Virus record (IMG/VR): IMGVR_UViG_3300038463_000730
Coordinates: 310,001 to 374,000 of that record
Strand: one strand, 5' to 3'
Length of the DNA: 64,000 nucleotides
Shown here: in pieces, positions 1-64,000 of the stretch
Position numbering within the stretch: the stretch's first letter is position 1
How the letters are laid out: every line of letters begins with the position of its first letter
Program-made: the position numbers and the translations under genes
Notes under the pieces: model-generated
Databases searched by the model: none
Told to the model about the DNA's origin: nothing
The model's input: only the letters and a program-made list of their open reading frames with translations

Positions 1-512
1 GCCTGTTTCTGTTTCCCCTTGAACAAGTAGCGAAGAAAGTTTAGGTAGTTCTTGAACTTGATATCGTGCGGGATACACCGGGACGTTGTGTTGTGATCGA
101 CCAACCGAAGATTGAGATGTTCAATCGTCTCGTTTCTAATGAGACATTGAATATAGTAGGCCCAATATGTATCTGGAGTTGGTAGCATAACGGTCTCTTT
201 CAGAAACGTAATCTTGAATCGATGATCAACAACGGCTGCCGAACGAATCTCCCTGCGTAACAGGAAAATGTGCGACCCTTGTAATTCAGTAGCTTCAAGA
301 AATCCGGCATACTTCCCATAGTAAGCTGGATACTGATGCTCCGGCCAATACTTCGGGTCTGCCGTTACGTACGTTCCATTGCTCAACTCAACCATCTTGA
401 CCGGATTGACTAGATCAAGAATGAACTTTTTGGCTTCTGATGCCTTTCGTTCAGTCTGTCCGGCCCTTAGATCACTTGGGTCGTCACAATAGATGATTGA
501 ACAGTTGACCAT
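1..512 (-). CDS. hypothetical protein, truncated by window edge
   Basis: Open frame from ATG at 512 (MVNCSIIYCDDPSDLRAG...) to the window start with no stop; absent from the ORF track because it is incomplete. Confidence 0.7.
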   Translation of the reverse strand, partial: MVNCSIIYCDDPSDLRAGQTERKASEAKKFILDLVNPVKMVELSNGTYVTADPKYWPEHQYPAYYGKYAGFLEATELQGSHIFLLRREIRSAAVVDHRFKITFLKETVMLPTPDTYWAYYIQCLIRNETIEHLNLRLVDHNTTSRCIPHDIKFKNYLNFLRYLFKGKQKQ

Positions 513-533
513 TGTTAAACCAATTGTTAAACC

Positions 534-565
534 AAAAGCCACGCGATCAGGACCGCGTGGCTTTT
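534..565. terminator. intrinsic terminator, possibly bidirectional
   Basis: AAAAGCCACGCG-atcaggac-CGCGTGGCTTTT, 12-bp stem with A/T tracts, downstream of 596..1249. Confidence 0.75.
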
Positions 566-595
566 AATGCCACATTAGGTGGCGGGGGTTTGAGT

Positions 596-1249
596 TCAGG
601 CTTGCGCCGGAGCGCCTTGTTCGAGTGAAGGCGGAGGAGCCGGAGTTGTCGCGCCAGCTTCGGCAGTCGTTCCGGTTGCTCCGTTCGCTGCATCTGCCTC
701 CCCTTCCTTCTTCTTCTTCTTGCGAGGCCCGGTGGGTTTTGTACGAATGACTTGCTTGCAATGCTGGCATCGCTCACGGTCATCCGGTTTCTTCGCCGTA
801 ACGGCCCGGCCTCCCTTGTAAATGCCGCCGAAACGGCCCTTCTCTATCGTAATCCCTGGCCATGTCTTCGTGAGAAGACTGATGACCGGAGTAACGATTG
901 ATCCAACCAAACCGGTCTGGTCAAAAACCTTTTTGGATAGATCCTTCAAGGTGATCTTCTCACCTTCCTTCATGCCGTTCAGATGCGTCTCGACGATCGA
1001 CGCAACCTGATTCATCACGTCCGTTCCATGCGCTCCTGCTGTTGCAGTTGCGGTAGGAACGGCGGCTATCGGAGCCGGTGCCAAAGCCGGTACTGAGCCC
1101 GGAATCGGTGCGGCGAGGACCGGAGCAGGCGCCGGAGGCGCCGCAGCAACGGGCGGAGGCAACGCCAGGGGCTCCGGCGTTGTTGCAGCGGGAACCGTTT
1201 GCTCAGGTTTTGAGCTTTTCGGCTTTTTCGATTGTTTCTTCGGCGCCAT
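596..1249 (-). CDS. putative DNA-binding protein (Lys/Pro/Ala-rich, winged-helix-like core, CxxC)
   Basis: Basic N-terminus, Pro/Ala linker, core ending GITIEKGRFGGIYKG then RCQHCKQVIR; paralog of 1309..1839. Confidence 0.6.
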   Translation of the reverse strand: MAPKKQSKKPKSSKPEQTVPAATTPEPLALPPPVAAAPPAPAPVLAAPIPGSVPALAPAPIAAVPTATATAGAHGTDVMNQVASIVETHLNGMKEGEKITLKDLSKKVFDQTGLVGSIVTPVISLLTKTWPGITIEKGRFGGIYKGGRAVTAKKPDDRERCQHCKQVIRTKPTGPRKKKKKEGEADAANGATGTTAEAGATTPAPPPSLEQGAPAQA

Positions 1250-1308
1250 AACTCAGTCTCCTTTGGAACTCAGGCGTAAGACTTTACGGTTTCAGCGGAA
1301 CGAGCGAA

Positions 1309-1839
1309 TCAGGCCTCTTCCTCGTCCTCATCGTCGTGGTCATCGAGGGACTCATCCTCATTCTCAGCGAGAAAGTTCTCCAACTCGTCTTCGACGTCGG
1401 AATTGCTGTCCTTCTCGTTGACCTCGACCTCCTCCGCAGTCGTGGCATGAACCGTCTCGGATTCGGACGGTGTCGTTGTCGTGCGCTTTGCTCTTATCAC
1501 CTGTTTACAACTAGCACAACGCGGCCGAGTGTCTTCGGCTTTTTTCGTTACGACCACTCCTTTGATAATCCCTCCTTTGCGTCCGCGCAAGACAGTGACA
1601 CCGGAATACTGCTTCACCGCGAGATTGACGAGAGGTTTTACCACCTCCGCCTTCAATCCCAGGCTTTCGGAAACCTTCTCAATGAGGGACTTTTGCGTGA
1701 CACGCTCTTTGTCCGCCATTCCGTTGAAGATTTCGAAAGTTTTGTCCATGACGCGCTGCAAGGCCTGAAGATTGTCGCTCTGCATCACAGTGGCGACAGC
1801 CGGAATCGTTGACGGAGTAGTCGAGTTCATTTTAATCAT
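1309..1839 (-). CDS. paralog of 596..1249 with acidic tail
   Basis: Shares GVTVLRGRKGGIIKG and RCASCKQVIR motifs; Asp/Glu-rich C-terminus. Confidence 0.65.
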   Translation of the reverse strand: MIKMNSTTPSTIPAVATVMQSDNLQALQRVMDKTFEIFNGMADKERVTQKSLIEKVSESLGLKAEVVKPLVNLAVKQYSGVTVLRGRKGGIIKGVVVTKKAEDTRPRCASCKQVIRAKRTTTTPSESETVHATTAEEVEVNEKDSNSDVEDELENFLAENEDESLDDHDDEDEEEA

Positions 1840-1856
1840 CCTTTGAGTCTAAAAGA

Positions 1857-1903
1857 AAACGTTCGAACAATTCACGCTAATCCTGTGGATTGTTCGAACG
1901 TTT
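1857..1903 (-). terminator. intrinsic terminator after vWA gene
   Basis: 15-bp inverted repeat AAACGTTCGAACAAT/ATTGTTCGAACGTTT followed on the minus strand by TCTTTT. Confidence 0.7.
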
Positions 1904-1949
1904 CAATGTTTCTGAGTTTCCGAAAACTTACGTATCTGAAAAGAAACCG

Positions 1950-3605
1950 TTACTCGTTGCGAAGATCGTAGACTTTTCCGAAAGGCGGCTTGAAGTTGTG
2001 GCTTGCCGTTAGGATCCAGTAAACCGGAACTTTCGGCTTGGTGCGGGAGTAATCCATGTCACCAAGGTAGCCATCGGTGATCATGATGATGAAGTCACAC
2101 GGCCCAAGCTCCTTCTCATACTCATCGAAGAAGTGTTGGAACGATGTCCCGCCGCGACCAACAACTTTGACTTTGCTAATCTCTTCCCTGTTCGCCTTCT
2201 TGATTTGAACAGTCTCATCCCAATAGATTGTGCAATCTGCCGGGGTGATCGTTCCTTCACCGCGCTCGTCAATGGCCTGAAGCTGCGAAAGTCCCCATGC
2301 CATATCTTCCTGACTCATCGAGCCAGACGTATCGAGACAAACACGGAACCGAGCAAAGAAGTCCTTACGCTTCGGAACCATCAACCCAGCAAACATTTGC
2401 CGAGTGCGGAACCGGTTGTAATCGTTCCGACCATGACCCTGACGAGCCTTCTGGAGCTTGGAACGGATGACATCTTGCCACCGAAGTTTCGGAGCTAAGA
2501 GCTGCCCGATCTCATCTTCCATCCCGCCCGGAATCTTGCCCGCCATGCGCCGAGACAACTCGGCTGCATCCGCAAGACGCTTCGCTAGTTCATCCTGGGA
2601 AGCATCGGCATCCATGTGATCGTCAACCAACGATCCGTACGGACCTTCGCTGTTTCCATGATCGCAGCTATGTCCGCCACCCTGACCCTGGCCTTGACCT
2701 TGCCCATCCTGATCACCGTCACCATCTCCGTCGCCATCTCCGTCACCGTGGTCATGACCTTGGCCTTGACCGGGTTGCTGGCCTCCCTGACCCTGTCCGT
2801 TCTCATCTTCCTCTTCGCCCTGACCTTTGCCTTTGCCCTTCTGTTTCTGACCCTTCTGGTCTCCAGGCTGTTGGCCTCCGGCTTGCTGACCCTTCTGCTT
2901 GCCTTTCTGAGGCTTCTGCTGGCCAGGGACAGGCTTGCCACACTTGGGGCACTTCTGAATCTGCTGGTAGAGGAACTCGTAGATTGCTTCCGGGCGACGC
3001 ATATCATCCGGAATGTTCGGATCAGCGAAGAATACTTTCTTCTTCTCATCCGCTTTCGACATCGGCGTTTTGCCGGAAAGAACATCGGCATACTTCTTCA
3101 GTTCGATGAAATCGCCAAGATGATCCTTGAATAGCTTCGTCGGTTCGAAGCCGCGCGCCTTCAAGTCCGCCATGATGTTGTAGTTCACGATGTAGTCCAC
3201 CGCGATATTCCACAACCAAGGATGACGCCCGCCTCGACGCTGAGGGTGCATGTAGATCGCGTGAAATGCTTCGTGCGCAACGACGAAACGCAAACCCTGG
3301 CGAGACAAACTATTGATGAACTCAGCATTCCAATAGTAACGCTTGCCATCCGTTGCTGCGGTCGTGATCGGGCGGTCACCACCCGGTCCTGTACCGGGAC
3401 CACCAGCAGCGCCCTTCATGTCCCCGCAGAGAACTTGCTCGATCGGAAAGAAGAGCTGGAAGATGAACGGATCGCCACCCAAACCCGAACCAGGAGACTT
3501 GTTATCGTAGCTCAGCGATAGCTCGGTACAAACGGCAGACAACTTGTCTTCTGCCATCGTCTTTGCTTTCGGATCAACTTCGCCGTATACCTTTGTGAAT
3601 TTCAT
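1950..3605 (-). CDS. HExxH metallopeptidase-like domain + vWA domain protein (MoxR partner)
   Basis: VAHEAFHAIYMH zincin motif; MIDAS motif CLDTSGSMS, GRGGTSF, ITDGY; G/Q/D-rich linker; adjacent to AAA+ ATPase. Confidence 0.85.
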   Translation of the reverse strand: MKFTKVYGEVDPKAKTMAEDKLSAVCTELSLSYDNKSPGSGLGGDPFIFQLFFPIEQVLCGDMKGAAGGPGTGPGGDRPITTAATDGKRYYWNAEFINSLSRQGLRFVVAHEAFHAIYMHPQRRGGRHPWLWNIAVDYIVNYNIMADLKARGFEPTKLFKDHLGDFIELKKYADVLSGKTPMSKADEKKKVFFADPNIPDDMRRPEAIYEFLYQQIQKCPKCGKPVPGQQKPQKGKQKGQQAGGQQPGDQKGQKQKGKGKGQGEEEDENGQGQGGQQPGQGQGHDHGDGDGDGDGDGDQDGQGQGQGQGGGHSCDHGNSEGPYGSLVDDHMDADASQDELAKRLADAAELSRRMAGKIPGGMEDEIGQLLAPKLRWQDVIRSKLQKARQGHGRNDYNRFRTRQMFAGLMVPKRKDFFARFRVCLDTSGSMSQEDMAWGLSQLQAIDERGEGTITPADCTIYWDETVQIKKANREEISKVKVVGRGGTSFQHFFDEYEKELGPCDFIIMITDGYLGDMDYSRTKPKVPVYWILTASHNFKPPFGKVYDLRNE

Positions 3606-3704
3606 AGTTCCTCAATGTCTAAGCTATATATCGATAAGAAGAAGAATGGTGGAGCCGCTGCCCAGGCCGAGCCCCCACGGCTCCACCATTCTCACCAGAC
3701 ACCA

Positions 3705-4832
3705 TCACGCGATGCGGTCGTTGATCTTGTCGAGCAACTTGCTCCACCCCGGCTCCTCATCGAGCCCGTGGAGGATGAGGCGATCCAAGTTGATCTGGGA
3801 ACGCGCGGCGATCAGCGCGATTTCCGATTCGATGTTCAGAAGGAACTTCGCGATCATTCCGGCGACCTCGGGATACGTTCCCTCCTTGCAGTCGTCGATC
3901 TTGGCAGCGAGACGAGCGCAAGTGATCATGGCGCACACGATCTGCTTCGTGCGTTCCATTTTGTCGAAGTCCTTCACGGGCTGTCCCTTGAAGATCTTCT
4001 CGACCACCGGCAAGAGAACCTGATAGTGATCGTAGTAATGCTGGAACTGCATACCGATCTGCTTACCGATGCAGCCCGAAACTTTCGTCACGAGAACATT
4101 AACCGGCCAGTTCTTGTCTTCGCCAACTCGCAGAAGTTTGCTGGCGTTGTGCCAGCCGCGGGGGCTGGCCGAGGCATAAGCGTCGCCCTCATCCACGTCA
4201 CCGAAGAGATGCTCCGGGTGATCGTTGATGTATGCCGTAACGGACGGGTGAATCTCACGACTACGCCCGGCCCACTCCAACCACTGACGGTGATCGGACT
4301 CGATCAGATACTTCTCGGCGCGGTCTAGCAAGGGAAGGGAGGGACGTGACCCACCCTCCGCAGCCAAGTTCCCCGTCATGATGCATGACTTGAGGTTCTT
4401 CAGCGCACGACCGTTGCAGCTACGAAACTGCGTGATCTCCAGGAGAGGCGCCCAGAGTGACGGATCCGCCTTGTCAACCTCGTCGAGGAGAAGCGTGACC
4501 TTCCGATTGCCATCGATCAGCTTCTTGTAGAAGAAGGGCATGATGAATTCGAGGAACCGACGATCTGCATTCGGGTCACGAGCCGAAAGCATGTCGGGAT
4601 ACCCACCAAGATCGACGCGCTCCAAAACAGAGAGGTTTAGGTAAACCTCTTCCGTGTCCGAAGCCGCAATCGATTGCTTCGCAATGTGCGTCTTACCAAT
4701 CCCTCGACGTCCAAACAGAGCGGCATTGCCCTCTCCCTGAATCGTACAAATGAGATTCTCTTCCAACTCCCGGGGATTCAACTTCTTGAGGTTGAAGTCC
4801 GAGATTGCCGCAGCTGTTTCCTTCTTTGCCAT
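3705..4832 (-). CDS. MoxR-like AAA+ ATPase
   Basis: Walker A GRRGIGKT, Walker B LLLDEVDKA, sensor TGN, PLLDR arginine finger, SPRGW. Confidence 0.85.
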   Translation of the reverse strand: MAKKETAAAISDFNLKKLNPRELEENLICTIQGEGNAALFGRRGIGKTHIAKQSIAASDTEEVYLNLSVLERVDLGGYPDMLSARDPNADRRFLEFIMPFFYKKLIDGNRKVTLLLDEVDKADPSLWAPLLEITQFRSCNGRALKNLKSCIMTGNLAAEGGSRPSLPLLDRAEKYLIESDHRQWLEWAGRSREIHPSVTAYINDHPEHLFGDVDEGDAYASASPRGWHNASKLLRVGEDKNWPVNVLVTKVSGCIGKQIGMQFQHYYDHYQVLLPVVEKIFKGQPVKDFDKMERTKQIVCAMITCARLAAKIDDCKEGTYPEVAGMIAKFLLNIESEIALIAARSQINLDRLILHGLDEEPGWSKLLDKINDRIA

Positions 4833-4933
4833 AATCTAATCCTTTCCCAAGCTTAATTCAGAGAGTGTGTCGCGGAACATCGTGTCGTCTTCTGGAAAGG
4901 GTCGATCGGTTAGATGCGTGTATCCCAATGTCC

Positions 4934-4962
4934 AGAGTAACAACGTCAGTATCAAAAGTCAA
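4934..4962 (-). promoter_or_regulatory. sigma70-type promoter for AAA+/vWA operon
   Basis: TTGACT-17 bp-TACTCT on the minus strand ~100 nt upstream of 4832. Confidence 0.6.
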
Positions 4963-5023
4963 GCCCTAGAGGGCTGAATGTTTGTTTAGTGTTTAATTTA
5001 GTTGTCGGAGTTACAGTGACACT

Positions 5024-5194
5024 TTAATACGGAGGTCGTAAAGGCTTGTCGATTATCCCGGCTTGCCTGCGAAGCTCCATCCACCCCTCGCCGGTATCGC
5101 TGTACTTCTCGATACGAGCTGCCTTAGCTACCAATCGCCAGTCAGAGGTAGCGAACAACTTAATACTCGTCGTCTCTGTATTTACGTTGTTCAT
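5024..5194 (-). CDS. small hypothetical protein (56 aa)
   Basis: MNNVNTETTSIKLFATSDWRLVAKAARIEKY...PPY*, fills the gap; below ORF-track cutoff. Confidence 0.45.
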   Translation of the reverse strand: MNNVNTETTSIKLFATSDWRLVAKAARIEKYSDTGEGWMELRRQAGIIDKPLRPPY

Positions 5195-5277
5195 CTGTTG
5201 AACCGGCTCGCTCTGTTCGTCTATCTTTCATCGGCCCGCCTTGTTTTTTATGCATGGCCGCATGATGAAACGGGTCT

Positions 5278-5610
5278 CTATGTAACGGGAGTTTCTTTTT
5301 GCCCTTTTTCTTCTTTCGTTTCTTTGTCATTGAAAAAAGACCTAAAGCGATTACGAATCCCGTGTGGGAAAAGAGTTTGCCAGATAGTTATCTCGAACTC
5401 CCAATACTTCTCATCTTCGAGACGATTATCATTCTCCAATAAAGGAGCGAGAACTATTCCGACTAATGCCAATCCGACTGCTAACCAAAAGAACTGGTTA
5501 GCCAACTCATTCCGTCCAGTAATCAGAAGATACCCGGCGCTGATGAATGTAGTTATGATGAGCGCTACGTACTTAAAGACCTTGTCTGGTTTCGGAATGC
5601 GAACAATCAT
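5278..5610 (-). CDS. hypothetical membrane protein
   Basis: Two hydrophobic segments; coupled to the upstream ORF. Confidence 0.6.
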   Translation of the reverse strand: MIVRIPKPDKVFKYVALIITTFISAGYLLITGRNELANQFFWLAVGLALVGIVLAPLLENDNRLEDEKYWEFEITIWQTLFPHGIRNRFRSFFNDKETKEEKGQKETPVT

Positions 5611-5840
5611 CAGGAGGTGCCGATTCGTTGTAGAAGTTTGTTAGTCCGGATTATGTCCAGTCCACGGTTTACTGATTCGTCGATGATGTCGTACGCATCC
5701 TTCAGGTCTTGAAGGTGCTCGTTGATCGGATGCCCAGCTGCAAGCTCTCGCTCGCAGTCCTCCGTAATCTCTACGATTGAGATACAGAGTTTGGCCATGA
5801 GAGCTGCTGACTGTCGGAGCTGCCGCATTTGGCTACCCAT
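5610..5840 (-). CDS. hypothetical protein
   Basis: ORF in operon orientation, coupled to neighbour. Confidence 0.55.
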   Translation of the reverse strand: MGSQMRQLRQSAALMAKLCISIVEITEDCERELAAGHPINEHLQDLKDAYDIIDESVNRGLDIIRTNKLLQRIGTS

Positions 5841-5940
5841 CGCTACACCGTCCTTTCAGCTTCCCGTCTCGTCGTCACAGAGGATTGTTTCGGTTCTTTC
5901 ATGACGCTCGACACTAGAAAGACATGAATGCCTTGAGCGA

Positions 5941-6273
5941 TCAGACTGATATTGAAAGCACTACGACGTTGTACTCAGAGTTCATCGAAGGCAGTTCAAC
6001 TTCGTAATCGCGTAGACAATGAACCCACTCTGAAGGAACAGACTTCGGCGCCCACTCGTAATCCTGTTTGATAGCCGCTTTGATCCACCAAAGTTTGTCA
6101 TAGAGATCATCTCCATCTTGATCGACTAGAGATGCAGCGGCTTTGCCGTAGTATGCTCGCCCAGCAATTACGTATAGTTGATTACTGCGTTTAGTTCCGA
6201 ACTTTTCAGAATCGATAGCAAAATATCGGTTCTTCCCATGTTCGATCCAAATCAAAAGAGTACCCGGCACCAT
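5941..6273 (-). CDS. hypothetical protein
   Basis: ORF in operon orientation. Confidence 0.6.
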   Translation of the reverse strand: MVPGTLLIWIEHGKNRYFAIDSEKFGTKRSNQLYVIAGRAYYGKAAASLVDQDGDDLYDKLWWIKAAIKQDYEWAPKSVPSEWVHCLRDYEVELPSMNSEYNVVVLSISV

Positions 6274-6276
6274 GAC

Positions 6277-7026
6277 TCATCCCTTCAGGGCATGAAGAAC
6301 GTTGAGCCGTTTGGCGAGCTTTACCGGATCTGTGAAATCGAATTTCATATACGCCTCATCATCCGGTTCACGGAGAATGATTCCGCCGCGCTGTGAATCG
6401 AGGACATCGATCTTGTCAGCCTTCACGATCTGAAAGAAGACGTGACGCCGATTCTTTGTCCATTTCGAAGCGTAGTCGTGAATGGCGTAGACTTCGTCAG
6501 GCTTCTTGCCTGTCGGAACGTAATAGAACTCGTCCCACGATTCTCCAGCCGCCCACGTCTCCCCGTCATCGTCTATCGCTAGCAAAGAGATTCGCTTGTA
6601 GTGACCATCGCAAACTTGGACGTGATAGAACTCCTCCGACAATTTGTTGATGATTCGATAGATATGGATCAATCCGGCACCGCTCGCGGCAGCCCAATGA
6701 TCTTCTTTATCAACGAACTCCTGTTCGATCGGGAATCGTTCCACGAGCGAATTCTCGTCGGGATTGGTTCGCACTTTCAATTCGCCGGACTTCCGATCGA
6801 ACGAATAAGTTCCGGTAATCTCGACATCATTGACGGTGAACGAACGAGTGATGACCAACTTTTTCTTGTCCAACTTGAAGTCATTCGTTTTGACTTTGAA
6901 GTCGAACTCTTGAATGTCGGTGTATTTGCCGGTGGCAAAGTATCGAGTTAGAGGTTTCTTACACCGAGGGCAATTATCCTCGAAGGTAAGCTGGTCATTC
7001 AACGATTCGTAAATCACCCTGCTCAT
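6277..7026 (-). CDS. hypothetical protein (CxxC; shared C-terminal motif)
   Basis: 249 aa, CPRC, ends KRLNVLHALKG. Confidence 0.7.
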   Translation of the reverse strand: MSRVIYESLNDQLTFEDNCPRCKKPLTRYFATGKYTDIQEFDFKVKTNDFKLDKKKLVITRSFTVNDVEITGTYSFDRKSGELKVRTNPDENSLVERFPIEQEFVDKEDHWAAASGAGLIHIYRIINKLSEEFYHVQVCDGHYKRISLLAIDDDGETWAAGESWDEFYYVPTGKKPDEVYAIHDYASKWTKNRRHVFFQIVKADKIDVLDSQRGGIILREPDDEAYMKFDFTDPVKLAKRLNVLHALKG

Positions 7027-7038
7027 CGTTACTCTCCG

Positions 7039-7299
7039 TCAATTGAACTTGTCGTAAAAGTGGATATAACCCCAGATCGGATCATTCTCTGAGATATTCT
7101 TCTCGATGAGCTTTTCCCGAAGCTTTGATCTCGCATCCACGTGGATATGCCCGTCATTCAAGATGGCGCCCAAGAGAAAAGCGACTTCCATCCCGAGTTC
7201 GGACCAGTTCTCCGCGTGATCATGAAACCACCGATACCAATGCTGCATCAACTTTATCTTCGCATTGGGTTCGAGTTTTTTGCTCACCATTGTATTCAT
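7039..7299 (-). CDS. hypothetical protein
   Basis: ORF in operon orientation with RBS. Confidence 0.6.
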   Translation of the reverse strand: MNTMVSKKLEPNAKIKLMQHWYRWFHDHAENWSELGMEVAFLLGAILNDGHIHVDARSKLREKLIEKNISENDPIWGYIHFYDKFN

Positions 7300-7326
7300 C
7301 GAACTACAACTCCCCGCTTCAAAATC

Positions 7327-7359
7327 AAAAGGCCGAGTCGTTTGAACGATCCCGGCCTT
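7327..7359 (-). terminator. intrinsic terminator
   Basis: Minus strand AAGGCCGGGATCG-TTCAAA-CGACTCGGCCTTTT. Confidence 0.6.
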
Positions 7360-7384
7360 CTCGATGCTCAGCTTTCACTGAGCT

Positions 7385-7873
7385 TTACTTCTCGGGTTGA
7401 GTGCCCGGCTTTTCCGCCTGCTCCTGCCGAAGGCCAACCTTATAGGCCTTTTTCTCGATTGCGCGGCGAGCCCAGTTCGGAACAACCGAATGTTCCTCTC
7501 CAGTGAATTTGCCGGAGCGGTCGCGCAGTTTGACGATCGTGTTCGAGCCCTCGCGAAGAACGTCTTCGAGAAGGGACATGGATTCCTCGATCGTCACGAA
7601 TGTTCGGGCATTGTCCTGACTAGACAATGATCCGGTCACCCGCTTCGTGCGATCCTTCTCGAAACGATTCTTGGCCATGTTTCGAGCCAAATCCTTTACG
7701 AATTTGTCTTTTGGAGAACAAAAGGCCAGACCCGCTTGATAGCTGATCTTTCCGTTTTGCTTCTGCCATTCGAGATACACGCAGGCGTATCCCGTACCTT
7801 CGTTGGTTTCGAGCTGAAGGTAACGAAAGTTCTGGCCTGCGTTCCTTGGTTGCTTAGTCGTTGTGGCTGTCAT
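7385..7873 (-). CDS. hypothetical protein
   Basis: 162 aa with GGAG RBS. Confidence 0.7.
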   Translation of the reverse strand: MTATTTKQPRNAGQNFRYLQLETNEGTGYACVYLEWQKQNGKISYQAGLAFCSPKDKFVKDLARNMAKNRFEKDRTKRVTGSLSSQDNARTFVTIEESMSLLEDVLREGSNTIVKLRDRSGKFTGEEHSVVPNWARRAIEKKAYKVGLRQEQAEKPGTQPEK

Positions 7874-7938
7874 TGGTGTCTCCTGGAGACTTCTGTCTCT
7901 CTGCTAGTTCGTGTCGTCATCCGGATCGACATGATCGT

Positions 7939-8256
7939 CTACGGGTCCACACGGATAACTTTTCCGTATATTCCATTCGACGAAGTCCATCCATTCACAT
8001 GGTTCTTGTTGTTGCTGATTTGAAACTGCTGCTTGGGAAACTTGTTCTTTATCGCCGTGATTAGGTGAACGAAACATTTTCCGTTCACCTTACACAAAAC
8101 GATGTCGCCAACGCATAGCGTTTGAATATCTGCGATCGGAGCAACCGTTACGAGTTGACCTGACTCAATCCGACCTTGCATCGAATTACCGTGAGGCCTG
8201 AACGAAACTGTTTTCCCTTCTCTCAGATTCGCTATGTGTTGCGTTGCCCAATTCAT
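7939..8256 (-). CDS. S24/S26-family peptidase-like protein
   Basis: GNSMQG catalytic-Ser motif, VGDIVLC, FVHLI (His in the general-base position). Confidence 0.65.
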   Translation of the reverse strand: MNWATQHIANLREGKTVSFRPHGNSMQGRIESGQLVTVAPIADIQTLCVGDIVLCKVNGKCFVHLITAIKNKFPKQQFQISNNKNHVNGWTSSNGIYGKVIRVDP

Positions 8257-8263
8257 TCGTTGC

Positions 8264-8710
8264 TCAGTCGTCGGTTGTTCCGAGAAGCGCCTTGCCAGCC
8301 GCCGCCGCTCGCGCGGCCAACATCTGCCCGAGCATCTTCGGCCTCGTGATCATGGCCCTGGCAGCCTTAATCACGGTCGGGCTCGGCGTCGGAGCTATCC
8401 CGCGGCGCGAATCGGGATACTGATCGTCGATGTCGGACTGGGACAGATGATTCGGGTAGTAAAGCAGAGAGTTATCCATCGTCCCATCCTGGAGCCGAAC
8501 CTGGATGCTCGTGCGGCCATAGTTCGTCAGAGCGCCCGACTGGTACGCCGAACGAACCACGCTCCGAACATCACTATGGCGGCAGGGAAACGGTGGACGT
8601 GACGCGGAACCGCTCTTCACGGCGTTGCTGACGTCGAGCGCGGTGAAAAGCTCTTGCTTTCCGATGAGTTCACTCATGGTGTCGTGGACGACTGTTTCGA
8701 ACTGGTTCAT
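8264..8710 (-). CDS. hypothetical protein
   Basis: 148 aa, RBS GGAGAG. Confidence 0.7.
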   Translation of the reverse strand: MNQFETVVHDTMSELIGKQELFTALDVSNAVKSGSASRPPFPCRHSDVRSVVRSAYQSGALTNYGRTSIQVRLQDGTMDNSLLYYPNHLSQSDIDDQYPDSRRGIAPTPSPTVIKAARAMITRPKMLGQMLAARAAAAGKALLGTTDD

Positions 8711-8864
8711 TTTCTCTCTCCGGTAGAAGTAGCCCAGCTATGAAGCTTAGGCTGTCTCAGCGTAGAAAGCAATAGCCTCGTGACGGAAAAACAAATGGCT
8801 TCCGTCGCGAGGAAAAAGAATTCGATTGACCGGACCTACGAAAAGCACGTTGGCATGATTCTTG

Positions 8865-9263
8865 CTATCCAACAAACGTTTTGGCTTTGAAGAGACGCTC
8901 ACATTCCGAACGAATGGTTGGCGGAACTAACTGCTCATCCAAGATGTAACGACCAGCACCGGCATTATCGAGAGTATCTTCGTATAGCTCAGCATCTCTG
9001 TATTTGATCTTGCCATCTTTGAAAGAAACGTACCATGTCGGTAAATCTTTTCCATCAATTTCGCTGAATGATTTCAGCGTGACATGCAATGTCTCGGCAT
9101 CGATCAAATCTACTCGGTAGAACTCATGGTCGAAAGTATGCTTCGCGGCTCCTCGTGTTCTAACAGGTTTCATCGAGCTTTGACCAAAGAAGGACGACGC
9201 ACTACGTGATGCCTTCTTCGCTACTCTGGTCTTCCTCCAAATCAAAGCTTGATGATGTCGCAT
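8865..9263 (-). CDS. hypothetical protein (shared C-terminal motif)
   Basis: Start moved to ATG 9263 to avoid overlap; ends RLFKAKTFVG. Confidence 0.6.
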   Translation of the reverse strand: MRHHQALIWRKTRVAKKASRSASSFFGQSSMKPVRTRGAAKHTFDHEFYRVDLIDAETLHVTLKSFSEIDGKDLPTWYVSFKDGKIKYRDAELYEDTLDNAGAGRYILDEQLVPPTIRSECERLFKAKTFVG

Positions 9264-9265
9264 TT

Positions 9266-9694
9266 TTACTGCTGCCCCTGAATGTAAGCGGAGTTTGTTG
9301 TCGTGAACTGCTGTTTCCACTGCCACTCGTCCTGAACATACATCGCATATTCAGCGGATGTGATTTCGATCTCAGGCTCGGTGTGCATCTTCAACATACC
9401 GATCGCGCGCTCATAATCCTTCGTCTGGTTCATCGGCTGAGTAAGATGAATGTAATGCTCGACATGCTTACCTTGCTTGGCAGCTGACAGCATCTTCTCC
9501 AATGTATCGACCATCGCCTTGCGATAACCGACGCACGCCTTCTCGAAGGTTTCGATATGCGTCTTGCAGTTCTCTTCGAGCTTCGCCAACAGAACGTCAA
9601 CCTTAACTTTTACCATTCTCATGCTAATATCCTCTTCGTCGTAAGACAATCCATTTAGAAAATCTGGAATTTCAAACTGATTTGTGAAATTCAT
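9266..9694 (-). CDS. hypothetical helical protein
   Basis: 142 aa, coupled ORF. Confidence 0.7.
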   Translation of the reverse strand: MNFTNQFEIPDFLNGLSYDEEDISMRMVKVKVDVLLAKLEENCKTHIETFEKACVGYRKAMVDTLEKMLSAAKQGKHVEHYIHLTQPMNQTKDYERAIGMLKMHTEPEIEITSAEYAMYVQDEWQWKQQFTTTNSAYIQGQQ

Positions 9695-10026
9695 ACCATG
9701 ATCTCAAACTTGCTAGCACTGATAATTCGTATACTGTAACAGTTTCCGTGCTTATGAAACGTCCACTCGCCCCTAATATATCCCATCTTTATTGTTTGGG
9801 ACTTGACCATTCGAAAGAAGTCCCCGCGTGACATTGGATACTTTCTCTTTGTAGAGACAGAAGTGAAGATGACGTAATCTTGTTTCGCCTGGGTACAACG
9901 CAACGTGTCTTCGAACTTAAAGTTCTCTTTGAACGAGTACCCTGTTGCTGAAGTACGTGCTCGTCTCGGAACACTGCCCGAAAGATCGAACGGAATCATT
10001 ACAATTGGTTTAGTCTTTTTCGTCAA
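9691..10026 (-). CDS. hypothetical protein, tandem paralog 1
   Basis: MIPFDLSGSVPRRA...KENFKFEDTLR...GYIRGEWTF...IISASKFEIM. Confidence 0.75.
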   Translation of the reverse strand: MTKKTKPIVMIPFDLSGSVPRRARTSATGYSFKENFKFEDTLRCTQAKQDYVIFTSVSTKRKYPMSRGDFFRMVKSQTIKMGYIRGEWTFHKHGNCYSIRIISASKFEIMV

Positions 10027-10028
10027 CT

Positions 10029-10397
10029 CTATTCCATAACTTCGAGTTTACTCGCGCTGATGATCTTGATCCCGTAACAATTAGCCCGCTTCACGAATGT
10101 CCACGTGCCTCGAATGTAGCCCATGTTCATCTTTTGTTTCAAAAGAAGGGCGTCGAAGTTTAACATCGACATCGGGTACCGAGCTTTAGTAGTCCTGGAG
10201 ATGAACTCGACATAACACGAGCCACGTGTTATCTGGTAACTGTTGTACCGAAGGGTATCCTCGAATTTGAAGTTTTCCTTCATCGTATAGCCATGAGGCG
10301 GATTGCCTTGGTAACTATACGCTCGTCTCGGAACATTTCCAGAGGCATCGAACGGAATCATAAGAGGAGGCTTCGGCGCAGCAGGTTTTCTCGGCAT
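10029..10397 (-). CDS. hypothetical protein, tandem paralog 2
   Basis: MIPFDASGNVPRRA...KENFKFEDTLR...GYIRGTWTF...IISASKLEVME; start moved to ATG 10397. Confidence 0.75.
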   Translation of the reverse strand: MPRKPAAPKPPLMIPFDASGNVPRRAYSYQGNPPHGYTMKENFKFEDTLRYNSYQITRGSCYVEFISRTTKARYPMSMLNFDALLLKQKMNMGYIRGTWTFVKRANCYGIKIISASKLEVME

Positions 10398-10432
10398 ATT
10401 AACCGAATCGTTCGCCCGTTCCGATCTCGACT

Positions 10433-10720
10433 CTAGAGGAACGCCTTGAATTTGCCGCACATTATCATGGGTCGGTGCTCGGCCTGGTAGACGTCCCAAG
10501 TAGATAGATTGATTGACTTTTGATCAATAAAGCAGGAAACGAAATTGAAATTGATCGTCAAACGCATCGGCATTTTGCAACGGGCGCATTCAACTTCCCA
10601 TGTATGATAGATCTCCGGCGCTGCCGATGGATCTGGATACCGATGACCAAACTTTTTCCGAGCCATCGCAATGGCTTCGTAGATTGGAATTTCTTTCATT
10701 TCATCAAGAGCGTGTTTCAT
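10433..10720 (-). CDS. hypothetical protein (CxxC)
   Basis: Start moved to ATG 10720; CARC; ends KFKAFL. Confidence 0.55.
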   Translation of the reverse strand: MKHALDEMKEIPIYEAIAMARKKFGHRYPDPSAAPEIYHTWEVECARCKMPMRLTINFNFVSCFIDQKSINLSTWDVYQAEHRPMIMCGKFKAFL

Positions 10721-10944
10721 GCTCGACCCGGTCCCGTATGGAGCATCCGACAGCCGTAAGCAAATGTCGCCATGCAGATGAGAAGACCGAGCGCATTGGT
10801 TAAGCCAATCGATATCAATATCATTATGAAGCAATACAGTGGACCGAATGTCAGAGCGGCTATTATCGCGAGATAACCTCCGACCAGCATAGCCTCGGAC
10901 AAATCTGACAAACGCTTAAAACGAAACGACACCTTGAGAGGCAT
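10717..10944 (-). CDS. small membrane protein
   Basis: Two hydrophobic helices. Confidence 0.55.
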   Translation of the reverse strand: MPLKVSFRFKRLSDLSEAMLVGGYLAIIAALTFGPLYCFIMILISIGLTNALGLLICMATFAYGCRMLHTGPGRA

Positions 10945-10986
10945 CTACCTCCCAAAGTGTCGTTGAACCGGAACTCGACTAGAGGA

Positions 10987-12492
10987 CTATCGGGCGCCCG
11001 TCGAGAATTCCAGGATGTACTTAATCCGGTGCTGTTGCGACGGACCGGTCGCGTTGTAGACGATCAATTCGTCGTTGAGCAAAGCCTGACCCATCTTCGC
11101 CCAAACCGAATGGTCTCCTTTTAGATCACCCTTCCGAATGAACGTGGCATTGTGAACGATGCGCTGATTCCCGAACGCACAATCGGCGAGGAACAAAAAC
11201 GCCTTGTCTGCCTGCCCAGCTGCCCAATACGAGCCCCGGACGTCAGTGTAATTGATGCTCTTCGTCGAGTGCGCGGCCCAGTAGATACCGTCACCGAACA
11301 TCGAACCAGCATGCGGAACTCCAGAAGGCCGGATCAATAGTCCCTTCGTCGTGATCCCGACCATGTTGGCTCGCCGCGTTCCGTGCCAAACCGGGATGAC
11401 GTTGGCTCGCTCGTACGCCTTCTGCAATTCCTTCGGAACGTCGGGACGTTCCGGAACATGTCGCTTGAGAATGTCGGGAAGCTGTTGCTTGCCGCATTCC
11501 TTGGCAATCTGCTCGACGTTCGCCAAGAAGTGAGCTTCTTCCTTCTTTCGATTCACCGTGAACGCTCGGTGAAGCTGAAGTTTACCAAGTCCCGAGTGAT
11601 TCCCAGCGCGCGTCTCCAGGAGCATGCGCTGGAGCCATTTGTACGTCAGGGTGGTAGGATCGATGTACTCCAGGTCCGCGTTCAATGTCTCGTACTGAGC
11701 ATCGACCGGAGACTTCGTTGACATGACCTTCTCGGCATTCTTCGCATCTGCAAAGATGTCGAGAATGTCGAACCCCTTGTCGATCTTCGCATCATCATCG
11801 AACCGAAGTAGATCCGCATCGAGGCGCCCATACCCAAAGTTATGCGGGATGTTCGCGTAGTACTTCGACGTGATCCGATTCAACTCGCTCTCGTCGGGCT
11901 TGGATTGGTGAACAATCTTCCGGGCTTCATCGAGAAGGTCACGACCCTTGGCAAGCTGCGCAACGGAGAGCTGCCCGAGCGGACACTTCTTGGTATCGAG
12001 ATTGAGTTCGATGAACTGCGCCGTGGCTCCGAACCATGTTCCGACGAGAGACCGGACTTCTGCGTGAAGCTTGCTCGGTTCACCCTTGGTTTCGACGGTG
12101 TAACCGTTCTTCTTGAGCTGCTCTTCGGTCACGAGCTGTTTCGTAACGATGGCCTTGCCTACTTCGCTTCCCAGGTCGGACTTGACCAGCTCGACCTCTT
12201 CGTAACCCTTCTTCGTCTTCTCTTTGATGATTTGGGCAATCACGGCGTTCGCGTGTGCCTCATTATCGCAGGGACGATACTCTCGGGCCGGATTGTGAGC
12301 ACCGACGCGCCCATACTGGGTATACACACGAACTTTCTTCCCACCCGATGCGGACTGAAGCTCGATGTTGTAATACTTGTTATTGTTTTCGACGATGTCG
12401 GTGAAATTCAGGGTTTTCCTGACCGTAACATCGAAGCTAGCCGGAAACGAGGGTTCGGTACCGGCTTTGCATACTTTGACTTTGTCAACCAT
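10987..12492 (-). CDS. poly(ADP-ribose) polymerase, PARP1-like (WGR + regulatory HD + catalytic ART)
   Basis: WGR-like YTQYGRVG; HD motif PLGQLSVAQL...YYANIPHNFG; catalytic WHGT...GSMFGDGIYWA...KSINY and NDELIVY giving an intact H-Y-E triad. Confidence 0.92.
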   Translation of the reverse strand: MVDKVKVCKAGTEPSFPASFDVTVRKTLNFTDIVENNNKYYNIELQSASGGKKVRVYTQYGRVGAHNPAREYRPCDNEAHANAVIAQIIKEKTKKGYEEVELVKSDLGSEVGKAIVTKQLVTEEQLKKNGYTVETKGEPSKLHAEVRSLVGTWFGATAQFIELNLDTKKCPLGQLSVAQLAKGRDLLDEARKIVHQSKPDESELNRITSKYYANIPHNFGYGRLDADLLRFDDDAKIDKGFDILDIFADAKNAEKVMSTKSPVDAQYETLNADLEYIDPTTLTYKWLQRMLLETRAGNHSGLGKLQLHRAFTVNRKKEEAHFLANVEQIAKECGKQQLPDILKRHVPERPDVPKELQKAYERANVIPVWHGTRRANMVGITTKGLLIRPSGVPHAGSMFGDGIYWAAHSTKSINYTDVRGSYWAAGQADKAFLFLADCAFGNQRIVHNATFIRKGDLKGDHSVWAKMGQALLNDELIVYNATGPSQQHRIKYILEFSTGAR

Positions 12493-12517
12493 GATTCACT
12501 CCTCGGCGTAGGAGTAT

Positions 12518-12546
12518 AGCTTACACATCTATAGCTGAGATGTCAA
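12518..12546 (-). promoter_or_regulatory. sigma70-type promoter for PARP gene
   Basis: TTGACA-17 bp-TAAGCT, followed by a GAGGAG RBS. Confidence 0.7.
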
Positions 12547-13028
12547 GCGCTTTTATTCAGAAAACTAAGTGTCTCCCAACACGTGCCAAGAAGGTTATCA
12601 GATGTCGGAACCTTGTTCTTTTGGCAGCAATACTGCATATACCAGACATGCTCAGCATCGCCCGGAGCACCGAAGATCATTCGCCCAGAGTATAGATACA
12701 TTCCGAACTCTATGTTCGTAGTCAACCCTGGCATGTTCTGCATGTTCCGAGGAACCCAGAACATTACTGCGTCACATTCCTGTAGGTAGGCTTGTTCCCA
12801 ATCAATCTGACAATTGCGATGTTTCCAGATTCCATTCTGAGGTTCTGGAACGATCAGTGTTCCGTCGAACCCAATCGACTCGAAGATTTGGATTGCTTCC
12901 GGTCTCCAACTTTTTACTTCGGCTGACCGTGGAGTCGGTCCGGCCAAGAAAATATGCCGATCTGAAGTCAGATCATCTGAGTCTTCAGGTATCTTCGAAT
13001 CTTTGTCTGAGTAGATTACTTTAATCAT
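12543..13028 (-). CDS. nucleoside 2-deoxyribosyltransferase-like protein
   Basis: IFLAGPTPR...SWR...QIDWE...CDAVMFW...TTNIEFG motif pattern. Confidence 0.75.
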   Translation of the reverse strand: MIKVIYSDKDSKIPEDSDDLTSDRHIFLAGPTPRSAEVKSWRPEAIQIFESIGFDGTLIVPEPQNGIWKHRNCQIDWEQAYLQECDAVMFWVPRNMQNMPGLTTNIEFGMYLYSGRMIFGAPGDAEHVWYMQYCCQKNKVPTSDNLLGTCWETLSFLNKSA

Positions 13029-13294
13029 GGTTTATCGAACTTAAAGCGAAAGTAAATAGAAGTCTGATCATCACCCCAACCCAACGGTCCTGGTAAACCG
13101 GATCCAGGAGCACCACATACCATTTCGTTACGACTGAATCGGTAACAACAGAAGTTAGCGCAACATTGAAACCGGACAGAAGGATCACACCGTGATATCG
13201 GTACAAATACGTTCTGGCTCATGACCACTGCTTTGTATTGACTCGGTGAACAAGTCAGACAAAACAGGGCGAAGAAAATAGCAATCCATCTCAC
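13025..13294 (-). CDS. small Cys-rich secreted protein
   Basis: Signal-like N-terminus, multiple Cys. Confidence 0.5.
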   Translation of the reverse strand: MRWIAIFFALFCLTCSPSQYKAVVMSQNVFVPISRCDPSVRFQCCANFCCYRFSRNEMVCGAPGSGLPGPLGWGDDQTSIYFRFKFDKP

Positions 13295-13324
13295 ATAGAA
13301 ATGTGAGAATATTGCTTAACCAGT

Positions 13325-14470
13325 TTACTTCGTAACGAGCTTCAGATACTTCTTGAAATCATCGTCTAGTTCGAACTTAGTACCGTACGGTATCATCAAT
13401 GCTAGCTTACAGTCACCACTAAGCTGTGACATGGTATCATGGTCTTGTTCCGATATCTCCGCGCCAGTCGGATCTTCGTATTTGTAGTATCCGCGTCCGC
13501 CGCTCTTACGGGCCAAGGATGAAACCAACTGAGCCTTCTTCTTCGAAGCCATCGATGTGATAATCTTCGGTGGGATTATATCCGTTGTGCCGAGCTTCTT
13601 GATTAAGGTATGTGTCGTTGACACATCGCAATAGTATCCGTTCTTGATACCTTCCTTGATGTTCGTCTCAAAGTCTTTCGAACCGAAGCCTCCCCAAGTA
13701 TCTAGCCACAGCATTGCTTTCGGTATAGGTTTGTAGCTGAACGTATCTACAAAACCATAGCTGCCATAGCTATGACCTCTAGGGTCTTTCGTCTTGGAGG
13801 TATGAGTAAAGGTAGCCGTGCTGACCCAACCGCAGAATACTTTCTGCTTACCAGTCTTCCCCTCGAAGACATCTCCAACCTGAAATGTCGAAGCATCAAG
13901 CTTCTTGGAATTGTTCGCGGCTACAGCCGCCAACAAACCCTTGTGCAATTCCGAACCAACCCGAATGAGTTTCATCTGCGAGCCAACTCGTCCGAAGATG
14001 AACTTACCATTCAGAATGCCACCCGGGCTAATACCCTCTTTGATCATGGCATCGAGCATAACGTCTTCCCGCATGTCGAAGTAATACTTCTCAGCGGTCT
14101 TGACCTTGTAAGCCCGACCACCATTGCCACGGTGTTCGAGAGCAACTACCTGGATACCGGTCATGGGCTCATTCTTTCGAGCATCCTGAACAACCGGGTC
14201 AGACTTCTTCAGGTACTTCTTAGTCTCCGGGTCATACCATTGCCGATGTTGCTCGGCCCACTGAATGGCAGTCTTTAGTGTCTTCTTGTTCCCAGATTCG
14301 ATTGGGAACGCCGGGATGATCATCTCCCGTCTCTCATCAATCTTGACGGTTTCACCGTCGTCATCAACTTCATCTTGATCGAGACTTTCGCCCTCCCATT
14401 GCCGGTAGACGGGCTGCTCGACGCTAGATACGATTGTGATCTCTTCGGGTATTGTTCCAATAACTCTCAT
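13325..14470 (-). CDS. hypothetical protein (381 aa)
   Basis: Long ORF with protein-like composition; family not recognised. Confidence 0.75.
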   Translation of the reverse strand: MRVIGTIPEEITIVSSVEQPVYRQWEGESLDQDEVDDDGETVKIDERREMIIPAFPIESGNKKTLKTAIQWAEQHRQWYDPETKKYLKKSDPVVQDARKNEPMTGIQVVALEHRGNGGRAYKVKTAEKYYFDMREDVMLDAMIKEGISPGGILNGKFIFGRVGSQMKLIRVGSELHKGLLAAVAANNSKKLDASTFQVGDVFEGKTGKQKVFCGWVSTATFTHTSKTKDPRGHSYGSYGFVDTFSYKPIPKAMLWLDTWGGFGSKDFETNIKEGIKNGYYCDVSTTHTLIKKLGTTDIIPPKIITSMASKKKAQLVSSLARKSGGRGYYKYEDPTGAEISEQDHDTMSQLSGDCKLALMIPYGTKFELDDDFKKYLKLVTK

Positions 14471-14513
14471 AACGAGAGCTGATGTTCAGCGCCGAACGAC
14501 TCGACAAACGAAC

Positions 14514-15110
14514 CTACTTGAGGTTCATCAGTCGATCGATTTTTTGGATCAAATCGTCCCGAGTAGTAAACTGGAGGACGTTCGGTTTCGGATGAATCTT
14601 GCCGGAATGATCCGTATCCGAAATATCGGTACGCATCGTTACCCAATCGAGATGGACCCGGTACAATCTATTCTTCTCTTTGAAGCGAATATCCTCGCCG
14701 GTTAAAAGAAGTTCCCTGTACTTCATGGAGTACAGGTTGTACTGGTAACTATACTCTATGGCATGGTAGTGCCGTATGTTTTGGCAAACAACATGTTCGT
14801 TACGAACGACCCAGTGTTCTTTCTCCCGGCCACGAATACGAAGACCATTGTTCACCAAGCTCAGTGTCATATTGAGCTTCGATTCCACCGGAACGACCAT
14901 ACTGATTTTGCGAAGACGGTTACCAACCCGAGGCTGATCAACTCCCAAGGCGGGTGTTCCGAACACCGCGCCTTTCTTCTTTTTCGGTTCGATGTTGGCT
15001 TTTTTATCCCACTCAAAATCACCCTTGTTGCCCTTGGAGAACTTCTTCTCACAATAAATGCAACAGCCATCCCGACTATTGAGCATCGCTCCTAACGTTG
15101 TGAACTGCAT
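14514..15110 (-). CDS. hypothetical protein (CxxC; shared C-terminal motif)
   Basis: CCIYC; ends KIDRLMNLK. Confidence 0.7.
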   Translation of the reverse strand: MQFTTLGAMLNSRDGCCIYCEKKFSKGNKGDFEWDKKANIEPKKKKGAVFGTPALGVDQPRVGNRLRKISMVVPVESKLNMTLSLVNNGLRIRGREKEHWVVRNEHVVCQNIRHYHAIEYSYQYNLYSMKYRELLLTGEDIRFKEKNRLYRVHLDWVTMRTDISDTDHSGKIHPKPNVLQFTTRDDLIQKIDRLMNLK

Positions 15111-15137
15111 GACGACTCCCCATGTACGCCGTTACCG

Positions 15138-17015
15138 TTACCCAGCCATCTTCACGAAAGCATCTTCCGAAATGAGCTTCACATTGAACTTACGAGCCGC
15201 TTGCGCCTTCGAGCTGGTGCTGGCCGGGTCGTCGATTACAAGGTAGTCCAGAGACTTCCCTACGCTCTTCAACTGCCCACCCTTCGACTCGACCAACGTT
15301 TCCAACTCGGCGCGCTTACGCTTCATCGCTCCGGTGAAGCAGAAGGTTTTACCGGTCAGTGTCCCGAAGATCTTTGCCTTGATCTTTACGCCGTTCTTCT
15401 GGAGATCCTGGATCAATCCGGCGTTGCTTACCAGCCCGTCAAACAACGAACTAGCCTTCTCCGGCCCGAACCCTGGAACGTTCTTCAACTCGTTCTCCGT
15501 GATCTTCATGATCTTGGGGAGAGAGTCGTACCCCGCATCCATGACCATTCTGATCATACTCGCGCCAATCATCGGAATGTTTAGACCACCAAGGAAGTTA
15601 TCGAGCGTGACCTCGCTGTTGGCCCACAATGAGTCGTAAAGGTTCTGCGCCGATTTCTCGCCCATGCGGTCCAGCGCAGCCAACTCCTTCACAGTGAGCG
15701 TATATAGGTCAGCAATCGTCTTGACCTTCTTTGTCTCGTAGAGCTTCTCGACAACCGAGGTTCCCCATTCGAGAATATTGTGCTGAGCAATCCACGAATA
15801 AATGCGCCCCTTGACTTGGGCCGGGCAACCAACGACGTTTGTGCAGATGAGGAAGTCACCTTCGAACTTCGTATCACCCTTGCACTCCGGGCACTTCCTT
15901 GGATACTTCCTGATCGAACCGGTTGTCGTGATGCACTCGTAGACGCGAGGAATAACATCGTTCGAACGCCCGACCAGGATCTCGGCGCCAATGTCGATCG
16001 CAAGCTGACGAACGTACTTGTAATTGTAAAGGCTAGCCCGAGTTACCTTCGCACCAGTCAACGTGACTTCATCGAAGATGCACACCGGAGTAATGTTACC
16101 CGTGTTCCCTACTGAGTCCTCAACATCCCGACAGAACGTCCGGGCCTTCTCGGACTCGAACTTGTACGCCGTGGCACCGTGCGGCTTCAGGTCTTTGTCG
16201 CCCATAGCGATCTGTTCATGCATGTTGTTGACACGCACGACCAATCCATCGATGTCGTAGTCCAACCCGTCACGAGTACTGGCTTGGTAACGGTTCCAAA
16301 TCTTGTTGATCTCTTCGACCGTATCGACGACGCCCCAATTCGGAACCTGCGCGCCGATCTTCTCCAACCACTCAAACTGGTCTTTCTCTGTTTTGAAATC
16401 GACCGTTCCGAGAGACTGGTAGAGAAGGATATCGATATGCTCGACGTCTTTCCCATCGAGCCGCTTCGCCACACCACCAGCGCCGTTCCGAAGGTTCGAC
16501 ATGTCCTTGAAGTGCTTCGCATGGTTCGATCGGAACATGATGATCTCACCACGCAAGCTTCCGGTGAAGGTAGCCGGAACCTTCGTCGGGAGACCATGCA
16601 TCTTGCGCACGTTGACCGTGATATCCTCACCGGTCTTCCCGTCGCCTCTCGTGATACCTTGTACGAGCTTGCCCTTGTCGTAGATCATCTCGATCGAGAT
16701 GCCATCGAGCTTCTCTGTCCAGAAGAGCTTACCCTTGGCTGAGGATGGAAGATTCTTGACCCACTGAGTCATCTCGTCCGGCGTCTGAACCTTCTCCAAG
16801 CTCCCCATCGGGATCTCGTGTCGAGCCTTCTTCCAAGCGGAGTTGACCGGGGCACCGGTCATCGTAAGGGAGGGATGGTTCGGATCCTCGGCTCGCATCT
16901 CAGCGCAAAGCGTGTCGAATGCTGCATCCGACATGATCGGCTTGCTTGTGTTGTAGTACGCAAGCCGTGCCGCAATGATCCGATCGCCCAGCTTCTTGAT
17001 GTCTACCTTGTTCAT
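15138..17015 (-). CDS. ligA: NAD-dependent DNA ligase
   Basis: AYYN...MSDAAFD domain Ia; EKLDG adenylation motif; TRGDG, LRGEI, DGLVVRVN, AYKF; C4 zinc finger; HhH repeats; C-terminal BRCT. Confidence 0.96.
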   Translation of the reverse strand: MNKVDIKKLGDRIIAARLAYYNTSKPIMSDAAFDTLCAEMRAEDPNHPSLTMTGAPVNSAWKKARHEIPMGSLEKVQTPDEMTQWVKNLPSSAKGKLFWTEKLDGISIEMIYDKGKLVQGITRGDGKTGEDITVNVRKMHGLPTKVPATFTGSLRGEIIMFRSNHAKHFKDMSNLRNGAGGVAKRLDGKDVEHIDILLYQSLGTVDFKTEKDQFEWLEKIGAQVPNWGVVDTVEEINKIWNRYQASTRDGLDYDIDGLVVRVNNMHEQIAMGDKDLKPHGATAYKFESEKARTFCRDVEDSVGNTGNITPVCIFDEVTLTGAKVTRASLYNYKYVRQLAIDIGAEILVGRSNDVIPRVYECITTTGSIRKYPRKCPECKGDTKFEGDFLICTNVVGCPAQVKGRIYSWIAQHNILEWGTSVVEKLYETKKVKTIADLYTLTVKELAALDRMGEKSAQNLYDSLWANSEVTLDNFLGGLNIPMIGASMIRMVMDAGYDSLPKIMKITENELKNVPGFGPEKASSLFDGLVSNAGLIQDLQKNGVKIKAKIFGTLTGKTFCFTGAMKRKRAELETLVESKGGQLKSVGKSLDYLVIDDPASTSSKAQAARKFNVKLISEDAFVKMAG

Positions 17016-17066
17016 AGTTCCTTACCTTAGCTCCGGTGCCCCACTTAGTCAACGTACCGTTTCGTA

Positions 17067-17990
17067 TTACTGTTTCGGGCCTTCACATAGTAGCCGGTCA
17101 AGCTTGCAAAGATTGTCATACTCCTCGACAACCTTCTTATACTCCTCCGGGATACCGTCGAGACCGAAGTAGATTCCAGCCAACCCGCCCGCCATTGCAG
17201 CGATCGTATCGGCATCGCCGCCACCCTTCACGGCGTTGACGACTATGTTTCGGTATCCATAGTGGCGGCTGACGCAATAGAATGCCGCCGCGACACTTTC
17301 GACAACATATCCAGACGTACCGATTACTTCCATTGCAATGGTCGGAGCAATGTCTTTCTCGGCCAACCTGCTCGCAACCAGGAGATGTTGTTTGGTAGCT
17401 GAGTCGGGAAGATGTTCGACGACCTTCTTAATCAGATCCTTCGGCGTTGCTTCGGACCGAGCAAGCAATGCTGCCCCGACAGCAACCGCTACGCCGCCCA
17501 GAATGCACTCCTCGACTTGGTGTGTAATCGATGCATCGATTCGGATGTTGGCCTTGACCTGATCCAAGTCCCGACGAAAGTAGACTCCCATCGGGCAAGC
17601 TCGCATTGCCGTACCGTTTCCTCCAACCGGGATGCCAGTCGGGCCAAGGTGAACGCCGCTCTTATCGAACGGGACGCCTCTCTCCAGACTTTGCATGGCG
17701 GTTCGGGTTGTCCCACCCATTCCGCGGGCGCCGGTCTGGTACCATTCGAGGTAAGCCCGAGCCATGTCGGGACCATCGAACCCGTTCGAGCGAAGCAAAC
17801 TCTTGGTCATTGCCAAGCTCATTTGCGTATCGTCGGTGAACTGACCCGGTTCGAGCTTGTGATATGTCCCTTGAAGGAAATTCCCATCCCAATCTTTGAA
17901 CATCGGGTTCTGAGGAGCTTTCATTTCGAAAGGCATTCCCAAACTGTCACCGATTGCTGTTCCGACCAAACACGCACATTCGTTATTCAT
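17067..17990 (-). CDS. ADP-ribosylglycohydrolase (DraG/ARH family)
   Basis: GTAIGDSLG, FTDDTQM, GNGTAMR, GGDADTIAAMAG motifs. Confidence 0.92.
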   Translation of the reverse strand: MNNECACLVGTAIGDSLGMPFEMKAPQNPMFKDWDGNFLQGTYHKLEPGQFTDDTQMSLAMTKSLLRSNGFDGPDMARAYLEWYQTGARGMGGTTRTAMQSLERGVPFDKSGVHLGPTGIPVGGNGTAMRACPMGVYFRRDLDQVKANIRIDASITHQVEECILGGVAVAVGAALLARSEATPKDLIKKVVEHLPDSATKQHLLVASRLAEKDIAPTIAMEVIGTSGYVVESVAAAFYCVSRHYGYRNIVVNAVKGGGDADTIAAMAGGLAGIYFGLDGIPEEYKKVVEEYDNLCKLDRLLCEGPKQ

Positions 17991-18066
17991 CTGATCTCCT
18001 TAAAGTAAATCGCGCACCCTAAAGCTGCGGGATGCGCGATGAACGGCTATCGACACTTATTCAGTG

Positions 18067-18408
18067 TCACGAATCCAACTGTTTCCTCCCGAACGTTCGT
18101 TCCCAACTGTCGAGGTAGGCCCGACTGTTGACGAGTGCCGGTTTCCCACCGGACAAGTCGATCTTGCTTGCCTCCGTCACGATTGAAATCGGTGAGTTGG
18201 CAATGTGCTCGGCATGCATGAGCATCGCATGGCTCGGAAGCTTCGCCAAAGTCTCCATCGACACAGGAGTCATGACTCCATCGTGTGCTCTGCCTTCTGA
18301 ATCCACCACCTTGCAAAGGTGTTCTTTTTCGCTGATACGTGGTCCGTGGATGATCAATTCCGGCTCCGGAATTTTGGGTCGTTCGGTCATGGCGACCTCC
18401 TTGACCAA
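18067..18408 (-). CDS. hypothetical protein
   Basis: 113 aa with GGAGG RBS. Confidence 0.6.
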   Translation of the reverse strand: MVKEVAMTERPKIPEPELIIHGPRISEKEHLCKVVDSEGRAHDGVMTPVSMETLAKLPSHAMLMHAEHIANSPISIVTEASKIDLSGGKPALVNSRAYLDSWERTFGRKQLDS

Positions 18409-18446
18409 AAGATATGCGACTTTCTTTCAAAGGTCAAGAGCGAAAT

Positions 18447-19007
18447 TCACGTTACAGATCCAGCACTTACGTTGCCTTGATCGATCGGATCCTCAACCTC
18501 AAGTAGTTCTCTTTCCAAGTCTGGCGTGATTACTTTTTTGAATCCCTGCAAATTCGCCAAAGTCTTGACGCCGCAGAGTGTGGCGCTCTTCGCCATTTTT
18601 TCCGAGGCCAAAAGATACTCCGAACGTTCCAAAAGTTCATTCCAAGCCTGGACCAAATTCATCAGCGCTTCAATCGGAGCGACAACGTTCGGACGACGTT
18701 GAAAACGCCATTTCCAGCGGTGGCGTGAATCTCCAACTGATTTGATGAAATGAGGCCGAATCAAAAGTTTGTTCGCGCTCAAACGCTGTTCGATTGAACC
18801 GATCGAGTTCCAAGCTTTTTGCCTTTCGGCAAAAGTCTGAAAGCAATAGATTATACTCTCTACCTCAAAGTCCCAGAAGTCAATCTGAGCTAGGAAAATC
18901 AATTTCTTTTCGTCACCGCTGATATTCTTCTGGCCTTTCGCGAAGAAATTCAAAGCTTGGGTTAGACTTGCGGCCCGCTCGATCAAGTATACAGACGCTC
19001 GTTCCAT
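18447..19007 (-). CDS. hypothetical protein
   Basis: 186 aa ORF in operon orientation. Confidence 0.65.
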   Translation of the reverse strand: MERASVYLIERAASLTQALNFFAKGQKNISGDEKKLIFLAQIDFWDFEVESIIYCFQTFAERQKAWNSIGSIEQRLSANKLLIRPHFIKSVGDSRHRWKWRFQRRPNVVAPIEALMNLVQAWNELLERSEYLLASEKMAKSATLCGVKTLANLQGFKKVITPDLERELLEVEDPIDQGNVSAGSVT

Positions 19008-19041
19008 AATATGGAATGCGTTCTAGATTCAAGAACTCGAC

Positions 19042-19470
19042 TTACCGTTTCGCAGCTTGTTTAGCCATCGTCTCAAAGATATCGATAGCAGCGCTGAGTT
19101 TCCGGCTGTAGTAGTATTCGCTCATCGCTTTTTTGCATTCATCACAGCGACAACGATATTTCTTGTACATCCAAATCGTTCCATGTTCAGGTTTTGGAAC
19201 GCCCCAATCCCAGCTTTCTTTCGTTTTCTTGAGGTGACACTCAGGGCAAAGAAGCTGGCATTTCTTCACCTCGTTGAGAAGAACATCTTCTTTTGTATCA
19301 ATCGAGTGTGCAATGTCCAGCTCTTTCTCGTGCTTGTTGATATGATCGAACTGCAAATCTTTCGTCGAGCCACACTCGACGCACTTGCCGCCTAGCAACG
19401 CAACATATTTGGCCCGGCGTTCCTCACGTCGTTTCCTGCGAGCTACTGGGTCGAATGCTTCCTTCTCCAT
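19042..19470 (-). CDS. HNH endonuclease
   Basis: CVEC...LQFDHIN...KKCQLLCPECHLKKT. Confidence 0.8.
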   Translation of the reverse strand: MEKEAFDPVARRKRREERRAKYVALLGGKCVECGSTKDLQFDHINKHEKELDIAHSIDTKEDVLLNEVKKCQLLCPECHLKKTKESWDWGVPKPEHGTIWMYKKYRCRCDECKKAMSEYYYSRKLSAAIDIFETMAKQAAKR

Positions 19471-19493
19471 ACCCAGATGCGAGAAAAACCATA

Positions 19494-20303
19494 TTAAGAT
19501 TTTACTACATGGTAAAACAGTAAACGAACCTTCGAGAAGTTCTGGTCTAGCCGTTTCAAACCGTTGATATACGCAACGAATTCAGGCATGTATTCGGAAT
19601 CTGATCTTGCCCACCGTCTAAACGCCCAATAATCGAAACCGATATCTCGGCTGTCCGATTTCATCGTATCAAACCTTTTTGACATAGCATCGGAAGATAG
19701 TGCTCGAACAAACTGCTCCATTTGATTTTCAGTTAGAACCAGGAATGATCCGGTACCCATCGGTTTGTCAAGTGCAAACGTTGGATAGATTTTCTTCGTA
19801 TCCATCAAGATACATTGGTTGAGCGAAACGTATCCTTCAAACTTGTGTCGTTTAAATGTCCAGTCATGCTGGAGCAACTCTAGCAAACTGAACCACGATA
19901 TTCGCCCAGAGCGACTATGATACCGCGCCACCCGTTTGAACTCGTCAGAAGCGTTCTTCGGAACTCCACGGGTAGTCTTCTTACCAAAATGAACTCCATC
20001 CGTTGCAACGGACTTAAGCCGCGAGAACAATAGATTAGAAGTATAGAAACTGAGATTCAGTTTGCATTCTTCAACTAGTTCCCACGGATCGGTCTTTCTC
20101 GGGCCACGACGACGTTCAACCATAAGCTTAAGCTCCGGTTGCATTCCTTGAAATCCTCCGGACATATCAACTTTCCCTTTGCGATAAGAGCTTAAAAAGA
20201 AATCTCCCGACGACTCTGCGTAACTCAAACTATCCTCCAATGCATTTGGCAAGACATATTTGAATAGCCACCTCGGTCCATCGAGAGTATTCTTCGCCAC
20301 CAT
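19494..20303 (-). CDS. hypothetical protein
   Basis: 269 aa, AT-rich ORF. Confidence 0.65.
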   Translation of the reverse strand: MVAKNTLDGPRWLFKYVLPNALEDSLSYAESSGDFFLSSYRKGKVDMSGGFQGMQPELKLMVERRRGPRKTDPWELVEECKLNLSFYTSNLLFSRLKSVATDGVHFGKKTTRGVPKNASDEFKRVARYHSRSGRISWFSLLELLQHDWTFKRHKFEGYVSLNQCILMDTKKIYPTFALDKPMGTGSFLVLTENQMEQFVRALSSDAMSKRFDTMKSDSRDIGFDYWAFRRWARSDSEYMPEFVAYINGLKRLDQNFSKVRLLFYHVVKS

Positions 20304-20333
20304 TTCAGGCAGCGATCGAATGAAGTCCCGTTG

Positions 20334-20942
20334 TTAAACGAGCTTCACTGATACTGAAGCTTTGACTTCGAGCTGCGGAATACGAACGTGATTCGTAATC
20401 TTGTGTTTCTTCGCTTCTTCCGCGGTCAAATACCAGTCTGCTCGACCGAGCCCGTGAACGATATCAGTAATGTAACCTTTCGCCAATCCACAGTTTGTTT
20501 CCATCATCTCGTAGATCAACGTATTCAAACGGTCAGCCTCTTTCACGTCCTGCTTCATTTCCTTCACCTTACCGAAGGAGAACGATGACACATCGTGAAT
20601 CATCAGAGTCGCATGAGGAGCCATATACCGACGTCCCTCCGCGCCACACGTAAACAGGACCGCTCCGCACGACATACCCTTGCCAAGACAGATTGTCGAG
20701 ACCGGAACAGGTGATGTACGGATCGTGTCAACCATTGACATAAGCGAGTAAACGGCTCCTCCGTAGGAATCGATCAGGATCGGAATAATTGGTTGTCCAA
20801 CATCAACCGCTTTCTGAAAAGCTTCCTTGAAATCCTTCGCAGATTGTTCATCGAATTTATTAACCGTAATTACGTACGGCATGTGGATCAAATCTGTAGC
20901 ATTACGATTCTTGAAGTATTTGGAGATCTTTGTTTTAATCAT
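20334..20942 (-). CDS. clpP: ATP-dependent Clp protease proteolytic subunit-like protein
   Basis: IDSYGGAV, GKGMSCGAVL (Ser), LMIHDVS (His), WYLTAEEA. Confidence 0.88.
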   Translation of the reverse strand: MIKTKISKYFKNRNATDLIHMPYVITVNKFDEQSAKDFKEAFQKAVDVGQPIIPILIDSYGGAVYSLMSMVDTIRTSPVPVSTICLGKGMSCGAVLFTCGAEGRRYMAPHATLMIHDVSSFSFGKVKEMKQDVKEADRLNTLIYEMMETNCGLAKGYITDIVHGLGRADWYLTAEEAKKHKITNHVRIPQLEVKASVSVKLV

Positions 20943-21060
20943 CTAAGCGCTCTCGTGGTTGTAATGTTGATAGCCCGTTGGCAGCCCACCCATCTATATC
21001 AGATCATTACAACACTTCGATCGTGTCGTCATATCAAGCAATAATAAGTCATTTTTCTAT

Positions 21061-21588
21061 ATGACCTCTGCTCCAAAATCATTTCGAGATCTGTTGCCAA
21101 AACCAATAGGAATTCCGATACGCGCTAAATCGCATCCATCTCCACCTCCAATGGTGCAGGCACCGCCCGGCTATTATGAACAGAAGGCGATCCAAACTAA
21201 AGAGATGCTTCGCCTTGTTAATTCCCATCGTTGCCCATTATGCGGTGCGCAGCTCGACGGAGGAGTCTACTCCACGGTTGCCGATGTATTCTGTCGCGCC
21301 AATCCTGATGAATACTCTGCGAAGTACAAGCGCGGTACTTCGGTACCGGTCTCATCGGTACAACGAATTTACTACACCGAAACTCTATATGAAGTGGATA
21401 GTACGCATCTGTATGAAGATACATATCGAAACCTCATCTATACGGTCAACATGACAGTCAACGCCAGAGAAAGAATGAAAACGAAGAAGAAGATCGTTGA
21501 CCTGGAGTGCGCTCGAATTGTCTTGAGCAACAAACTCGACGAACCGAATCTACTCCGGAAGATCAAAGCCTACAGGCTATTCGGTTAG
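21061..21588 (+). CDS. hypothetical protein (CxxC; shared C-terminal motif)
   Basis: Plus-strand ORF filling the gap; CPLC; ends KIKAYRLFG. Confidence 0.65.
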   Translation: MTSAPKSFRDLLPKPIGIPIRAKSHPSPPPMVQAPPGYYEQKAIQTKEMLRLVNSHRCPLCGAQLDGGVYSTVADVFCRANPDEYSAKYKRGTSVPVSSVQRIYYTETLYEVDSTHLYEDTYRNLIYTVNMTVNARERMKTKKKIVDLECARIVLSNKLDEPNLLRKIKAYRLFG

Positions 21589-21603
21589 TGCCCATTTTAC
21601 AGC

Positions 21604-22047
21604 TCAGGTCGAATGCTTGAAATATTCAAATCCGCATGCAAAAACTATTTTCAACATATCAATAAAACTTAGTGACATGTTTTCTCTGGCATACTCTTTG
21701 GCTCGTGCTTGCCGTTCTTCAAACCATGTAAGAAACCTTTCCATTTCTTGACGACCTTCTTCGATATTCTCTCCGACATATCGGAGTCGGTCCCATGAAG
21801 CGTATTTTTCGAGACAAAGTTTCGGCTCGTCTGATTCGTAGAAGTCTTTCAACACCATTTCGAGCCAACGACCAGGCGCAGGAAAGTCAAGCCACGGATA
21901 AGGTAGACCCCAATCTTTATGACCTTCGCATGAAGCCTCAGTGGTAAAATGTAGCTCGTTAAAACGAACCACAATATCACGAATGTTCTCATCGATCGGC
22001 AGCCCTAAACCATCCGCCACCTTGTGAACGTTATCACGAGTAATCAT
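21604..22047 (-). CDS. hypothetical protein
   Basis: TEASCEGH...PWLDF motif, 147 aa. Confidence 0.65.
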   Translation of the reverse strand: MITRDNVHKVADGLGLPIDENIRDIVVRFNELHFTTEASCEGHKDWGLPYPWLDFPAPGRWLEMVLKDFYESDEPKLCLEKYASWDRLRYVGENIEEGRQEMERFLTWFEERQARAKEYARENMSLSFIDMLKIVFACGFEYFKHST

Positions 22048-22268
22048 ACTGGCTCTCTTTGGCTAAGCAGCTTCTTGTACCGATTGTGCATCCCGTAAAT
22101 TCCGTAGTACCAAACCAATCCTCCGATAAGAAAGAGCGGGCGCATCGAAGGAATGTTCGGATGGAGAAACATGATTGCCATCTGTCCTCCGAATGCAACA
22201 AACAGATACCAGAGATCATGCGCGATGAACGTAACGAACAAGTTTGTAATCTGTTTATTCAGTTTCAT
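22044..22268 (-). CDS. small membrane protein
   Basis: Two hydrophobic helices. Confidence 0.55.
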   Translation of the reverse strand: MKLNKQITNLFVTFIAHDLWYLFVAFGGQMAIMFLHPNIPSMRPLFLIGGLVWYYGIYGMHNRYKKLLSQREPV

Positions 22269-22270
22269 TT

Positions 22271-22597
22271 CTACACCATAATGATAAGACGTTCTGGAAT
22301 GAATGAGAAGCCAATATGAATTAAGATTGAGTCAGCCATTCTCATAGCACGGGTTCCTCGTTTTTCGTGTCCAGCGGCACCAGGATAAATGATCTCCCAG
22401 GTCCACGCAGCGCCTCCATATTTTCTTCTGACCTCGGCTACTAACTTTCCATCTCTAGTTTTTCTTTGGAAGACCGAAGAAAAGTTTTCTTTATAGTGAA
22501 AGCCAGGTGTCCACGGAAGTAACAGCCCTTCTAGACTATGACGTCCTAATTGAATACGATCGGCACTTATTTTGTTCACTTGCCATACCACGCCCAA
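22271..22597 (-). CDS. LxPW-family hypothetical protein
   Basis: LLLPW...RAMRMADSIL..IGFSFIPERLIIMV, matches the 59229-62212 family. Confidence 0.65.
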   Translation of the reverse strand: MGVVWQVNKISADRIQLGRHSLEGLLLPWTPGFHYKENFSSVFQRKTRDGKLVAEVRRKYGGAAWTWEIIYPGAAGHEKRGTRAMRMADSILIHIGFSFIPERLIIMV

Positions 22598-22971
22598 ATC
22601 GGTTGGACCGCCAAGATTCCGTAATGGGAACCGGCGACGTGGCCCCAGTCCTCATTGTAGATATGGAAGCCTTTACCGTCGCTACCGTCGTGGTCTATGT
22701 AATCCGTGTATCGTTCTTTAGGCTGCTCCTGGAGCCAACCCCAGGCCATATCGGAGCACTCCTTCCAAGCCATCTTGAATGGCAGGGCTAGCGCAGGTTT
22801 AGTAGACCCGCGGTCCATCAAATTATCTTCATGCCATAGTAGAACAAAACCTTTTACGATATGATCGTAGTAATGAGTAGCCCGACGAGTTGCACTTTCG
22901 AACATCAACTCGAAAGATAAGTCGAAATCTTTTCTACCGTGACTCTTGATTGATATGACTCGATTGTCCAT
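22576..22971 (-). CDS. hypothetical protein
   Basis: 131 aa, DHDGSDGKGF motif. Confidence 0.7.
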   Translation of the reverse strand: MDNRVISIKSHGRKDFDLSFELMFESATRRATHYYDHIVKGFVLLWHEDNLMDRGSTKPALALPFKMAWKECSDMAWGWLQEQPKERYTDYIDHDGSDGKGFHIYNEDWGHVAGSHYGILAVQPIWAWYGK

Positions 22972-23239
22972 TTGCTTCTTTCAAAAGTTTAAGCTTGTCG
23001 AGCTTTAAGTAAATCGTAGTTGTTTGACTATAGCCGCAGATATCATAGTCAGGATGTTCCATCGTATCGATTGTTTCGATCACAATGTCTTTGACTAGTT
23101 CGGCAGACTCTCTTTCGATTAGACCGGCGTCAAGCAAAACGCCCGCGACGCAACTTCCGCGTTCTTCAACGCGGCGATGAAGACGGATATGTTTATCGAT
23201 GAGCTTCTGAGTTTCGTTCCAAGTTAAGGGATTTTCCAT
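22934..23239 (-). CDS. hypothetical protein
   Basis: Start moved to ATG 23239. Confidence 0.55.
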   Translation of the reverse strand: MENPLTWNETQKLIDKHIRLHRRVEERGSCVAGVLLDAGLIERESAELVKDIVIETIDTMEHPDYDICGYSQTTTIYLKLDKLKLLKEANGQSSHINQESR

Positions 23240-23957
23240 TAGTATCCTTGAGGGTTGGCCCTCGGTTGTGCAAATGAGCAAAGAGCGCAAGATTATATTC
23301 TCCAAAAGAACCTTGAGTAAGAACGGAAGGTCGAACCCATGCCACGCAGCCTTCCTCGTCTGAGTGGATCTCGCCGGAATATCGTCCGGTGTAAGCCGTG
23401 CAAATGAATTCATGTTCCGTGCGAACGAAGATTTCCTCGGTCGGAATGAAATCCAGCCCGGTTTCTTCTTTCACTTCACGAACGATCGCCTGTTCCGGGG
23501 TTTCGCCCGGGTCTACTTTCCCACCAGGCAACCCGAAGTCGTTCCGGTTATTCTTCCGCGAAACCGCCAGGAACAACCCGTCAGGGCTGTTAATCACCGC
23601 TGTAACGGCTCGACGAAGCTTCGGAGCATCACATGTCGGGCAAGGCAAATCCTCGTGGAGATGGTTCGTGCAATAGTCACAACCTGAACGTGCCCGAGCT
23701 TCGTCTTCCAATTCGAGACGATACATCGTCTCTTCGGAGATGACCTCGTGATTGAACTTGTACTTTCGGTACGACTCGATAAATGTTTTCCAGAAGGCTT
23801 GTTGCGCTTCATTCAGCGCAGCAATTCGGCATCGAATCATTCGCCATGCGGCTTCTGACCCGTTACAGCCTTCAATTACGTGAAAGCGGAATTCTTCGAA
23901 CAATCCTCTGAGTTGGCCCATCCCTTCGGATGTAGGGCCGGGATCGGCACTCGACAA
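23193..23957 (-). CDS. Nudix hydrolase with N-terminal extension and CxxC pair
   Basis: Nudix box GLPGGKVDPGETPEQAIVREVKEETGL; CDYC...CPTC. Confidence 0.85.
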   Translation of the reverse strand: MSSADPGPTSEGMGQLRGLFEEFRFHVIEGCNGSEAAWRMIRCRIAALNEAQQAFWKTFIESYRKYKFNHEVISEETMYRLELEDEARARSGCDYCTNHLHEDLPCPTCDAPKLRRAVTAVINSPDGLFLAVSRKNNRNDFGLPGGKVDPGETPEQAIVREVKEETGLDFIPTEEIFVRTEHEFICTAYTGRYSGEIHSDEEGCVAWVRPSVLTQGSFGEYNLALFAHLHNRGPTLKDTNGKSLNLERNSEAHR

Positions 23958-23977
23958 AACTCAAAACGTTAAACGAC

Positions 23978-24008
23978 AAAAGGCCCGGGAGCTTAGCTCC
24001 CGAGCCTT
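23978..24008 (-). terminator. intrinsic terminator
   Basis: Minus strand AAGGCTCGGGAGC-TAA-GCTCCCGGGCCTTTT. Confidence 0.8.
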
Positions 24009-24028
24009 CTGCCGCCGTGGGCCGCTGA

Positions 24029-24535
24029 TCACTTCGCAGTGAACTGGCCGCGCCCCGTCTTCGTGAACAGCTCGCCGTTCTTCGAGAGACAGGTGAAGAT
24101 GCTCATGTAGGCGTTCTTCGAATTGGTCTTCCAATCCGTCTTCGCCCTCAGGAGCGCCTCGGCCTCCTTCGCGTTGACCGGCGACCCGTGCCCCTTGAGA
24201 ACCTCCGTGAGGTACTCGGCGAGCGGCTTCGAGTTCACCGCACGCGGACCACGCGAACCCGTGCCGCCACCCGACTTGCGCCGCTTGGCCAGCGTGCCGG
24301 TCAGATCGGCGAGCCGCTTCGCGAGCCCGTCACGGGTCTCGTCGAGCTTCTCGATCTGCGTCTTGATGCTCGTGACCTCCTGCTCACGTCGCGCCTCGAC
24401 CTGGGCCTGGAGGCTGTCGAACGACATTGCCGCGATGGCCTTGTCGATCTGCACAACCGGCTTCGGCGGGGGCGTGGGCTTCGCAGCCGGAGCCGGAGTC
24501 ACAGTCGCCGCAACCTTGTTCTTCTTGCTTGCCAT
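24029..24535 (-). CDS. putative nucleoid-associated/DNA-binding protein (coiled coil + winged helix)
   Basis: Start moved to ATG 24535 (GAGG RBS); coiled coil, basic linker KRRKSGGG, wHTH-like end FTKTGRGQF; very GC-rich codons. Confidence 0.65.
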   Translation of the reverse strand: MASKKNKVAATVTPAPAAKPTPPPKPVVQIDKAIAAMSFDSLQAQVEARREQEVTSIKTQIEKLDETRDGLAKRLADLTGTLAKRRKSGGGTGSRGPRAVNSKPLAEYLTEVLKGHGSPVNAKEAEALLRAKTDWKTNSKNAYMSIFTCLSKNGELFTKTGRGQFTAK

Positions 24536-24629
24536 GATGTTACCCTCTTCTCTTCTTGGTCCGGTTTTCTTTCCGGTTGCCGCCCTCCCGTGGTCACCGT
24601 GACCAAGTTGAGCGCGTCTCGTAAGCAAC

Positions 24630-24657
24630 ATCATAAGCCGGTCTACTAAGACGTCAA
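24630..24657 (-). promoter_or_regulatory. sigma70-type promoter
   Basis: TTGACG-16 bp-TATGAT upstream of 24535. Confidence 0.55.
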
Positions 24658-24915
24658 CATACTTTCCTCACTACTATTCTCTTTTCTATTTCGATGCGGT
24701 TCTCACGGTTCGGGAGATTCAGAAAAGTAGATCTTAGCTAAGCCGGTTTTATCAGTGATTACGCGGCTCTACGAGCTATTCCCGTCCGTAACCCTCTGCA
24801 CTGCAAGAGGCGCAATAGCAGAAGCCGAACGTTGGCAACCACGACCAAACAGGGCCCAGATCCTCAAGGAGGCGGCGCGCGAACCAGTAGATGTGGCCCA
24901 GCCTAACGCGGTGCA

Positions 24916-25206
24916 TCAGTCACTCTGCTCGTGAAGCTCGCCCGTGTCATCCCAGCGAAAGCCCAGCGCACCGTGGTATCCTCCAGTATGAGGAGCCATG
25001 ACGCACTTCAACTCGGTCGAATGGCGGCTTCCAAAGTGGTAGCGCAGCGACTTTTCGACCGAACTCTCTCGGGCAACCACGAGAACATGGCCACATATCA
25101 CACTCGACTGTCCAGTAAGGAGAGCTTCGGCATGTTTGGCGCGCTCTCTCCAATACTCAGCATCAGCGCAAAACTGGCGAGCGGATTCGTGCCAACCACC
25201 ACCCAT
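24916..25206 (-). CDS. hypothetical protein
   Basis: Start moved to ATG 25206; C/H residues. Confidence 0.45.
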   Translation of the reverse strand: MGGGWHESARQFCADAEYWRERAKHAEALLTGQSSVICGHVLVVARESSVEKSLRYHFGSRHSTELKCVMAPHTGGYHGALGFRWDDTGELHEQSD

Positions 25207-25268
25207 GATTGGTACTAATAGACGTTTCAAAAAGCTACTGAGTTTCATTGAACGAAAGTCGAGAAGTG

Positions 25269-25478
25269 TCAGTCGCATGGCTCAAGTTCTATCGTTTCGA
25301 GCACTTTCATCTTCGACTCGGAAATGAAATAACGAACGATACGGTCCGGATCTTGCTTCTTAAGCACGTAAACCGGAAACCGGACGCCATCGGTCAAATC
25401 TCTGACCAATATCAGCGCTCGGCATCCGGCTTCCCGTGCATGCGCAATCCAGTCTTCTCGCTCGATGTCCTTATCCAC
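25269..25478 (-). CDS. hypothetical protein
   Basis: 69 aa ORF. Confidence 0.55.
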   Translation of the reverse strand: MDKDIEREDWIAHAREAGCRALILVRDLTDGVRFPVYVLKKQDPDRIVRYFISESKMKVLETIELEPCD

Positions 25479-25616
25479 TAAGCGCCGTTATCAGTCCCAG
25501 AATAATACCTGTCGTCATCATTCCGAAACAAAGAATTCGGTTATTCTTTTCCTGGCTGTAAATTCCAAGTAATAGAAAAGCGAAACAACTCAAGCCAAGA
25601 TAGAGGTAATCAACCA

Positions 25617-25880
25617 TTAATCTTGTCCTTCATCCCACAATTTTGTGGCAGGGAAAAAGGCGCCTACCTTCGTAACGCATTCACAGACCTCGATATTCTC
25701 CGGGATTTTCGAGACCTTGTCGTATTTCATTCTGAGATGGTTCTTCAACGCGCCTTTTGAAGACCAAGTCTTTCCGTTTGACGACCAACGGGGGTAAGTA
25801 CCTCCACCACTAAAGAGGCCTGTCTTTGCGTCACGCAGTTTGTAGACGATTACGATTTCCGGTTGAATTGCTTTTGCCAT
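25617..25880 (-). CDS. hypothetical protein
   Basis: YKLRDAKTGLFSGGG..PRWSSNGKTW motif. Confidence 0.65.
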   Translation of the reverse strand: MAKAIQPEIVIVYKLRDAKTGLFSGGGTYPRWSSNGKTWSSKGALKNHLRMKYDKVSKIPENIEVCECVTKVGAFFPATKLWDEGQD

Positions 25881-26125
25881 TTCGGATCTTTCTGTGGATC
25901 ATAATCTGCCCGATACATTTCCGGGTGCTTCATCCGGCTCGGCAGATTTGTGATTATCTTCAAAGGAAGGATGTAAAGATAAGCGTATGTTTTCCAAGAA
26001 GCGGCGTTTCCATGATTGTATTCAGATTTGTAGAAAACGACGCAGCCAATAGCCCAGAAAAGTGTCCACAAAGAAAGCACCGACCCAAAGACAACTAAAA
26101 AGGCGTGCATTAAAGTCCCAGCCAT
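25850..26125 (-). CDS. small membrane protein
   Basis: Hydrophobic N-terminal helix. Confidence 0.55.
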   Translation of the reverse strand: MAGTLMHAFLVVFGSVLSLWTLFWAIGCVVFYKSEYNHGNAASWKTYAYLYILPLKIITNLPSRMKHPEMYRADYDPQKDPKWQKQFNRKS

Positions 26126-26364
26126 ACTTTCTGTTCAAAAGCAAACTCGTAAACTTCTTCGAGTAAGTTCTGTAAATCGCCCGGAGACTTAACCTCTGAA
26201 CGAAAACGCTTCGGAAACGGACTAGTACGAAAGACGCTGGAGTCTTCCAACTTTTCCGCAACCATCTCTCGAACCTTCGGTAGACTTTTCTTCAGTTCTT
26301 TTTCGTTCATCTTTTGAATGGATGAAACGAGAATCCGCATGTCTAGGCGGGATTTCCAGAACAT
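26110..26364 (-). CDS. hypothetical protein
   Basis: Ends LLEEVYEFAFEQKVWLGL. Confidence 0.6.
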   Translation of the reverse strand: MFWKSRLDMRILVSSIQKMNEKELKKSLPKVREMVAEKLEDSSVFRTSPFPKRFRSEVKSPGDLQNLLEEVYEFAFEQKVWLGL

Positions 26365-26371
26365 AGTTCCC

Positions 26372-26851
26372 TTATGACTTCACGTTCGGGACGGACGTCG
26401 GATCCGTTCCGGTCGGAGCCGGAACAGGGACGATGACGGGCTTGGGCTCGATCGCCTTCTCCAGCCGCTTGAACCAAGCCTCGGCGCGCTTGGCCTCGTA
26501 CGAGTCGATCATGCTGGCAGCCCAACCGAATGTGTAGCGATACATCGTATCGCAGAACTTGTAGATGAATCCGTTCTTCATGAACGGGCTCAGAAGAACC
26601 GGCTCTTCGGCCTTCAACGGCTTCGCTGTATCTTTCACGATGTCAACCTCCGTCGTATTGTTTGCAGGCATGTAACGAGTGATTATCGCTTGCTCTTCTG
26701 TCGAAGCAGGTTGTCCAGATAGATCCCAGGTGCCATCCCGATTCTGGTCAGCCAGAACCACCAAGCCGCCATCGTAGCGGATAACAACGCGCCCCGGCTT
26801 CGTTGTGTAGAGAACTTCATACGCCATGCCACCAATCGTAACTGTGTTCAT
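26372..26851 (-). CDS. hypothetical protein
   Basis: 159 aa with GGAAG RBS. Confidence 0.7.
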   Translation of the reverse strand: MNTVTIGGMAYEVLYTTKPGRVVIRYDGGLVVLADQNRDGTWDLSGQPASTEEQAIITRYMPANNTTEVDIVKDTAKPLKAEEPVLLSPFMKNGFIYKFCDTMYRYTFGWAASMIDSYEAKRAEAWFKRLEKAIEPKPVIVPVPAPTGTDPTSVPNVKS

Positions 26852-26863
26852 CTTACTCTTCCT

Positions 26864-27078
26864 TTACGTGCCGGTTAAATCTTTGACTGCTGAGACAAGT
26901 GCAAACTGCTTCTTAAGCCTATCAAGCTCTGATTCTAGTTCCTGAATGCGCAACGCTTTATGTGACGCGATCTCGACCGTCAAACGCAACGTATCGATTG
27001 CGGTTTGCTTCTCTTCTGGAGAAGGGCTGCCTGAAGCACGTCCAGGGCTTCTCGTGCCGCGGAGACGTGTATGGTCAT
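26864..27078 (-). pseudogene. coiled-coil ORF interrupted by a 1-nt frameshift (or sequencing error)
   Basis: MTIHVSAAREALDVLQAAL continues in another frame as SPEEKQTAIDTLRL...KDLTGT*; span is 215 nt, one short of 216. Confidence 0.5.
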
Positions 27079-27187
27079 TTTACCCGTATCTCGACGCTCT
27101 GATTTCGTGTCCATATTAGATATGTGTCCCTAATCGGTGGGACAGTTTGCTGAAGGTCGATCTCGACAGATCACAACATTGAAACGT

Positions 27188-27652
27188 TCATTTGCCCTTC
27201 GGTTTGTTTTTGCTTCCCTTCGGGCGACCACGCCGTTTCGTTACGACTGGTTGAAGATTTTTCTCCACCTTCTCACCACTGTTAGGTGCCACATTATTTT
27301 CCGGTATAGATACGTCAGCATTCTTTTCCACTGGCATCTTGCCATCAGGATTCAGGAGCCGATTCAGAAAGGCTACGACTTGCTCGTGACCTCCACGTTC
27401 GGCAAACTTATAGAGTGGGCCGAATTCATGCGGAACTTTTTCACGCAGCTCGACGAAAACTTGCTCTTTCAGAGCAGGCTCGCTAGCGCCGATCTTTTCG
27501 ACCGCTCCGATCAAATCGTAGCGAACGGCACCGGGATCATCCCAGCTGACGCTACGTCCCTCGTTATCTCTGGCGAACCAATTCGTAGTGAAAGACTTAG
27601 GATCTTTGATCAGATCATAGACTTTCGAAATGAATTCGTGTGTGTTTTTCAT
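27188..27652 (-). CDS. hypothetical protein with AT-hook-like tail
   Basis: Ends KRRGRPKGSKNKPKGK. Confidence 0.65.
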   Translation of the reverse strand: MKNTHEFISKVYDLIKDPKSFTTNWFARDNEGRSVSWDDPGAVRYDLIGAVEKIGASEPALKEQVFVELREKVPHEFGPLYKFAERGGHEQVVAFLNRLLNPDGKMPVEKNADVSIPENNVAPNSGEKVEKNLQPVVTKRRGRPKGSKNKPKGK

Positions 27653-27884
27653 GTTCCTAAATTAGTGGTGGTTACGGTCAGGAAGATCCAATCTTGGGTC
27701 TTTCCGTGTGCTCAACCTCGGTACCAAAGGAAGTGCTGGGTCAATTTTTAGCTAACGACAGGATAGCCATTTGCCGCCGAAGATTCCTGTTTCGCCGCAA
27801 CTTTTGCGACTAAAGAACCACCGCCCTCCTTCACAGTAATCCTGCACAGCTCTCGACAACCGAAAGCCTCGAAACATTTGCGAC

Positions 27885-28433
27885 CTAGTAAAAAGTATGC
27901 AGCCGATCGAGACGTTTGCAAAGTTGAATCAAATCGATCAGCTCATCGAATGTGAAATCTTTCACGACGTTCTGTTCAAACCTTCGTGCCCACTTCTTCA
28001 TGTTGAATCGTGAGTCGTCCGGAACATTCAACCAAACCTGAGAGTAATAGTTCTTCTCCGGGATAAACTCAACAATGTTAAGGCTCATTGTCTTGTAGGT
28101 CGTGATATCACCAAGAACATACTTGTCAAGCAACGGTCTCGTTTCAACAACGATAACAAATGGTCCGATAATGATGTCCTCGAACAGATGCGAGGTGCGC
28201 ATGTTCACACCTAGACTGGCAAGCGCCATAATAATCGAATCACGATTGCTGTTCGTGATGTTCGGAACTAGTTTGGTGCGGTAGCTGTCCGGATCATAAT
28301 CACCGTCATCATACCAGCCTTCGAAGCCCCAATCTTCGTCATAAGAAGACGAATCATAGCAAGAAGACGGATCACCCCAGAAAGGAATGCACTCCCTCGA
28401 CACACCAAAGTTTTCAGCCTTCTTGTTCCGCAT
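27885..28433 (-). CDS. hypothetical protein (shared C-terminal motif)
   Basis: Ends KRLDRLHTFY. Confidence 0.65.
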   Translation of the reverse strand: MRNKKAENFGVSRECIPFWGDPSSCYDSSSYDEDWGFEGWYDDGDYDPDSYRTKLVPNITNSNRDSIIMALASLGVNMRTSHLFEDIIIGPFVIVVETRPLLDKYVLGDITTYKTMSLNIVEFIPEKNYYSQVWLNVPDDSRFNMKKWARRFEQNVVKDFTFDELIDLIQLCKRLDRLHTFY

Positions 28434-28468
28434 GACAAAGTCCGATTTGTATATACGTAATTATTCAA

Positions 28469-28852
28469 CTACCAAACTTCGATGTCTATGACTCCGTACT
28501 CAAGGATCTCTGTGATACACCGGTTCGCTTCGCCTATATGGTACGGAGCATTGAACCCTTCTTGAGTCGTAAGGCAGCTATATAACGCCTTGTACAGGTT
28601 ACCAATAGCCATGTAGTAGTAATCTATGGTAGTTTGATATTGAGCGTTTTGAACGTTTCGATCGAGGTCGTGACCAACTTTCCATAGAGCATCTACATTG
28701 TTTTGCTTCCCGGCAAACGCTGCACTACGAAGAAAACGTTCCAAAGTCTTCGAGTCGATCAACTCACAATGTCGAGGCACCGGCAACGCCTGCCAGCGCT
28801 TGAACGCTCGACGGATCGACTCTAGGTGAGTTAACATGATAAAACCCATCAA
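28469..28852 (-). CDS. hypothetical protein
   Basis: 127 aa ORF. Confidence 0.55.
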   Translation of the reverse strand: MMGFIMLTHLESIRRAFKRWQALPVPRHCELIDSKTLERFLRSAAFAGKQNNVDALWKVGHDLDRNVQNAQYQTTIDYYYMAIGNLYKALYSCLTTQEGFNAPYHIGEANRCITEILEYGVIDIEVW

Positions 28853-28874
28853 ATAGAATTGATGGGCCTATCGT

Positions 28875-29399
28875 CTATTTTATGCGCCCCGTCCAGTCAC
28901 CAAAGGCACCAGCAAGCCTAGCTTGACGCATTCCAGGGGCAACCTTCAACCAAGCATCATATGGCATATCACGCCTGATATAATTACATCTAATGCATGC
29001 AGGAACAACATTGTCTTTAGTGTGTCCCCGGTTATTATCCACTCTGTCAAGAGTCATTCGTAAGGATGTTTCACCGCAGTATTCACAGCCTTGGCTAATT
29101 TTATCTGCGACCCAATCTTTGGTCAAATCAAAAACGTGACCATGTTTTTGATCGGCTTTTCTAGAATCAGTCATTATCCAACGCGCAACATCTATGTTGT
29201 TTTTGCGCATCAATTTAACTTTTTGCTGATATTTCTTATGCCTGTGTTTGTATCCTTCTGGATTTCGCAAACCTCTTTCGGTCCGTTTAATGCTCTCACA
29301 TTTTACACAACGGCTTCGCAGTTTGGAATCACTTCCAGCGCGAAATGGAAACGGCGTCTCATCAGAATTCTTCCCACATGATGAGCATATTTTCGACAT
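28875..29399 (-). CDS. HNH-type endonuclease
   Basis: CSSC..CVKC; CEYC...TLDRVDNNRGHTKDNVVPACIRCN; starts 5 nt after tRNA-Gly. Confidence 0.8.
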   Translation of the reverse strand: MSKICSSCGKNSDETPFPFRAGSDSKLRSRCVKCESIKRTERGLRNPEGYKHRHKKYQQKVKLMRKNNIDVARWIMTDSRKADQKHGHVFDLTKDWVADKISQGCEYCGETSLRMTLDRVDNNRGHTKDNVVPACIRCNYIRRDMPYDAWLKVAPGMRQARLAGAFGDWTGRIK

Positions 29400-29403
29400 T
29401 CAG

Positions 29404-29476
29404 AGCGAACAGCCGGGCTCGAACCGGCGACAGTCTGATTGGAAATCAGACACTCTACCAACTGAGTTATGTTCGC
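29404..29476 (-). tRNA. trnG: tRNA-Gly(TCC)
   Basis: Full cloverleaf, anticodon arm TCTGA-TT-TCC-AA-TCAGA. Confidence 0.93.
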
Positions 29477-29555
29477 GTACTATGAGCTGTATCGTTTTTC
29501 ATTGCTACCGCTCCTGACCACATTACATTCATTCGTTATCCTATAGTTTACTCTG

Positions 29556-29631
29556 CTCCGGATCCAGGACTTGAACCTGGAAAAGACCCTGATTCAGAAT
29601 CAGGCGGGTCTGCCAATTCCCCCAATCCGGA
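29556..29631 (-). tRNA. trnQ: tRNA-Gln(CTG)
   Basis: TCCGGAT/ATCCGGA acceptor; CCTGA-TT-CTG-AA-TCAGG. Confidence 0.88.
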
Positions 29632-29664
29632 ATGTGGTTAGTATATATCGTGATTTGCCCATGT

Positions 29665-29880
29665 TTAGCGCATGACTAAAGCCTTAGTTATTCTGGCGAA
29701 TAAGTTGGCCATTTGCGGCAGCACGTGAATCGGAATATCGATCGGTGATCCTAGCGATGTCCAAGTGTGAGGCACGAAACTCACATCACGCCAAATCTTC
29801 ACCCAATTGTCTTCTATCGAAAAACATAGCCGGAAAACAGAACTTGTTTTTGATTCTACATATTCAAGATAATAAGTCAT
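29665..29880 (-). CDS. hypothetical protein (shared C-terminal motif)
   Basis: Start at ATG 29880; ends RITKALVMR. Confidence 0.55.
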   Translation of the reverse strand: MTYYLEYVESKTSSVFRLCFSIEDNWVKIWRDVSFVPHTWTSLGSPIDIPIHVLPQMANLFARITKALVMR

Positions 29881-29919
29881 TGGCACCAAGTAATCAACCA
29901 CCTGCCCTGTAGGCTGGCG

Positions 29920-30042
29920 TCACATAGGGCTTGCGCCCGCTCCACTATCAGAAACGATAAAAACGATAGCTTCATTGCTTAGGTCGATTAGCTTGGCCTG
30001 ACAGGCGCTTTCGCACCTGTAGCGACTAAGCGCCGCTACACC
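29920..30042 (-). ncRNA. candidate small structured RNA
   Basis: Intergenic hairpins caggtgc-GAAA-gcgcctg, gggc-GCAA-gccc, TGTAGCGGC/GTCGCTACA, GCTATCG/TGATAGT. Confidence 0.4.
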
Positions 30043-30044
30043 GT

Positions 30045-30449
30045 TCAACTTCGTTGCCGCTGACCCGGAATAGCATTCCCGAACTTCTTCTGAAGTCGGA
30101 GATACTCTTCCATTTCAAAGTCCTCTTCCTCTTGTCTTTTTTTCTGCTCTTCTATCGCTTGCTTCTCTTTGTGTTTCCGTATCTTTGCTTCGGACCACGG
30201 TTTGATTCCCGTGACCTCTAGCTGACTGTATGGATCATCTCCGTACCCGCTCTGCTCGACAAGTTCAACAGTTACACTCTCAAGTCCCTTGACGAAATCC
30301 TCCATCTCCTTCAGCTGCCCGGTCAATCCAGACCTATACGCTTCCCAAGTAATCGGGTTGCAAGGACTAACGACGATCAAGTCAAACGTTTGTTTACAGC
30401 GATCGAAATACTCTGGAGCTTTCTGGAATGGTTTCTTCATAGCATGCAT
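30045..30449 (-). CDS. hypothetical protein
   Basis: 134 aa, charged C-terminal helix. Confidence 0.65.
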   Translation of the reverse strand: MHAMKKPFQKAPEYFDRCKQTFDLIVVSPCNPITWEAYRSGLTGQLKEMEDFVKGLESVTVELVEQSGYGDDPYSQLEVTGIKPWSEAKIRKHKEKQAIEEQKKRQEEEDFEMEEYLRLQKKFGNAIPGQRQRS

Positions 30450-30706
30450 TTTAGTTTTAACAGCTCGTTCAATTTGCGAACCGCCACTGCTTTATATCGG
30501 AACAAATGGAAGTTTTTAATATCACCATCTGACAAATAGAAAACGAGCGGTTTACCTACGGCGTGCAAATGGCGAGTTTGTCGCGGACAACCGAAATGAA
30601 TAGTCTTTGTCTTTATCTGACAAAGTTGAAACTGAAGCGAAGTCGAATGATTGATAAACTCTGTTGGCTTCAGGATCGCAAAACGATACCAACTAAGGTT
30701 GCGCAT
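30437..30706 (-). CDS. hypothetical protein (shared C-terminal motif)
   Basis: Start at ATG 30706; ends ELLKLKCML; stop overlaps next ATG (ATGA). Confidence 0.5.
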   Translation of the reverse strand: MRNLSWYRFAILKPTEFINHSTSLQFQLCQIKTKTIHFGCPRQTRHLHAVGKPLVFYLSDGDIKNFHLFRYKAVAVRKLNELLKLKCML

Positions 30707-30947
30707 CGACCCATGCTGTACCGGTAGCCGGAGGCGCAGGTTGGGGGCCAGCATCCCCAGGTGTTGCATCTCCTGACGTTGCATCGACAACGCTTACTGT
30801 TGCGTCATCTGGTCCGGCTTCATGTGAAATATGAAGGACCGGCGTATTTGGTTGCTGGGAAATACCCCAGAAACCAATCGACATGGCTCCGATCACGATC
30901 ACTGCAATCAGACCCTTAAGTCCCTTAGAAGAATTCGATGTAGTCAT
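30693..30947 (-). CDS. small membrane-anchored protein with DA(T/G) repeats
   Basis: TM helix then DDAT..DATSGDATPGDAGP. Confidence 0.55.
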   Translation of the reverse strand: MTTSNSSKGLKGLIAVIVIGAMSIGFWGISQQPNTPVLHISHEAGPDDATVSVVDATSGDATPGDAGPQPAPPATGTAWVDAQP

Positions 30948-30957
30948 TTTATCTTTC

Positions 30958-31755
30958 TCAAATGATAAGTGGTGCGTTCTTATTTCCGACGCCGTGAACT
31001 CCGACCCTGCACTCTATGTTCGCTGCAACTTTGATATTTGCTGAAGCATGAGTGTGACCGCTCAGCACGATCAAGTTACTTCTAACGTATCTCGACATCG
31101 TCTCTTCAATCATTTTTCCTAGTCCGATATTTGCGTTGTACGGTAGGAAGTAATGTTTGAAGAATGATTGCCGGTCTACCTCGGTAGACCATGGCGGAAC
31201 GTGTGTTACGAGGTAAACCGTTTTGTACCGTTCCAAAGCGTTGATAAGTTTTCCTTCCAGTTGTATGACAGATTGTTCAGCCAGACTGCGGAACCGATCA
31301 ATACATCGTGAAAAGGGCCACGTGCGAAGATCGTCGATAGCCATCCAATCCCCTGTGAGCACTGTAACATTCGGGTTCCCAATCGCGACATCATACCATC
31401 CGTCTGCGCCGATCAGACACGTATCATCCGTTATCTGTATTTGCTCATGATCCGTAAGCCAGCTAATGTGAGGATTTGCGTTACAAACTTCTCGTACGGT
31501 AGACTGCATCGTATCAAACGAATTGAACCAAGCATCATGATTGCCGCATACAATGTAAACCGGACAAAGTACATTATTAGCTAGATAGGTCAGATCGTTC
31601 AGAAGGTTCGAACCACTACTGATATCACCAGAAATTATGACTCCGGACGGAGCTTCTTTATGAATATGTTTGACTAAACGTTTCTTCGACCACGGCACAT
31701 AGTTAAGATGTGTATCAGTGAACCAGAGAAGACGCTTAGCAAAGTTCAAGTTCAT
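30958..31755 (-). CDS. calcineurin-like metallophosphoesterase
   Basis: DTH, GDIS, GNHD, THVPP, GHTH motifs. Confidence 0.9.
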   Translation of the reverse strand: MNLNFAKRLLWFTDTHLNYVPWSKKRLVKHIHKEAPSGVIISGDISSGSNLLNDLTYLANNVLCPVYIVCGNHDAWFNSFDTMQSTVREVCNANPHISWLTDHEQIQITDDTCLIGADGWYDVAIGNPNVTVLTGDWMAIDDLRTWPFSRCIDRFRSLAEQSVIQLEGKLINALERYKTVYLVTHVPPWSTEVDRQSFFKHYFLPYNANIGLGKMIEETMSRYVRSNLIVLSGHTHASANIKVAANIECRVGVHGVGNKNAPLII

Positions 31756-32252
31756 ACTTGAATAGATACAAGATTCTGCTTAGAAAGCCCGTGAATTTTG
31801 TCAAACAAATCTATGACGTTCCTCGGAACATGGACGTCCTGGGCTAACTTCAAGGCTTCGGCGTAAGTAACCCACTGGTGAGCATTGAACGATCCGTCTG
31901 TTTTCACGTCCCTCGAATCAGTCGTCGCCAAGAAACAGAAATTCATATGGACGCCTTTTATCCCGGTTTCGTGCTCTTCGTAACCTAGAAAGCCATCCGG
32001 CGTGCCCCGCGGCTCGAAAGCAATTTTCACGAACTCGCATTCCAAGCCGGTTTCCTCCATGACCTCTCGGCGACCGGCTTGCTGAGGCGTCTCACCATTC
32101 TCTAGTTCACCACCAACCGGAAGCCACAACCGAAGCTTCTTATGGTCAACTAAGAGGAATTTTCCGTCATTGTAAAGCATGACGGTTGACGAGAAAGCTC
32201 GTCGTTTGTTCTGGATAGCGTTGAAAAAGAAAGGTTCATGGCTCATGATCAA
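31752..32252 (-). CDS. Nudix hydrolase
   Basis: LPVGGELENGETPQQAGRREVMEETGL. Confidence 0.88.
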   Translation of the reverse strand: MIMSHEPFFFNAIQNKRRAFSSTVMLYNDGKFLLVDHKKLRLWLPVGGELENGETPQQAGRREVMEETGLECEFVKIAFEPRGTPDGFLGYEEHETGIKGVHMNFCFLATTDSRDVKTDGSFNAHQWVTYAEALKLAQDVHVPRNVIDLFDKIHGLSKQNLVSIQV

Positions 32253-32446
32253 CCTTGCTTTCCGACAACATTCCCGTCGTCGTCTAGGATTTCGACCTTG
32301 CCGTTCGGTCCCTTCCGCATTTTCGAGGCTTTCATAACCGTTTCCATTACTGGAACCTCCGTAACATACTGCACACCATTGTAATCGATGTATGTTGTAC
32401 GAACGAATCCTTCGACCAAATCTATTCTAACGACGTCAAGATGCAT
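32249..32446 (-). CDS. hypothetical protein
   Basis: 65 aa coupled ORF. Confidence 0.5.
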   Translation of the reverse strand: MHLDVVRIDLVEGFVRTTYIDYNGVQYVTEVPVMETVMKASKMRKGPNGKVEILDDDGNVVGKQG

Positions 32447-32504
32447 CGGTTTATCTCCTGCGGAGGCAAGAAGATTCCGAATGAATCGGTCGTCATCCGA
32501 TCCA

Positions 32505-32960
32505 TTAATTCAACAGCGCCTCTATATTATCCATGTATGAATAATAACCAAGTTGCTTTGCAGTCTTTTTACGATGACAATTTGCGCACAGCACTTGGCA
32601 TTTCTTCAATTCTTTCTGAATCGACAGCCATGTATGACAATATATTACGTCACTAATGTTGTACTTTTTGTTTCGCAAATGATCAAGCTCTAAAACTACT
32701 GGATTAGTCTCGCCGCACTTACAAGGATGATCACTTAAAAAGTTCCAAAGCAGTTTCATATTTTTGACTCGCAAAACCTTGCGGTACTGACGAGCTTTTA
32801 ATTTATATTGCTCGCGTTTCTTCTGATAACAATCACTTTGTTTCAAGTGCTGGCACGATTTGCAATCGGTCCTATACTTCTTACGAAGCTTGTCCTTCGT
32901 ATTAAATTCCTGTTCTAGTTCTTTATCTAGTTTGCAATTAGAACATTTACGTAATGGCAT
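32505..32960 (-). CDS. HNH endonuclease
   Basis: CSNC..CKSC; HPCKCGETNPVVLELDH...KCQVLCANCHRKKT. Confidence 0.82.
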   Translation of the reverse strand: MPLRKCSNCKLDKELEQEFNTKDKLRKKYRTDCKSCQHLKQSDCYQKKREQYKLKARQYRKVLRVKNMKLLWNFLSDHPCKCGETNPVVLELDHLRNKKYNISDVIYCHTWLSIQKELKKCQVLCANCHRKKTAKQLGYYSYMDNIEALLN

Positions 32961-33009
32961 ACAATGAATATACCAAGCGCGTTCAAATCGAAACGTTAGT
33001 TTGAACCTG

Positions 33010-33085
33010 TCGGGAAAATGAGATTTGAACTCATATTATGTACGCATCCGAAGCGTCTGCCATGGCCAGGTTAGGCGATTTCCCG
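33010..33085 (-). tRNA. trnP: tRNA-Pro(CGG)
   Basis: CGGGAAA/TTTCCCG acceptor; GACGC-TT-CGG-AT-GCGTA. Confidence 0.85.
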
Positions 33086-33192
33086 AAAATCAAATGTCAA
33101 GGCGAACCAATTATCCCCGAGGGGGTGGGTTCGAGCCGATGCGGCCTGGCGTGCTTGAAATTGTCGGGATAAGGGAATTCATTTTGGCTTTG

Positions 33193-33266
33193 TCGGTGAT
33201 AGAGGATTTGAACCTCTGGTCTTCTGCTCCCAAAGCAGACGCGATACCAGGCTTCGCTAATCACCG
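33193..33266 (-). tRNA. trnP: tRNA-Pro(TGG)
   Basis: CGGTGAT/ATCACCG acceptor; TCTGC-TT-TGG-GA-GCAGA. Confidence 0.93.
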
Positions 33267-33312
33267 GTAACAAAACCATATGTCAATATTCATATAACTC
33301 GTCAAGAATCGA

Positions 33313-33708
33313 TCAAGACATTACCCAAGCTTGGTCGATTCGCCGCAATCGAGCGAACAAAACAATCTCGTCGAACATTTTGTACAATTTACCTTTGCAG
33401 TAAATATACGTCTTTCGATTCTGAATATCATGCTTCACGCCAATAAAACGAAGCGAATACTCGGCAGTCAACAACGCGCCCCATCGATCTGATTTCAATG
33501 AATGATGGGTTCGTCCCGTCGATTCACAGAAGTACATCAAACCATCAAGCATCCCGCCGCCAAACTTACCGTCACCTTTGCGATCACGTGGACCGGCTGA
33601 CTTTACCGTCCTGTTATTGCAAACGGGACAAACTTTACCTGGTTCGTACCCAAGATGGACTGGTTGTTTTTTCGGCTGAACAACTCTAATAGGAGGCCAC
33701 GTTCTCAT
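33313..33708 (-). CDS. C3H-family hypothetical protein
   Basis: CPVC...C..HH; ends RIDQAWVMS. Confidence 0.6.
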   Translation of the reverse strand: MRTWPPIRVVQPKKQPVHLGYEPGKVCPVCNNRTVKSAGPRDRKGDGKFGGGMLDGLMYFCESTGRTHHSLKSDRWGALLTAEYSLRFIGVKHDIQNRKTYIYCKGKLYKMFDEIVLFARLRRIDQAWVMS

Positions 33709-33717
33709 ACATAAATG

Positions 33718-34059
33718 TCATTTCATTACCCAAATACGATCGAGTCTTCGAATCTCATCGTAATACATGATACGCTCGAACACTTTAACTGGCTCGTGAT
33801 AGTTTGTGTCCATCTCAGATTGCCCGTTGTCAAACACAGACGAGATCTTTTGACCATGAACGACGGTCACGGTAATGTGCTTCATGGCAAACTCTTCGAA
33901 CAACGCTCCCAGCCTGTTGTCCGTATAATAATGTGATTCGACACGTCCTCCGGCAGGACAGTACGCCGAAGTATCGTCGCCACGCACGATCAGACTTAGT
34001 TCGCAGATTGGACATATTCTAGGTAGCTTAGGTTGGAAAAGTTTCATCCCATTACCCAA
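33718..34059 (-). CDS. C3H-family hypothetical protein
   Basis: CPIC...C..SHY; ends RLDRIWVMK. Confidence 0.65.
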   Translation of the reverse strand: MGNGMKLFQPKLPRICPICELSLIVRGDDTSAYCPAGGRVESHYYTDNRLGALFEEFAMKHITVTVVHGQKISSVFDNGQSEMDTNYHEPVKVFERIMYYDEIRRLDRIWVMK

Positions 34060-34322
34060 TTACGATCCCATCGTAGGATCTCTTCGCCCGATACGATGCG
34101 TTTAATTGTTTTCAGTTTATGATTCTCTTTAACGGAATAAAACTTTGTCTCACACTTCTGGCGATCAACAACCACACGAACGTTGGACAGAATGTATTCT
34201 TCGCTCCAGTTATTTTTGGAGTAGTGAGTGTTGGCATAGGTAAATCCTGAACAGTATTCTACGCCACTCCACTTTTTTAGTTTCCATCCACATATCTTAC
34301 ACAGATTGAATAGTTCGTGCAT
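34044..34322 (-). CDS. C3H-family hypothetical protein
   Basis: CKIC...C..THY; ends RWDRNWVMG. Confidence 0.65.
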   Translation of the reverse strand: MHELFNLCKICGWKLKKWSGVEYCSGFTYANTHYSKNNWSEEYILSNVRVVVDRQKCETKFYSVKENHKLKTIKRIVSGEEILRWDRNWVMG

Positions 34323-34648
34323 TATTGCATTACCCAGGCTCGCTCGAATCGAAGTATCTCATCGTACGTCAGACATCGTTTTATATCCTTCAATGTCTTT
34401 TGTGCATCCTCATCTATGAATTCTGTTCTACTGTCATCATGTGACACAAGTACGGTAAAGTTACTTCCTAACCGGTAGAACTCACCTAACAACCTTCCAT
34501 TTTGCCACCACATATAGTAGTGAGCAGTAGTAGGCCCGGTATAGTTCGAACAGTACCGACGAAGGTCTGTCGAGGCTTCTCTCGAACGAATAAGCTTAAC
34601 TGTGCAAATCTTGCAGCGTTTCTGCATCTGGCTCATGCGAGGCTCCAC
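34322..34648 (-). CDS. C3H-family hypothetical protein
   Basis: CKIC...C..AHY; ends RFERAWVMQ. Confidence 0.65.
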   Translation of the reverse strand: MEPRMSQMQKRCKICTVKLIRSREASTDLRRYCSNYTGPTTAHYYMWWQNGRLLGEFYRLGSNFTVLVSHDDSRTEFIDEDAQKTLKDIKRCLTYDEILRFERAWVMQ

Positions 34649-34992
34649 GCATTGTCAAGACGACAGACCTCGTCACAAGTTAGAGCGTGAGTAAAAACCC
34701 GGAGCAATTCCTCTTTGCCACCATTAAGGTGGGAATAGATAGCTGTCCTGGTATTGTCGTCGTAGACGACCGCTCGAAAGTTTTTGAGTAGGTATTCCTC
34801 AACGACACAATCATCGTGAGAATCCCAGGTGAAAAAGTGGTAAAAACCGATTCTTTCGTCTGGACAGCGAAAGATTTGGTGAATCTGCGTGCCAAATAAA
34901 AGCCTCGTGTCTTCGACCAGGTCTTTCGAACAAATCGGGCATTTCAAACGTCCCATGAAAAGTGATGAAAGCTCCAGCGCAGAACTCGTCAA
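34633..34992 (-). CDS. C3H-family hypothetical protein
   Basis: CPIC...C..YHF; ends RLDNAWSLA. Confidence 0.6.
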   Translation of the reverse strand: MTSSALELSSLFMGRLKCPICSKDLVEDTRLLFGTQIHQIFRCPDERIGFYHFFTWDSHDDCVVEEYLLKNFRAVVYDDNTRTAIYSHLNGGKEELLRVFTHALTCDEVCRLDNAWSLA

Positions 34993-35060
34993 AACACCGA
35001 GAGATCATCGGTCCAGCTCGAAATCAGCCTTTTCCCACAGCCCTGTGGAGAAAAAAGTCT

Positions 35061-35089
35061 TTGACCAAAACAAAACGTAGGCGTAGGTT
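35061..35089 (+). promoter_or_regulatory. sigma70-type promoter
   Basis: TTGACC-17 bp-TAGGTT upstream of 35177. Confidence 0.5.
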
Positions 35090-35176
35090 CCGGCCCCTTC
35101 GCAGCACCGATGTTGCGAAACCGCCGCGACTTTGCGGCACGGCTGAAAAGCCACTACGTCAGAGGAGAAGGTCACC

Positions 35177-35755
35177 ATGGATCAAGCCGTGAAGAAGCAC
35201 GTCGAGTACGAGCGCACCATCGCCATGCTTCGCACCACCAAGAAGGCGGGCAAGCTGATCTCGATGCAGACCGCATTGAAGATCACCGGCACCACCAACG
35301 AGCCGGATCACCTCTATCACGCGGTTCGCCGCTCGATGGAGGAGGACAAGGCGGCGAATCGCCCGTTCATCGCGAGCTTCATCGTCGGGAACAACAACCA
35401 GCCCATTCCGCAATACTTCACAGTTGCGAAGGAGCTGGGTTACGACATCGGCAACACCAAGCAGTTCTGGCAGGAGCAGCTCCAGCAGCTCGGCGTCTCG
35501 AACGTCTCGAACATCATTCGGACGCTCAACTCGTCTGGCCGCAACCAGCCGCACCAGCAGCCGGGCCAGAACGGCAACGGCCACCGCCACGCCAACGACC
35601 CGTTCTCTTCGGAAACGAAGGGCTTCTACGGGAAGAACCTCACGTCGTCGGTGACGCCCGACAACTCCATCAGCCAGGACAACACCCGGACTCGTGGTCG
35701 TCGTGGCGGACGTGGGCGCTCGCGCTCGAACGGTCAGCAGCAGCCGGTCATCTGA
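35177..35755 (+). CDS. putative winged-helix-like nucleic-acid-binding protein with RGG-like tail
   Basis: GAGGAG RBS; very GC-rich codons; EEDKAANRPFIASFIV...YFTVAKELG...FWQEQ; tail RTRGRRGGRGRSR. Confidence 0.7.
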   Translation: MDQAVKKHVEYERTIAMLRTTKKAGKLISMQTALKITGTTNEPDHLYHAVRRSMEEDKAANRPFIASFIVGNNNQPIPQYFTVAKELGYDIGNTKQFWQEQLQQLGVSNVSNIIRTLNSSGRNQPHQQPGQNGNGHRHANDPFSSETKGFYGKNLTSSVTPDNSISQDNTRTRGRRGGRGRSRSNGQQQPVI

Positions 35756-35812
35756 GCGACGGGAAGGACTGACGCAGCCACGGACTTAGTCTAAGGCGCG
35801 AAGTTCGGCAAT

Positions 35813-35843
35813 AGGCCTGGGAGCGTAAGCTCCTGGGCTTTTT
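35813..35843 (+). terminator. intrinsic terminator
   Basis: AGGCCTGGGAGC-GTAA-GCTCCTGGGCTTTTT. Confidence 0.85.
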
Positions 35844-35854
35844 GCTTTTAACTC

Positions 35855-36178
35855 TCAGAGTAAGTTACGTAGCGACTTCCAATTACTACCAATGCGTCGA
35901 ACATCTTCGACCTTCATTCGAAACTGGTAGGTCATGCCATAGTTCTCTTCGCCGAACACGGTATAGAGTTTACCAAGTCGTACTCGAACATCAGGAAACA
36001 CAAACACTTCATAGATAGTCGTCTGCTCGCCAGAGCTGGACACGTTATGGTACGACTCATAGTCACCAGTCAAACATTGAAGCGCGACTACTCCGGTATT
36101 TGTTCCAACGGGAGGCTCGTTAAATACTTCCTTCAGTTTGGCATGGTGACAATTTGGACACGGTATATCTTCACTCAT
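35855..36178 (-). CDS. C3H-family hypothetical protein
   Basis: CPNC...C...YH. Confidence 0.55.
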   Translation of the reverse strand: MSEDIPCPNCHHAKLKEVFNEPPVGTNTGVVALQCLTGDYESYHNVSSSGEQTTIYEVFVFPDVRVRLGKLYTVFGEENYGMTYQFRMKVEDVRRIGSNWKSLRNLL

Positions 36179-36579
36179 TGCATCAACCTAATCGCTCGGG
36201 CTCGGCTTGAGGTTTCGTACCAAGCCTTACTCCAATGCGAGTAAATTGGTCTAATGATTGCCATGAACACTAGGAAGGCCAGTATAGCAAAAACTGCTAC
36301 CATCATAGTTATCAACACGGATTGACCCCAAGTACTCCATTTCAGATCATATCTGAATTGGAATGAGCGACTCGTGCAGATAGCTATGACGAGGGTCAGA
36401 AAGCTAAAGGCTCCGACTCCCGTCATTACAGCGGCAAGTATGCCAAGTACGGTCGCCAGCTCGCGTAATCCGGCCTTCGTAAACGAATCCCGGACTCCAA
36501 ACCAGGCGGATACGAAGAAGTAGAGAACGGCGCGCTTTAGGTGAATGAGAAAACGCCAGCACTTGAACAACCGGGCCAT
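36175..36579 (-). CDS. membrane protein
   Basis: Start moved to ATG 36579; 2-3 TM helices. Confidence 0.6.
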   Translation of the reverse strand: MARLFKCWRFLIHLKRAVLYFFVSAWFGVRDSFTKAGLRELATVLGILAAVMTGVGAFSFLTLVIAICTSRSFQFRYDLKWSTWGQSVLITMMVAVFAILAFLVFMAIIRPIYSHWSKAWYETSSRARAIRLMQ

Positions 36580-36624
36580 AAGGCTTGAGGGTGTTCTGTA
36601 CTGGCGTCTCGTCTTCTCGAATTG

Positions 36625-36710
36625 TGCCGAAGGTTGGACTCGAACCAACACAGACTTATTGTTTGCGGGGCATTTACAGTGCCTTGTACTCGCCAGTGTA
36701 CCGCCTCGGC
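36625..36710 (-). tRNA. trnY: tRNA-Tyr(GTA)
   Basis: GCCGAGG/CTTCGGC acceptor; CT-GTA-AA loop; long variable region. Confidence 0.88.
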
Positions 36711-36834
36711 ATTACGTAACCTTGAATATATCGTACTGAGAAGTAATTGTCCGGCGTCTCCCTGCTTCTTGGAATTCTTGTGTTCTGAAAGCTTCATCCC
36801 CGGAGAATCGTTTGATTCCCGGGGACTCGACACA

Positions 36835-36925
36835 GGAGATACAGTCGGAATTGAACCGCAGATAGTTCCTATCTCCTACCTTAGCCCAAGGTTAATACTC
36901 AGGCACCAGTGAGAACGCTGTAGTC
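36835..36925 (-). pseudogene. degenerate type-II tRNA-like sequence
   Basis: T-loop GG-TTCAATT-CC, variable hairpin AGATAG-GAA-CTATCT, ACCTT/AAGGT arm around GGGCT, partial acceptor TACAG/CTGTA. Confidence 0.4.
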
Positions 36926-36943
36926 ATCAGCTTCAATAAACCC

Positions 36944-37019
36944 TGGCGTCCCCAGCGAGATTTGAACTCGCGTTAGCGACGTGAAAAGCCGCGGTCCTAG
37001 GCCTCTAGACGATGGGGAC
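36944..37019 (-). tRNA. trnE: tRNA-Glu(TTC)
   Basis: GTCCCCA/TGGGGAC acceptor, TT-TTC-AC loop, encoded CCA. Confidence 0.95.
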
Positions 37020-37181
37020 GAATGATTCGGTTTCGATCAAATCCGAAACCTTTTCTTGGAGTCTTCGACGAATGCTGGGCTTTATGTGCCAGCTTCCTTT
37101 CGTTGAACTTTTTGCGACCTTTCGGTCCAAATCCGGGTGACACACGAGACAGTCACCATGCCCTGGGATTCGTTGACCCAT
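37005..37181 (-). CDS. small hypothetical protein (CxxC)
   Basis: MGQRIPGHGDCLVCHP...; overlaps tRNA-Glu 5' end by 15 nt. Confidence 0.4.
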   Translation of the reverse strand: MGQRIPGHGDCLVCHPDLDRKVAKSSTKGSWHIKPSIRRRLQEKVSDLIETESFVPIV

Positions 37182-37194
37182 TTGAATCTCCTGG

Positions 37195-37431
37195 TTAGAT
37201 GTCCATCGCGCATTCGTGTTTGCATTCACGACAGCAGTTGCATTGCCGATCGTTTCCGTTGATCTCAGAACTGAACGGGCACGAGTGTAGCACTGCTCCA
37301 GGTTCTCCGCACTTGCAATCGCCCAGATCATCGTCGTCAAGACAACGGACCTTCACGAGCGCCGGTAGCGTAAACTTCGGCGTCTTGGGTTTCGGTTTAT
37401 TGAAACGTGTACATTTGGGGCGGAGACTCAT
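37195..37431 (-). CDS. Cys-rich small protein
   Basis: CKCG...HSCPF...CNCCRECKHEC. Confidence 0.65.
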   Translation of the reverse strand: MSLRPKCTRFNKPKPKTPKFTLPALVKVRCLDDDDLGDCKCGEPGAVLHSCPFSSEINGNDRQCNCCRECKHECAMDI

Positions 37432-37664
37432 TTGAATACTCTGATTCGATTAAGTATTGGTAAGAACTGTGGAAAACTAATTTCGATTACAAGTCCCAAC
37501 TTACGGAAATGGTTGGGAGACCACTTGATCTGGTGGCAGATGTAATCACGTACTGCTTTCGGATCATCTTTACGACTAAAAATTTCTTCATAGTAACCTT
37601 CATAAGTTAAGTCCAGACCTCCCATGGCTTTCAAGTTGGTCTCGAAGAACTCTTCCAAGTTCAT
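37428..37664 (-). CDS. hypothetical protein
   Basis: 78 aa; ends LNRIRVFK. Confidence 0.55.
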   Translation of the reverse strand: MNLEEFFETNLKAMGGLDLTYEGYYEEIFSRKDDPKAVRDYICHQIKWSPNHFRKLGLVIEISFPQFLPILNRIRVFK

Positions 37665-37778
37665 TTCATTATTCTCGCGGCGCGATAAATCGGAAGATTG
37701 TAACAGAGCTGTAATATTTCGTCACTGTCCATGGATATGGACCACTTCCATTATTTCTCTTGATCGAAATATGCATTG

Positions 37779-37851
37779 CTCCGGGTGCAGGGATCGAACC
37801 TGCGACCTATCGGTTAACAGCCGATCGCTACTACCTCTGAGCTAACCCGGA
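37779..37851 (-). tRNA. trnN: tRNA-Asn(GTT)
   Basis: TCCGGGT/ACCCGGA acceptor; ATCGG-CT-GTT-AA-CCGAT. Confidence 0.93.
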
Positions 37852-38066
37852 ATGAAACTTTTACTAGACATGACCCAAGCCATTCCTGGAACATGCTGAA
37901 TATGAACTCCGAAAAACTTAAGGATCAAACAAAACACGAAAAGCATTACCAATACATTAATTGCCCAACGAATCTTTTCATCGATCCATCCGCAAAACTT
38001 ATTGAAGAAAGCTAACACGACACCAATTATCACGAGATAGAACAACAAACTCCAAATTGTAATCAT
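37842..38066 (-). CDS. small membrane protein
   Basis: Two TM helices; preceded by GATATAT motif. Confidence 0.6.
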   Translation of the reverse strand: MITIWSLLFYLVIIGVVLAFFNKFCGWIDEKIRWAINVLVMLFVFCLILKFFGVHIQHVPGMAWVMSSKSFIPG

Positions 38067-38088
38067 AATTTCTATATATCGTTACTAG

Positions 38089-38173
38089 CGGAATGTGAAG
38101 GATTCGAACCTCCGTGGGCTTTACGCCCGTCAGTTTAGCAAACTGATCCATTAAGCCACTCTGGCAACATTCC
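38089..38173 (-). tRNA. trnS: tRNA-Ser(GCT)
   Basis: GGAATGT/ACATTCC acceptor; TCAGT-TT-GCT-AA-ACTGA; long variable arm. Confidence 0.94.
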
Positions 38174-38242
38174 ATGGCGGGCCTCTCCCCTTCCGACCGA
38201 AGCCGGTTTCCGTCAAGCCTATGTGGTCGGTTTCACCCTCCT

Positions 38243-38698
38243 TTATGCTGGAGACGCAAGATCTAAATCAAAAGCACTATACCATCCAAGTTGTTTCACT
38301 GTCTTCCTGCGATGACAATTCGCGCACCTGACTTCGCATTTAGCAATTTCAGTTTGGATTCTTTCCAAAGAATGACCAATCATCATTCTGACTTCCATTA
38401 TCTTTTCACCACGAACATGATCAAACTCTAACACTATCAAATCTTTTTCACCACAATCAACACACGGGTGTTCTCTAAGATAATCGAATACGAAAGTATA
38501 GTTGTTTTGCTTAGCTTTAGCTGTTGAGATTTTGGCTTTAGCTACGTAATATTTAACGTTATTTGAGTAATGATTTTTATTGTACGCTCTGTGGCATGGT
38601 TTGCATGTCCACTGGAAGCCATTTCCTTTTTTAGCGAAATTATCTGAGTTCAACTCTAGGTCCTTCTTGCAGGACCCACCGCATATTCTTGTTGGCAT
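38243..38698 (-). CDS. HNH endonuclease (paralog of 32505..32960)
   Basis: HPCVDCGEKDLIVLEFDH...KCEVRCANCHRRKT. Confidence 0.82.
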   Translation of the reverse strand: MPTRICGGSCKKDLELNSDNFAKKGNGFQWTCKPCHRAYNKNHYSNNVKYYVAKAKISTAKAKQNNYTFVFDYLREHPCVDCGEKDLIVLEFDHVRGEKIMEVRMMIGHSLERIQTEIAKCEVRCANCHRRKTVKQLGWYSAFDLDLASPA

Positions 38699-38732
38699 GC
38701 CGAGCTATATATCGGCCGATCTGGATTCGAAC

Positions 38733-38812
38733 TGGTATGCCCGGCAGGATTCGAACCTGCGAAAACCTCTTCGTTCGTAGCGAAGCGCTCTGTCCAGCTG
38801 AGCTACGGGCAT
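38733..38812 (-). tRNA. trnR: tRNA-Arg(ACG)
   Basis: CTTCG-CT-ACG-AA-CGAAG; encoded CCA. Confidence 0.93.
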
Positions 38813-38854
38813 ATAACGTAACGTATTCAATTTTCAACGATCCATCTTAATCAG

Positions 38855-38927
38855 TAACAGAGATAGGATTTGAACCTATGACTCGGGGTTATGAGCCCCG
38901 CAAGCTGCCAGACTGCTCCACTCTGCT
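38855..38927 (-). tRNA. trnfM: tRNA-Met(CAT), initiator-like
   Basis: TG-GAGCAGTCTGGCAGCT D region and three G-C pairs (GGG/CCC) above CT-CAT-AA, as in bacterial initiator tRNA. Confidence 0.85.
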
Positions 38928-38936
38928 ATGTTTTCC

Positions 38937-39014
38937 TGGGGTGAGCGACGGGATTCGAACCCGCGTATACTGGTGCCACAGACCAGCGCCTTTGGCCGCT
39001 TGGCTACGCCCACC
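38937..39014 (-). tRNA. trnH: tRNA-His(GTG)
   Basis: G-1 with 8-bp acceptor, CTGGT-CT-GTG-GC-ACCAG, encoded CCA. Confidence 0.93.
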
Positions 39015-39232
39015 GTGATAAATCCTATTCCTGCATCGACTGTGATCCACTTATATTCTTCGGCATACTTATGTTAAGGTCGTTCTCCGGCTCTCATGCC
39101 GGTACTCTCATATGAGCTAAAACAGAAATTGAAAAATTTGGTTCTTGCATCCGTTAGACTGTTAATTTACGGTTCCTTCCATTCTAGAAGAACATTGCTA
39201 TATGCTAAAACAAAAACCGAAACTTTAGTCAG

Positions 39233-39303
39233 CGCAACCAACGAGATTCGAACTCGCGTAGGCTCCCGAGACAGGGGAGTGCCCTCCAGTGGACCATGAT
39301 TGC
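39233..39303 (-). tRNA. trnD: tRNA-Asp(GTC)
   Basis: CTCCC-CT-GTC-TC-GGGAG; G73; U at position 37 is atypical. Confidence 0.85.
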
Positions 39304-39352
39304 ATCACCTCTTGCGGAGGTAAATTAGATATCTGTCTATGCCCCAATATCG

Positions 39353-39664
39353 TCAAAGAAAATTGGCGTAACGTACTAATTCTTTGACGTGCGGAATTAC
39401 ATTAGGACGCGCCAGTAAAGCTTTCACCGTTGTTGGTTCAAGACGCCACTGTCCCTCAATACCATTGCAGCTGCAATGGCCACCATGGACCTCGAATAGC
39501 TCTTTAGTTATGTTCGAACGAACAAGAACAAATGCGCTACCGCTATAATCCTCATATGTATAACTGGCATACAATATCTCAAGGTCTTTGATCTCGTCTG
39601 CCGTGATCTCAAACTCGTGCAATAAATCTTCTACACTACTAAACAATCCATGAAAATAAGCCAT
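39353..39664 (-). CDS. hypothetical phage protein
   Basis: YTYEDYSGSA...FEVHGGHCSCNG motif. Confidence 0.7.
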   Translation of the reverse strand: MAYFHGLFSSVEDLLHEFEITADEIKDLEILYASYTYEDYSGSAFVLVRSNITKELFEVHGGHCSCNGIEGQWRLEPTTVKALLARPNVIPHVKELVRYANFL

Positions 39665-39674
39665 CGTTCCCCCG

Positions 39675-39980
39675 TTACAATAATACGAATCTGTTTCGCA
39701 GCATCTTTGAGTAAGCTGCGGCCTCTTCCAAAGTATTGAAAATTGTTATGTCGTTCAAGTGTGGAAAAATAGTGCGAGAGATAAATGGCTCGGCCAGACG
39801 CCTCGGTATCTCTATCCCGTCAACTATATCTAGTTGAATAGACGGGTAATCAAATCCTTCAATCGATACTATTCCGTACGCTCCGTAGATATACATTTGA
39901 CTTTTGTCAAACTTAAGAGCCCGCTCATTCGACCAAACTGCGAACTGCATATTTGCATTAAACCAATCTGCGTATTCCAT
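39675..39980 (-). CDS. hypothetical protein
   Basis: Ends FNTLEEAAAYSKMLRNRFVLL. Confidence 0.6.
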   Translation of the reverse strand: MEYADWFNANMQFAVWSNERALKFDKSQMYIYGAYGIVSIEGFDYPSIQLDIVDGIEIPRRLAEPFISRTIFPHLNDITIFNTLEEAAAYSKMLRNRFVLL

Positions 39981-40087
39981 ACGTCTTAAAGATCAAACCC
40001 GGGCAAATCCCGGGTTCACGTTGTACTAGGCGTGAAACGCCATCTTTCAATGACGCCAGCTAGTTATTTTGGGGACTTTCGTCCCGG

Positions 40088-40161
40088 TGGATACTGACGA
40101 GATTCGAACTCGCGACATCCTGCTTGCAAGGCAAGCGCTCTCCCAACTGAGCTACAGACCC
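40088..40161 (-). tRNA. trnA: tRNA-Ala(TGC)
   Basis: CT-TGC-AA loop; G3:U70 retained; 1-nt bulge in the acceptor 3' strand. Confidence 0.87.
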
Positions 40162-40189
40162 AAACGGCATACTTCATTATGCCCATAAA

Positions 40190-40609
40190 TCATGTCATAG
40201 TCTTCAACTTGTCATATCGACAAAACTTCCTAAGATCACTTACATCGATTACGACCGAGTTGGAATGCAGTCTGTTGGCTATGCCAAGCTCGTTCAACTT
40301 GACACGCAACAGCGGTATAACGTGGGTCGTGAAGACATCCGTTGTAATGTCACAGTCTGAAGCATTGATAAAAATCATTGCATTCTTGATTTCCATCGCT
40401 TGCCTTAATAGCTTCGGAATATTGCTCAAAGAGCAATCGACGTAATGATCAAGTTCGATCTTGGGAGGAGGCTGAGTTTTAATATCAGCTTCCTTGAATA
40501 ATACGATCAGTCCTTTTTGTAACTCGGCCTTTTGCTTCGTAACCGCAGCTATCACGACCGGATCAGTAGCTACAACAGCAACAGGCTTTTTCTTGGAAAA
40601 CAATCCCAT
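40190..40609 (-). CDS. hypothetical protein (shared C-terminal motif)
   Basis: Start moved to ATG 40609; ends RYDKLKTMT. Confidence 0.6.
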   Translation of the reverse strand: MGLFSKKKPVAVVATDPVVIAAVTKQKAELQKGLIVLFKEADIKTQPPPKIELDHYVDCSLSNIPKLLRQAMEIKNAMIFINASDCDITTDVFTTHVIPLLRVKLNELGIANRLHSNSVVIDVSDLRKFCRYDKLKTMT

Positions 40610-40616
40610 GATCAGC

Positions 40617-41165
40617 CTAGCTTTGCAAGATACCCAGTTTAACAAGAAGCTCATCAAGTTGAACATTTTCAGTCCCGCACTCCACAGCTTTTACTTTGAC
40701 GTCTTTCAGAAAGCGCGCCATATCCCCATCTAGCTCCCGAGCCTGCTCTTCAGTTTGGAAGCGACCAGCTGGATTATATTCCTTGGTGCGTTTGAGATTG
40801 ACATGATGATGTACGTGACCATCCTGGCTGGCCTGATGGTAGTAGGCCACCGTAGCAGCACGAACACCTTCCGAGACAAACAAGGGACAATAGACCTGCG
40901 CATAGTAAGCTGATAACCAAATTGGTGAATCGGTTACGATCAGATCAACCTTGCCGTACAACATGCTTTCCTTCCGGCTCTGTTTGCCGAGAAAATAAAG
41001 CTGATCGTAAGCATTGATATGTCGCTTCTCCCAAGCCCAGTCTTTCACGTATTCCCGAACTAGTTCGGCGTTCTTTCCAGCTTTCTTCAAAGCATAGAAA
41101 AGATAGGCGGCACTCGTAGATTTACCAGTGCCGGGGCCTCCATGAAGGTTGATCACGGTCGTCAT
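40617..41165 (-). CDS. P-loop kinase, NadR/AAA_28-like
   Basis: INLHGGPGTGKST, ELVREYVK, VTDSP, GRFQTEEQA. Confidence 0.75.
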   Translation of the reverse strand: MTTVINLHGGPGTGKSTSAAYLFYALKKAGKNAELVREYVKDWAWEKRHINAYDQLYFLGKQSRKESMLYGKVDLIVTDSPIWLSAYYAQVYCPLFVSEGVRAATVAYYHQASQDGHVHHHVNLKRTKEYNPAGRFQTEEQARELDGDMARFLKDVKVKAVECGTENVQLDELLVKLGILQS

Positions 41166-41396
41166 ATTGAATTACCTTTGCATTGGGCCACCAACTGTTG
41201 GGGACGCCAACTTTCTCTTTTAAACACTTATCGGCGCCAAAACGATCGAGAAAGACTTTCGCTTTCTATGGAAAGTTCGTTACATTTTTTCCACGAGCCA
41301 TGTAATACCGCGCACCATCTTTCGGTGCTCGCAGCTGAATTATCCATCCCATGTTTCATGGGGACCGAGTCGGAACTCGTATCGTCAAAGTAGTTG

Positions 41397-41468
41397 TGGC
41401 CGGAAACAGATTCGAACTGTTGACCCTCGGGTTTCAAGCGAGCGCTCTTCCACCTGAGCTATCCGGCC
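41397..41468 (-). tRNA. trnF: tRNA-Phe(GAA)
   Basis: GGCCGGA/TTCCGGCC acceptor region; TT-GAA-AC loop. Confidence 0.85.
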
Positions 41469-41507
41469 GTGGAATATTTATAAATGAATATGCCTAGAAC
41501 TGGTTAG

Positions 41508-41597
41508 AGGAAGAGGCAGGATTTGAACCTGCGTCCATCGAAGATGGGATTATCCCTAACGGGATAATGGCTTATGTCCAGGCTCGCCCACACTTCC
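41508..41597 (-). ncRNA. tRNA-Ser-like RNA with remodelled anticodon arm
   Basis: GGAAGTG acceptor, D arm, long variable arm and canonical T arm, but anticodon arm is TTATCCC-GTTA-GGGATAA (7 bp + 4-nt loop). Confidence 0.65.
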
Positions 41598-41604
41598 TAC
41601 CAAA

Positions 41605-42144
41605 TCAACCCTGATCACGACCCCATGCAAATGCCATAAGATACTTTCGGAGCTGAATCGTATGTGTCGGGAAGCACAACTCGACAGGTTCGTTTGTAAC
41701 TATTAACTCGCTGACTTCTTCATTTGTGTGGAAGCATTCGAGTTCCTTCGCATCGACGACGGGAGACGAGCAGAAGACAATCAGGTGGTTCTGATCATCG
41801 CTGAACGTTTCGACGTGCTGCATCTGAGCCGGATCGACCTCGATGCCGGTCTCCTCGAATAGCTCGCGTGCCGCCCCTTGCTGCCACGTCTCGCCGGTCA
41901 CGACGAAGCCACCCGGCAACGCAACCTCGCCGATATGCGGCGGGATCAGACGCCGTACGAGCAGGACTCCGACTTTCTCTTGGGCTCGAACGATCGGAAC
42001 CAGCACAACCGCTACCGGAAGTGGGTTTGACCAATGCATCTGTTTGCATTCCGGGTTTAAACAAACCCGAGGCCATGACATAGAAGAGTAAATTGTTCCA
42101 CAAAAGTGGCAGTGAGAAAACCTTTTCATCGCATTGCTATCCAT
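41605..42144 (-). CDS. Nudix hydrolase with N-terminal zinc ribbon
   Basis: CHFC...CLNPEC...NPLPVAV; ALPGGFVVTGETWQQGAARELFEETGI. Confidence 0.88.
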   Translation of the reverse strand: MDSNAMKRFSHCHFCGTIYSSMSWPRVCLNPECKQMHWSNPLPVAVVLVPIVRAQEKVGVLLVRRLIPPHIGEVALPGGFVVTGETWQQGAARELFEETGIEVDPAQMQHVETFSDDQNHLIVFCSSPVVDAKELECFHTNEEVSELIVTNEPVELCFPTHTIQLRKYLMAFAWGRDQG

Positions 42145-42488
42145 TTTGCACCAATCATCTTGAAGCCATGATGAGCAAGGATTTGCTCAACTTCATATTG
42201 CCCTTGTTCAAAAGAAGAAACCCTAATACTGCAATGATTGATTGGGTAAACAGAGTAAACCCAACTACAGTACGGGTTGAATGTAAGTTCCGTAACATTA
42301 GCTACCAGCGCACGCTTCACATCGTAAATCTCTTCTACGCAATTCTCGCCTAGATCGGCTTCTCCTTTTTCCCAGCCGAACAACTTCATTTCCCAATGCC
42401 AATATGGTTCATCAACTAGTTTGCCATAGTCGATAACCTCGAATTGCCTTCGAATTCTTTTCCTTGCTTTTTCTGCCTCTGAACTCAT
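42126..42488 (-). CDS. hypothetical protein
   Basis: 120 aa coupled ORF. Confidence 0.55.
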   Translation of the reverse strand: MSSEAEKARKRIRRQFEVIDYGKLVDEPYWHWEMKLFGWEKGEADLGENCVEEIYDVKRALVANVTELTFNPYCSWVYSVYPINHCSIRVSSFEQGQYEVEQILAHHGFKMIGAKWIAMR

Positions 42489-42533
42489 TGTTTGGGAATA
42501 TTTTAGGATATAGAACGAGGAACCGGAAAAACA

Positions 42534-43859
42534 ATGACCAAGCTAAATCCACAGATAGACGTATTTGAACGACTCGCCAAAGCAGCACAGTTACGCGCCG
42601 AGGGAGCCGGGCCATGGGATAAGAAACCAAATCCACGCCCTCCGATGCCAAATGCGCCGGATGCCCTCACCGGGAAGCTGCCTTCTCCAATTGTTCCTGA
42701 AAGAAAGAACACCCTTGAGGGAAAGCCGAAGCCAAAAGAATTGACCGAAAAAGAAAGAATGGAAGGCCTACTTGGCAAACCGAACAAGAAGAAGGATGTC
42801 GCTGAGAAGCCAAAAGCGAAAGAGCATATTCCAAGTATTCAGCGGACTCCTGGTGGACACATTAAAGACCCGTCTGACAAAGACCTCGAAGTTCTAGAGC
42901 GTCAGCGACAAGATTATTTCTCGCGTCAGAAACAAAAGCCAGAGATGGATGCGGCTCAACAGGCCGAGTCTGAGCGAATCAAGAACGAGTATGCTGAGTA
43001 CATTAAGAAGAACGACCCACAGGGTTTCATTGCTTACATGAAGAGCCAGGATCCAAACTACAATCCTGAACGCTATCTTAAGATGCTTCGCGAGAAGAAG
43101 AAGCAAGTTCGTGAAGAACAGGAAACAGCTCGTGAGCAAGGAAAGTTTAAACCAAACTATGAGTCCGAAACTTTACCTGAAGCTCCGGAGCCAGGCGCCC
43201 CACGTCCTACCGAGCCAGGTTTGGGACGATTCAAAGATGACGTTGAAATGCTTGGTTGGTTCCACGATGACATCAAGGGCTTCTATACTATGGAAGAGTT
43301 CATGCACCTGGCCGGACTAATGGATCTTGGAACACCAGAAGAACTATCGAATCTTCGTTCCGTTCTGAAGAAGAAGAACAAGAAGCCAATGTCAGCTGCT
43401 CCAGAGGGAGAGAAGGTAATCAACGAAACAGAACCAGTACGTAAATTCGTTGACACGGGAGTTGAAGAGGAAGCTAAAGAATGGGCGGCGGATCCTAAAG
43501 CAGCCGAGATGGTCGATGAGTTCGTACAAGAACTTACTGACAATGAGCTGGATATCTATGATCCAACTCAGTTCGCAAACTTGCTACAGAAGACTAAGAT
43601 GACTGCTACCGAGCTAAAGAATATGCTTGCTGAGCAAGGCAAGTACCTTATGACCGGAGCTGAGGCAGGCGTCGGTAAGAAGCAGGTTATCGTTCCACAA
43701 GAAATCATCGACCGTGCCGCTCAGATGCTCGACATGGAGGATAGCTCCAAGCTAATGAGGTTCCTCGCTGATCTCCCGCAAGAGAATCAGCCACGCAGCG
43801 TCAACGAGCTCGTTGAGATGTTCCTAGACCAAACTGGTTTCTATAACGAAGAAGTCTAA
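42534..43859 (+). CDS. large charged/Pro-rich hypothetical protein
   Basis: 441 aa plus-strand ORF with GAGG RBS; no recognisable domain. Confidence 0.8.
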   Translation: MTKLNPQIDVFERLAKAAQLRAEGAGPWDKKPNPRPPMPNAPDALTGKLPSPIVPERKNTLEGKPKPKELTEKERMEGLLGKPNKKKDVAEKPKAKEHIPSIQRTPGGHIKDPSDKDLEVLERQRQDYFSRQKQKPEMDAAQQAESERIKNEYAEYIKKNDPQGFIAYMKSQDPNYNPERYLKMLREKKKQVREEQETAREQGKFKPNYESETLPEAPEPGAPRPTEPGLGRFKDDVEMLGWFHDDIKGFYTMEEFMHLAGLMDLGTPEELSNLRSVLKKKNKKPMSAAPEGEKVINETEPVRKFVDTGVEEEAKEWAADPKAAEMVDEFVQELTDNELDIYDPTQFANLLQKTKMTATELKNMLAEQGKYLMTGAEAGVGKKQVIVPQEIIDRAAQMLDMEDSSKLMRFLADLPQENQPRSVNELVEMFLDQTGFYNEEV

Positions 43860-43860
43860 G

Positions 43861-44796
43861 TCACTTAAAAAACTCGGCCTGATCAACGTACGGCATTCCG
43901 ACGCGCTTCGCGAAGGTTTGATCCGTCGTCTGGTCTCCGACATAGATGCACGCTTTGCGATCTAGTTTGTGTCGATGCATCAAATCGACAAAGTTTCCAA
44001 CTTGCGGCTTCCGGCAATAGCAATTCGGAGGCGCAGCTTGGTGAGGACAAAACACAACCTCGATATCCAATCCGAGGAGCTTGTTGGTATGTTGGAAGAG
44101 CGCCTGCGCTTTATCTGCTGTGAGATCGCCTTTGTGTACACCGGACTGGTTACTAACACCGAGAAGCCGATACCCACGATCCTGGTAGTCCCGAAGAACA
44201 CGTTTTACATTTGCCTTTAGCTGGATATGTTTCTCTTCGGTCGGGAACATGCCGTTCCCTCCGACACACTCACGAAGCGTACCGTCATAGTCAACGATCA
44301 GTGCTTTGTTCGTGAAGGTCGGATCATCCTGACGAACGAAGTCGCGCTCCGTTACTGAAGCGAATCCCTCGGCAACAGTAGGAGCTTGGAACTCTTTCTT
44401 GTGTTTGAAGAAGACAGCCGGAGGGAAGATACTTGGCTTCTTCGATTTCTGGATCTCGTACGGTGTTAAGAGCCTGCCTTCCGAAATCAACATACGGTTC
44501 AGGAAGTTGAACATCGAGTTCTCGATCGATGTCTTCATCACTACGCAATGAATCGGCGTACCATGCTTTTTCGCAAGATCGATGAATGGCGCCCGAGAAG
44601 CACTCGTAGGAAAAAGGTTGTCCAAAACAACCGACTTGTTATCGCCAAGTAAAGAATCAAACTTGGGAAGCAAGCCAGCGATTGTTCCACCTTCGGTATC
44701 TCGATTGAGAGTTGCAAATCCTTTCCGCGCATACTCTTTCGCCACCGTGCTTTTGGTTGAGGCCGGGAATCCACAGATAATGACCGCTTCGCTCAT
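43861..44796 (-). CDS. polynucleotide kinase/3'-phosphatase-like (P-loop kinase + HAD phosphatase)
   Basis: CGFPASTKST P-loop and LNRDT; HAD DYDGTLR, VSNQSG, CYCRKP, YVGDQTTD. Confidence 0.85.
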   Translation of the reverse strand: MSEAVIICGFPASTKSTVAKEYARKGFATLNRDTEGGTIAGLLPKFDSLLGDNKSVVLDNLFPTSASRAPFIDLAKKHGTPIHCVVMKTSIENSMFNFLNRMLISEGRLLTPYEIQKSKKPSIFPPAVFFKHKKEFQAPTVAEGFASVTERDFVRQDDPTFTNKALIVDYDGTLRECVGGNGMFPTEEKHIQLKANVKRVLRDYQDRGYRLLGVSNQSGVHKGDLTADKAQALFQHTNKLLGLDIEVVFCPHQAAPPNCYCRKPQVGNFVDLMHRHKLDRKACIYVGDQTTDQTFAKRVGMPYVDQAEFFK

Positions 44797-44870
44797 GACG
44801 AGCGGAGGACGTTGTTATCGCGAACTCGACACCGGAAACTGATCTACGTGTATGATACACGTATTAAACC

Positions 44871-44910
44871 AAAAGGAAACCCTGGTCACGCTAGAGCGTG
44901 CCAGGGTTCC
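44871..44910 (-). terminator. intrinsic terminator closing the large ncRNA
   Basis: Minus strand GGAACCCTGG-CACGC-TCTA-GCGTG-ACCAGGGTTTCC-TTTT. Confidence 0.8.
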
Positions 44911-46505
44911 GCGGCTTTCGCCGGAGCTGCGTAGGACCCGAGGTTCGACCCGAAGGTCAGTCCGAAGGGGTATCGCGCTTGCGCTGGCCGAGACATTGTC
45001 TCGAAGATCAGCGCTATGGTTGGAGGCCCGAGGGGTCAGGCCATGACCGTAAGATCCAGAACCCGTAGGTGGGATCGTTGGTCGGGACCGTTAAGTCCGC
45101 CGATTACTTTCGCGCCGTTCGGCAGCGTAGTGCGCACCCGGTGGGTGTGCTAGTAATCGGTTCGTTCCCTAGATTCCGGCGAAGCCGGAGATGTCGGGAA
45201 ACTTTCACCTTAGTCCAGAGCGACCGGGATTGGTTGTCCAATCTCAATTCGATGAGACTAAAGTTGGTGTCGCCTTGGTTTTGGAGAATTCAGCTATGCT
45301 GAGCTTTCCGTTACCTATGTCTACGGTTCAGGCTTATCAGGCGCGGACCGATTCGACATCGAAGATGCGTTCGTTGATGGAAGCCTTTCGGCTCAGAGCA
45401 ACGCTGTCGTCCTTTAGGGGACGGAGCAGACCAACCATTTCAGGCTGAACATCTTCTCTTGTTGCGTCACCATTCGGTCGTGTTGGAGTTACCAATTCAC
45501 CTAGAACCTTCACCATCGGGACTAGTGTGAATATGTTGCTGACACTTTGCAGGCGTCGAGCGGGTAACGAATCGGACTCTCAACCTGTTTGATTGCCGAA
45601 CCTCACGTGCTCATTCGGGCAATGCCCGGGAAGAACTTCGTGACTTTGACTCCGTGCGGACTGGATTGTCTGGCGTGTTGACTAGCGTTCGCGACGAATC
45701 GCGTGGCAGGGTCAAGACCCCAGATGGATTAGTTCCGCTGAACTCTCTGAGAAGTACTAGGTGTCCCGAAGGTCACCCTGACGCTCATTGAGCAGAGTCG
45801 TTAGCGACCTCGGTTAGCACGTAGTGCGCCTTGGTTGCCCGCTACCGTTTCCAGTAGCGCAGTTCAGAGCGAGTCTGAATCCTTCACGATCAATTGTGCA
45901 TTCCTTTTTCTCTATCGTTCGACCTCGTAGATTGCGTTGGAAGCCCGAAGGCGTCCCGTGCATTGAAAAGGTTAGAGGCACAACTTCAGCTGGGACAAGT
46001 TGGTTTGCGCTAGAAGAACTTCCTGTTAGGGTAAGTTCCTACCGAGACCATTTCTGGTAACGATACATCTGTTTTACGTTCAACTCAGATACTTCAGCCG
46101 AAGCTGTATGTCCTGAGAAGGTACGGAATACATTTCTTAGTGCCGAAGCACTTGACTCAAGGTATCCGAGAATTGGCTTTTCGGGCCGCATCTCGTATCC
46201 ATTTGCTCCTTTGTAGGGAGTGGCTATGGACAGCCGTGGCATTCACTTACGCGATTTGCCTTCACCGTGGCCAGAAACGTAGACCAGTTGCTTGCTTGTC
46301 GAGTCCTTGCTTCCTTTCGAAAGCCCAACTTGGAACGGAACACTTGCTGACCGAAGCCAGAATCCTTCTAGCCGTTTCTGCATCCACCCGCAAGGGCTTT
46401 TTGCTTACTCTGCATCGAAGAGCAACAACCTCTCGGCTGCTGCTGTTTCGCTCGGTGTTTCGTCCCTGCTGACAAGGAGGACACTACGCCGGTCCCTCCG
46501 ACCGA
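44872..46505 (-). ncRNA. candidate very large (~1.6 kb) structured non-coding RNA of unknown class
   Basis: No credible ORF in ~1.7 kb; seven C-UUCG-G and at least six GNRA-capped hairpins on the minus strand, with no C-UUCG-G on the plus strand; ends in a terminator. The 5' boundary is approximate. Confidence 0.78.
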
Positions 46506-46573
46506 ACAACAAAAAAGAACACGCCCGATCACTTTTTTCTGCGCTTGAGCTTAAGTCCTTTTCGGAAGCTCGT

Positions 46574-46939
46574 TCAAAGCAAAACTTTAAGCGAAACCTT
46601 CTTCCAATGGGCACAATAAAAGGTTCGGTGCGTTTCCAATGCTCCCCAATCCGAACTGGTCAGACGCATAAGCTGAACTTTCGGCCTGTAGGTCTTATGC
46701 GGGACGAGATCCCCGAAGAACTCATCCTCCTTCTCTGCGACTCGGCAAAAGCCCCACTCCAGGTCCCCACTTCCCATCGGGGCGCTCGGTTTCTGAGGCT
46801 GCCAGAAAGAGGAGCCCTGCGCGGTCAGCACGTAGCCATCCATGACACCGACCCCTCCTATAGAGGGAGGCACCGGGGCGGTAGGCTGATGCCGGTCCCA
46901 ATGGATACAGCCAGCGCAACTTTTAGCATTCGAACTCAT
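46574..46939 (-). CDS. Cys-rich hypothetical protein, paralog 1
   Basis: CAGCIHW...WGFC...THRTFYC; start moved to ATG 46939 (ATGA coupling). Confidence 0.65.
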   Translation of the reverse strand: MSSNAKSCAGCIHWDRHQPTAPVPPSIGGVGVMDGYVLTAQGSSFWQPQKPSAPMGSGDLEWGFCRVAEKEDEFFGDLVPHKTYRPKVQLMRLTSSDWGALETHRTFYCAHWKKVSLKVLL

Positions 46940-47181
46940 CGCATAACCGCCAGCCTTCGGTTTTTGAATTGAACGCAACCGAATTCAGCGTGAGTGGATA
47001 AGATCGCGTCTTCCAACCCTTGTAGGTTGTAACACCAGGCATTTGTCGTTGCATCGGTAGCGTCACCAACTACCGATTTGGTTTTTTCACAAGCACCCCA
47101 TTCATTATCAATGTTTATCTTTTGGTCCTGACTCCAATACAAACAATCTTTGCATTTTTCCGGCCATCCGTTTCTTTTCAT
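46936..47181 (-). CDS. Cys-rich hypothetical protein, paralog 2
   Basis: CKDCLYW...WGAC...THAEFGC. Confidence 0.65.
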   Translation of the reverse strand: MKRNGWPEKCKDCLYWSQDQKINIDNEWGACEKTKSVVGDATDATTNAWCYNLQGLEDAILSTHAEFGCVQFKNRRLAVMR

Positions 47182-47184
47182 AGA

Positions 47185-47613
47185 TCAACCCATCAGAACA
47201 ATAGCTTTGCTAATGCTCTCCAAGCGCTTTAGAAAGAAAACCGTATCAGTTGGATTGAAAAGTTTGTTGAAACGTACCGGACTATACTTCCGAACAATCC
47301 CGCCCTTGTTCTTGGCGGAGATCTGGATGTATTTCTTTTCGCGACCGCCTGACCAATCGTATTCTCTACTGAGATAGATGTAGAGAGCGTGAATATCTAG
47401 ACGCTCTTTCGCCAAACGGTAGTAGGTACGCCGAGCGTATTTGTACCTTCTCGAACGACTCTCGTAGTGGTGGTCCGCGTCTTTACAAACAAAGTGATGA
47501 ATCCGCTGGTTATACGTTCCTGAAAATTCACATTGTTTCTTGCAGAAAGGACACGTGCTGCACTGTTTTTGCATCTCTTCAAGAGAGGAAAACTTATCAG
47601 ATGTCTCGAACAT
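47185..47613 (-). CDS. C3H-like hypothetical protein
   Basis: CPFC...C..HHY; ends SISKAIVLMG. Confidence 0.6.
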   Translation of the reverse strand: MFETSDKFSSLEEMQKQCSTCPFCKKQCEFSGTYNQRIHHFVCKDADHHYESRSRRYKYARRTYYRLAKERLDIHALYIYLSREYDWSGGREKKYIQISAKNKGGIVRKYSPVRFNKLFNPTDTVFFLKRLESISKAIVLMG

Positions 47614-47661
47614 ATCGAGTTCTGAGTGATCCGGATCCTGTATCGTCTAGGTAAAAACGGA

Positions 47662-47997
47662 CTAGTTTTGGCCCTTAGCTTGGGTCGAAGCTTGGCTCAG
47701 GGCTCCATAATCAACCTCAATCATCTCGACCACGTCCAGCTTCCGAAGAAAATCAACCTGTTCGTCAATCTTAGATTGGTCAAGCATCAATACAACGAAA
47801 GGTAATGGTGAATCATTCTTCACATGGACCATTTCTTTGGCTTTCAATTTGACCTCCAATTGTTTTAGAATGAGGGCCTTACTCTTTTCTCTTAGCTTAA
47901 GGATGGCAATGTTCTGAATCTCCTTCTTTTCCTTGGGTGCCGGGTCATAATCTTCGACTTTTAGATGGATGATATATTGCTTCATTTTAATATGCAT
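47662..47997 (-). CDS. hypothetical protein
   Basis: 111 aa ORF. Confidence 0.6.
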   Translation of the reverse strand: MHIKMKQYIIHLKVEDYDPAPKEKKEIQNIAILKLREKSKALILKQLEVKLKAKEMVHVKNDSPLPFVVLMLDQSKIDEQVDFLRKLDVVEMIEVDYGALSQASTQAKGQN

Positions 47998-48007
47998 AAG
48001 CCATTAT

Positions 48008-48742
48008 ATGTTTATGAATCTTCCTTATTCCACACAAAATGTTGTTACCTGGATTGATCCGGGTCAGAAGTTTGTCACGTACAATTACACCGCTGCACCG
48101 AATATTGCCTCTATATCGAATCGGATTGGCTTTCAGTCGGTAGCGCAGGCTGTTTCGGCTAACCAGCCAACCTACGCGCAGACTTCAGCGATGAACAATC
48201 ATCACACGATGAACTTTGTTCCAACACAGTATCTAGTTGGCTCGATCGCTGGTACTAGTTTGCTCAGTGGAACAAACTCAATCTCTGTTACTTTCGTTGC
48301 TTCTGCGACGACTAACATTGCAAACAACATGGTCTCGCTCTATAGCGCGGCTCAAGATGGTTACTTCTTCGAAGTCAAGCAGGCTGCTTCGACAGGTATC
48401 ACGGTAACACGCACTGATAGCTCCGGTGTTACTGATACGGTGACTCACACTGGCGTCTTCGCAGCTGCTACAGCTGCGGTTATCACGGCTTCGTGGGATA
48501 CATCGTTCATTACACTCCGTGTAAACGGCACTCAGGTTGCCCAGTCCGCAACGACTGGTGGAGCGATCACTCTCGACACACTTTGCATCGGTGCTGGCCC
48601 TGCCGGTACCGGAACAGGCTTTACCGGTGCCATCGGCGACGTCATTGTATGCTCGGGTGATGCCGGAGCTGCAACGATGGAGAACTATCTCTCCCTCAAG
48701 TTCAACGCGCCTCCTGGCGGACCAGTAGCGGGTTACCCATAA
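48008..48742 (+). CDS. LamG/ConA-like beta-sandwich protein, possibly virion-associated
   Basis: Ser/Thr/Ala/Gly-rich, beta-strand patterning, LRVNGTQV, FTGAIGDVIV, MENYLSLKF; start moved to ATG 48008. Confidence 0.6.
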   Translation: MFMNLPYSTQNVVTWIDPGQKFVTYNYTAAPNIASISNRIGFQSVAQAVSANQPTYAQTSAMNNHHTMNFVPTQYLVGSIAGTSLLSGTNSISVTFVASATTNIANNMVSLYSAAQDGYFFEVKQAASTGITVTRTDSSGVTDTVTHTGVFAAATAAVITASWDTSFITLRVNGTQVAQSATTGGAITLDTLCIGAGPAGTGTGFTGAIGDVIVCSGDAGAATMENYLSLKFNAPPGGPVAGYP

Positions 48743-48774
48743 TTAGCTCGGTGCCGCGCTAACGCTGATAAAAC

Positions 48775-48807
48775 AAACGGTCGCAATTCAACATTGCGAC
48801 CGTTTTT
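48775..48807. terminator. bidirectional terminator between convergent genes
   Basis: AAACGGTCGCAAT-tcaac-ATTGCGACCGTTTTT. Confidence 0.8.
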
Positions 48808-48813
48808 CGTTGT

Positions 48814-49134
48814 TTACAGCAGTATTTCTAGTCTTTTTGGGACTACTAAGCCGCCATACTCAGATATTTTGGCATCACAAAACGATTTTGTTTCATCAAG
48901 TGTATCGAATTCAGGCTCGTACAGATTGATAATGCGCCATTTATCGTTTAGACCTTGGCAAATCATATGAGAGACAAAGTCTCCTGGCGGAATGGTATTG
49001 ATATACCCGACTTCAAATCTGTAATGAATGGGATGGTTAACTAATAACCCAATTCGCCACGGCATAAACTTTCTGCCACATGTACGGGCGAAGTATTGTG
49101 CTTCGCTTGGGCGATGATCCGGGCGCCCGTTCAC
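48814..49134 (-). CDS. LxPW-family hypothetical protein
   Basis: KFMPW...TLDETKSFCDAKISEYGGLVVPKRLEILL. Confidence 0.6.
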   Translation of the reverse strand: MNGRPDHRPSEAQYFARTCGRKFMPWRIGLLVNHPIHYRFEVGYINTIPPGDFVSHMICQGLNDKWRIINLYEPEFDTLDETKSFCDAKISEYGGLVVPKRLEILL

Positions 49135-49616
49135 TTCTTTTTCGCCTTTAGCTTTTCGGCTTTCTCTTTCAATCGCTCCATTTCACGATTGGTTTGCTCG
49201 ATCTGACGCTGTCTTTCTGCTTCCTGACCTTCATTCCAAATAGCTAGATCCGATTCATACTCTTCCTGGATCTCTTTCGCGCTCATCTTGTGAACGTGAA
49301 TGACCTCAAGACAAAGGTAATCTTCAGAAAACGAAGCAGTAAAGAATACTTTCTTCGGGTCAAGCCCTTCTTTCGCAACCCGCTCGTTAATTTCGATCAA
49401 CGAGATTGACATTCGACTAGAACCAGAAGTTTCTTCCTCATCGTTCTGTTCATCGTCGTCATAGCATTCATCTTCAGCGTTACCATACCCAGGCCAGTGA
49501 TTTACTCTCTGACTAGTAGTGGCGACCGCTTCAATTCTGGATCGTTTTGCGCCAGGCTTCGGCTTCTTTGGCTCATTGTAGAAGTGACGTTCACGCAGGA
49601 GTGGTAACTTACTCAT
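49131..49616 (-). CDS. hypothetical protein
   Basis: Acidic, C-terminal coiled coil. Confidence 0.65.
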   Translation of the reverse strand: MSKLPLLRERHFYNEPKKPKPGAKRSRIEAVATTSQRVNHWPGYGNAEDECYDDDEQNDEEETSGSSRMSISLIEINERVAKEGLDPKKVFFTASFSEDYLCLEVIHVHKMSAKEIQEEYESDLAIWNEGQEAERQRQIEQTNREMERLKEKAEKLKAKKK

Positions 49617-49629
49617 ATTTCCCTATTGA

Positions 49630-49657
49630 TGGTTGGCCGAAGTGGATTCGAACCACC
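49630..49657 (-). pseudogene. 3' fragment of split tRNA-Ile (T arm + acceptor + CCA)
   Basis: GGTGG-TTCGAAT-CCACT-TCGGCCA-A-CCA; complementary to the 5' fragment at 50645-50676. Confidence 0.75.
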
Positions 49658-50137
49658 TCACACAAATGACCTCATTTTAGACAACCGAAAAAACGACTGA
49701 ATGATATCACGAAACAGATACCAATCTATTTTCGGTCGATACCCACCAACTTTATTGGACCACGGAAATATACTCAGCCTATGATCTTGAGTCGGATCAA
49801 TCTGTTTCTCGGTCTTTGAGTCTGAAAACTTGATGGTGAACTCACTTACATTCAAAAGATTTGTTACGACACTTGGCGTAGAATACTCTACATTTCCACC
49901 GCTAGTTCCAACAATAGTGGTGACATCTATATCTAGACTGTTGAAACGGATAACGTTGTAAAACGAAGTAGGCGTACCACACGACCATTCGCCTAACGGG
50001 AATCTTCCAACAAACCTCTTGCGGAACAAGAATATACTATTATCGAAACGAATATGCAACCCTTTGTTACGTTTACTCTGAATACGAGCATCTCGGATTG
50101 AACGAGATAGTTTTTTCTTAATGATTCTTGCTTTCAT
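49658..50137 (-). CDS. hypothetical protein inside the split tRNA
   Basis: 159 aa; stop codon abuts the tRNA 3' fragment; ends RLSKMRSFV. Confidence 0.6.
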   Translation of the reverse strand: MKARIIKKKLSRSIRDARIQSKRNKGLHIRFDNSIFLFRKRFVGRFPLGEWSCGTPTSFYNVIRFNSLDIDVTTIVGTSGGNVEYSTPSVVTNLLNVSEFTIKFSDSKTEKQIDPTQDHRLSIFPWSNKVGGYRPKIDWYLFRDIIQSFFRLSKMRSFV

Positions 50138-50139
50138 TG

Positions 50140-50214
50140 TGTGACGTGGTGGATTTGAACCACCGACCTTCTCTTTATCAGAGAGACTATCTTACCGGAC
50201 TGATATAACGTCAC
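50140..50214 (-). tRNA. trnI: tRNA-Ile(GAT)
   Basis: GTGACGT/ACGTCAC acceptor; TCTCT-CT-GAT-AA-AGAGA. Confidence 0.92.
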
Positions 50215-50632
50215 GTTTACCGGGCCAAGTCTTACGATTCTTGGCGCCGAAGTTTGGTGTCTGAGTATGACAGTTAGGACATAGCAATCGTAGATTGGTT
50301 CGTTCCTGATTCATATTGTCACCATCTATATGGTCAACCTGTAATGTTAACGATTTCCCGTTCCACATTGGAAGCTGACCACACTCTTCACATCTGTTTC
50401 CTCGTTCTGTAGCTAAGTATTCTCGAATACGCCATGATTTCTTGCGGCCTTTGACGAAGATTTCATCCGGTGTCTCGGCTCGACGTCCTTTATTCCAGGC
50501 TGAACGTTCACCAGTATAGAACTTGTAGTTAGGATCGAAGTTCTTTCCTGCTCCATGCATCCGCCAGAAATGTGACTTAAGACCATTGGTGGCATCACAT
50601 AGTTTACCGCAATCTGGACAGCTTACCTTCAC
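50192..50632 (-). CDS. HNH endonuclease with N-terminal C2H2 finger
   Basis: CPDC...HFWRMH; CEEC...LQVDHIDGDNMN...NLRLLCPNCH. Confidence 0.85.
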   Translation of the reverse strand: MKVSCPDCGKLCDATNGLKSHFWRMHGAGKNFDPNYKFYTGERSAWNKGRRAETPDEIFVKGRKKSWRIREYLATERGNRCEECGQLPMWNGKSLTLQVDHIDGDNMNQERTNLRLLCPNCHTQTPNFGAKNRKTWPGKRDVISVR

Positions 50633-50644
50633 GCATTAGATATA

Positions 50645-50676
50645 TCAAGCGCTCTAACCAACTGAGCTACCGGCCA
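50645..50676 (-). pseudogene. 5' fragment of split tRNA-Ile (acceptor + D arm)
   Basis: TGGCCGG-TA-GCTCAGTTGGTTAGAGC-G; broken in the anticodon arm. Confidence 0.75.
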
Positions 50677-50686
50677 TCATATTTCA

Positions 50687-50956
50687 TTATGCCATACAAC
50701 TGCAACGATCGTAACGATCACATATATCCTTTGCATCGTTAATATTGTCGAACAAAAACATATCAGCTTGATCTGCTATCCGATACGGATCAGTAAGCTT
50801 TAGATTTTTCAGGATCGTATGAGTCGTGTGATTGATGATCACATGCGCCTCAAAGCTTCCTGCCACCATTTGGACCATGTAAACATGGCGTTTCGACTCA
50901 CCATAGATCTTATCATCACCGTAACATCCGACAGGTTCCCACCGTAATCGACTCAT
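50687..50956 (-). CDS. hypothetical protein
   Basis: 89 aa coupled ORF. Confidence 0.55.
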   Translation of the reverse strand: MSRLRWEPVGCYGDDKIYGESKRHVYMVQMVAGSFEAHVIINHTTHTILKNLKLTDPYRIADQADMFLFDNINDAKDICDRYDRCSCMA

Positions 50957-51267
50957 TTCATCACCACCAGGCTTTTATTAGTCTCTCGAACGTAGTGATC
51001 TATTGCGATAGCTTTAGCTTCTTCTACAGTTTTGCAATCGCGACGTATACTAAAGCTCGTATTCGATCCTCGTGAGTCTTTTTCCTTGGATGAAGCGAAC
51101 AACGCAAAGCTCGGAGGCTCGAAATCCTTCGTATTGTTCATAATGATATACATCCAATCATCCTTCATGATGAAGGCTTCGACACCAAGTCGGTAACCAA
51201 GCAAAGCATCATTGTTCATGAATGAAGACCAGACCCAATCCTGCCTGGCAACGATGTCATTACTCAC
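50953..51267 (-). CDS. hypothetical protein
   Basis: Ends TVEEAKAIAIDHYVRETNKSLVVMK. Confidence 0.6.
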   Translation of the reverse strand: MSNDIVARQDWVWSSFMNNDALLGYRLGVEAFIMKDDWMYIIMNNTKDFEPPSFALFASSKEKDSRGSNTSFSIRRDCKTVEEAKAIAIDHYVRETNKSLVVMK

Positions 51268-51893
51268 TTTGGTGCCAGCTTTCGGAACCGGGTCATCTGT
51301 TCGTTGTAGTAAGCCTGGTAACGAACCTTGTACGGATCCCAGGTGTCCGTCTTATCGTGCTCGATGTCGCGCCATATCGCATTTGAGGAGGCGTAATTGA
51401 CTATCTTACCATGCTCGGCGATCTGAATACCGAAATCAATGATGCGCAGACAGTGAAACAGCGATTTCTTGGCAGTGTAGACGTTCCGATCTTGCACAAC
51501 CTCGAACTTCTTCTTCGCTTTCACCCAAGAGTTGGAGGCTTTTGCGGAGAAGTTCTCGCGTAGAAGCTTCTTATCCAGTTTGAACCTATAGCTTTCTTTA
51601 TTCGCAAGTACAATATGACTTGGAAGAAAAATAGACTCCAGGGCCGAGACTTGGTGATCATTAACCGCCGAAGCGAAGGTCTCCCTCTCGTAGAGCGATA
51701 TATTGAGGTTTTCAGTACCAGCTCTCTGAAGGTTCGCTTGTGGGTCACCATTTGTAACTACTATAAAATCATAATCAGATGAATATGATTGAGTCCCGTA
51801 GACCATGCTCCCGTAAGGAAAAATATTAAGAACATCACTATCCTGTAGACCCAGCGTTTGCAATACCAGTTCTTTGGTGACGTTCGTATACAT
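51264..51893 (-). CDS. Pol-beta-superfamily nucleotidyltransferase
   Basis: IFPYGSMVYG...SDYDFIVV (GS...DxD). Confidence 0.8.
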   Translation of the reverse strand: MYTNVTKELVLQTLGLQDSDVLNIFPYGSMVYGTQSYSSDYDFIVVTNGDPQANLQRAGTENLNISLYERETFASAVNDHQVSALESIFLPSHIVLANKESYRFKLDKKLLRENFSAKASNSWVKAKKKFEVVQDRNVYTAKKSLFHCLRIIDFGIQIAEHGKIVNYASSNAIWRDIEHDKTDTWDPYKVRYQAYYNEQMTRFRKLAPK

Positions 51894-52434
51894 TCCTAAT
51901 CCATTCCATGAATTCGCTGTAAGTTCGTTTTCGTTTGGCGTAATTACAATTAATACAGCATGTAACGATGTTGTCTGGACTATGGTTTTTCGAATTGTCT
52001 ACTCGGTCCAAACCATTGTATTTGAATGTTGCGTCTTTTGCCCATTCTCCAGTGTACGATTTTGACTTATGCAACTTTGCAACGTTTGCTGGTTCGACCC
52101 CGCAATAGTGACACTGTTGCTGTGACAGTTCCAAAAACAATACAAACGGACAACCATCTCGATACGCCTGTCGCCAGACCTGTGCAGCAGTAGCAATCCG
52201 TGGACTTGGATGCTTGCGAGCAAATGGGATAATGTATTTAGCGTTTTCTTTCCCAACCTCTACTCTTTTACACCCGCAGCTATCACTGTAACTTGATATT
52301 AAGTTTGTTTCATAAACCACTTTTTCAGTGCCACAGTCACATCGACATTTCCATGTGTTATGTTTCTTATTCTTCTTGCCTGCAAACTCAAGAACTGTCC
52401 AACGCCCATATTCTTTATTCCGTAAATCCTTCAC
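51838..52434 (-). CDS. HNH-type endonuclease
   Basis: GRWTV...WKCRCDCG...SCGC N-terminus; CHYC...NGLDRVDNSKNHSPDNIVTCCINCN. Confidence 0.82.
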   Translation of the reverse strand: MKDLRNKEYGRWTVLEFAGKKNKKHNTWKCRCDCGTEKVVYETNLISSYSDSCGCKRVEVGKENAKYIIPFARKHPSPRIATAAQVWRQAYRDGCPFVLFLELSQQQCHYCGVEPANVAKLHKSKSYTGEWAKDATFKYNGLDRVDNSKNHSPDNIVTCCINCNYAKRKRTYSEFMEWIRNVYERHQRTGIANAGSTG

Positions 52435-52488
52435 GTAGCCTCCTGTGATTACGAGTATACGGAATTATGTATCAATTAAACTTGAGCC

Positions 52489-52968
52489 TCACAGGAAGGC
52501 AACAACCTTCTTGCAAACGTTCTCGTTATCAACCGGCTTCTTCAAGAAAGCATCGACGCGATGGCGAGGCGCGTTCTTCTCGGACTCTTTATCGACTCCG
52601 AACCAGTAGAAAACATCGTAGTAGATCGTTTTCAACGTATCGAAATCGATCGTAATCTCCAAATTGACATCCGTCTTGCAGTTACGGCACTGCCCGAACG
52701 TCTTCCACACGTTCGTCTGCCACGTAATGGCATGGCCATGACGCTTTACATGCCGCTGGAGGCTTGCGAACGTCTCTTTACGATGCCGCATCCACCGTGC
52801 CAGGAAGAATCCGTACAACGGCATCCCGATACAGAGGATCACGGCAATGAAGAACGGATATTCCAACGCATTTGGGCTATCTGAATAGTCTTTGCGGTGA
52901 AAAGAATAGACTCCCGAGAGTCCAACGACAGCGCCAACAGCAATTAATGCGATCGGAATGATTCCCAT
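52489..52968 (-). CDS. membrane protein with CxxC
   Basis: Two TM helices, CRNC; ends KKVVAFL. Confidence 0.6.
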   Translation of the reverse strand: MGIIPIALIAVGAVVGLSGVYSFHRKDYSDSPNALEYPFFIAVILCIGMPLYGFFLARWMRHRKETFASLQRHVKRHGHAITWQTNVWKTFGQCRNCKTDVNLEITIDFDTLKTIYYDVFYWFGVDKESEKNAPRHRVDAFLKKPVDNENVCKKVVAFL

Positions 52969-52991
52969 GTTACTTACTCACCATGTTTAGG

Positions 52992-53225
52992 TTATTTCAT
53001 GTTCCAGAGTTTAGGATCTAGATTCTTTTTGATCGTCAGGTATACTTTTTCGAGGCATGAACGGCAGTAATAGGCTGTCACGGAGCCACCGGCACCGTAA
53101 ACACTGACTGCGGCGCATGTCGTGCCCTTGATGATTCGACCTTTATCGTTAACGAACTCAGAAGGTGTCCCACAGCCACCTCGACAAAAGGCTTTTCCTG
53201 ACGCTTTTTGTAGCTCGATATTCAT
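52992..53225 (-). CDS. small Cys-rich protein
   Basis: CRGGC...YYCRSC; GATATAT motif and GAGG RBS upstream. Confidence 0.6.
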   Translation of the reverse strand: MNIELQKASGKAFCRGGCGTPSEFVNDKGRIIKGTTCAAVSVYGAGGSVTAYYCRSCLEKVYLTIKKNLDPKLWNMK

Positions 53226-53238
53226 TTTACCTCGGACT

Positions 53239-53266
53239 GTATATATCCATACCGACCGATATATAC
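53239..53266. promoter_or_regulatory. back-to-back GATATAT promoter-like motifs driving divergent genes
   Basis: GGATATATAC on minus (53239-53248) and CGATATATAC on plus (53257-53266), each just upstream of a start codon. Confidence 0.65.
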
Positions 53267-53273
53267 CGGGTCG

Positions 53274-53675
53274 ATGAGAAAAGAATTCGATGACATGTTG
53301 TGTCGTACATTTCCCAATTTATACCGTGACCGGAATGGTCCTTCGAGCCATACCTGCATGTGCTGGGGTTTTCCAGGCGACGGTTGGTTCCTATTACTAT
53401 GGAATTTGTCAGCCAAACTAGAGGAAATGATTACAGACATGCCAGAAGACACGAAGACTAAATGCTGTGCTTCGCAAGTGAAAGAGAAATTCGGTACATT
53501 ACGGTTCTACATGTCTTGCGAGACAGATGAAATGAGCGAATTAATTGATCGGGCTGAGGAGCTGAGTGCTAAAATCTGCGAAACCTGTGGAGCACCGGGT
53601 GAATTACGCAATGACGGTTGGCTCCGAACGATGTGCGATGATTGTCACCGTCTGAAAACTGATCGAATGGCGTAA
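53274..53675 (+). CDS. conserved phage hypothetical protein (zinc-binding C-terminus)
   Basis: QVKEKFGTLRFY...AEELSAKICETCGAPG...GWLRTMCDDC. Confidence 0.8.
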   Translation: MRKEFDDMLCRTFPNLYRDRNGPSSHTCMCWGFPGDGWFLLLWNLSAKLEEMITDMPEDTKTKCCASQVKEKFGTLRFYMSCETDEMSELIDRAEELSAKICETCGAPGELRNDGWLRTMCDDCHRLKTDRMA

Positions 53676-53795
53676 ACCGGAATCATTAAGGCTGTCTTCA
53701 GTCCTACGTTCTTAATGAACGCACGGTACTTGTAATACGTAACGCCAACCGCGACCACTGCCAAGCTTCCAAACATCAATAGCGCTCTCATTGAT

Positions 53796-54005
53796 TTACT
53801 CCAGGTTCCTTAGTTTGGTGTCACGAATCAAAAACAGAATAAGATAGTCTTTACGAGTATCCGTTTGTAATATCTCCCATCCTTTTGAGAGGAACTCGTT
53901 TACCTGTGTTTCTATTTCGAGAGTTTCTTGATCAAATACATACTTGAAACCTTCAAGTGATAGATCAGGATGGAAAGCTACCTTTAGAATTTTGAACTGT
54001 TTCAT
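53796..54005 (-). CDS. small hypothetical protein, paralog 1
   Basis: VNEFLSKGWEI...RDTKLRNLE; start moved to ATG 54005. Confidence 0.6.
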   Translation of the reverse strand: MKQFKILKVAFHPDLSLEGFKYVFDQETLEIETQVNEFLSKGWEILQTDTRKDYLILFLIRDTKLRNLE

Positions 54006-54190
54006 TCTAACAGACGCAGCTTTACGTCTCGCATGAACATCAGCAGCACTTTGTACTTCGTGAAATGCGTTTTTCTCAGGGTCCAACCCTTAGATAACAT
54101 CGCATTGATCGCGTTCTGAAGCTCTTCAGTCTGATAGTTATACTGCGATTCAGAATTGTAATCTACAGTAAATATCTTGCACTCTTTCAT
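54002..54190 (-). CDS. small hypothetical protein, paralog 2
   Basis: INAMLSKGWTL...RDVKLRLLE. Confidence 0.6.
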   Translation of the reverse strand: MKECKIFTVDYNSESQYNYQTEELQNAINAMLSKGWTLRKTHFTKYKVLLMFMRDVKLRLLE

Positions 54191-54224
54191 TCCATGACCG
54201 CAACGAAGGCGATAGCGTACTCTT

Positions 54225-54518
54225 TCACTTTCTTCCTAATGCACAACCGGTATGCGGCATACACTCCAATCCATAGATTGTTTGGCCTACCGCTAGATCA
54301 CATTTGTCATAGCGATAGTTCCACTCTTGACAATGAATAGCGGTTGGTTCGAGCTTCATTTGGTTGGCCCATGTTTTCGCCGCATCTTCCGCCCAACCTG
54401 GATTTACCGGCGTCCCACGCGCAAAAGCGAAAACAAGTGCCACGAAAGCTATCATGATAAAAAAGATAGCCGTAGCCATCAAAAGAATGAATCTACCTCT
54501 ATCACGTTCAAGCAGCAT
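54225..54518 (-). CDS. membrane-anchored Cys-containing protein
   Basis: N-terminal TM helix, four Cys. Confidence 0.6.
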   Translation of the reverse strand: MLLERDRGRFILLMATAIFFIMIAFVALVFAFARGTPVNPGWAEDAAKTWANQMKLEPTAIHCQEWNYRYDKCDLAVGQTIYGLECMPHTGCALGRK

Positions 54519-55980
54519 TTGCTCTCGCCCTCACATCCTCGAACGTATCGTTGATGAAGATCTCGCCATCTTCATACACCGTGATCATTACAGAGTCCGG
54601 GTGAACACCCTGGCCTTCAGCGAGCTTGATCGTTGTCAAACGACCATTAACTCGGATCAAATCGAGACGACCACGCTTGCTCGACTTGTTTGTGTCGGTC
54701 TTCGGACGCTTATACACATCAACCTCTTTTCCATTCACCGTAATCGAGCTGCACTTCATCGCGAAAGACAACGTGTCCCGGTTAACTTGCTGAAGCAACG
54801 CGCCGCCCATGCCAAAGGCCACGTTCTCCGCAGCCCAGCCATGATTGAATAGATTCTCCAGAATCGCATTGATGCTCTTCCGATTGATTCCGTCGCCCTG
54901 GATAACCCGGACGCTAGGATGAAGTACCTTGAAACCCTTAGCGTTGACCGTGAAGCCGTATGCGTCACCGAGCCATTCGACGCAGTTCAATACTACGTCG
55001 GGTGGATTACCAGAATCGGGGCGCACGACCAATCTTGCGCCGGAGGCCAAAACTTCTGCTTTTAGTGTCGTTCCCCAATGCTGCTTGACAGCAACCTCCA
55101 AATCATAACTGTCCGACACACAAGCCACCAAAGTACCGGGTTTGGCAAATACGCGAAGGATATTACGATACGCCTCGACTTCATTTTCTTCGCCCCACGA
55201 TGTAATGCTGGAGTGCTCCGATGCCGGAATTGAGAATCCGGCCATTCCGGCGTGATAACAAAGGTTAGCCATCGCCACGCCAATGCAGGTATCCGAGCCC
55301 ATGAAATTGACGAGGTGAGCCGCAGCGCCGATGCTGACCGTCTCCTTGCTCGAACCGCCACGCGAACCGAAGTCGTGTAGCCGGAACAATAGCTCGGTTG
55401 CCGGATCACCACCGGTATCGATCAACCAACGACGAATATCCTGCTTGATGTAGTAAGAATTCGTGCAGACCGTAATCGGATACCAAACTCGCAGAAGCAT
55501 GGTTTCGAGGAACGAGACACACCAAAATGTGCTCGGCCCACCGGTTGACTCGACGCTCATCAGCATCTCATGAAGCGGAACGATCGTGCCTTCCGGAACT
55601 GCACGGATACGAAGCGGCCAGCGACCCTTGTATTTAGTCGCAATCTCCATGAACCCGTCATAGTTGAACGGTTCACCGTGTTCGGCATAGAAAGCCCTGG
55701 CTTGCTCGACCATCTCAACGGTGATCTTGATCGCAAGATACTTCGGCAGGATGTATTGCAGCGCGCCGAAGAAAACCAAGTTATGCATGTCCGCTTCTTG
55801 CGCAAGTCTGGCTTCGATGTAGCTAAACATCGAACTTGTTCCAGGTGGATATTGCAAGTAGTGGCTGACCTTATAGCTGTCAGCATCAATTAACGGGTTA
55901 TCAAGAATCGACCAGCTCAGTACATTGTACTGGTCTATGAATAGGTTTTGTAGCGTTTTCATTTTACTCTCCGTGTCCAA
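54508..55980 (-). CDS. nadV: nicotinamide phosphoribosyltransferase (NAMPT)
   Basis: DADSYKVSH, LHDFGSRG, SIPASEHS, VSDSYD, RPDSG, IQGDG, FGMGGALLQ, RDT..FAMK. Confidence 0.95.
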   Translation of the reverse strand: MDTESKMKTLQNLFIDQYNVLSWSILDNPLIDADSYKVSHYLQYPPGTSSMFSYIEARLAQEADMHNLVFFGALQYILPKYLAIKITVEMVEQARAFYAEHGEPFNYDGFMEIATKYKGRWPLRIRAVPEGTIVPLHEMLMSVESTGGPSTFWCVSFLETMLLRVWYPITVCTNSYYIKQDIRRWLIDTGGDPATELLFRLHDFGSRGGSSKETVSIGAAAHLVNFMGSDTCIGVAMANLCYHAGMAGFSIPASEHSSITSWGEENEVEAYRNILRVFAKPGTLVACVSDSYDLEVAVKQHWGTTLKAEVLASGARLVVRPDSGNPPDVVLNCVEWLGDAYGFTVNAKGFKVLHPSVRVIQGDGINRKSINAILENLFNHGWAAENVAFGMGGALLQQVNRDTLSFAMKCSSITVNGKEVDVYKRPKTDTNKSSKRGRLDLIRVNGRLTTIKLAEGQGVHPDSVMITVYEDGEIFINDTFEDVRARANAA

Positions 55981-55989
55981 TCATGCCTC

Positions 55990-56499
55990 TCACCGAGGAC
56001 TTTGTGTTACAATATGATGAATAGAAGCTATTCCAAGAGGTTTTCCTGAGCGACCAACTAACCCAATCGACTTAGCTTCAGATACTATCTTCCTGATAGT
56101 CATCTTAGTTGCACGCATTGAGCACAATTGATTAATGATTGCTTGTTCTTTCTCATCAAGCACAAGGGTCTTGCCATCTGCCCCAACGCGCATCCCAAAA
56201 GGGGGAGTGCCAATCACTTCGCCTTTAAGTCTCTTTTTGGTCAATCCCGCATTGATTAGCGCTACATGACCTTTTCTGTGTAAATTATGCACTTTGCCAT
56301 GACAAGTTTCACACAGTGGTATTACCCGTTTACCGCCTAATACCACCGGAACAACATGATGCATCTCTTCAACCAGACCGCCGCATTCAAAACAGCAATC
56401 ACTATCTATTATTGGATTGAAGACTGCTTCTCTCACGAGATCCTTATTTCGAACAACATGATTCGCGTGGAGTATGCACGACCGGTAACCCTCTTCCAA
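55990..56499 (-). CDS. HNH endonuclease fused to a serine-recombinase-type DNA-binding domain
   Basis: CFEC...EMHHVVP...LCETCHGKVH then GEVIGTPPFGMR...DEKEQAII. Confidence 0.65.
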   Translation of the reverse strand: MEEGYRSCILHANHVVRNKDLVREAVFNPIIDSDCCFECGGLVEEMHHVVPVVLGGKRVIPLCETCHGKVHNLHRKGHVALINAGLTKKRLKGEVIGTPPFGMRVGADGKTLVLDEKEQAIINQLCSMRATKMTIRKIVSEAKSIGLVGRSGKPLGIASIHHIVTQSPR

Positions 56500-57409
56500 T
56501 ACTAGGCCGAGCTAGCTCAGGATGTTCTTTCATCCATGATTGGACGAACCACAATTGTCCGCATCCACCCCCGACATCGTCTTGTCCGGCCGGATCGAAT
56601 ACCCGTGTACTGAAACCACGGTCACCGAGTAGCTTCCTAAATCGTACGGCAAGCTCGCGTTGACGTTCATTGGCAGCAGCAATACTCTCATCGCGTTCAC
56701 AAATGACTGAGATAGTCGCTTCCCAAACATCGGGATCAAGCAACTCACGAATCTGGTCTGCATTAAGAACAGACGAATTCTTCTCGTGCGCACAATAGTT
56801 GAAAAAGGGTTTTCTCCCGACTTCACGAAACCACCGCTCGCCTTCCTTTGCAATCTCGGCCAAAGACAACTTTGCTTTGAACGGAATCAAATTGTCTCGA
56901 ACATCATCCGTCGATTCATGAACCGAGAATTGAAGACCCACAGTCGGTATCTGTTGTGACAACTTGATCACATCGTCATAGTTGATACGTGGTCCGATCG
57001 TGCTGATCAACAATGCGAACTTCGGGTACAACCGATACATCTCGTGGAAAGCCGGAACCAAGTTCTTCAGGTTCAGTAGCGGCTCGCCCATGCTCATGAC
57101 CATGATCTGTCCACGCTCGACCTTGGCCGGATCGATCCCCTTGTCCTTGAATAGATGTCGTGGTTGCGCGACGATTTCTTCCGCGGTCAAACTGCGAACG
57201 AAGTTGTCACCCGCTCCACAGAACCGACAACCCACCGGGCAACCGCTTTGTGTACTAATACACATGACGGTTCGCTCTTCGTATGTCGGATACTTATACA
57301 GTACCGATTCGGCGACTGCCGTGTCTTTTGAGAAGACATACTTCAGAACGTTCTCGTCTTTGCTCACAACCGTCTTGATATCATTCCACTGCGTATTATT
57401 CTGATTCAT
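56444..57409 (-). CDS. RlmN/Cfr-like radical SAM RNA methyltransferase
   Basis: CISTQSGCPVGCRFCGAG (CxxxCxxC), MSMGEP, SVH, C-terminal GGCGQL. Confidence 0.85.
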   Translation of the reverse strand: MNQNNTQWNDIKTVVSKDENVLKYVFSKDTAVAESVLYKYPTYEERTVMCISTQSGCPVGCRFCGAGDNFVRSLTAEEIVAQPRHLFKDKGIDPAKVERGQIMVMSMGEPLLNLKNLVPAFHEMYRLYPKFALLISTIGPRINYDDVIKLSQQIPTVGLQFSVHESTDDVRDNLIPFKAKLSLAEIAKEGERWFREVGRKPFFNYCAHEKNSSVLNADQIRELLDPDVWEATISVICERDESIAAANERQRELAVRFRKLLGDRGFSTRVFDPAGQDDVGGGCGQLWFVQSWMKEHPELARPSIGRGLPVVHTPRESCCSK

Positions 57410-57415
57410 TGTATT

Positions 57416-57805
57416 TCACTTTCCAAGTAGTTCGGCGTCTGTTATTTTCTGGATTCGCTCTTTCTCTGTCCTGAGCCGCTCGATACTGGTGAGCAAATCC
57501 TTGTTCGGGCTTCCGCCGAGTTTCTTGATCGTTCCAACGCTATTCATTGCGGTCGTGATATCGCGTTCGAGCTTGCGAAGGTCTTCTTCCAACTCTTCTC
57601 GTTTGTGAGAGAGTAGTTCTCTTCGAGTTGCATCGACCCGGTCCCGAATCTCCTTCGGGAGACGATCTCGTTGTCCATTGGTCTCGATGAATAGAGCCAA
57701 CTTGTGAGCTAAGCTCTGCGCCTTGCAAGCTCGGGTATGTTCGTGTTCCGCATTCTTTTTTGGTTGGACCGGAGGGTCTTCCATGTAATCACATCGACAG
57801 GGCAT
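57416..57805 (-). CDS. hypothetical protein
   Basis: MPCRCDY start, coiled coil. Confidence 0.65.
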   Translation of the reverse strand: MPCRCDYMEDPPVQPKKNAEHEHTRACKAQSLAHKLALFIETNGQRDRLPKEIRDRVDATRRELLSHKREELEEDLRKLERDITTAMNSVGTIKKLGGSPNKDLLTSIERLRTEKERIQKITDAELLGK

Positions 57806-57820
57806 AGTAATTCTCCATTT

Positions 57821-58093
57821 CTAAGCCAAACATCTTACCTTATTCCAAAGTCTCAAGCCTTCTTGTACCGATTCAGCTTTCTGGATTATCTTCCATGCTC
57901 GTTCGGCATCATATTGGGCTGCGAAACCTATAACCGTAATGCTCGGTACCTTAGTGTATTTCCCATAATAGTTTCTAGTTGATCCTTGTTTGCTGTAGTC
58001 TATTAGAGGACAGACTAAAGTAATATCATTATCCTGATCAACTATCGTACATAAGGTACCGGCATTGTTTCCTTTAACGTATAGTCCGATCAT
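57821..58093 (-). CDS. hypothetical protein
   Basis: 90 aa coupled ORF. Confidence 0.5.
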   Translation of the reverse strand: MIGLYVKGNNAGTLCTIVDQDNDITLVCPLIDYSKQGSTRNYYGKYTKVPSITVIGFAAQYDAERAWKIIQKAESVQEGLRLWNKVRCLA

Positions 58094-59121
58094 CGCCTAT
58101 AGCTGCGGCCTCCCTGTGTGAAGAAGTTGACGACGTGAAAGTGATCCTCGAAGAATTCCTCTTCGCGAGTCTGAAACTCACTGAGCGGCATCCACCAAGC
58201 TTTGTCCGCATCATCGGCTCCCTTCACCATCGGAAGCAAACCGCTTCCAAGATCGAAGTAGAACCCATGAGTAATCGTACGACCTCGAAGGCTACGACCT
58301 GGAGCATCGAAGACGTGTTCACCCTCGATTGACTTCATCAAGTCAGCTGCATTGACCTTAATGCCCGTCTCCTCGCGCAGCTCCCGCACACAACCATCCA
58401 CAATGAACTCGTGTTGATTGAGGAAGCCTCCAGGCAGGGCGATCAGGCCTTTACCGAGTGCGCCCTTTCTACGAACAACCAGTACGTGCCCTGACTTGAT
58501 CACGATCGCATCGGTCGTAACGAATGTTGGGCTGAACGGAGCGCCGCGCCATTCTTCCTTGTATTGGTTGATATGATCAAACTCCGCCTTCAACCGCTCG
58601 AACTGAGCGGTCTTCTGGAACTCGACCATGAACTCCGCAGTCTTCGGATGGACGAACTTTTTGAAGCCCGCGTCCAGCGTGAAGTACAGGTTTCGGATGT
58701 CTGTAGCGTGTGTAGGGACATCCGTCTTGAAGTCAATAGGTTCGCCCCACTGCGGGAAGAGGTTCATGTAGTAGCTTGACCTATCGCTTTTGTGCCCTAT
58801 CAACTTAACGTTGTCAGAGTACTCAGTATAGTCAGCGACCTTCTGCTGAATCTCTACGATCCAGTTATTCTCCTGGTAGAGATAATCCCGAATCGGAATG
58901 AACTCTACGCGAGCGTTCTGCTCGGGAGTCAACGTGACGCGAATCATCTGTTCGCGTTCGTCAGATGTCCAAGGGTTCTTGCTGGTGGGCGCTTTCTTAT
59001 GGCTACCCAGCACGACAATTACCTTCTCCGCCAATGTCAGACCCTCTTGCAGGATCATGTTATGACCGAGGTGGAACGGTTCGAAACGACCAATAAATAC
59101 GACGTGGCTTAGCTTTTGCAT
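58090..59121 (-). CDS. nadM: bifunctional NMN adenylyltransferase / ADP-ribose pyrophosphatase (NadM-Nudix)
   Basis: FIGRFEPFHLGH (HxGH) cytidyltransferase-like domain; ALPGGFLNQHE...VRELREETG Nudix; SLRGRTITH. Confidence 0.94.
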   Translation of the reverse strand: MQKLSHVVFIGRFEPFHLGHNMILQEGLTLAEKVIVVLGSHKKAPTSKNPWTSDEREQMIRVTLTPEQNARVEFIPIRDYLYQENNWIVEIQQKVADYTEYSDNVKLIGHKSDRSSYYMNLFPQWGEPIDFKTDVPTHATDIRNLYFTLDAGFKKFVHPKTAEFMVEFQKTAQFERLKAEFDHINQYKEEWRGAPFSPTFVTTDAIVIKSGHVLVVRRKGALGKGLIALPGGFLNQHEFIVDGCVRELREETGIKVNAADLMKSIEGEHVFDAPGRSLRGRTITHGFYFDLGSGLLPMVKGADDADKAWWMPLSEFQTREEEFFEDHFHVVNFFTQGGRSYRR

Positions 59122-59228
59122 TTCACTCTCCGTGGTAACAACGAGTAACGCTCCCTCACTGGGAACTTCGTCGAGAACTTTTTAGGGTTCGCCTAATATG
59201 CGTCAAGTTGCCCAGAACTTGATCTCGA

Positions 59229-59522
59229 CTAAATAAACACTTCGAGCTTTTTCGGTAACATCAAAAACCTGTCGGATATCGCAGCAGCCTCAATTGCTGC
59301 CATGGCTTCTCCACGTGTGGGATAAGTTTTGCGCCATGCCGAACAAGAAGAGACAACCGGTCCACCGTAGTAATCGGCGCACCATACATAACTCTTTTGA
59401 TCGATATTCCAACCGTCACGGACTACCAATCCAAGTTGATATTCCAACCGTCCCATTGTTACGAGATAGCCTGCCAGTCCAGAATCATCAACAATCCATC
59501 GGCAGATAGTCATAGGAAACAC
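59229..59522 (-). CDS. LxPW-family hypothetical protein
   Basis: TRGEAMAAIEAAAISDRFLMLPKKLEVFI. Confidence 0.55.
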   Translation of the reverse strand: MFPMTICRWIVDDSGLAGYLVTMGRLEYQLGLVVRDGWNIDQKSYVWCADYYGGPVVSSCSAWRKTYPTRGEAMAAIEAAAISDRFLMLPKKLEVFI

Positions 59523-59773
59523 TTATGTTTCTCGGACAACATTGTGTACCCGTATTCTTTCGCCATCTTCTCAAGTCTAGTGTGACCTTCATCGAATGAA
59601 TCAACATAGACTCCAGAGTTGTATACAGCGCGATCTCTTTTCGGTTTGATTAGAACCTATATTCAATTGCAAAGTGTGAACGATAACTTGCCCAGTTTTA
59701 CAATCAACAACGTCCCACTCGACGCAATCTTCGCCTTCAATCTTAAGCGTTCGAGATTCCCAACGACAGTACT

Positions 59774-60055
59774 TCATAACATCACGATCAGCCGTTGTGG
59801 CGCGATGATGTACCCATGTTCGATAGCGTACTTGTCTGCCGTGTCCTTGGCATTTTCCAGGCTTTCATTGTTAATGAATCTCTTGGTCGGAAACCAGTGT
59901 TCGTAAACATACGATAAAAATTCTTCCGGATTGGAAGAGTATGTATCGAATGCCGTTAATCGCATCTGACCAAAACTATCATGACGTTCCCACAATCCAA
60001 CCGAGGTCCGTTGCCACGGACCGAGCACTATTTTCTTTAGCGTAACATGAGTCAT
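59774..60055 (-). CDS. LxPW-family hypothetical protein
   Basis: IVLGPW...SLENAKDTADKYAIEHGYIIAPQRLIVML; start moved to ATG 60055. Confidence 0.65.
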   Translation of the reverse strand: MTHVTLKKIVLGPWQRTSVGLWERHDSFGQMRLTAFDTYSSNPEEFLSYVYEHWFPTKRFINNESLENAKDTADKYAIEHGYIIAPQRLIVML

Positions 60056-60306
60056 AGCATGCATTGGTGCTTGTCGGACAGGAGAAGGTAACCTAGGTCT
60101 ACTAGTGCGGCTTCGGCTCGTGCTACGCATTGCTCGATCGTTTCACCAAATCCCTCGTCATAATGACTGGTTGCTGGATTCCATACACCGTAATCAAACT
60201 TGCCGTTCCGGTAGAAGATGATCGCGATCAATGCTCCGTTCGTAGCTGTTCTGGTAACATGGAACTGAGAGACCTCCCAAGGTTTCAGGATAATCTTCTG
60301 GCTCAT
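60052..60306 (-). CDS. LxPW-family hypothetical protein
   Basis: IILKPW...ARAEAALVDLGYLLLSDKHQCML. Confidence 0.65.
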   Translation of the reverse strand: MSQKIILKPWEVSQFHVTRTATNGALIAIIFYRNGKFDYGVWNPATSHYDEGFGETIEQCVARAEAALVDLGYLLLSDKHQCML

Positions 60307-60593
60307 AACATGCTTCTATACTTGTCTTTTAAACAGCGAAAGCCAATACCAGTTGCCATCTTGTCTGCAATCATCTTGGCTTCTTCAAGTGAAGACGGTC
60401 TTGCCGCACCTTCACTTATACAATGGTCTTTTGAGTTGTAGACAAAGATATTATAGGTATTCTCAATGGCATTGAATAGAACGATGCATTGAGAATGTTC
60501 GAACCGTTTATTCTTTCGAACATATACCTTGTTTCCAATTTCTACCCACGGTAGCAAGATAAATCGGTCATCTTTTGGTGATGTGCTGGCCAT
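60303..60593 (-). CDS. LxPW-family hypothetical protein
   Basis: ILLPW...SLEEAKMIADKMATGIGFRCLKDKYRSML. Confidence 0.65.
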   Translation of the reverse strand: MASTSPKDDRFILLPWVEIGNKVYVRKNKRFEHSQCIVLFNAIENTYNIFVYNSKDHCISEGAARPSSLEEAKMIADKMATGIGFRCLKDKYRSML

Positions 60594-60616
60594 GATGACG
60601 TAGTATCCTCCGCGAA

Positions 60617-60895
60617 CTAGAGCATGCATTTTAGTTTCTCGAACTCTTCTTCTGTCAAGAGTCTGTAGAATCGACGAGCAACGCAGTCCGCTCGATTCAT
60701 CGCCTCTCCAATCGTCGGACCGGAGCCTTGAAGTATCTCGCCGTTATCGTAAACGTACCAACCCCAAGGTTCTTTCCTCGAATCAACAAGAGTATTGTCC
60801 AATACTAGGTGAACTCGAACATATCCGTCCGTTCCTTTACGATGCCATGGGTAAAGTTGGTCGTCTGTAGAGACTTCCCAAGGCAAAAGAATCAT
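60617..60895 (-). CDS. LxPW-family hypothetical protein
   Basis: MILLPW...TIGEAMNRAD...EKLKCML. Confidence 0.65.
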   Translation of the reverse strand: MILLPWEVSTDDQLYPWHRKGTDGYVRVHLVLDNTLVDSRKEPWGWYVYDNGEILQGSGPTIGEAMNRADCVARRFYRLLTEEEFEKLKCML

Positions 60896-61230
60896 AAGAA
60901 CGCTCGATGCTTGACTTTTGTCAGCAGAAAACCAAATTCTCGAAGCTTTTTATCAGCGGCAAACTTCGCTTTACGTACAGAATCGATATTCTCCGAATAA
61001 CCGGAGTCCTCCGACCCTGGTAAGTGGTAAACAAGGTACTGCCAGATCTCATTGTTAGGATAAATCATCGCAACAATTGATCCGTTGACGTTTTTTCTAT
61101 AATAAGATGGTACGGTATGGTATTGGGAATAGGTCGTTACCCAAGGTAGAACCATACGATACCTAGCGATCGTGTCTGCCACGGCTTTTCCCTGTTTTTG
61201 CTCTGGATTGACGTATCCGTTTCGCCTCAT
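60892..61230 (-). CDS. LxPW-family hypothetical protein
   Basis: MVLPW...KAKFAADKKLREFGFLLTKVKHRAFL. Confidence 0.65.
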   Translation of the reverse strand: MRRNGYVNPEQKQGKAVADTIARYRMVLPWVTTYSQYHTVPSYYRKNVNGSIVAMIYPNNEIWQYLVYHLPGSEDSGYSENIDSVRKAKFAADKKLREFGFLLTKVKHRAFL

Positions 61231-61603
61231 CCGAGCCAGGAACGTGCGGACGCTTGTTTAGTTCGTACAATATGTCCTTTAATAGGATCGTAACCGATCT
61301 AAATGTCGCCGCATTCTTTTGATTTGAGCCCGTAATTGGAAGAGCCGGATCGAAACGAAGATTCGGTGTATGACCTGATTGATACCGGTATACCGCGTAG
61401 AGTGGTGGGGTAGTGTGCTCATCATAAACCACGCCATTCTCGTCCTCGATCAACCCATCCCCGAGGTTATGCGTACTACGCAAGTTGTTTTTGTAACATG
61501 AGTCACGCAATGTTAGAAGTTGGCGCGTCGGAATCTTCTCGACCTCCGATGGCGTAGCTTCTTCGTAATCAGGTTTACGAGGCATAGATTTTCTAGGCAT
61601 CAT
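61163..61603 (-). CDS. hypothetical protein
   Basis: IPTRQLLTLRD...LYELNKRPHVP...AKRIRQSRAK. Confidence 0.6.
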   Translation of the reverse strand: MMPRKSMPRKPDYEEATPSEVEKIPTRQLLTLRDSCYKNNLRSTHNLGDGLIEDENGVVYDEHTTPPLYAVYRYQSGHTPNLRFDPALPITGSNQKNAATFRSVTILLKDILYELNKRPHVPGSDEAKRIRQSRAKTGKSRGRHDR

Positions 61604-61896
61604 TGCTGTTGGCTTTCATAGTCGAAGATGAGTTGCTGAAGATAGTTTGCGCGAAGATTAATCCAACGCAATAACCCGAGCATCACTAGCATCGGTCCCA
61701 ACATACAAAGATCCTCCGGCCTCTTGAGAAAGAGGCCTTCGCAAAATATTGCGCTGATTACGGCCAGGATGATCGCTCCGATCACAGTTATGATCCGCCA
61801 CGCAACAAGCGCTTCCTCGGCTTTTTTGAACTCCGACTCCGAAATCCTGCGTTTACGTGGCTGTTTCAACGTGAATTCGTTTTCGCTGATGTCCAT
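61600..61896 (-). CDS. membrane protein
   Basis: Start moved to ATG 61896; two TM helices. Confidence 0.55.
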   Translation of the reverse strand: MDISENEFTLKQPRKRRISESEFKKAEEALVAWRIITVIGAIILAVISAIFCEGLFLKRPEDLCMLGPMLVMLGLLRWINLRANYLQQLIFDYESQQQ

Positions 61897-61954
61897 CACT
61901 AACTCAGGATCTTCGGACCGACCGCTCGACTTCCGAGCGCATTGAAAGATTTGA

Positions 61955-62212
61955 TCACTGAAAAATCGAAAACCGTTCGCCAAGCAAACGGTAGCCCAAT
62001 TCTTTAGCTTTTCGATCGACAATCTCCACGCCTTCGTCTTTCGTCTGGCAATGCCCCTGCAATATATGCCCGTCTTCTCTAATCAGCATCCAAAACCAGC
62101 TGTCTTCAAACGGATCTTTTATCACCTTGTGGATAAATCTACGATTCGTCCCAACTTCCTGACGCCAAAAGATTCTTTCGGAAAGAGTTTGCCAGGGACC
62201 GTGTATCCGCAT
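61955..62212 (-). CDS. LxPW-family hypothetical protein
   Basis: IHGPW...TKDEGVEIVDRKAKELGYRLLGERFSIFQ. Confidence 0.65.
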   Translation of the reverse strand: MRIHGPWQTLSERIFWRQEVGTNRRFIHKVIKDPFEDSWFWMLIREDGHILQGHCQTKDEGVEIVDRKAKELGYRLLGERFSIFQ

Positions 62213-62267
62213 CTTAAGCAGATATCGAAATATCCATACAGGCTTCCACTACGACTTCGTACGGCTT

Positions 62268-62304
62268 AAAGAGGAAAGGCGACCTAGCCTGGTCGCCTCT
62301 CCCG
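62268..62304 (-). terminator. intrinsic terminator after the permuted tRNA-like RNAs
   Basis: Minus strand GGGAGAGGCGACC-AGGCTA-GGTCGCCTTTCC-TCTTT. Confidence 0.65.
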
Positions 62305-62361
62305 TTCGTTTTACAAAAACAAAGTTTGTAATGGCCGTTTTTACGAAGTACTCATACGTTT

Positions 62362-62541
62362 AAAACAAGAAGTCACATTGAAGGTCGCTATTATCCTGCC
62401 ATTAGACGACTTCCCCGCTAAAGACACAAACCACCAGTCTTTAGTGTTGCTATTTTACAAGTCGTGCCTCAACGAGCTTGTATCCTTAGCGGGGAAGGTT
62501 AGAATTGAACTAACATATAGCTGAACCTAGCTTCTTATTTT
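62362..62541 (-). ncRNA. circularly permuted tRNA-like RNA B (Y-RNA/YrlA-like topology)
   Basis: T arm + acceptor 3' strand CTTCCCC (62491-62514) precede the acceptor 5' strand GGGGAAG + D arm (62393-62416); the ends pair as a long stem in place of the anticodon arm. Confidence 0.72.
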
Positions 62542-62572
62542 TCGACTAAGCACCTCATTGGCGATTTAACTT

Positions 62573-62758
62573 GGAATGATAGTCTAAAGTATCATGTGGT
62601 CTAAGCTTTTGCCTCTGCCATTCGGCTACCTCCTCAGATGGCCGGTCTAAACCGGTCGTTTTTATGCAACCGAAGTTGCGGCGAGGAGGGCAGGACTTGA
62701 ACCTGCAAATTTAAGCTGTCCGAAGTACTGAAGATTGATTCTAAGTTTGTGTCATTCC
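62573..62758 (-). ncRNA. circularly permuted tRNA-like RNA A (Y-RNA/YrlA-like topology)
   Basis: GCAGG-TTCAAGT-CCTGC + CCTCCTC (62683-62706) precede GAGGAGG + D arm (62611-62635); outer stem GGAATGA/TCATTCC. Confidence 0.72.
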
Positions 62759-62810
62759 TAACATCCGATTCGGCCGAAGCCGTTCCGGAATCCTTTGGTT
62801 CCCGCGAACG

Positions 62811-63557
62811 TTACTTCGCGAACAAGAAACCGAAAACCTTATTACCGACGTGCTGCTGGCTCACATCTGTGTTGTTGGCAGCCTCGCGAGCAAACTTCAC
62901 CGCGTTCTGCAACTTCTCGACCCGACGAAGCAACTCGGTTGCTCTGGCCTGCGGCAACGCGCCAGACGCCTTCACCGTGCTCCACGTTCCGACCAGGACG
63001 TCCTCGGAGAAGACATCAACTTGTGCCGGGTGTTTGTCCGTTGCGGGAGCCTTGACGTGGTTCCGCATGACCTTCTTTGTCTTCACCGTCTCGCTGGCCG
63101 GTGTGACGAAGTTATTCGTCGCGTTGCTAAACTCCCAATGCTCAGACGGATCCAGAACGGGAAGCTTCTTCACGAAGGTGTGAATATCAACCAGTTCCTT
63201 CTCCAAGAAGAGAAGATACGTGACCGGAACCTGGGCGAGCAATGTCACCCCATCCACCACGACATCTCCAACAGCCTTCGTGTTACCCCAGTCCTTTGTC
63301 GCCGTGACATCGAATTTCTTCGAAAGAATCTCGGTCGTCTTGTCGAGCATTTCCTCGACCGTCACCTGAACGCGAGTCTCCTCTGAGGGAAGCTTGTCGC
63401 CTTCCTCATCCTTCGGAGAGTACTTCCGCGCAATGCCCTGGAGCAGTGCGGGCTTCTGCAAAGCGTGATGCGCCTCGGTCAACTCAGAGTGTGACCGTGA
63501 CTTCGTGCCCTTCTCGATTGCGATGATCTGATTTAGTTTAACTGTGCTCATGTTCAT
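62811..63557 (-). CDS. conserved protein of unknown function (248 aa)
   Basis: KLNQIIAIEKG...TATKDWGN...VPVTYLLFLEK...KLPVLDP...HPAQV...SGALP; GC-rich codons; resembles a family I recall from diverse bacteria (not verified). Confidence 0.85.
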   Translation of the reverse strand: MNMSTVKLNQIIAIEKGTKSRSHSELTEAHHALQKPALLQGIARKYSPKDEEGDKLPSEETRVQVTVEEMLDKTTEILSKKFDVTATKDWGNTKAVGDVVVDGVTLLAQVPVTYLLFLEKELVDIHTFVKKLPVLDPSEHWEFSNATNNFVTPASETVKTKKVMRNHVKAPATDKHPAQVDVFSEDVLVGTWSTVKASGALPQARATELLRRVEKLQNAVKFAREAANNTDVSQQHVGNKVFGFLFAK

Positions 63558-63599
63558 TTCTCCGTATCTTAATTTCTCGTAAACGTCTTTCCCATTTAG

Positions 63600-63674
63600 A
63601 GCCCACAGCTGGATTCAAACCAACGACTCCGCAGCACGAAGGCCGCGTACTCTGATCAACTGAGTTATGTGGGC
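63600..63674 (-). tRNA. atypical tRNA (Thr-like body; CGT/TCG ambiguous)
   Basis: GCCCACA/TGTGGGC acceptor; anticodon arm CGCGG-CCTTCGTG-CTGCG (8-nt loop); T loop TTTGAAT. Confidence 0.55.
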
Positions 63675-63692
63675 AAAACTGTTACCGTAACT

Positions 63693-63768
63693 TGGAGCCC
63701 AGGGTTGGATTTGAACCAACGACCTTCCGATTAAAACCGGCTGCTCTAACAGACTGAGCTACCCGGGC
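63693..63768 (-). tRNA. tRNA-Lys(TTT)-like with shortened anticodon loop
   Basis: GCCCGGG/CCTGGGC acceptor, encoded CCA; anticodon arm GCCGG-TTTTAA-TCGGA (6-nt loop). Confidence 0.65.
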
Positions 63769-63867
63769 CAATAATGAAACTATGAATTGAAGGTCAACGA
63801 TCGACCTCCGCGTGAAGTCTGCACCTGGGTGCATCGTACCGATCGTAAGTAGGAAACCGTTAACCAG

Positions 63868-63945
63868 TGGGGAGTGCTGCTTTCGAGACAGCGACCACTC
63901 CGGGTCGAAACCTTTCGTTGCTCTACCATTCTGAGCTAACTCCCC
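63868..63945 (-). ncRNA. tRNA-like RNA without a canonical anticodon arm
   Basis: Perfect GGGGAGT/ACTCCCC acceptor and GCTC/GAGC D arm; anticodon region ACGAAAGGTTTCGACCCG; T loop CTCGAAA. Confidence 0.55.
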
Positions 63946-64000
63946 GTAAACTACAACTCGACAAACGTAACTTGTTCATATCTGAACAATGAATCGACCG

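What the first reader, a model, noticed from the sequence alone, without database searches (positions are those of the whole stretch)
6277..62212. Shared C-terminal amphipathic motif on many otherwise unrelated small proteins
Seen: [RK]-h-x-x-h-x-x-h-x(-G)-COOH (h = hydrophobic) recurs: RLNVLHALKG (6277), RLFKAKTFVG (8865), KIDRLMNLK (14514), KIKAYRLFG (21061), RLDRLHTFY (27885), RITKALVMR (29665), ELLKLKCML (30437), RIDQAWVMS, RLDRIWVMK, RWDRNWVMG, RFERAWVMQ, RLDNAWSLA (33313-34992), RYDKLKTMT (40190), SISKAIVLMG (47185), RLSKMRSFV (49658), EFEKLKCML (60617). The upstream parts of these proteins belong to different families. Inference: a modular C-terminal docking or sorting tag, for example for capsid packaging and co-injection, for a common scaffold, or as a degron for the phage ClpP/MoxR machinery, added to diverse effector domains.
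Basis: partly seen in the sequence, partly recalled or inferred. Interest (0 to 1): 0.62.

Follow-up and report, generated by a model that had tools for sequence, protein, structure and literature searches.

The report
Shared C-terminal tag in huge phages
In a group of uncultivated 0.4-megabase peat phages, one in eight to one in four genes, almost all small and otherwise unrelated, end in the same six-residue tail (Lys/Arg, Leu, x, x, Phe/Met/Leu, x, end), which looks like an address label read by one still unknown receptor.

Summary
The window is part of a 434,688-bp phage record. All 16 quoted C-termini are present and 14 fit a sharper motif: [KR] at -6, aliphatic at -5, Phe/Met/Leu at -2, any last residue. 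Genome-wide it ends 56 of 551 ORFs, against 3.7 expected from internal positions and 14.6 from column shuffles. The register is exact: 55 hits one residue from the end against about 4 at other offsets.

The signal sits in codon positions 1 and 2, with nothing after the stop codon, so it acts at protein level. Carriers fall into about 64 sequence clusters. Profile comparisons and two AlphaFold models show different folds.

Related huge phages carry their own dialects: K-L-K-A-F-[LIW] on 130 of 680 ORFs, and K-[LI]-x-[VI]-F-[KS] with Phe at -2 in 97 of 330 ORFs. Carriers are the fast-turnover gene pool: 7% are shared between two relatives, against 43% of other genes.

This points to a tag read in trans by one co-evolving receptor. 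Its destination is not established. Prohead loading, Clp proteolysis and a host hub all remain open. I found no earlier description.

The parts
9691..10026 (-). carrier gene, 111 aa, tail ...SKFEIMV (tail codons 9694-9720); paralogue of the next gene
10029..10499 (-). carrier gene, 156 aa, tail ...SKLEVME
14514..15110 (-). carrier gene, 198 aa, tail ...DRLMNLK
21061..21588 (+). carrier gene, 175 aa, tail ...KAYRLFG (basic residue at -7); orthologue in G001 ends ...KTFLVFG
22271..22597 (-). carrier gene, 108 aa, F2 family, tail ...ERLIIMV
27885..28433 (-). carrier gene, 182 aa, tail ...DRLHTFY
29665..29901 (-). carrier gene, 78 aa, tail ...TKALVMR; followed by a tRNA, not by a coding gene
30437..30790 (-). 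carrier gene, 117 aa, tail ...LKLKCML
33313..33708 (-). carrier gene, 131 aa, first of five tandem paralogues (F3, N-terminal CxxC), tail ...DQAWVMS; followed by a tRNA
33718..34059 (-). carrier gene, 113 aa, F3, tail ...DRIWVMK
34044..34322 (-). carrier gene, 92 aa, F3, tail ...DRNWVMG
34322..34648 (-). carrier gene, 108 aa, F3, tail ...ERAWVMQ
34633..34992 (-). carrier gene, 119 aa, F3, tail ...DNAWSLA
35855..36178 (-). carrier gene, 107 aa, tail ...KSLRNLL
37428..37664 (-). carrier gene, 78 aa, tail ...NRIRVFK
39353..39664 (-). carrier gene, 103 aa, tail ...VRYANFL
40190..40666 (-). carrier gene, 158 aa, tail ...DKLKTMT
42126..42488 (-). carrier gene, 120 aa, F2 family, tail ...AKWIAMR
46936..47181 (-). 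carrier gene, 81 aa, tail ...RRLAVMR
47185..47613 (-). carrier gene, 142 aa, tail ...KAIVLMG (basic residue at -7)
48814..49134 (-). carrier gene, 106 aa, F2 family, tail ...KRLEILL
49658..50137 (-). carrier gene, 159 aa, tail ...SKMRSFV
50687..50956 (-). carrier gene, 89 aa, tail ...DRCSCMA
50953..51267 (-). carrier gene, 104 aa, tail ...KSLVVMK (basic residue at -7)
52489..52968 (-). carrier gene, 159 aa; the only in-window member of family F1 (invariant His...CxxC...Cys, the last Cys at -8); two N-terminal hydrophobic segments; tail ...CKKVVAFL
52992..53225 (-). carrier gene, 77 aa, tail ...PKLWNMK; orthologue in G001 ends ...PKLWIFK (Met to Phe, as in that genome's consensus)
53796..54086 (-). 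carrier gene, 96 aa, tail ...TKLRNLE
57821..58093 (-). carrier gene, 90 aa, tail ...NKVRCLA
59229..59522 (-). carrier gene, 97 aa, F2 family, tail ...KKLEVFI
59774..60130 (-). carrier gene (118 aa ORF; public gene calls give 93 aa), F2 family, tail ...QRLIVML
60052..60306 (-). carrier gene, 84 aa, F2 family, tail ...DKHQCML
60303..60629 (-). carrier gene, 108 aa, F2 family, tail ...DKYRSML
60617..60895 (-). carrier gene, 92 aa, F2 family, tail ...EKLKCML
61955..62212 (-). carrier gene, 85 aa, F2-like (...ELGYRLL...), tail ...ERFSIFQ
   Evidence: score -17.7 bits
   Evidence: score -18.2 bits

Best explanation
The tail is a short linear motif at protein level that serves as a common recognition tag. 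One receptor, shared by all carriers of a phage, reads it in trans.

What the receptor most likely grips (inferred from the sequence pattern):
- the penultimate large unbranched hydrophobic side chain (Phe, Met or Leu at -2);
- the free alpha-carboxylate exactly one residue further on; this would explain why the last side chain is free to vary while the register is exact;
- the Lys/Arg-Leu pair at -6/-5, presented on a one- to two-turn C-terminal helix that starts at a cap residue (Ser, Thr, Asp or Pro) at -7.

Because only three or four positions are constrained, the tag can arise again and again at the ends of new small genes. Tag and receptor drift together, giving each phage lineage its own dialect. 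I rate this general part at about 0.65-0.7.

Where the tag sends its bearers is not shown. My first choice, at about 0.25-0.3, is loading of a large and rapidly changing set of small soluble accessory proteins into the prohead for co-injection with the DNA. That would be the C-terminal counterpart of the N-terminal capsid targeting sequence of the T4 internal proteins, and of the C-terminal cargo-loading peptides of encapsulins.

Shown: enrichment, exact register, protein-level constraint, unrelated bodies, clade-wide occurrence with lineage-specific consensus, faster turnover of bodies than of tails. Inferred: trans recognition, the pocket logic, the destination.
For: 1. Enrichment and exact register: 56 of 551 ORFs against 3.7 or 14.6 expected, and 55 at offset 1 against about 4.4 elsewhere.
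2. Protein level, not DNA. The information sits in codon positions 1 and 2, with none downstream of the stop. In G001 the synonymous codons at motif positions follow genome usage; for example Ala at -3 is GCA 21, GCT 14, GCC 9, GCG 5. Carriers followed by a tRNA rather than a gene keep the tail.
3. Short and sharply bounded: no information upstream of about -11.
4. Unrelated bodies. The 68 carriers fall into 64 clusters once the last 10 residues are removed. In G001, 130 carriers fall into 91 clusters. hhalign probability is at most 1.1% between six hand-built families. The AlphaFold models differ: F1 is helix, then beta-meander, then C-terminal helix 102-107 (pLDDT 74.5); F2 is a six-stranded sheet, then helix, then strand, then a less confident tail (pLDDT 92.7 overall, 72 for the last residues).
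5. Clade-wide with dialects. G000 has [KR]-[LFY]-x-[VN]-[MLF]-x. G001 (TerL 61%, capsid protein 82% identical) has K-L-K-A-F-[LIW] on 130 of 680 ORFs. G005 has K-[LI]-x-[VI]-F-[KS], with Phe at -2 in 97 of 330 ORFs. Closer relatives (L025, L027, L029) have 12 of 49, 11 of 36 and 5 of 9. Ala at -3 in the AT-rich G001 runs against compositional drift. An orthologous pair changes ...KLWNMK to ...KLWIFK, following each genome's consensus. A genome-wide concerted preference across unrelated folds is what a single trans partner predicts.
6. Tails are more conserved than bodies: 70% against 49% identity in 8 orthologous pairs (P about 0.001).
7. Carriers are the hypervariable pool: 5 of 73 have a homologue in G001, against 204 of 478 other genes (Fisher P 2e-10).
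8. For the prohead reading specifically:
- Carriers are small (median 100-136 aa), soluble (0-2% have a membrane-like segment), rich in Cys and aromatic residues, with CxxC in 34-37% against 15% of other small ORFs.
- A very large capsid offers many equivalent sites.
Against: - No receptor was identified. Trans recognition is an inference from sequence statistics.
- In family F1 the residue at -8 is an invariant Cys that looks like a zinc ligand, so there the tail is tied directly to the fold with no flexible linker. AlphaFold models it as a helix of ordinary confidence, which could mean it packs in cis.

Against prohead loading in particular:
- No gene of the head module carries the tail, so there is no scaffold with the same tail.
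- The capsid protein is 82% identical between G000 and G001 although their dialects differ.
- G002 (97% complete) has the same head genes but few carriers, and the G003 fragment has none.
- Carrier bodies are not consistently basic: median net charge is +2 in G000 and -2 in G001.
- One carrier (52489-52968) has two membrane-like segments.
- About 70-130 different cargo species would be without precedent.
- The capsid-carrier complex prediction gave no verdict, which counts neither way.
Confidence: 0.3

Rival explanations
1. C-terminal degradation tag. The tail hands short-lived accessory proteins to a Clp-type protease. This would be the phage's own ClpP pair working with a host unfoldase or adaptor, giving timed removal of early proteins and recycling of amino acids during long infections in peat.
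For: - The phage encodes two genuine ClpP genes (170 and 161 bits) plus a third ClpP-like gene in the window at 20334-20942.
- The ClpP pair sits in a syntenic module conserved in all five genomes compared.
- No Clp-type unfoldase is encoded, so a host partner would be needed. Different hosts (GC 27-48%) could explain the dialects.
- C-terminal degrons with an exact register to the carboxylate are the commonest C-terminal signals known in bacteria (own knowledge: ssrA and MuA-type ClpX motifs).
- The tag abuts the folded body without a linker.
Against: - The last residue is free to vary and is often Lys, Glu or Ser, unlike the non-polar ends of known ClpX or ClpA tags.
- The ClpP genes are equally present in G002 and in the G003 fragment, which have few or no carriers.
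- There is no precedent for a phage tagging 13-29% of its genes for destruction.
- Nothing was tested biochemically.
Confidence: 0.2
2. Docking motif for an abundant host hub, such as the beta sliding clamp, a chaperone, the ribosome or RNA polymerase. Each carrier brings a different activity to, or blocks, the same host machine. The dialects would reflect different hosts.
For: - The spacing of hydrophobics at -8, -5, -2 and -1 and the form K-L-K-A-F resemble clamp-binding peptides (Q-L-x-L-F) and C-terminal PIP boxes (own knowledge; consensus).
- The phage encodes no clamp of its own.
- Phage GC content ranges from 27 to 48% while core proteins stay 60-82% identical. That fits receptors which differ because the hosts differ.
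Against: - One hundred or more competing ligands for a low-copy hub such as the clamp make little sense.
- Carriers have no replication or repair domains.
- The conserved Gln of clamp motifs is replaced by Lys or Arg.
- The host is unknown, so nothing could be tested.
Confidence: 0.15
3. A structural element acting in cis. The tail is a C-terminal capping helix that packs back on each small domain. This could be because all carriers descend from one ancient, extremely diverged family, or because such a cap stabilises small proteins or protects their ends from exoproteolysis.
For: - In F1 the Cys at -8 is invariant together with one His and two other Cys, so the tail starts inside the fold.
- AlphaFold models the F1 tail as a helix at pLDDT about 79.
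- Many carriers occur in tandem arrays of paralogues.
Against: - There is no similarity outside the tail by phmmer/HMM or hhalign.
- F1 and F2 have different predicted topologies.
- The F2 tail is the least confident part of an otherwise very confident model.
- A cis role does not predict one genome-wide consensus that shifts in concert between phages (Met/Val, then Phe/Ala, then Phe/Val-Ile) across unrelated folds.
- It also does not predict indifference to the last side chain combined with an exact register.
Confidence: 0.1
4. A nucleotide-level signal lying in the last codons, such as a ribosome-binding site or coupling signal for the next gene, a promoter, a terminator or a recombination site. 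The peptide would be only its translation.
For: - Many carriers end ...ATG NNN TGA with an overlapping ATGA start of the next gene.
- AAA-GCT-TTT (K-A-F) would be a palindrome in G001.
Against: - Third codon positions carry almost no information, and nothing is conserved after the stop.
- Synonymous codon use at every motif position matches genome-wide use in G001.
- Met, Phe and Leu alternate at -2 while Ile and Val are excluded, although all have T at the second codon position.
- The tail is kept where a tRNA gene, not a coding gene, follows.
- The same peptide pattern holds in genomes of 27%, 31% and 48% GC.
Confidence: 0.02

Closest known systems
Capsid targeting sequence (CTS) of the phage T4 internal proteins
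   Same: In both cases a roughly ten-residue terminal peptide is the only thing shared by a diverse, hypervariable set of small phage proteins (PMC3012670). Bodies turn over quickly between related phages.
   Different: - The T4 CTS is N-terminal and is cut off by the prohead protease. Here the tag is at the extreme C-terminus with an exact register to the free end.
- T4 has a handful of such proteins. These phages have 70-130.
- Presence in the virion is not shown here.
Cargo-loading (targeting) peptides of encapsulins
   Same: Both are short C-terminal peptides on unrelated cargo proteins. Encapsulin peptides bind the inside of an HK97-fold shell, the same fold class as tailed-phage capsids (own knowledge).
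   Different: The encapsulin consensus is Gly/Ser-rich (L-x-I-G-S-L type) and is not locked to the last residue. Here the pattern is K/R-L-x-x-F/M/L-x with an exact register. Binding to the capsid protein could not be assessed.
HbYX motif of proteasome activators (and the C-terminal tail of HslU)
   Same: The logic is the same: hydrophobic, then aromatic or large hydrophobic, then any residue, then the free carboxylate. The penultimate side chain and the carboxylate are read, and the last side chain is free.
   Different: Tyr is almost absent here; the residue is Phe, Met or Leu. There is an added K/R-L at -6/-5. No proteasome or HslV gene is present in the phage. HbYX sits on a few ATPase activators, not on a tenth of a proteome.
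C-terminal sorting signals of eukaryotic cells (PTS1 -SKL, dilysine KKXX)
   Same: Both are very short, convergently evolvable C-terminal codes on many unrelated proteins, read by one receptor with an exact register. KKXX also tolerates any last residues.
   Different: These belong to another domain of life and depend on membrane-bound organelles. No comparable compartment or receptor is known for these phages.
ssrA-type and MuA-type C-terminal degrons for ClpXP
   Same: Both are anchored at the C-terminus, and the MuA type also combines basic and hydrophobic residues. ClpP genes are present in the phage.
   Different: Known tags need non-polar last residues. Here the last residue varies and is often charged. 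The phage encodes no unfoldase.
C-terminal translocation signals of Dot/Icm (type IV) and ESX (type VII) substrates
   Same: In both cases about a tenth of a proteome, or many small paralogous proteins, carry a C-terminal signal. That signal is read by an FtsK/VirD4-like ATPase. The phage has an FtsK/SpoIIIE-family ATPase in a conserved module next to its ClpP genes.
   Different: Those signals are longer and looser (Dot/Icm) or end in a hydrophobic last residue (ESX). No secretion apparatus is recognisable here. The link to the ATPase is only an idea.

Membership tests
T4-type capsid targeting sequence | A short terminal peptide is the only element shared by diverse small phage proteins | tested here: met
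   carriers are unrelated outside the last 9 residues.
T4-type capsid targeting sequence | N-terminal position, removed by the prohead protease | tested here: not met
   The motif is locked to the C-terminus, and no shared N-terminal motif was seen.
T4-type capsid targeting sequence | Bearers are found inside the virion | not testable with these tools
   These are uncultivated phages, and no proteome is available.
Encapsulin cargo-loading peptide | C-terminal peptide on unrelated cargo | tested here: met
Encapsulin cargo-loading peptide | Binds the inner face of the HK97-fold shell protein | tested here: inconclusive
   The complex prediction of the major capsid protein with an F2 carrier gave no verdict.
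HbYX docking motif | Hydrophobic, Tyr, any residue at the extreme C-terminus | tested here: not met
   The register and the free last residue fit, but -2 is Phe, Met or Leu, and Tyr is about 1% or less.
HbYX docking motif | A proteasome or HslV ring as partner | tested here: not met
   There is no Pfam Proteasome match in the phage genome. The host is unknown.
ClpX/ClpA C-terminal degron | Non-polar last two or three residues | tested here: not met
   The last residue varies: Leu, Lys, Glu, Ala, Ser, Trp.
ClpX/ClpA C-terminal degron | A Clp protease and an unfoldase are available | tested here: inconclusive
   ClpP is present in two copies plus a ClpP-like gene. There is no AAA_2 unfoldase in the phage, and the host is unknown.
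Sliding-clamp binding motif (Q-L-x-L-F or PIP box) | Conserved Gln at position 1, hydrophobics at positions 2, 4 and 5 | tested here: not met
   Position 1 is Lys or Arg, and position 4 is Ala in G001.
Sliding-clamp binding motif (Q-L-x-L-F or PIP box) | Bearers are replication or repair proteins, and a clamp is present | tested here: not met
   Carriers have no known domains. The phage has no DnaN, gp45 or PCNA.
PDZ or tail-specific protease ligand | Hydrophobic last residue, and a PDZ or S41 protein as reader | tested here: not met
   The last residue varies. There is no PDZ_2 match. The only S41 hit is sub-threshold, in a 510-aa protein that is absent from the tail-rich relatives.
One diverged paralogous family (distant homology of whole proteins) | Detectable similarity outside the tail | tested here: not met
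   phmmer/HMM clustering gives 64 clusters for 68 carriers. hhalign probability is at most 1.1% among six families.
One diverged paralogous family (distant homology of whole proteins) | The same predicted fold | tested here: not met
   F1 and F2 models differ in the order of their secondary-structure elements. Only two families were folded.

The most novel reading that the evidence does not exclude
These huge phages run a proteome-wide protein sorting code of their own. A dedicated, co-evolving receptor reads a six-residue C-terminal label and sends 70-130 different small proteins to one destination. That destination could be the inside of a giant capsid, for mass co-injection of a fast-evolving set of effectors. 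It could also be a phage-built compartment or translocase, for example the conserved FtsK-like ATPase and ClpP module. Either would be the first PTS1-like sorting system described for a virus of bacteria.
Probability: 0.25. Interest if true: 0.92.

Novelty: new variant of a known kind. Interest (0 to 1): 0.8.

Why it matters
- Huge phages are mostly 'dark matter': hundreds of small genes with no relatives and no handle for experiments. Here a tenth to a quarter of those genes label themselves with one short tail.
- The tail gives a single biochemical hook, a peptide that can be used for pull-downs, to find the machine that reads it. That would assign a common fate to more than a hundred unknown proteins at once.
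- If the destination is the capsid, the tag would define a large injected effector set and a ready-made way to load foreign proteins into phage heads.
- If the destination is a protease, it would show proteome-scale timing by degradation in a virus.
- The lineage-specific dialects give a natural co-variation experiment for finding the receptor.
- The motif is also a practical marker for recognising this clade and its accessory gene pool in metagenomes.

Tried and rejected
- Nucleotide-level explanations (ribosome-binding site, coupling signal, palindrome, recombination site) were rejected by codon-position information and synonymous codon use.
- Stop-codon recoding. A suppressor-type tRNA (anticodon CUA) lies just past the window, and carriers use TAG more often. 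However, reading TAG, TGA or TAA as sense does not improve the gene map, so the standard code was kept throughout.
- Pfam and PHROG scans of 20 carriers found nothing usable.
- The word-index homologue searches found only the phage itself and near-identical contigs. The exhaustive profile search with family F1 found only small proteins with the same tail.
- Fold searches of both models (PDB Foldseek, VIA wide, BFVD) gave no clear match. The best for F2 was an AP2-like sheet-plus-helix at Z 5.8 and weak hits to uncharacterised phage proteins. The ESM Atlas gave only unnamed viral clusters.
- A promoter search by k-mer enrichment in upstream gaps, meant to date the carriers as early or late, found no clear motif.
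- A phylogenetic profile looked for genes present in the tail-rich G000, G001 and G005 but not in G002 or G003. It returned only a glycosyltransferase, bS21, a deaminase, a helicase, ribonucleotide reductase and a Nudix protein, none of which is a plausible reader. G003 and G005 are also fragments.
- A weak S41 (tail-specific protease) hit in a 510-aa head-module protein was below the cut-off, had no PDB relative, and the gene is absent from G001 and G005. I dropped it.
- Complex prediction of the major capsid protein with an F2 carrier gave no verdict and counts neither way.
- No clamp, proteasome, PDZ or Clp unfoldase was found in the phage.
- Four literature searches found no description of this motif.
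The NCBI relative could not be opened as a whole genome.

Full report
**Where the window lies.** The 64-kb window is bases 310,001-374,000 of a 434,688-bp virus record. The record has 48% GC, and nearly all genes are on the minus strand. ARAGORN tRNA genes in the window and 24 in the whole genome; Rfam confirms 16 of the window's 17 at its gathering score. The same phage lies on a 502,994-bp JGI contig and in several peat metagenomes from at least four studies. It is a tailed phage with a portal, a large terminase and an HK97-type major capsid protein. It has no cultivated relative: the terminase is at most 25% identical to any INPHARED phage.

Recognisable genes in the window:
- a DUF2201 VWA/metallopeptidase protein and a MoxR-like ATPase;
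- a PARP-like protein and an ADP-ribosylglycohydrolase;
- an NAD-dependent ligase;
- a ClpP-like protein;
- three Nudix-domain proteins, one of them fused to the NMNAT domain listed below;
- a polynucleotide kinase/phosphatase;
- NAMPT, an NMNAT-Nudix fusion, a radical SAM enzyme and DUF7873.

With the whole genome in the Python box and a crude codon-usage gene set of 551 ORFs, I found the following:
- The pattern [KR][hydrophobic]xx[MLF]x-COOH ends 56 ORFs. The same pattern at internal positions predicts 3.7, and shuffling each C-terminal column among proteins predicts 14.6 +/- 3.5.
- A two-component mixture model converges on 66-73 members, or 12-13% of ORFs.
- The model's profile is: Cys or hydrophobic at -8; a polar or helix-capping residue at -7; Lys/Arg at -6 (85%); Leu/Phe/Tyr at -5; Val/Asn at -3; Met 43-45%, Leu 22-27%, Phe 25-26% at -2; any residue at -1.
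- The register is exact: 55 ORFs at offset 1, against 3 at offset 0, 11 at offset 2 and a mean of 4.4 elsewhere.
- The first 50 kb of T4, which is full of small early genes, gives 1 of 83 by the regex and 0 by the matrix.
I count 34 carriers in the window.

**Protein or DNA?** Many carriers end ATG-NNN-TGA with an overlapping start for the next gene, so I first suspected a coupling signal. Four results rule this out:
- The information is in codon positions 1 and 2, hardly any is in position 3, and there is none after the stop.
- Met, Phe and Leu alternate at -2, while Ile and Val, which also have T in the middle of the codon, are excluded.
- Carriers followed by a tRNA gene keep the tail.
- In the AT-rich relative G001, the synonymous codons at each motif position simply follow genome usage.

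**Are the bodies related?**
- With the last ten residues removed, 68 carriers fall into 64 phmmer/HMM clusters.
- By eye there are families. F1 has 16 paralogues with invariant His, CxxC and a Cys at -8. F2 has an N-terminal Pro-Trp, then a sheet, then a helix ending ...Gly-Tyr/Phe. F3 comprises the five tandem genes at 33313-34992. There are also some larger proteins.
- Profile-profile comparison of six such families gives probabilities of at most 1.1%, with or without the tails.
- AlphaFold gives different topologies. F1 is an N-terminal helix, a beta-meander and a C-terminal helix made of the tail (pLDDT 74.5). F2 is a six-stranded sheet, a long helix, a strand, and then the tail as a short turn with the lowest confidence of the model (92.7 overall, 72 at the end).
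- Neither model matches a solved fold clearly. F2 resembles many uncharacterised small phage proteins only weakly.
- No carrier has a Pfam or PHROG function.
- No information is shared upstream of about -11.

**Relatives.** An exhaustive profile search with F1 found about 24 small proteins, 14 of them from other samples, and all have the same tail. Their contigs include a 423-kb NCBI genome, and they carry the tail on many neighbouring, unrelated genes: 12 of 49, 11 of 36 and 5 of 9 ORFs.

The terminase then led to a whole clade in IMG/VR, of which I examined four records:

| Record | Size and GC | Identity to G000 | Result |
|---|---|---|---|
| G001 | 447,763 bp, 31% GC | terminase 61%, capsid protein 82% | 130 of 680 ORFs end K-L-K-A-F-[LIW]; Phe at -2 in 143 ORFs; 91 sequence clusters; 26% of ORFs up to 200 aa |
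| G005 | 176-kb fragment, 27% GC | terminase 52% | K-[LI]-x-[VI]-F-[KS]; Phe at -2 in 97 of 330 ORFs |
| G002 | 361 kb | terminase 61% | only a handful of carriers |
| G003 | 220 kb read | terminase 61% | none; this record is a fragment |

The constant features are Lys/Arg at -6, an aliphatic residue at -5, Phe/Met/Leu at -2 and the exact register. Positions -4, -3 and -2 differ by lineage. Ala at -3 in an AT-rich genome goes against composition. One orthologous pair changes ...KLWNMK (window 52992-53225) to ...KLWIFK in G001.

**Dynamics.**
- Only 5 of 73 carriers of G000 have a detectable homologue in G001, against 204 of 478 other genes (P 2e-10).
- Where orthologues exist in closer relatives, the last eight residues are 70% identical and the bodies 49%.
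- Carriers are short: median 136 aa in G000 and 100 aa in G001.
- They are rarely membrane-like and are rich in Cys and aromatic residues, with CxxC in about a third. They are not consistently basic.

**Interpretation.** Several properties together point to one reading:
- the motif is very short and can evolve convergently;
- it is locked to the free end and indifferent to the last side chain;
- it sits on unrelated folds;
- it is kept under selection while the bodies come and go;
- its consensus shifts in concert within each genome.

This is the behaviour of a signal read in trans by one partner, as with PTS1, KKXX or HbYX. It is not the behaviour of a structural element of each fold. I rate that general reading at about 0.65-0.7.

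A cis capping role (about 0.1) is kept alive by F1, where the tail begins at a probable zinc ligand.

- ClpP (two genuine copies and one ClpP-like), the FtsK-like ATPase beside them, and MoxR with the DUF2201 protein are all conserved core genes. They are also present in the relatives with few or no carriers.
- The phage has no clamp, proteasome, PDZ domain or Clp unfoldase.
- A phylogenetic profile and a weak S41 hit led nowhere.
- The one complex prediction allowed (capsid protein with an F2 carrier) gave no verdict.

**Destination.** By precedent, the nearest thing in phage biology is the T4 capsid targeting sequence. It is the only shared element of a diverse, hypervariable set of injected defence-countering proteins (PMC3012670). 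Encapsulins show that C-terminal peptides can load cargo into HK97-fold shells. On that basis I put prohead loading first, at about 0.25-0.3.

The points against it are real:
- no head-module gene shares the tail;
- relatives with the same head genes have few carriers;
- one carrier looks membrane-bound;
- the number of cargo species would be unprecedented.

A degron for Clp proteolysis (about 0.2) and docking to a host hub (about 0.15) remain open. The wide GC range of the clade, against well-conserved core proteins, would fit a reader that differs because the hosts differ.

**Novelty.** Shared terminal targeting peptides are a known kind of thing. This particular motif, its exact C-terminal register, its scale (13-29% of predicted genes) and its lineage dialects in a clade of huge phages were not found in four full-text searches, and I do not know of a description.

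**Caveats.**
- My gene sets come from a simple ORF and codon-usage caller, so absolute counts are approximate.
- Only two families were folded.
- G003 and G005 are fragments.
- The host is unknown.
- The standard genetic code was used throughout. A suppressor-type tRNA exists, but recoding is not supported.

Noticed in passing
window 63599-63674 and 63693-63768; genome 374601-374678 and 374731-374804 (just past the window's end): Three tRNA-like genes have irregular anticodon loops that ARAGORN cannot name; the two inside the window score as tRNA in Rfam. There is also a suppressor-type tRNA with anticodon CUA. Reading TAG as sense does not improve the gene map, so there is no sign of recoding.
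   Followed up: partly
whole genome; window carriers: Carrier genes use stop codons differently from other genes. Carriers have TGA 30, TAG 21, TAA 15; others have TAA 221, TGA 175, TAG 66 (chi-square P 5e-5). The effect is weaker in G001. Part of it comes from ATGA stop-start overlaps, and the rest is unexplained. Together with the CUA tRNA, this raises the idea that read-through could mask the tail.
   Followed up: no
window 35110-35772 (+), inside the 860-bp gap between the five-paralogue array and the gene at 35855-36178: A GC-rich 220-aa ORF lies on the opposite strand to its neighbours and has no Pfam match. Two peat metatranscriptomes hold 340-375-nt contigs identical to 35285-35678. 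Apart from one tRNA, this is the only part of the 6 kb examined that appears in RNA libraries. The strand and the nature of the RNA are not settled.
   Followed up: partly
window 10987-12492, 15138-17015, 17067-17990, 23193-23957, 41605-42144, 54508-55980, 58090-59121: This is a dense NAD/ADP-ribose gene set. It comprises a PARP-like protein with WGR and regulatory domains, an NAD-dependent ligase, an ADP-ribosylglycohydrolase, two Nudix proteins, NAMPT and an NMNAT-Nudix fusion. The NAMPT and NMNAT pair looks like the phage NAD-reconstitution route used against NAD-depleting defences (own knowledge). Both genes are also present in G001.
   Followed up: no
genome 251783-258355 (outside the window): A syntenic module is conserved across all five related genomes (two of its seven genes were not detected in the G005 fragment). 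In order it contains a 485-aa unknown protein, an FtsK/SpoIIIE-family ATPase, DUF192, a 518-aa unknown protein, ClpP, ClpP and a DksA/TraR zinc finger. Its function is unknown, and it remains a candidate for the tag's machinery.
   Followed up: partly
genome 246063-246476: A phage-encoded ribosomal protein bS21 homologue is also present in G001, G002 and G005.
   Followed up: no
L128:3146-3865 and L128:5062-5406 (G002): In G002 the major capsid protein gene is split into two ORFs about 1.2 kb apart. This suggests an intron, an intein-free insertion or a homing element.
   Followed up: no
window about 50640-50680, just downstream of the gene ending at 50687: This sequence reads like the 5' half of a tRNA (acceptor stem and D-arm). 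Neither ARAGORN nor Rfam called it, and it lies inside the doubtful ORF 50192-50632.
   Followed up: no
window 596-1249 and 1309-1839: Two paralogous proteins, one of them ending in a strongly acidic tail, lie next to the DUF2201/MoxR pair. There are weak homologues in G001 and G002.
   Followed up: no
whole record: IMG/VR labels the record a provirus cut from a 502,994-bp contig. I did not examine the remaining 68 kb. Jumbo-phage arms that lack hallmark genes are often mis-trimmed in this way.
   Followed up: no

What the first reader, a model, noticed from the sequence alone, without database searches (positions are those of the whole stretch)
10987..12492. Phage-borne PARP1-like enzyme with full WGR-HD-ART architecture and its own sigma70 promoter
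Seen: WGR-like domain, autoinhibitory helical domain (PLGQLS...IPHNFG) and catalytic H-Y-E triad, collinear with the core of eukaryotic PARP1/2, under a near-consensus TTGACA-17-TAAGCT promoter. Established: WGR+HD couples DNA-break binding to activation, and the catalytic Glu is needed for chain elongation; classical phage ARTs (T4 Alt/ModA/ModB) are mono-ARTs of another class. PARP-like genes in bacteria and viruses are rare but reported. Inference: early-expressed, DNA-break-activated PARylation used for host takeover, phage DNA repair or anti-defence.
Basis: partly seen in the sequence, partly recalled or inferred. Interest (0 to 1): 0.72.

Follow-up and report, generated by a model that had tools for sequence, protein, structure and literature searches.

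The report
Megaphage PARP linked to DNA ligase
A 435-kb phage from peat carries an intact PARP-type ADP-ribosyltransferase (DNA-sensing WGR domain, helical regulatory domain, catalytic domain); the same kind of gene lies near a DNA ligase gene in many other phages and some bacteria, which points to a role in handling DNA nicks and breaks, but phage PARPs of this kind are already on record.

Summary
The gene is real. ORF 10987..12492 (-) encodes 501 aa with WGR, PARP_reg and PARP catalytic domains, all above the Pfam cut-offs. H370, Y404 and E475 are invariant in 28 relatives, and the AF2 model matches PARP1 WGR-CAT bound to a DNA break. The replicon is a phage: 434,688 bp, TerL present, 17 tRNAs in the window, peat metagenome.

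The enzyme is not eukaryote-derived. It sits in a prokaryote/phage lineage with YGR instead of WGR, a short loop before the catalytic Glu (as in PAR-active C. difficile PARP) and a clade-specific insertion of about 35-40 aa.

The main new result is gene context. The gene ends a co-directional cluster ARH - NAD-dependent ligase (LigA) - 2 unknowns - NDT-like - PARP, closed by a conserved terminator-like hairpin. LigA lies 2-8 kb upstream in 30 of 33 related loci. Other PARP lineages sit beside LigA, ATP-dependent ligases or Ku. NAMPT and NMNAT-NUDIX genes are also in the window.

The promoter is weak on its own (-10 matches 3 of 6; 1 site against 1.58 expected). Its two blocks are conserved in the nearest relative.

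My best reading is a break- or nick-sensing ADP-ribosyltransferase that works with the phage ligase. Activity, poly versus mono modification and timing of expression are untested. Three-domain phage PARPs and the "NAD-jumbo phage" PARP+LigA idea are already published or annotated, so this is a new member of a known kind.

The parts
10987..12492 (-). PARP gene, 501 aa plus stop
   Evidence: ORF. Pfam finds three domains. PDB phmmer matches PARP2/PARP1. AF2 model with Foldseek match.
12193..12417 (-). WGR domain (aa 26-100). The signature reads Y60-G61-R62. N36/N38/K39/Y41 and K92/K94/K95/Y97 are invariant.
   Evidence: Pfam PF05406, E 4.8e-16. Invariant columns in A1. YGR is the usual bacterial form (PMC5966428).
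11698..12075 (-). Helical regulatory (HD, PARP_reg) domain, aa 140-265. It includes PLGQLS (L172, L175) and the Asp cluster D242/D245/D249.
   Evidence: Pfam PF02877, E 7.4e-19. Alignments A1 and A2.
10990..11643 (-). ART catalytic domain, aa 284-501. Key residues are H370, G371, Y404, K411, S412, Y415 and E475.
   Evidence: Pfam PF00644, E 3.9e-21. These residues are invariant in 28 of 28 sequences. Aligned to vertebrate PARP1 in A2.
11407..11532 (-). Clade-specific insertion (about aa 321-362), modelled as helix-loop-helix, between the first ART strands and the catalytic His
   Evidence: Gap between the two phmmer stretches. A2 alignment. Spacing of about 70 against 30-39 residues elsewhere. 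pLDDT 84-93.
12518..12546 (-). Promoter-like site TTGACA-17-TAAGCT, followed directly by TATACT. It contains the palindrome ACATCT-N7-AGATGT, and the upstream gene's TGA stop lies inside the -35 hexamer.
   Evidence: Both blocks are conserved in L095.
12499..12503 (-). Shine-Dalgarno AGGAG, 6 nt before the ATG
   Evidence: Read from the sequence. GGAG is conserved in L095 and L096.
10915..10964 (-). Terminator-like 18-bp hairpin plus U-rich tail, beginning 23 nt after the PARP stop codon. It also covers the GGGAGG and ATG of a doubtful 75-aa ORF.
   Evidence: Fold of -30.6 kcal/mol, z -5.6. Conserved with paired changes and the same TTTCGTTTT tail in L095.
12543..13028 (-). Nucleoside 2-deoxyribosyltransferase-like gene directly upstream of PARP
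   Evidence: Pfam PF15891, E 2.1e-10. Same position in L095.
13325..15110 (-). Two genes of unknown function (381 aa and 198 aa) between LigA and the NDT-like gene
   Evidence: Only PHROGs of unknown function match.
15138..17015 (-). NAD+-dependent DNA ligase (LigA) with Ia, adenylation, OB, HhH and BRCT domains
   Evidence: Pfam. phrog_3869, 4e-152. Upstream of PARP on the same strand in 30 of 33 related loci.
17067..17990 (-). ADP-ribosylglycohydrolase (ARH family), a candidate eraser
   Evidence: Pfam PF03747, E 1e-70. PDB matches ARH3, DraG and MJ1187 at about 1e-20. Present in 5 of 5 related megaphage genomes.
23193..23957 (-). NUDIX hydrolase
   Evidence: Pfam PF00293, E 4.4e-18.
43861..44796 (-). 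Polynucleotide kinase / 3'-phosphatase
   Evidence: Pfam AAA_33 plus PNK3P.
54508..55980 (-). Nicotinamide phosphoribosyltransferase (NAMPT/NadV)
   Evidence: Pfam NAPRTase 1.2e-56 plus NAMPT_N 1.2e-23.
58090..59121 (-). NMN adenylyltransferase-NUDIX fusion (NatV/NadM-like)
   Evidence: Pfam CTP_transf_like plus NUDIX.

Best explanation
The ORF encodes a catalytically competent PARP-family ADP-ribosyltransferase of the prokaryote/phage lineage. Its layout is the minimal PARP2/3-like one: WGR (YGR variant), autoinhibitory helical domain, and an H-Y-E ART domain.

Proposed mechanism, inferred by homology with PARP1/2 and the bacterial PARPs. The WGR domain binds a nick or break in replicating or damaged phage DNA, or in host DNA. 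This loosens the helical domain and opens the NAD+ site. The ART domain then ADP-ribosylates itself or nearby targets, possibly with chains. The mark coordinates end protection and sealing by the phage's own DNA ligase. The ARH hydrolase, and perhaps the NUDIX and macro-like proteins, remove and recycle the ADP-ribose. The phage NAMPT and NMNAT rebuild NAD+ from the nicotinamide (from PARP) and NMN (from LigA) that the two enzymes release.

Shown here: the domain architecture, the catalytic and NAD-site residues, strong purifying conservation, the phage context, the gene-cluster layout and its terminator-like end, recurrent PARP-ligase/Ku linkage, and placement outside the eukaryotic clade.

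Inferred only: DNA-dependent activation, polymer formation, the targets, cooperation with the ligase, and NAD+ recycling.
For: Architecture and fold. All three Pfam domains pass their cut-offs. PDB phmmer gives PARP2 at 2e-31. The AF2 model has pLDDT 77.5, and its best Foldseek hits are PARP1 WGR-CAT bound to a double-strand break (7s6m, 8g0h; TM 0.65-0.69, E 4e-26).

Active site. H370, G371, Y404, K411, S412, Y415 and E475 are invariant in 28 of 28 relatives of 56-81% identity, and they align with the corresponding vertebrate PARP1 residues. The three WGR motifs and the HD leucines and aspartates that PMC5966428 singles out for bacterial PARPs are also conserved. The H-to-E spacing is 105, close to the 106 of PAR-active CdPARP (H322, E428).

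Context in the window. The cluster ARH-LigA-x-x-NDT-PARP is co-directional, with gaps of 27-296 nt. It ends in a conserved hairpin with a U-tract. The same gene order is seen in L095, and ARH...LigA...PARP in L096.

Ligase linkage in the clade. LigA lies on the same strand 2-8 kb upstream in 30 of 33 related loci, although the genes in between vary.

Independent juxtapositions elsewhere:
- Kofleriaceae MAGs have LigA adjacent and divergent.
- Syntrophomonas and an Archaeoglobales-MAG scaffold have LigA 0.7-3.5 kb upstream.
- One contig has Ku and an ATP-dependent ligase 2-5 kb upstream.
- Huge phage LR756511 and Cellulophaga phage phi17:2 have ATP-dependent ligases 0.4 kb, or one gene, downstream.
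- One contig has an SNF2 helicase immediately downstream.
Because two unrelated ligase classes are involved, the link is to ligation, not to a shared cofactor.

Wider NAD/ADP-ribose set. ARH is present in 5 of 5 related megaphages. NAMPT, NMNAT-NUDIX and PNK are in the window. HaPARP is DNA-dependent and makes PAR, and CdPARP makes PAR in vitro (PMC4245714 and PMC8120803).
Against: There is no biochemical or expression evidence for this or any other phage PARP; none was found in 6 literature searches, and no RNA run was listed as holding the gene.

H-Y-E is necessary but not sufficient for polymer synthesis. PARP3 and PARP4 carry the triad yet act as mono-transferases (from my own knowledge).

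No PARG is encoded.

Synteny within one phage clade may reflect inherited gene order rather than functional coupling. Ligase linkage is absent around the Klebsiella FBKp34 and XacN1 PARPs and in 42 of 46 bacterial loci.

The predicted LigA-PARP(ART) complex gave no answer.

The D-loop region of the model (aa 371-400) has low confidence.
Confidence: 0.6

Rival explanations
1. Host-takeover or anti-defence effector. Like T4 Alt/ModA/ModB, the enzyme would ADP-ribosylate host proteins (RNA polymerase, translation factors, defence proteins) to redirect or disarm the cell. The WGR would merely localise it to nucleic acid.
For: [quoted passage not shown] The Klebsiella FBKp34 and XacN1 PARPs have no ligase nearby. 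The phage carries NAD+ salvage genes, which in other phages counter NAD-depleting defences (from my own knowledge).
Against: The WGR and the autoinhibitory HD are strictly conserved, which implies a gated, nucleic-acid-triggered enzyme rather than a constitutive effector. PARP is repeatedly linked to ligases and Ku. No PADLOC or anti-defence family hits were found in the cluster.
Confidence: 0.2
2. DNA-end ADP-ribosyltransferase. As PARP2 and PARP3 can do in vitro, the enzyme would transfer ADP-ribose onto terminal phosphates at nicks or ends. This would reversibly cap phage DNA termini or replication intermediates against host exonucleases until the ligase acts. ARH, macro-like or NADAR-type hydrolases would remove the cap.
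For: The WGR-HD-ART minimal layout is the one shared with PARP2/3. PARP is linked with ligases, Ku and PNK, which process DNA ends. An ARH lies in the same cluster, and a NADAR gene lies 1.5 kb downstream of PARP in relative L005. NADARs reverse DNA ADP-ribosylation (PMC11125620).
Against: This is pure inference: no prokaryotic or phage PARP has been shown to modify DNA. NADAR is absent from this genome. The conserved catalytic Glu and the CdPARP-like geometry fit protein and PAR modification equally well.
Confidence: 0.12
3. A passenger gene captured from a cell, with no role in the phage, or a decaying gene.
For: Bacterial PARPs are patchily distributed and are attributed to horizontal transfer (PMC4245714). 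IMG/VR labels the record 'provirus'.
Against: There are 689 homologues with the same three domains, many on contigs of 420-503 kb. Mean column identity is 72% and all catalytic residues are invariant. Synteny is conserved. The clade-specific insertion is shared by a well-supported clade (100/98). The protein is clearly separate from the eukaryote clade (100/100).
Confidence: 0.03

Closest known systems
[quoted passage not shown]
   Same: Three-domain WGR-PARP_reg-PARP_cat layout of about 430-500 aa with no Zn fingers. YGR replaces WGR. The H-Y-E triad is present. The loop before the catalytic Glu is short (H-to-E spacing 105, against 106 in CdPARP). The WGR and HD motifs are conserved. These bacterial enzymes make PAR in vitro, and HaPARP needs DNA.
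   Different: The phage protein falls in a separate clade from the named Bacillota, Myxococcota, Planctomycetota and Armatimonadota PARPs. It carries an extra helix-loop-helix of about 35-40 aa before the catalytic His. It is encoded by a virus. Its activity is untested. I did not have the HaPARP or CdPARP sequences themselves in the tree.
Eukaryotic PARP2/PARP3 and the WGR-HD-ART core of PARP1
   Same: Same domain order. About 28-30% identity over the whole core. The predicted fold superposes on PARP1 WGR-CAT bound to DNA. The NAD-site residues and the HD 'PLGxLS' leucines are conserved.
   Different: There are no N-terminal Zn fingers, BRCT or a basic tail. Tyr replaces the WGR Trp. About 22-28 residues of the eukaryotic acceptor loop are missing. 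The clade-specific insertion is present. The protein lies outside the eukaryote clade (100/100). No HPF1 or PARG partner is encoded; an ARH is present instead.
Annotated phage PARPs: Klebsiella phage vB_KpM_FBKp34 (QQV91759.1), Xanthomonas phage XacN1 (BBA65562.1), Cellulophaga phages phi4:1 and phi17:2, huge phage LR756511
   Same: All are phage-encoded WGR + ART proteins. FBKp34 has all three Pfam domains and is annotated that way. The Cellulophaga and LR756511 genes sit next to a DNA ligase.
   Different: FBKp34, XacN1 and Cellulophaga fall in another clade, with Sulfurovum and Thioploca contigs. Only LR756511 groups with the query's clade. They are shorter (383-428 aa) and lack the insertion. 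Their ligases are ATP-dependent, not LigA.
'NAD-jumbo phages' (Microbiome 2024, PMC11662467)
   Same: The concept is the same: jumbo phages that encode NAD+ synthesis together with NAD-dependent ligase and a 'PARP1' DNA-damage sensor, proposed to serve self-repair. This window has NAMPT, NMNAT-NUDIX, LigA and PARP.
   Different: That study concerns gut phages and rests on annotation only. It does not report physical PARP-ligase linkage, the insertion, ARH co-occurrence or a phylogeny. This phage comes from peat and is about 435 kb.
T4 Alt / ModA / ModB
   Same: They are phage-encoded, NAD+-using ADP-ribosyltransferases.
   Different: They belong to the R-S-E clade, act as mono-ARTs (or RNAylate), and have no WGR or HD (PMC9503650). 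The protein here belongs to the H-Y-E/PARP clade.

Membership tests
DNA-dependent PARPs (PARP1/2/3-type, WGR-HD-ART) | ART catalytic domain with the H-Y-E triad | tested here: met
   PF00644 E 3.9e-21. H370, Y404 and E475 are invariant in 28 of 28 sequences and align to vertebrate PARP1.
DNA-dependent PARPs (PARP1/2/3-type, WGR-HD-ART) | NAD+-site residues beyond the triad (Gly after His; the Lys-Ser...Tyr motif) | tested here: met
   G371, K411, S412 and Y415 are invariant and aligned in A2.
DNA-dependent PARPs (PARP1/2/3-type, WGR-HD-ART) | Helical regulatory (autoinhibitory) domain N-terminal to the ART | tested here: met
   PF02877 E 7.4e-19, covering 127 of 135 profile positions. L172 and L175, and D242/D245/D249, are conserved.
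DNA-dependent PARPs (PARP1/2/3-type, WGR-HD-ART) | WGR domain with the Trp-Gly-Arg signature | tested here: met
   PF05406 E 4.8e-16. The signature reads Tyr-Gly-Arg (Y60, G61, R62, invariant). That is the majority form in bacterial PARPs (PMC5966428), not the eukaryotic Trp.
DNA-dependent PARPs (PARP1/2/3-type, WGR-HD-ART) | Three-dimensional arrangement like WGR-CAT of PARP1/2 | tested here: met
   Foldseek top hits are 7s6m, 8g0h and 4dqy (PARP1 on a double-strand break) and 6x0l (PARP2), with TM 0.61-0.69 and E down to 4e-26. The model's mean pLDDT is 77.5.
DNA-dependent PARPs (PARP1/2/3-type, WGR-HD-ART) | Activation by DNA nicks or breaks | not testable with these tools
   Supported only indirectly by conserved WGR and HD motifs and by the ligase/Ku gene neighbourhoods.
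DNA-dependent PARPs (PARP1/2/3-type, WGR-HD-ART) | Synthesis of poly(ADP-ribose) chains | not testable with these tools
   The catalytic Glu is present, and the H-to-E spacing (105) matches PAR-active CdPARP (106). However, H-Y-E does not guarantee polymer formation.
Eukaryotic PARP1 specifically | N-terminal zinc fingers, BRCT and the long eukaryotic acceptor loop; membership of the eukaryote clade | tested here: not met
   The protein starts 25 aa before the WGR. The H-to-E spacing is 105 against 126-132 in the eukaryote clade. It lies outside the eukaryote clade (100/100).
Prokaryotic/phage PARPs (HaPARP/CdPARP type) | About 400-500 aa, WGR(YGR)-HD-ART, short acceptor loop, prokaryotic or viral replicon | tested here: met
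   It forms its own insertion-bearing subclade.
Reversible PAR system (writer plus eraser) | A PARG-type glycohydrolase in the same genome | tested here: not met
   PF10021 finds nothing in the 434,688-bp genome. The eukaryotic-type PARG family was not searched.
Reversible PAR system (writer plus eraser) | An alternative ADP-ribosyl hydrolase (ARH or macro) | tested here: met
   ARH at 17067..17990 (E 1e-70), and in 5 of 5 related megaphages. A weak macro-like protein lies at about 285.4 kb in G000.
'NAD-jumbo phage' NAD+ synthesis and use set | Phage-encoded NAD+ salvage (NAMPT + NMNAT) together with NAD-dependent enzymes | tested here: met
   NAMPT at 54508..55980, NMNAT-NUDIX at 58090..59121, and LigA at 15138..17015.
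T4 Alt/Mod-type phage mono-ARTs | R-S-E catalytic motif, no WGR or HD | tested here: not met
   H-Y-E with WGR and HD. No such family appears among the Pfam or PHROG hits.

The most novel reading that the evidence does not exclude
PARP and DNA ligase (NAD- or ATP-dependent, sometimes with Ku) form an ancient, mobile break-signalling and sealing module in tailed phages and some bacteria. This would be a prokaryotic-virus counterpart of the eukaryotic PARP-XRCC1/Lig3 and PARP3-Ku axes. In this reading the clade-specific helix-loop-helix insertion in the ART domain is the adaptor or regulatory surface of the module, or the enzyme caps DNA ends with ADP-ribose until the ligase acts. It would mean that ADP-ribose signalling at DNA breaks operates inside phage-infected bacteria.
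Probability: 0.25. Interest if true: 0.72.

Novelty: new member of a known kind. Interest (0 to 1): 0.45.

Why it matters
The function of prokaryotic and phage PARPs is still listed as unknown (PMC8120803), and no experimental study of a phage PARP was found. This analysis shows that a large clade of 420-500-kb environmental phages keeps an intact, strongly conserved three-domain PARP. It also shows that PARP genes in several independent lineages lie beside DNA ligases of two unrelated classes, Ku or an SNF2 helicase. That turns 'what do non-eukaryotic PARPs do?' into a concrete hypothesis that can be tested: sensing of nicks or breaks coupled to ligation, with NAD+ supplied by the phage itself. 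It also bears on the origin of eukaryotic PAR signalling. The gene as such, however, is not a new kind of thing.

Tried and rejected
- blastn of the gene against GenBank phages found no match. Only protein-level partial hits exist.
A 10/12-mer survey and a genome-wide count of TTGACA-N16-18-TANNNT found no recurrent promoter motif and no enrichment.
- The element TTTGTCGAGAAA, conserved upstream of PARP in more distant relatives, occurs in the window only at chance level.
- Bacterial-type PARG, NADAR and Phage_sheath_1 were not found in the genome. The Macro and Terminase_6N Pfam hits were below cut-off. The terminase was then confirmed with PHROGs.
- PADLOC gave no defence-system hits for PARP or its neighbours.
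- RNA evidence: no run was listed as holding the gene, so read laying was not used and expression timing is untested.
- Complex prediction on LigA plus PARP aa 270-501 returned 'no answer' (score 0.01). This is neither for nor against binding.
- The search for related loci with the diverse alignment A2 failed for lack of a conserved stretch. It was redone with A3.
- Contexts of P0124, P0125 and P0129 were too short or uninformative.
- The idea of a recent capture from a eukaryote is rejected by the tree. The idea of a decaying passenger gene is rejected by conservation.
- tblastn with two phage ATP-dependent ligases found no further ATP-ligase in the fetched loci or in the genome. Distant ligases could have been missed.
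Full report
**1. What is there**

The minus strand carries an ATG-started ORF at 10987..12492 that encodes 501 aa. An AGGAG lies 6 nt upstream of the start. Pfam finds three domains in the PARP1/2 order, all well above their curated cut-offs: WGR (aa 26-100, E 4.8e-16), PARP_reg, the helical domain (aa 140-265, E 7.4e-19, 127 of 135 profile positions), and the PARP catalytic domain (aa 284-466, E 3.9e-21). phmmer against PDB sequences gives PARP2 (2e-31) and PARP1 (1e-29). It aligns in two stretches, aa 27-320 and aa 363-464, which reveals an insertion relative to the eukaryotic enzymes. PHROGs places the protein in phrog_23333, labelled 'polymerase'. The triad is H370, Y404 and E475, and I checked the codons on the DNA (11383-11385, 11281-11283, 11068-11070).

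**2. The replicon is a phage**

The window is bases 310001-374000 of a 434,688-bp IMG/VR virus record. CheckV rates it 100% complete, and IMG/VR labels it 'provirus'. The record encodes a large terminase (phrog_675, 3.6e-56). The window alone has 17 tRNA genes and long arrays of small co-directional genes. Runs holding the sequence are peat metagenomes. The host is unknown.

**3. Conservation**

The word-indexed search found 689 proteins at E <= 1e-3. The 120 best share 56-81% identity and the same three Pfam domains, and many lie on contigs of 420-503 kb. So this is a core gene of a clade of very large environmental phages.

In an alignment of 28 members, mean column identity is 72%. The invariant positions include:
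- the WGR signature, which reads Y60-G61-R62;
- N36, N38, K39 and Y41;
- K92, K94, K95 and Y97;
- the HD leucines L172 and L175, in PLGQLS;
- H370, G371, Y404, K411, S412, Y415 and E475.

The three WGR blocks and the HD leucines are the positions that a study of bacterial PARPs flagged as linked to DNA-dependent activity. That study also states that Tyr is the commonest first residue of the 'WGR' motif in bacteria (PMC5966428).

**4. Structure**

An AF2 model built on that alignment has mean pLDDT 77.5 and pTM 0.63. The linker at aa 101-140 and the D-loop region at aa 371-400 have low confidence. Foldseek against the PDB ranks human PARP1 WGR-CAT bound to a DNA double-strand break first (7s6m, 8g0h; TM 0.64-0.69, E about 4e-26). 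PARP2 on DNA follows.

**5. How it differs from eukaryotic PARPs**

I aligned the protein with a vertebrate PARP1 (P0222, named by its source), two protist PARPs and short prokaryote-type proteins. Three differences stand out.

- The protein has nothing N-terminal to the WGR.
- A helix-loop-helix of about 35-40 residues (about aa 321-362, pLDDT 84-93) is inserted between the first ART strands and the catalytic His. The spacing from the conserved 'T....NH' motif to the His-Gly is about 70 residues in this clade and 30-39 in nearly all other rows.
- The segment before the catalytic Glu is short. The H-to-E spacing is 105 here and 100-113 in all prokaryote and phage sequences, against 126-132 in the eukaryote clade.

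C. difficile CdPARP is reported as highly active in PAR synthesis. Its residues H322 and E428 give the same spacing, 106. The short loop therefore does not argue against polymer formation.

**6. Phylogeny**

A careful IQ-TREE analysis (87 rows, 443 columns, LG+C20 PMSF) gives these groupings:
- A eukaryote-like clade (100/100). Three of its members are named eukaryotic by their sources; the rest were assigned by length and clustering.
- A clade of named bacterial PARPs from Bacillota, Myxococcota, Planctomycetota and Armatimonadota.
- A separate clade (100/98) holding the query's insertion-bearing group together with the group of huge phage LR756511.
- Another clade holding the Klebsiella FBKp34, XacN1 and Cellulophaga phage PARPs together with Sulfurovum and Thioploca contigs.

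The deep order of these groups is weakly supported (86/76, 91/60), and the tree is unrooted. The bootstrap had not fully settled. A larger quick tree of 159 rows gave the same partition. I conclude that this is not a recent capture from a eukaryote, and that phage PARPs have more than one origin or are very old. One member of the insertion clade lies on GC-rich Kofleriaceae MAG contigs (L058, L065, L085), so the type also occurs in bacteria or their prophages.

**7. Gene context in the window**

Read along the minus strand, the order is:

| Gene | Coordinates | Evidence |
|---|---|---|
| ADP-ribosylglycohydrolase (ARH) | 17067..17990 | E 1e-70 |
| NAD+-dependent DNA ligase with BRCT | 15138..17015 | Pfam domains |
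| Unknown, 198 aa | 14514..15110 | no family |
| Unknown, 381 aa | 13325..14470 | PHROGs of unknown function only |
| Nucleoside 2-deoxyribosyltransferase-like | 12543..13028 | E 2.1e-10 |
| PARP | 10987..12492 | see section 1 |

The gaps between these genes are 27-296 nt. An 18-bp hairpin begins 23 nt after the PARP stop codon and is followed by a U-rich tail. It folds at -30.6 kcal/mol, with z -5.6 against shuffles.

In the nearest relative (P0002, 81% identity, L095) the whole order is the same. The hairpin is kept there with paired substitutions and the same TTTCGTTTT tail. PARP thus looks like the last gene of a transcription unit.

Further genes of the NAD/ADP-ribose and DNA-end network lie in the window:
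- NUDIX (23193..23957);
- polynucleotide kinase/3'-phosphatase (43861..44796);
- NAMPT (54508..55980);
- an NMNAT-NUDIX fusion (58090..59121).

The genome has no bacterial-type PARG and no NADAR. It has a weak macro-like protein.

**8. Comparative context (the most informative result)**

In 33 related loci, tblastn finds LigA upstream of PARP on the same strand, 2-8 kb away, in 30. Two of the three exceptions have little or no upstream sequence. None of the intervening window genes is conserved there. ARH is not adjacent in the more distant relatives, but it is present in 5 of 5 complete or near-complete related genomes. NAMPT is present in 3 of those 5.

Outside the megaphage clade, PARP again sits by end-joining or end-processing genes:
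- Kofleriaceae contigs have LigA immediately adjacent and divergent. It is 42% identical to the phage LigA, and a GyrB-like ATPase lies next to it.
- Syntrophomonas palmitatica and an Archaeoglobales-MAG scaffold have LigA 3.5 kb and 0.7 kb upstream.
- The P0132 contig has a metallophosphatase, an ATP-dependent ligase and Ku 2-5 kb upstream.
- The P0127 contigs have an SNF2-family helicase directly downstream.
- Huge phage LR756511 has an ATP-dependent ligase 0.4 kb downstream. Cellulophaga phage phi17:2 has one a single gene downstream.

Because NAD-dependent and ATP-dependent ligases are unrelated in cofactor use, the recurrent association is with ligation or end joining, not with NAD+.

Three caveats apply. 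I did not run a formal, phylogenetically corrected enrichment test. Only 4 of 46 bacterial loci show the linkage. FBKp34 and XacN1 do not show it.

**9. Promoter**

TTGACA-17-TAAGCT is present at 12518-12546 (-). By itself it is unremarkable:
- The -10 hexamer matches at 3 of 6 positions.
- The scan tool does not list the site.
- One site is found against 1.58 expected.
- There is no genome-wide enrichment.

The upstream gene's TGA stop lies within the -35 hexamer. A palindrome, ACATCT-N7-AGATGT, fills the spacer.

In its favour, L095 conserves AAAAGCnCTTGAC and GTGTAnGnTATACT at identical spacing, while 11 of the 15 spacer positions differ. This footprint is typical of a two-block promoter. 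TATACT, 22 nt from the -35 hexamer, is an alternative -10.

Against generality, L096 has no intergenic space. Ten more distant relatives instead share an invariant TTTGTCGAGAAA about 110 nt upstream, a variable hairpin and a GACTnA...ATAGTC palindrome. None of these is in the window above chance.

No RNA run was listed as holding the gene. 'Own promoter' is therefore plausible, and 'early-expressed' is untested.

**10. Mechanism**

The following are shown:
- an intact, strongly constrained WGR-HD-ART enzyme with every NAD-site residue;
- a phage replicon;
- a cluster with ARH and LigA;
- phage-encoded NAD+ salvage;
- recurrent ligase and Ku neighbourhoods.

The rest is inferred from the established behaviour of PARP1/2 and from the in-vitro data on HaPARP and CdPARP cited in PMC4245714 and PMC8120803. 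In that model, WGR binding to a nick or break relieves HD autoinhibition. The ART then ADP-ribosylates itself or nearby targets. Ligase action is coordinated by this mark. ARH and NUDIX remove and recycle ADP-ribose. NAMPT and NMNAT regenerate NAD+ from the nicotinamide and NMN released by PARP and LigA.

Whether chains or single units are made, and on protein or on DNA ends, cannot be decided here. The rival readings are host-protein modification for takeover or anti-defence, DNA-end capping, and a passenger gene. They are weighed in the structured fields. A predicted LigA-PARP(ART) complex returned 'no answer', and PADLOC found nothing.

**11. Novelty**

Phage PARPs were listed in 2014 (Aeh1, Cellulophaga phi4:1; PMC4245714), in 2021 (XacN1; PMC7824862) and in 2022 (PMC9503650). 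GenBank annotates the FBKp34 protein as WGR + regulatory + catalytic, which I confirmed. A 2024 paper proposes that jumbo phages with NAD+ synthesis use LigA and a 'PARP1' sensor for self-repair (PMC11662467).

I did not find the following in the literature I could search: the megaphage clade with its insertion, the physical PARP-ligase/Ku linkage across lineages, ARH co-occurrence, or the placement outside eukaryotes. My verdict is that this is a real and well-preserved feature, a new member of a known kind, of moderate interest.

Noticed in passing
window 10915-10964 (-) and the ORF 10717..10944 (-): The terminator-like hairpin after PARP encloses the GGGAGG and ATG of a predicted 75-aa ORF with two hydrophobic segments. 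Either that ORF is spurious, or its translation is masked by the hairpin. In relative L095 the gene caller starts the next gene after the hairpin.
   Followed up: partly
window 9691..10026 (-) and 10029..10499 (-): Two adjacent small genes are paralogues (54% identity over 110 aa, E 1e-37). They hit only PHROGs of unknown function (phrog_18619, phrog_22450). Weak relatives of the larger one lie a few kb downstream of PARP in four related loci.
   Followed up: partly
L006, L010-L012, L018, L022, L025, L026, L028, L035: about 40-140 nt upstream of PARP: Ten more distant relatives share an invariant TTTGTCGAGAAA about 110 nt upstream of PARP. It is followed by a hairpin whose stem sequence varies while the pairing is kept (loops such as GAAA, TTCG, GCAA), and then by a GACTnA...ATAGTC palindrome just before the ribosome-binding site. 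The 12-mer occurs about once per 20-kb locus, mostly at this position, so this looks like a PARP-specific regulatory leader. It is not present in the window.
   Followed up: partly
window 63599-63674 and 63693-63768 (-): ARAGORN calls two tRNA-like genes with undetermined identity (two-base 'anticodons' tc and tt) beside 15 ordinary tRNAs.
   Followed up: no
window 54508..59121 (-): NAMPT and an NMNAT-NUDIX fusion (an NAD+ salvage pair, as in vibriophage KVP40) flank a radical-SAM protein (56444..57409) and two genes of unknown function.
   Followed up: partly
window 43861..44796 (-): A polynucleotide kinase/3'-phosphatase lies in the middle of the tRNA-rich region. This suggests a T4-like tRNA or DNA end-repair capacity, although the only ligase I detected in the genome is LigA.
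   Followed up: no
window 1950..4832 (-): A DUF2201 metallopeptidase/VWA-like protein (551 aa) lies next to an AAA ATPase (375 aa), a pair resembling MoxR-VWA modules.
   Followed up: no
L085 (ENA contig k141_1133494), L058 and L065 (Kofleriaceae MAGs): GC-rich (66%) myxobacterial contigs carry the phage-type, insertion-bearing PARP back-to-back with a LigA that is 42% identical to the phage LigA, next to a GyrB-like ATPase. In at least one case the same MAG also has an ordinary bacterial-type PARP. This suggests the PARP-LigA pair moves as a module between phages and bacteria.
   Followed up: partly
L086 and L087 (P0127 contigs); contig of P0132 (no DNA held): On phage-like contigs, PARP is followed directly by an SNF2-family helicase, or preceded by metallophosphatase, ATP-dependent ligase and Ku. 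These partner types recall the eukaryotic PARP-ALC1 and PARP-NHEJ connections.
   Followed up: partly
G000 (whole record): IMG/VR labels this and several related 430-480-kb records 'provirus', and the identical PARP protein is also listed on a 502,994-bp contig. I found no terminal repeat and did not examine whether host flanks were trimmed or whether the label is an artefact of the many cell-like genes.
   Followed up: no
L005 13.0-13.4 kb and 18.3-18.8 kb; L004 14.6-19.4 kb: Relatives carry a NADAR domain protein 1.5 kb downstream of PARP and a YpsA/DprA-like (SLOG) protein. They also carry a CCA-adding enzyme, a Ro60/TROVE homologue, Thg1 and a PheRS-like gene. The clade has a rich RNA-repair and NAD/ADP-ribose repertoire.
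   Followed up: no
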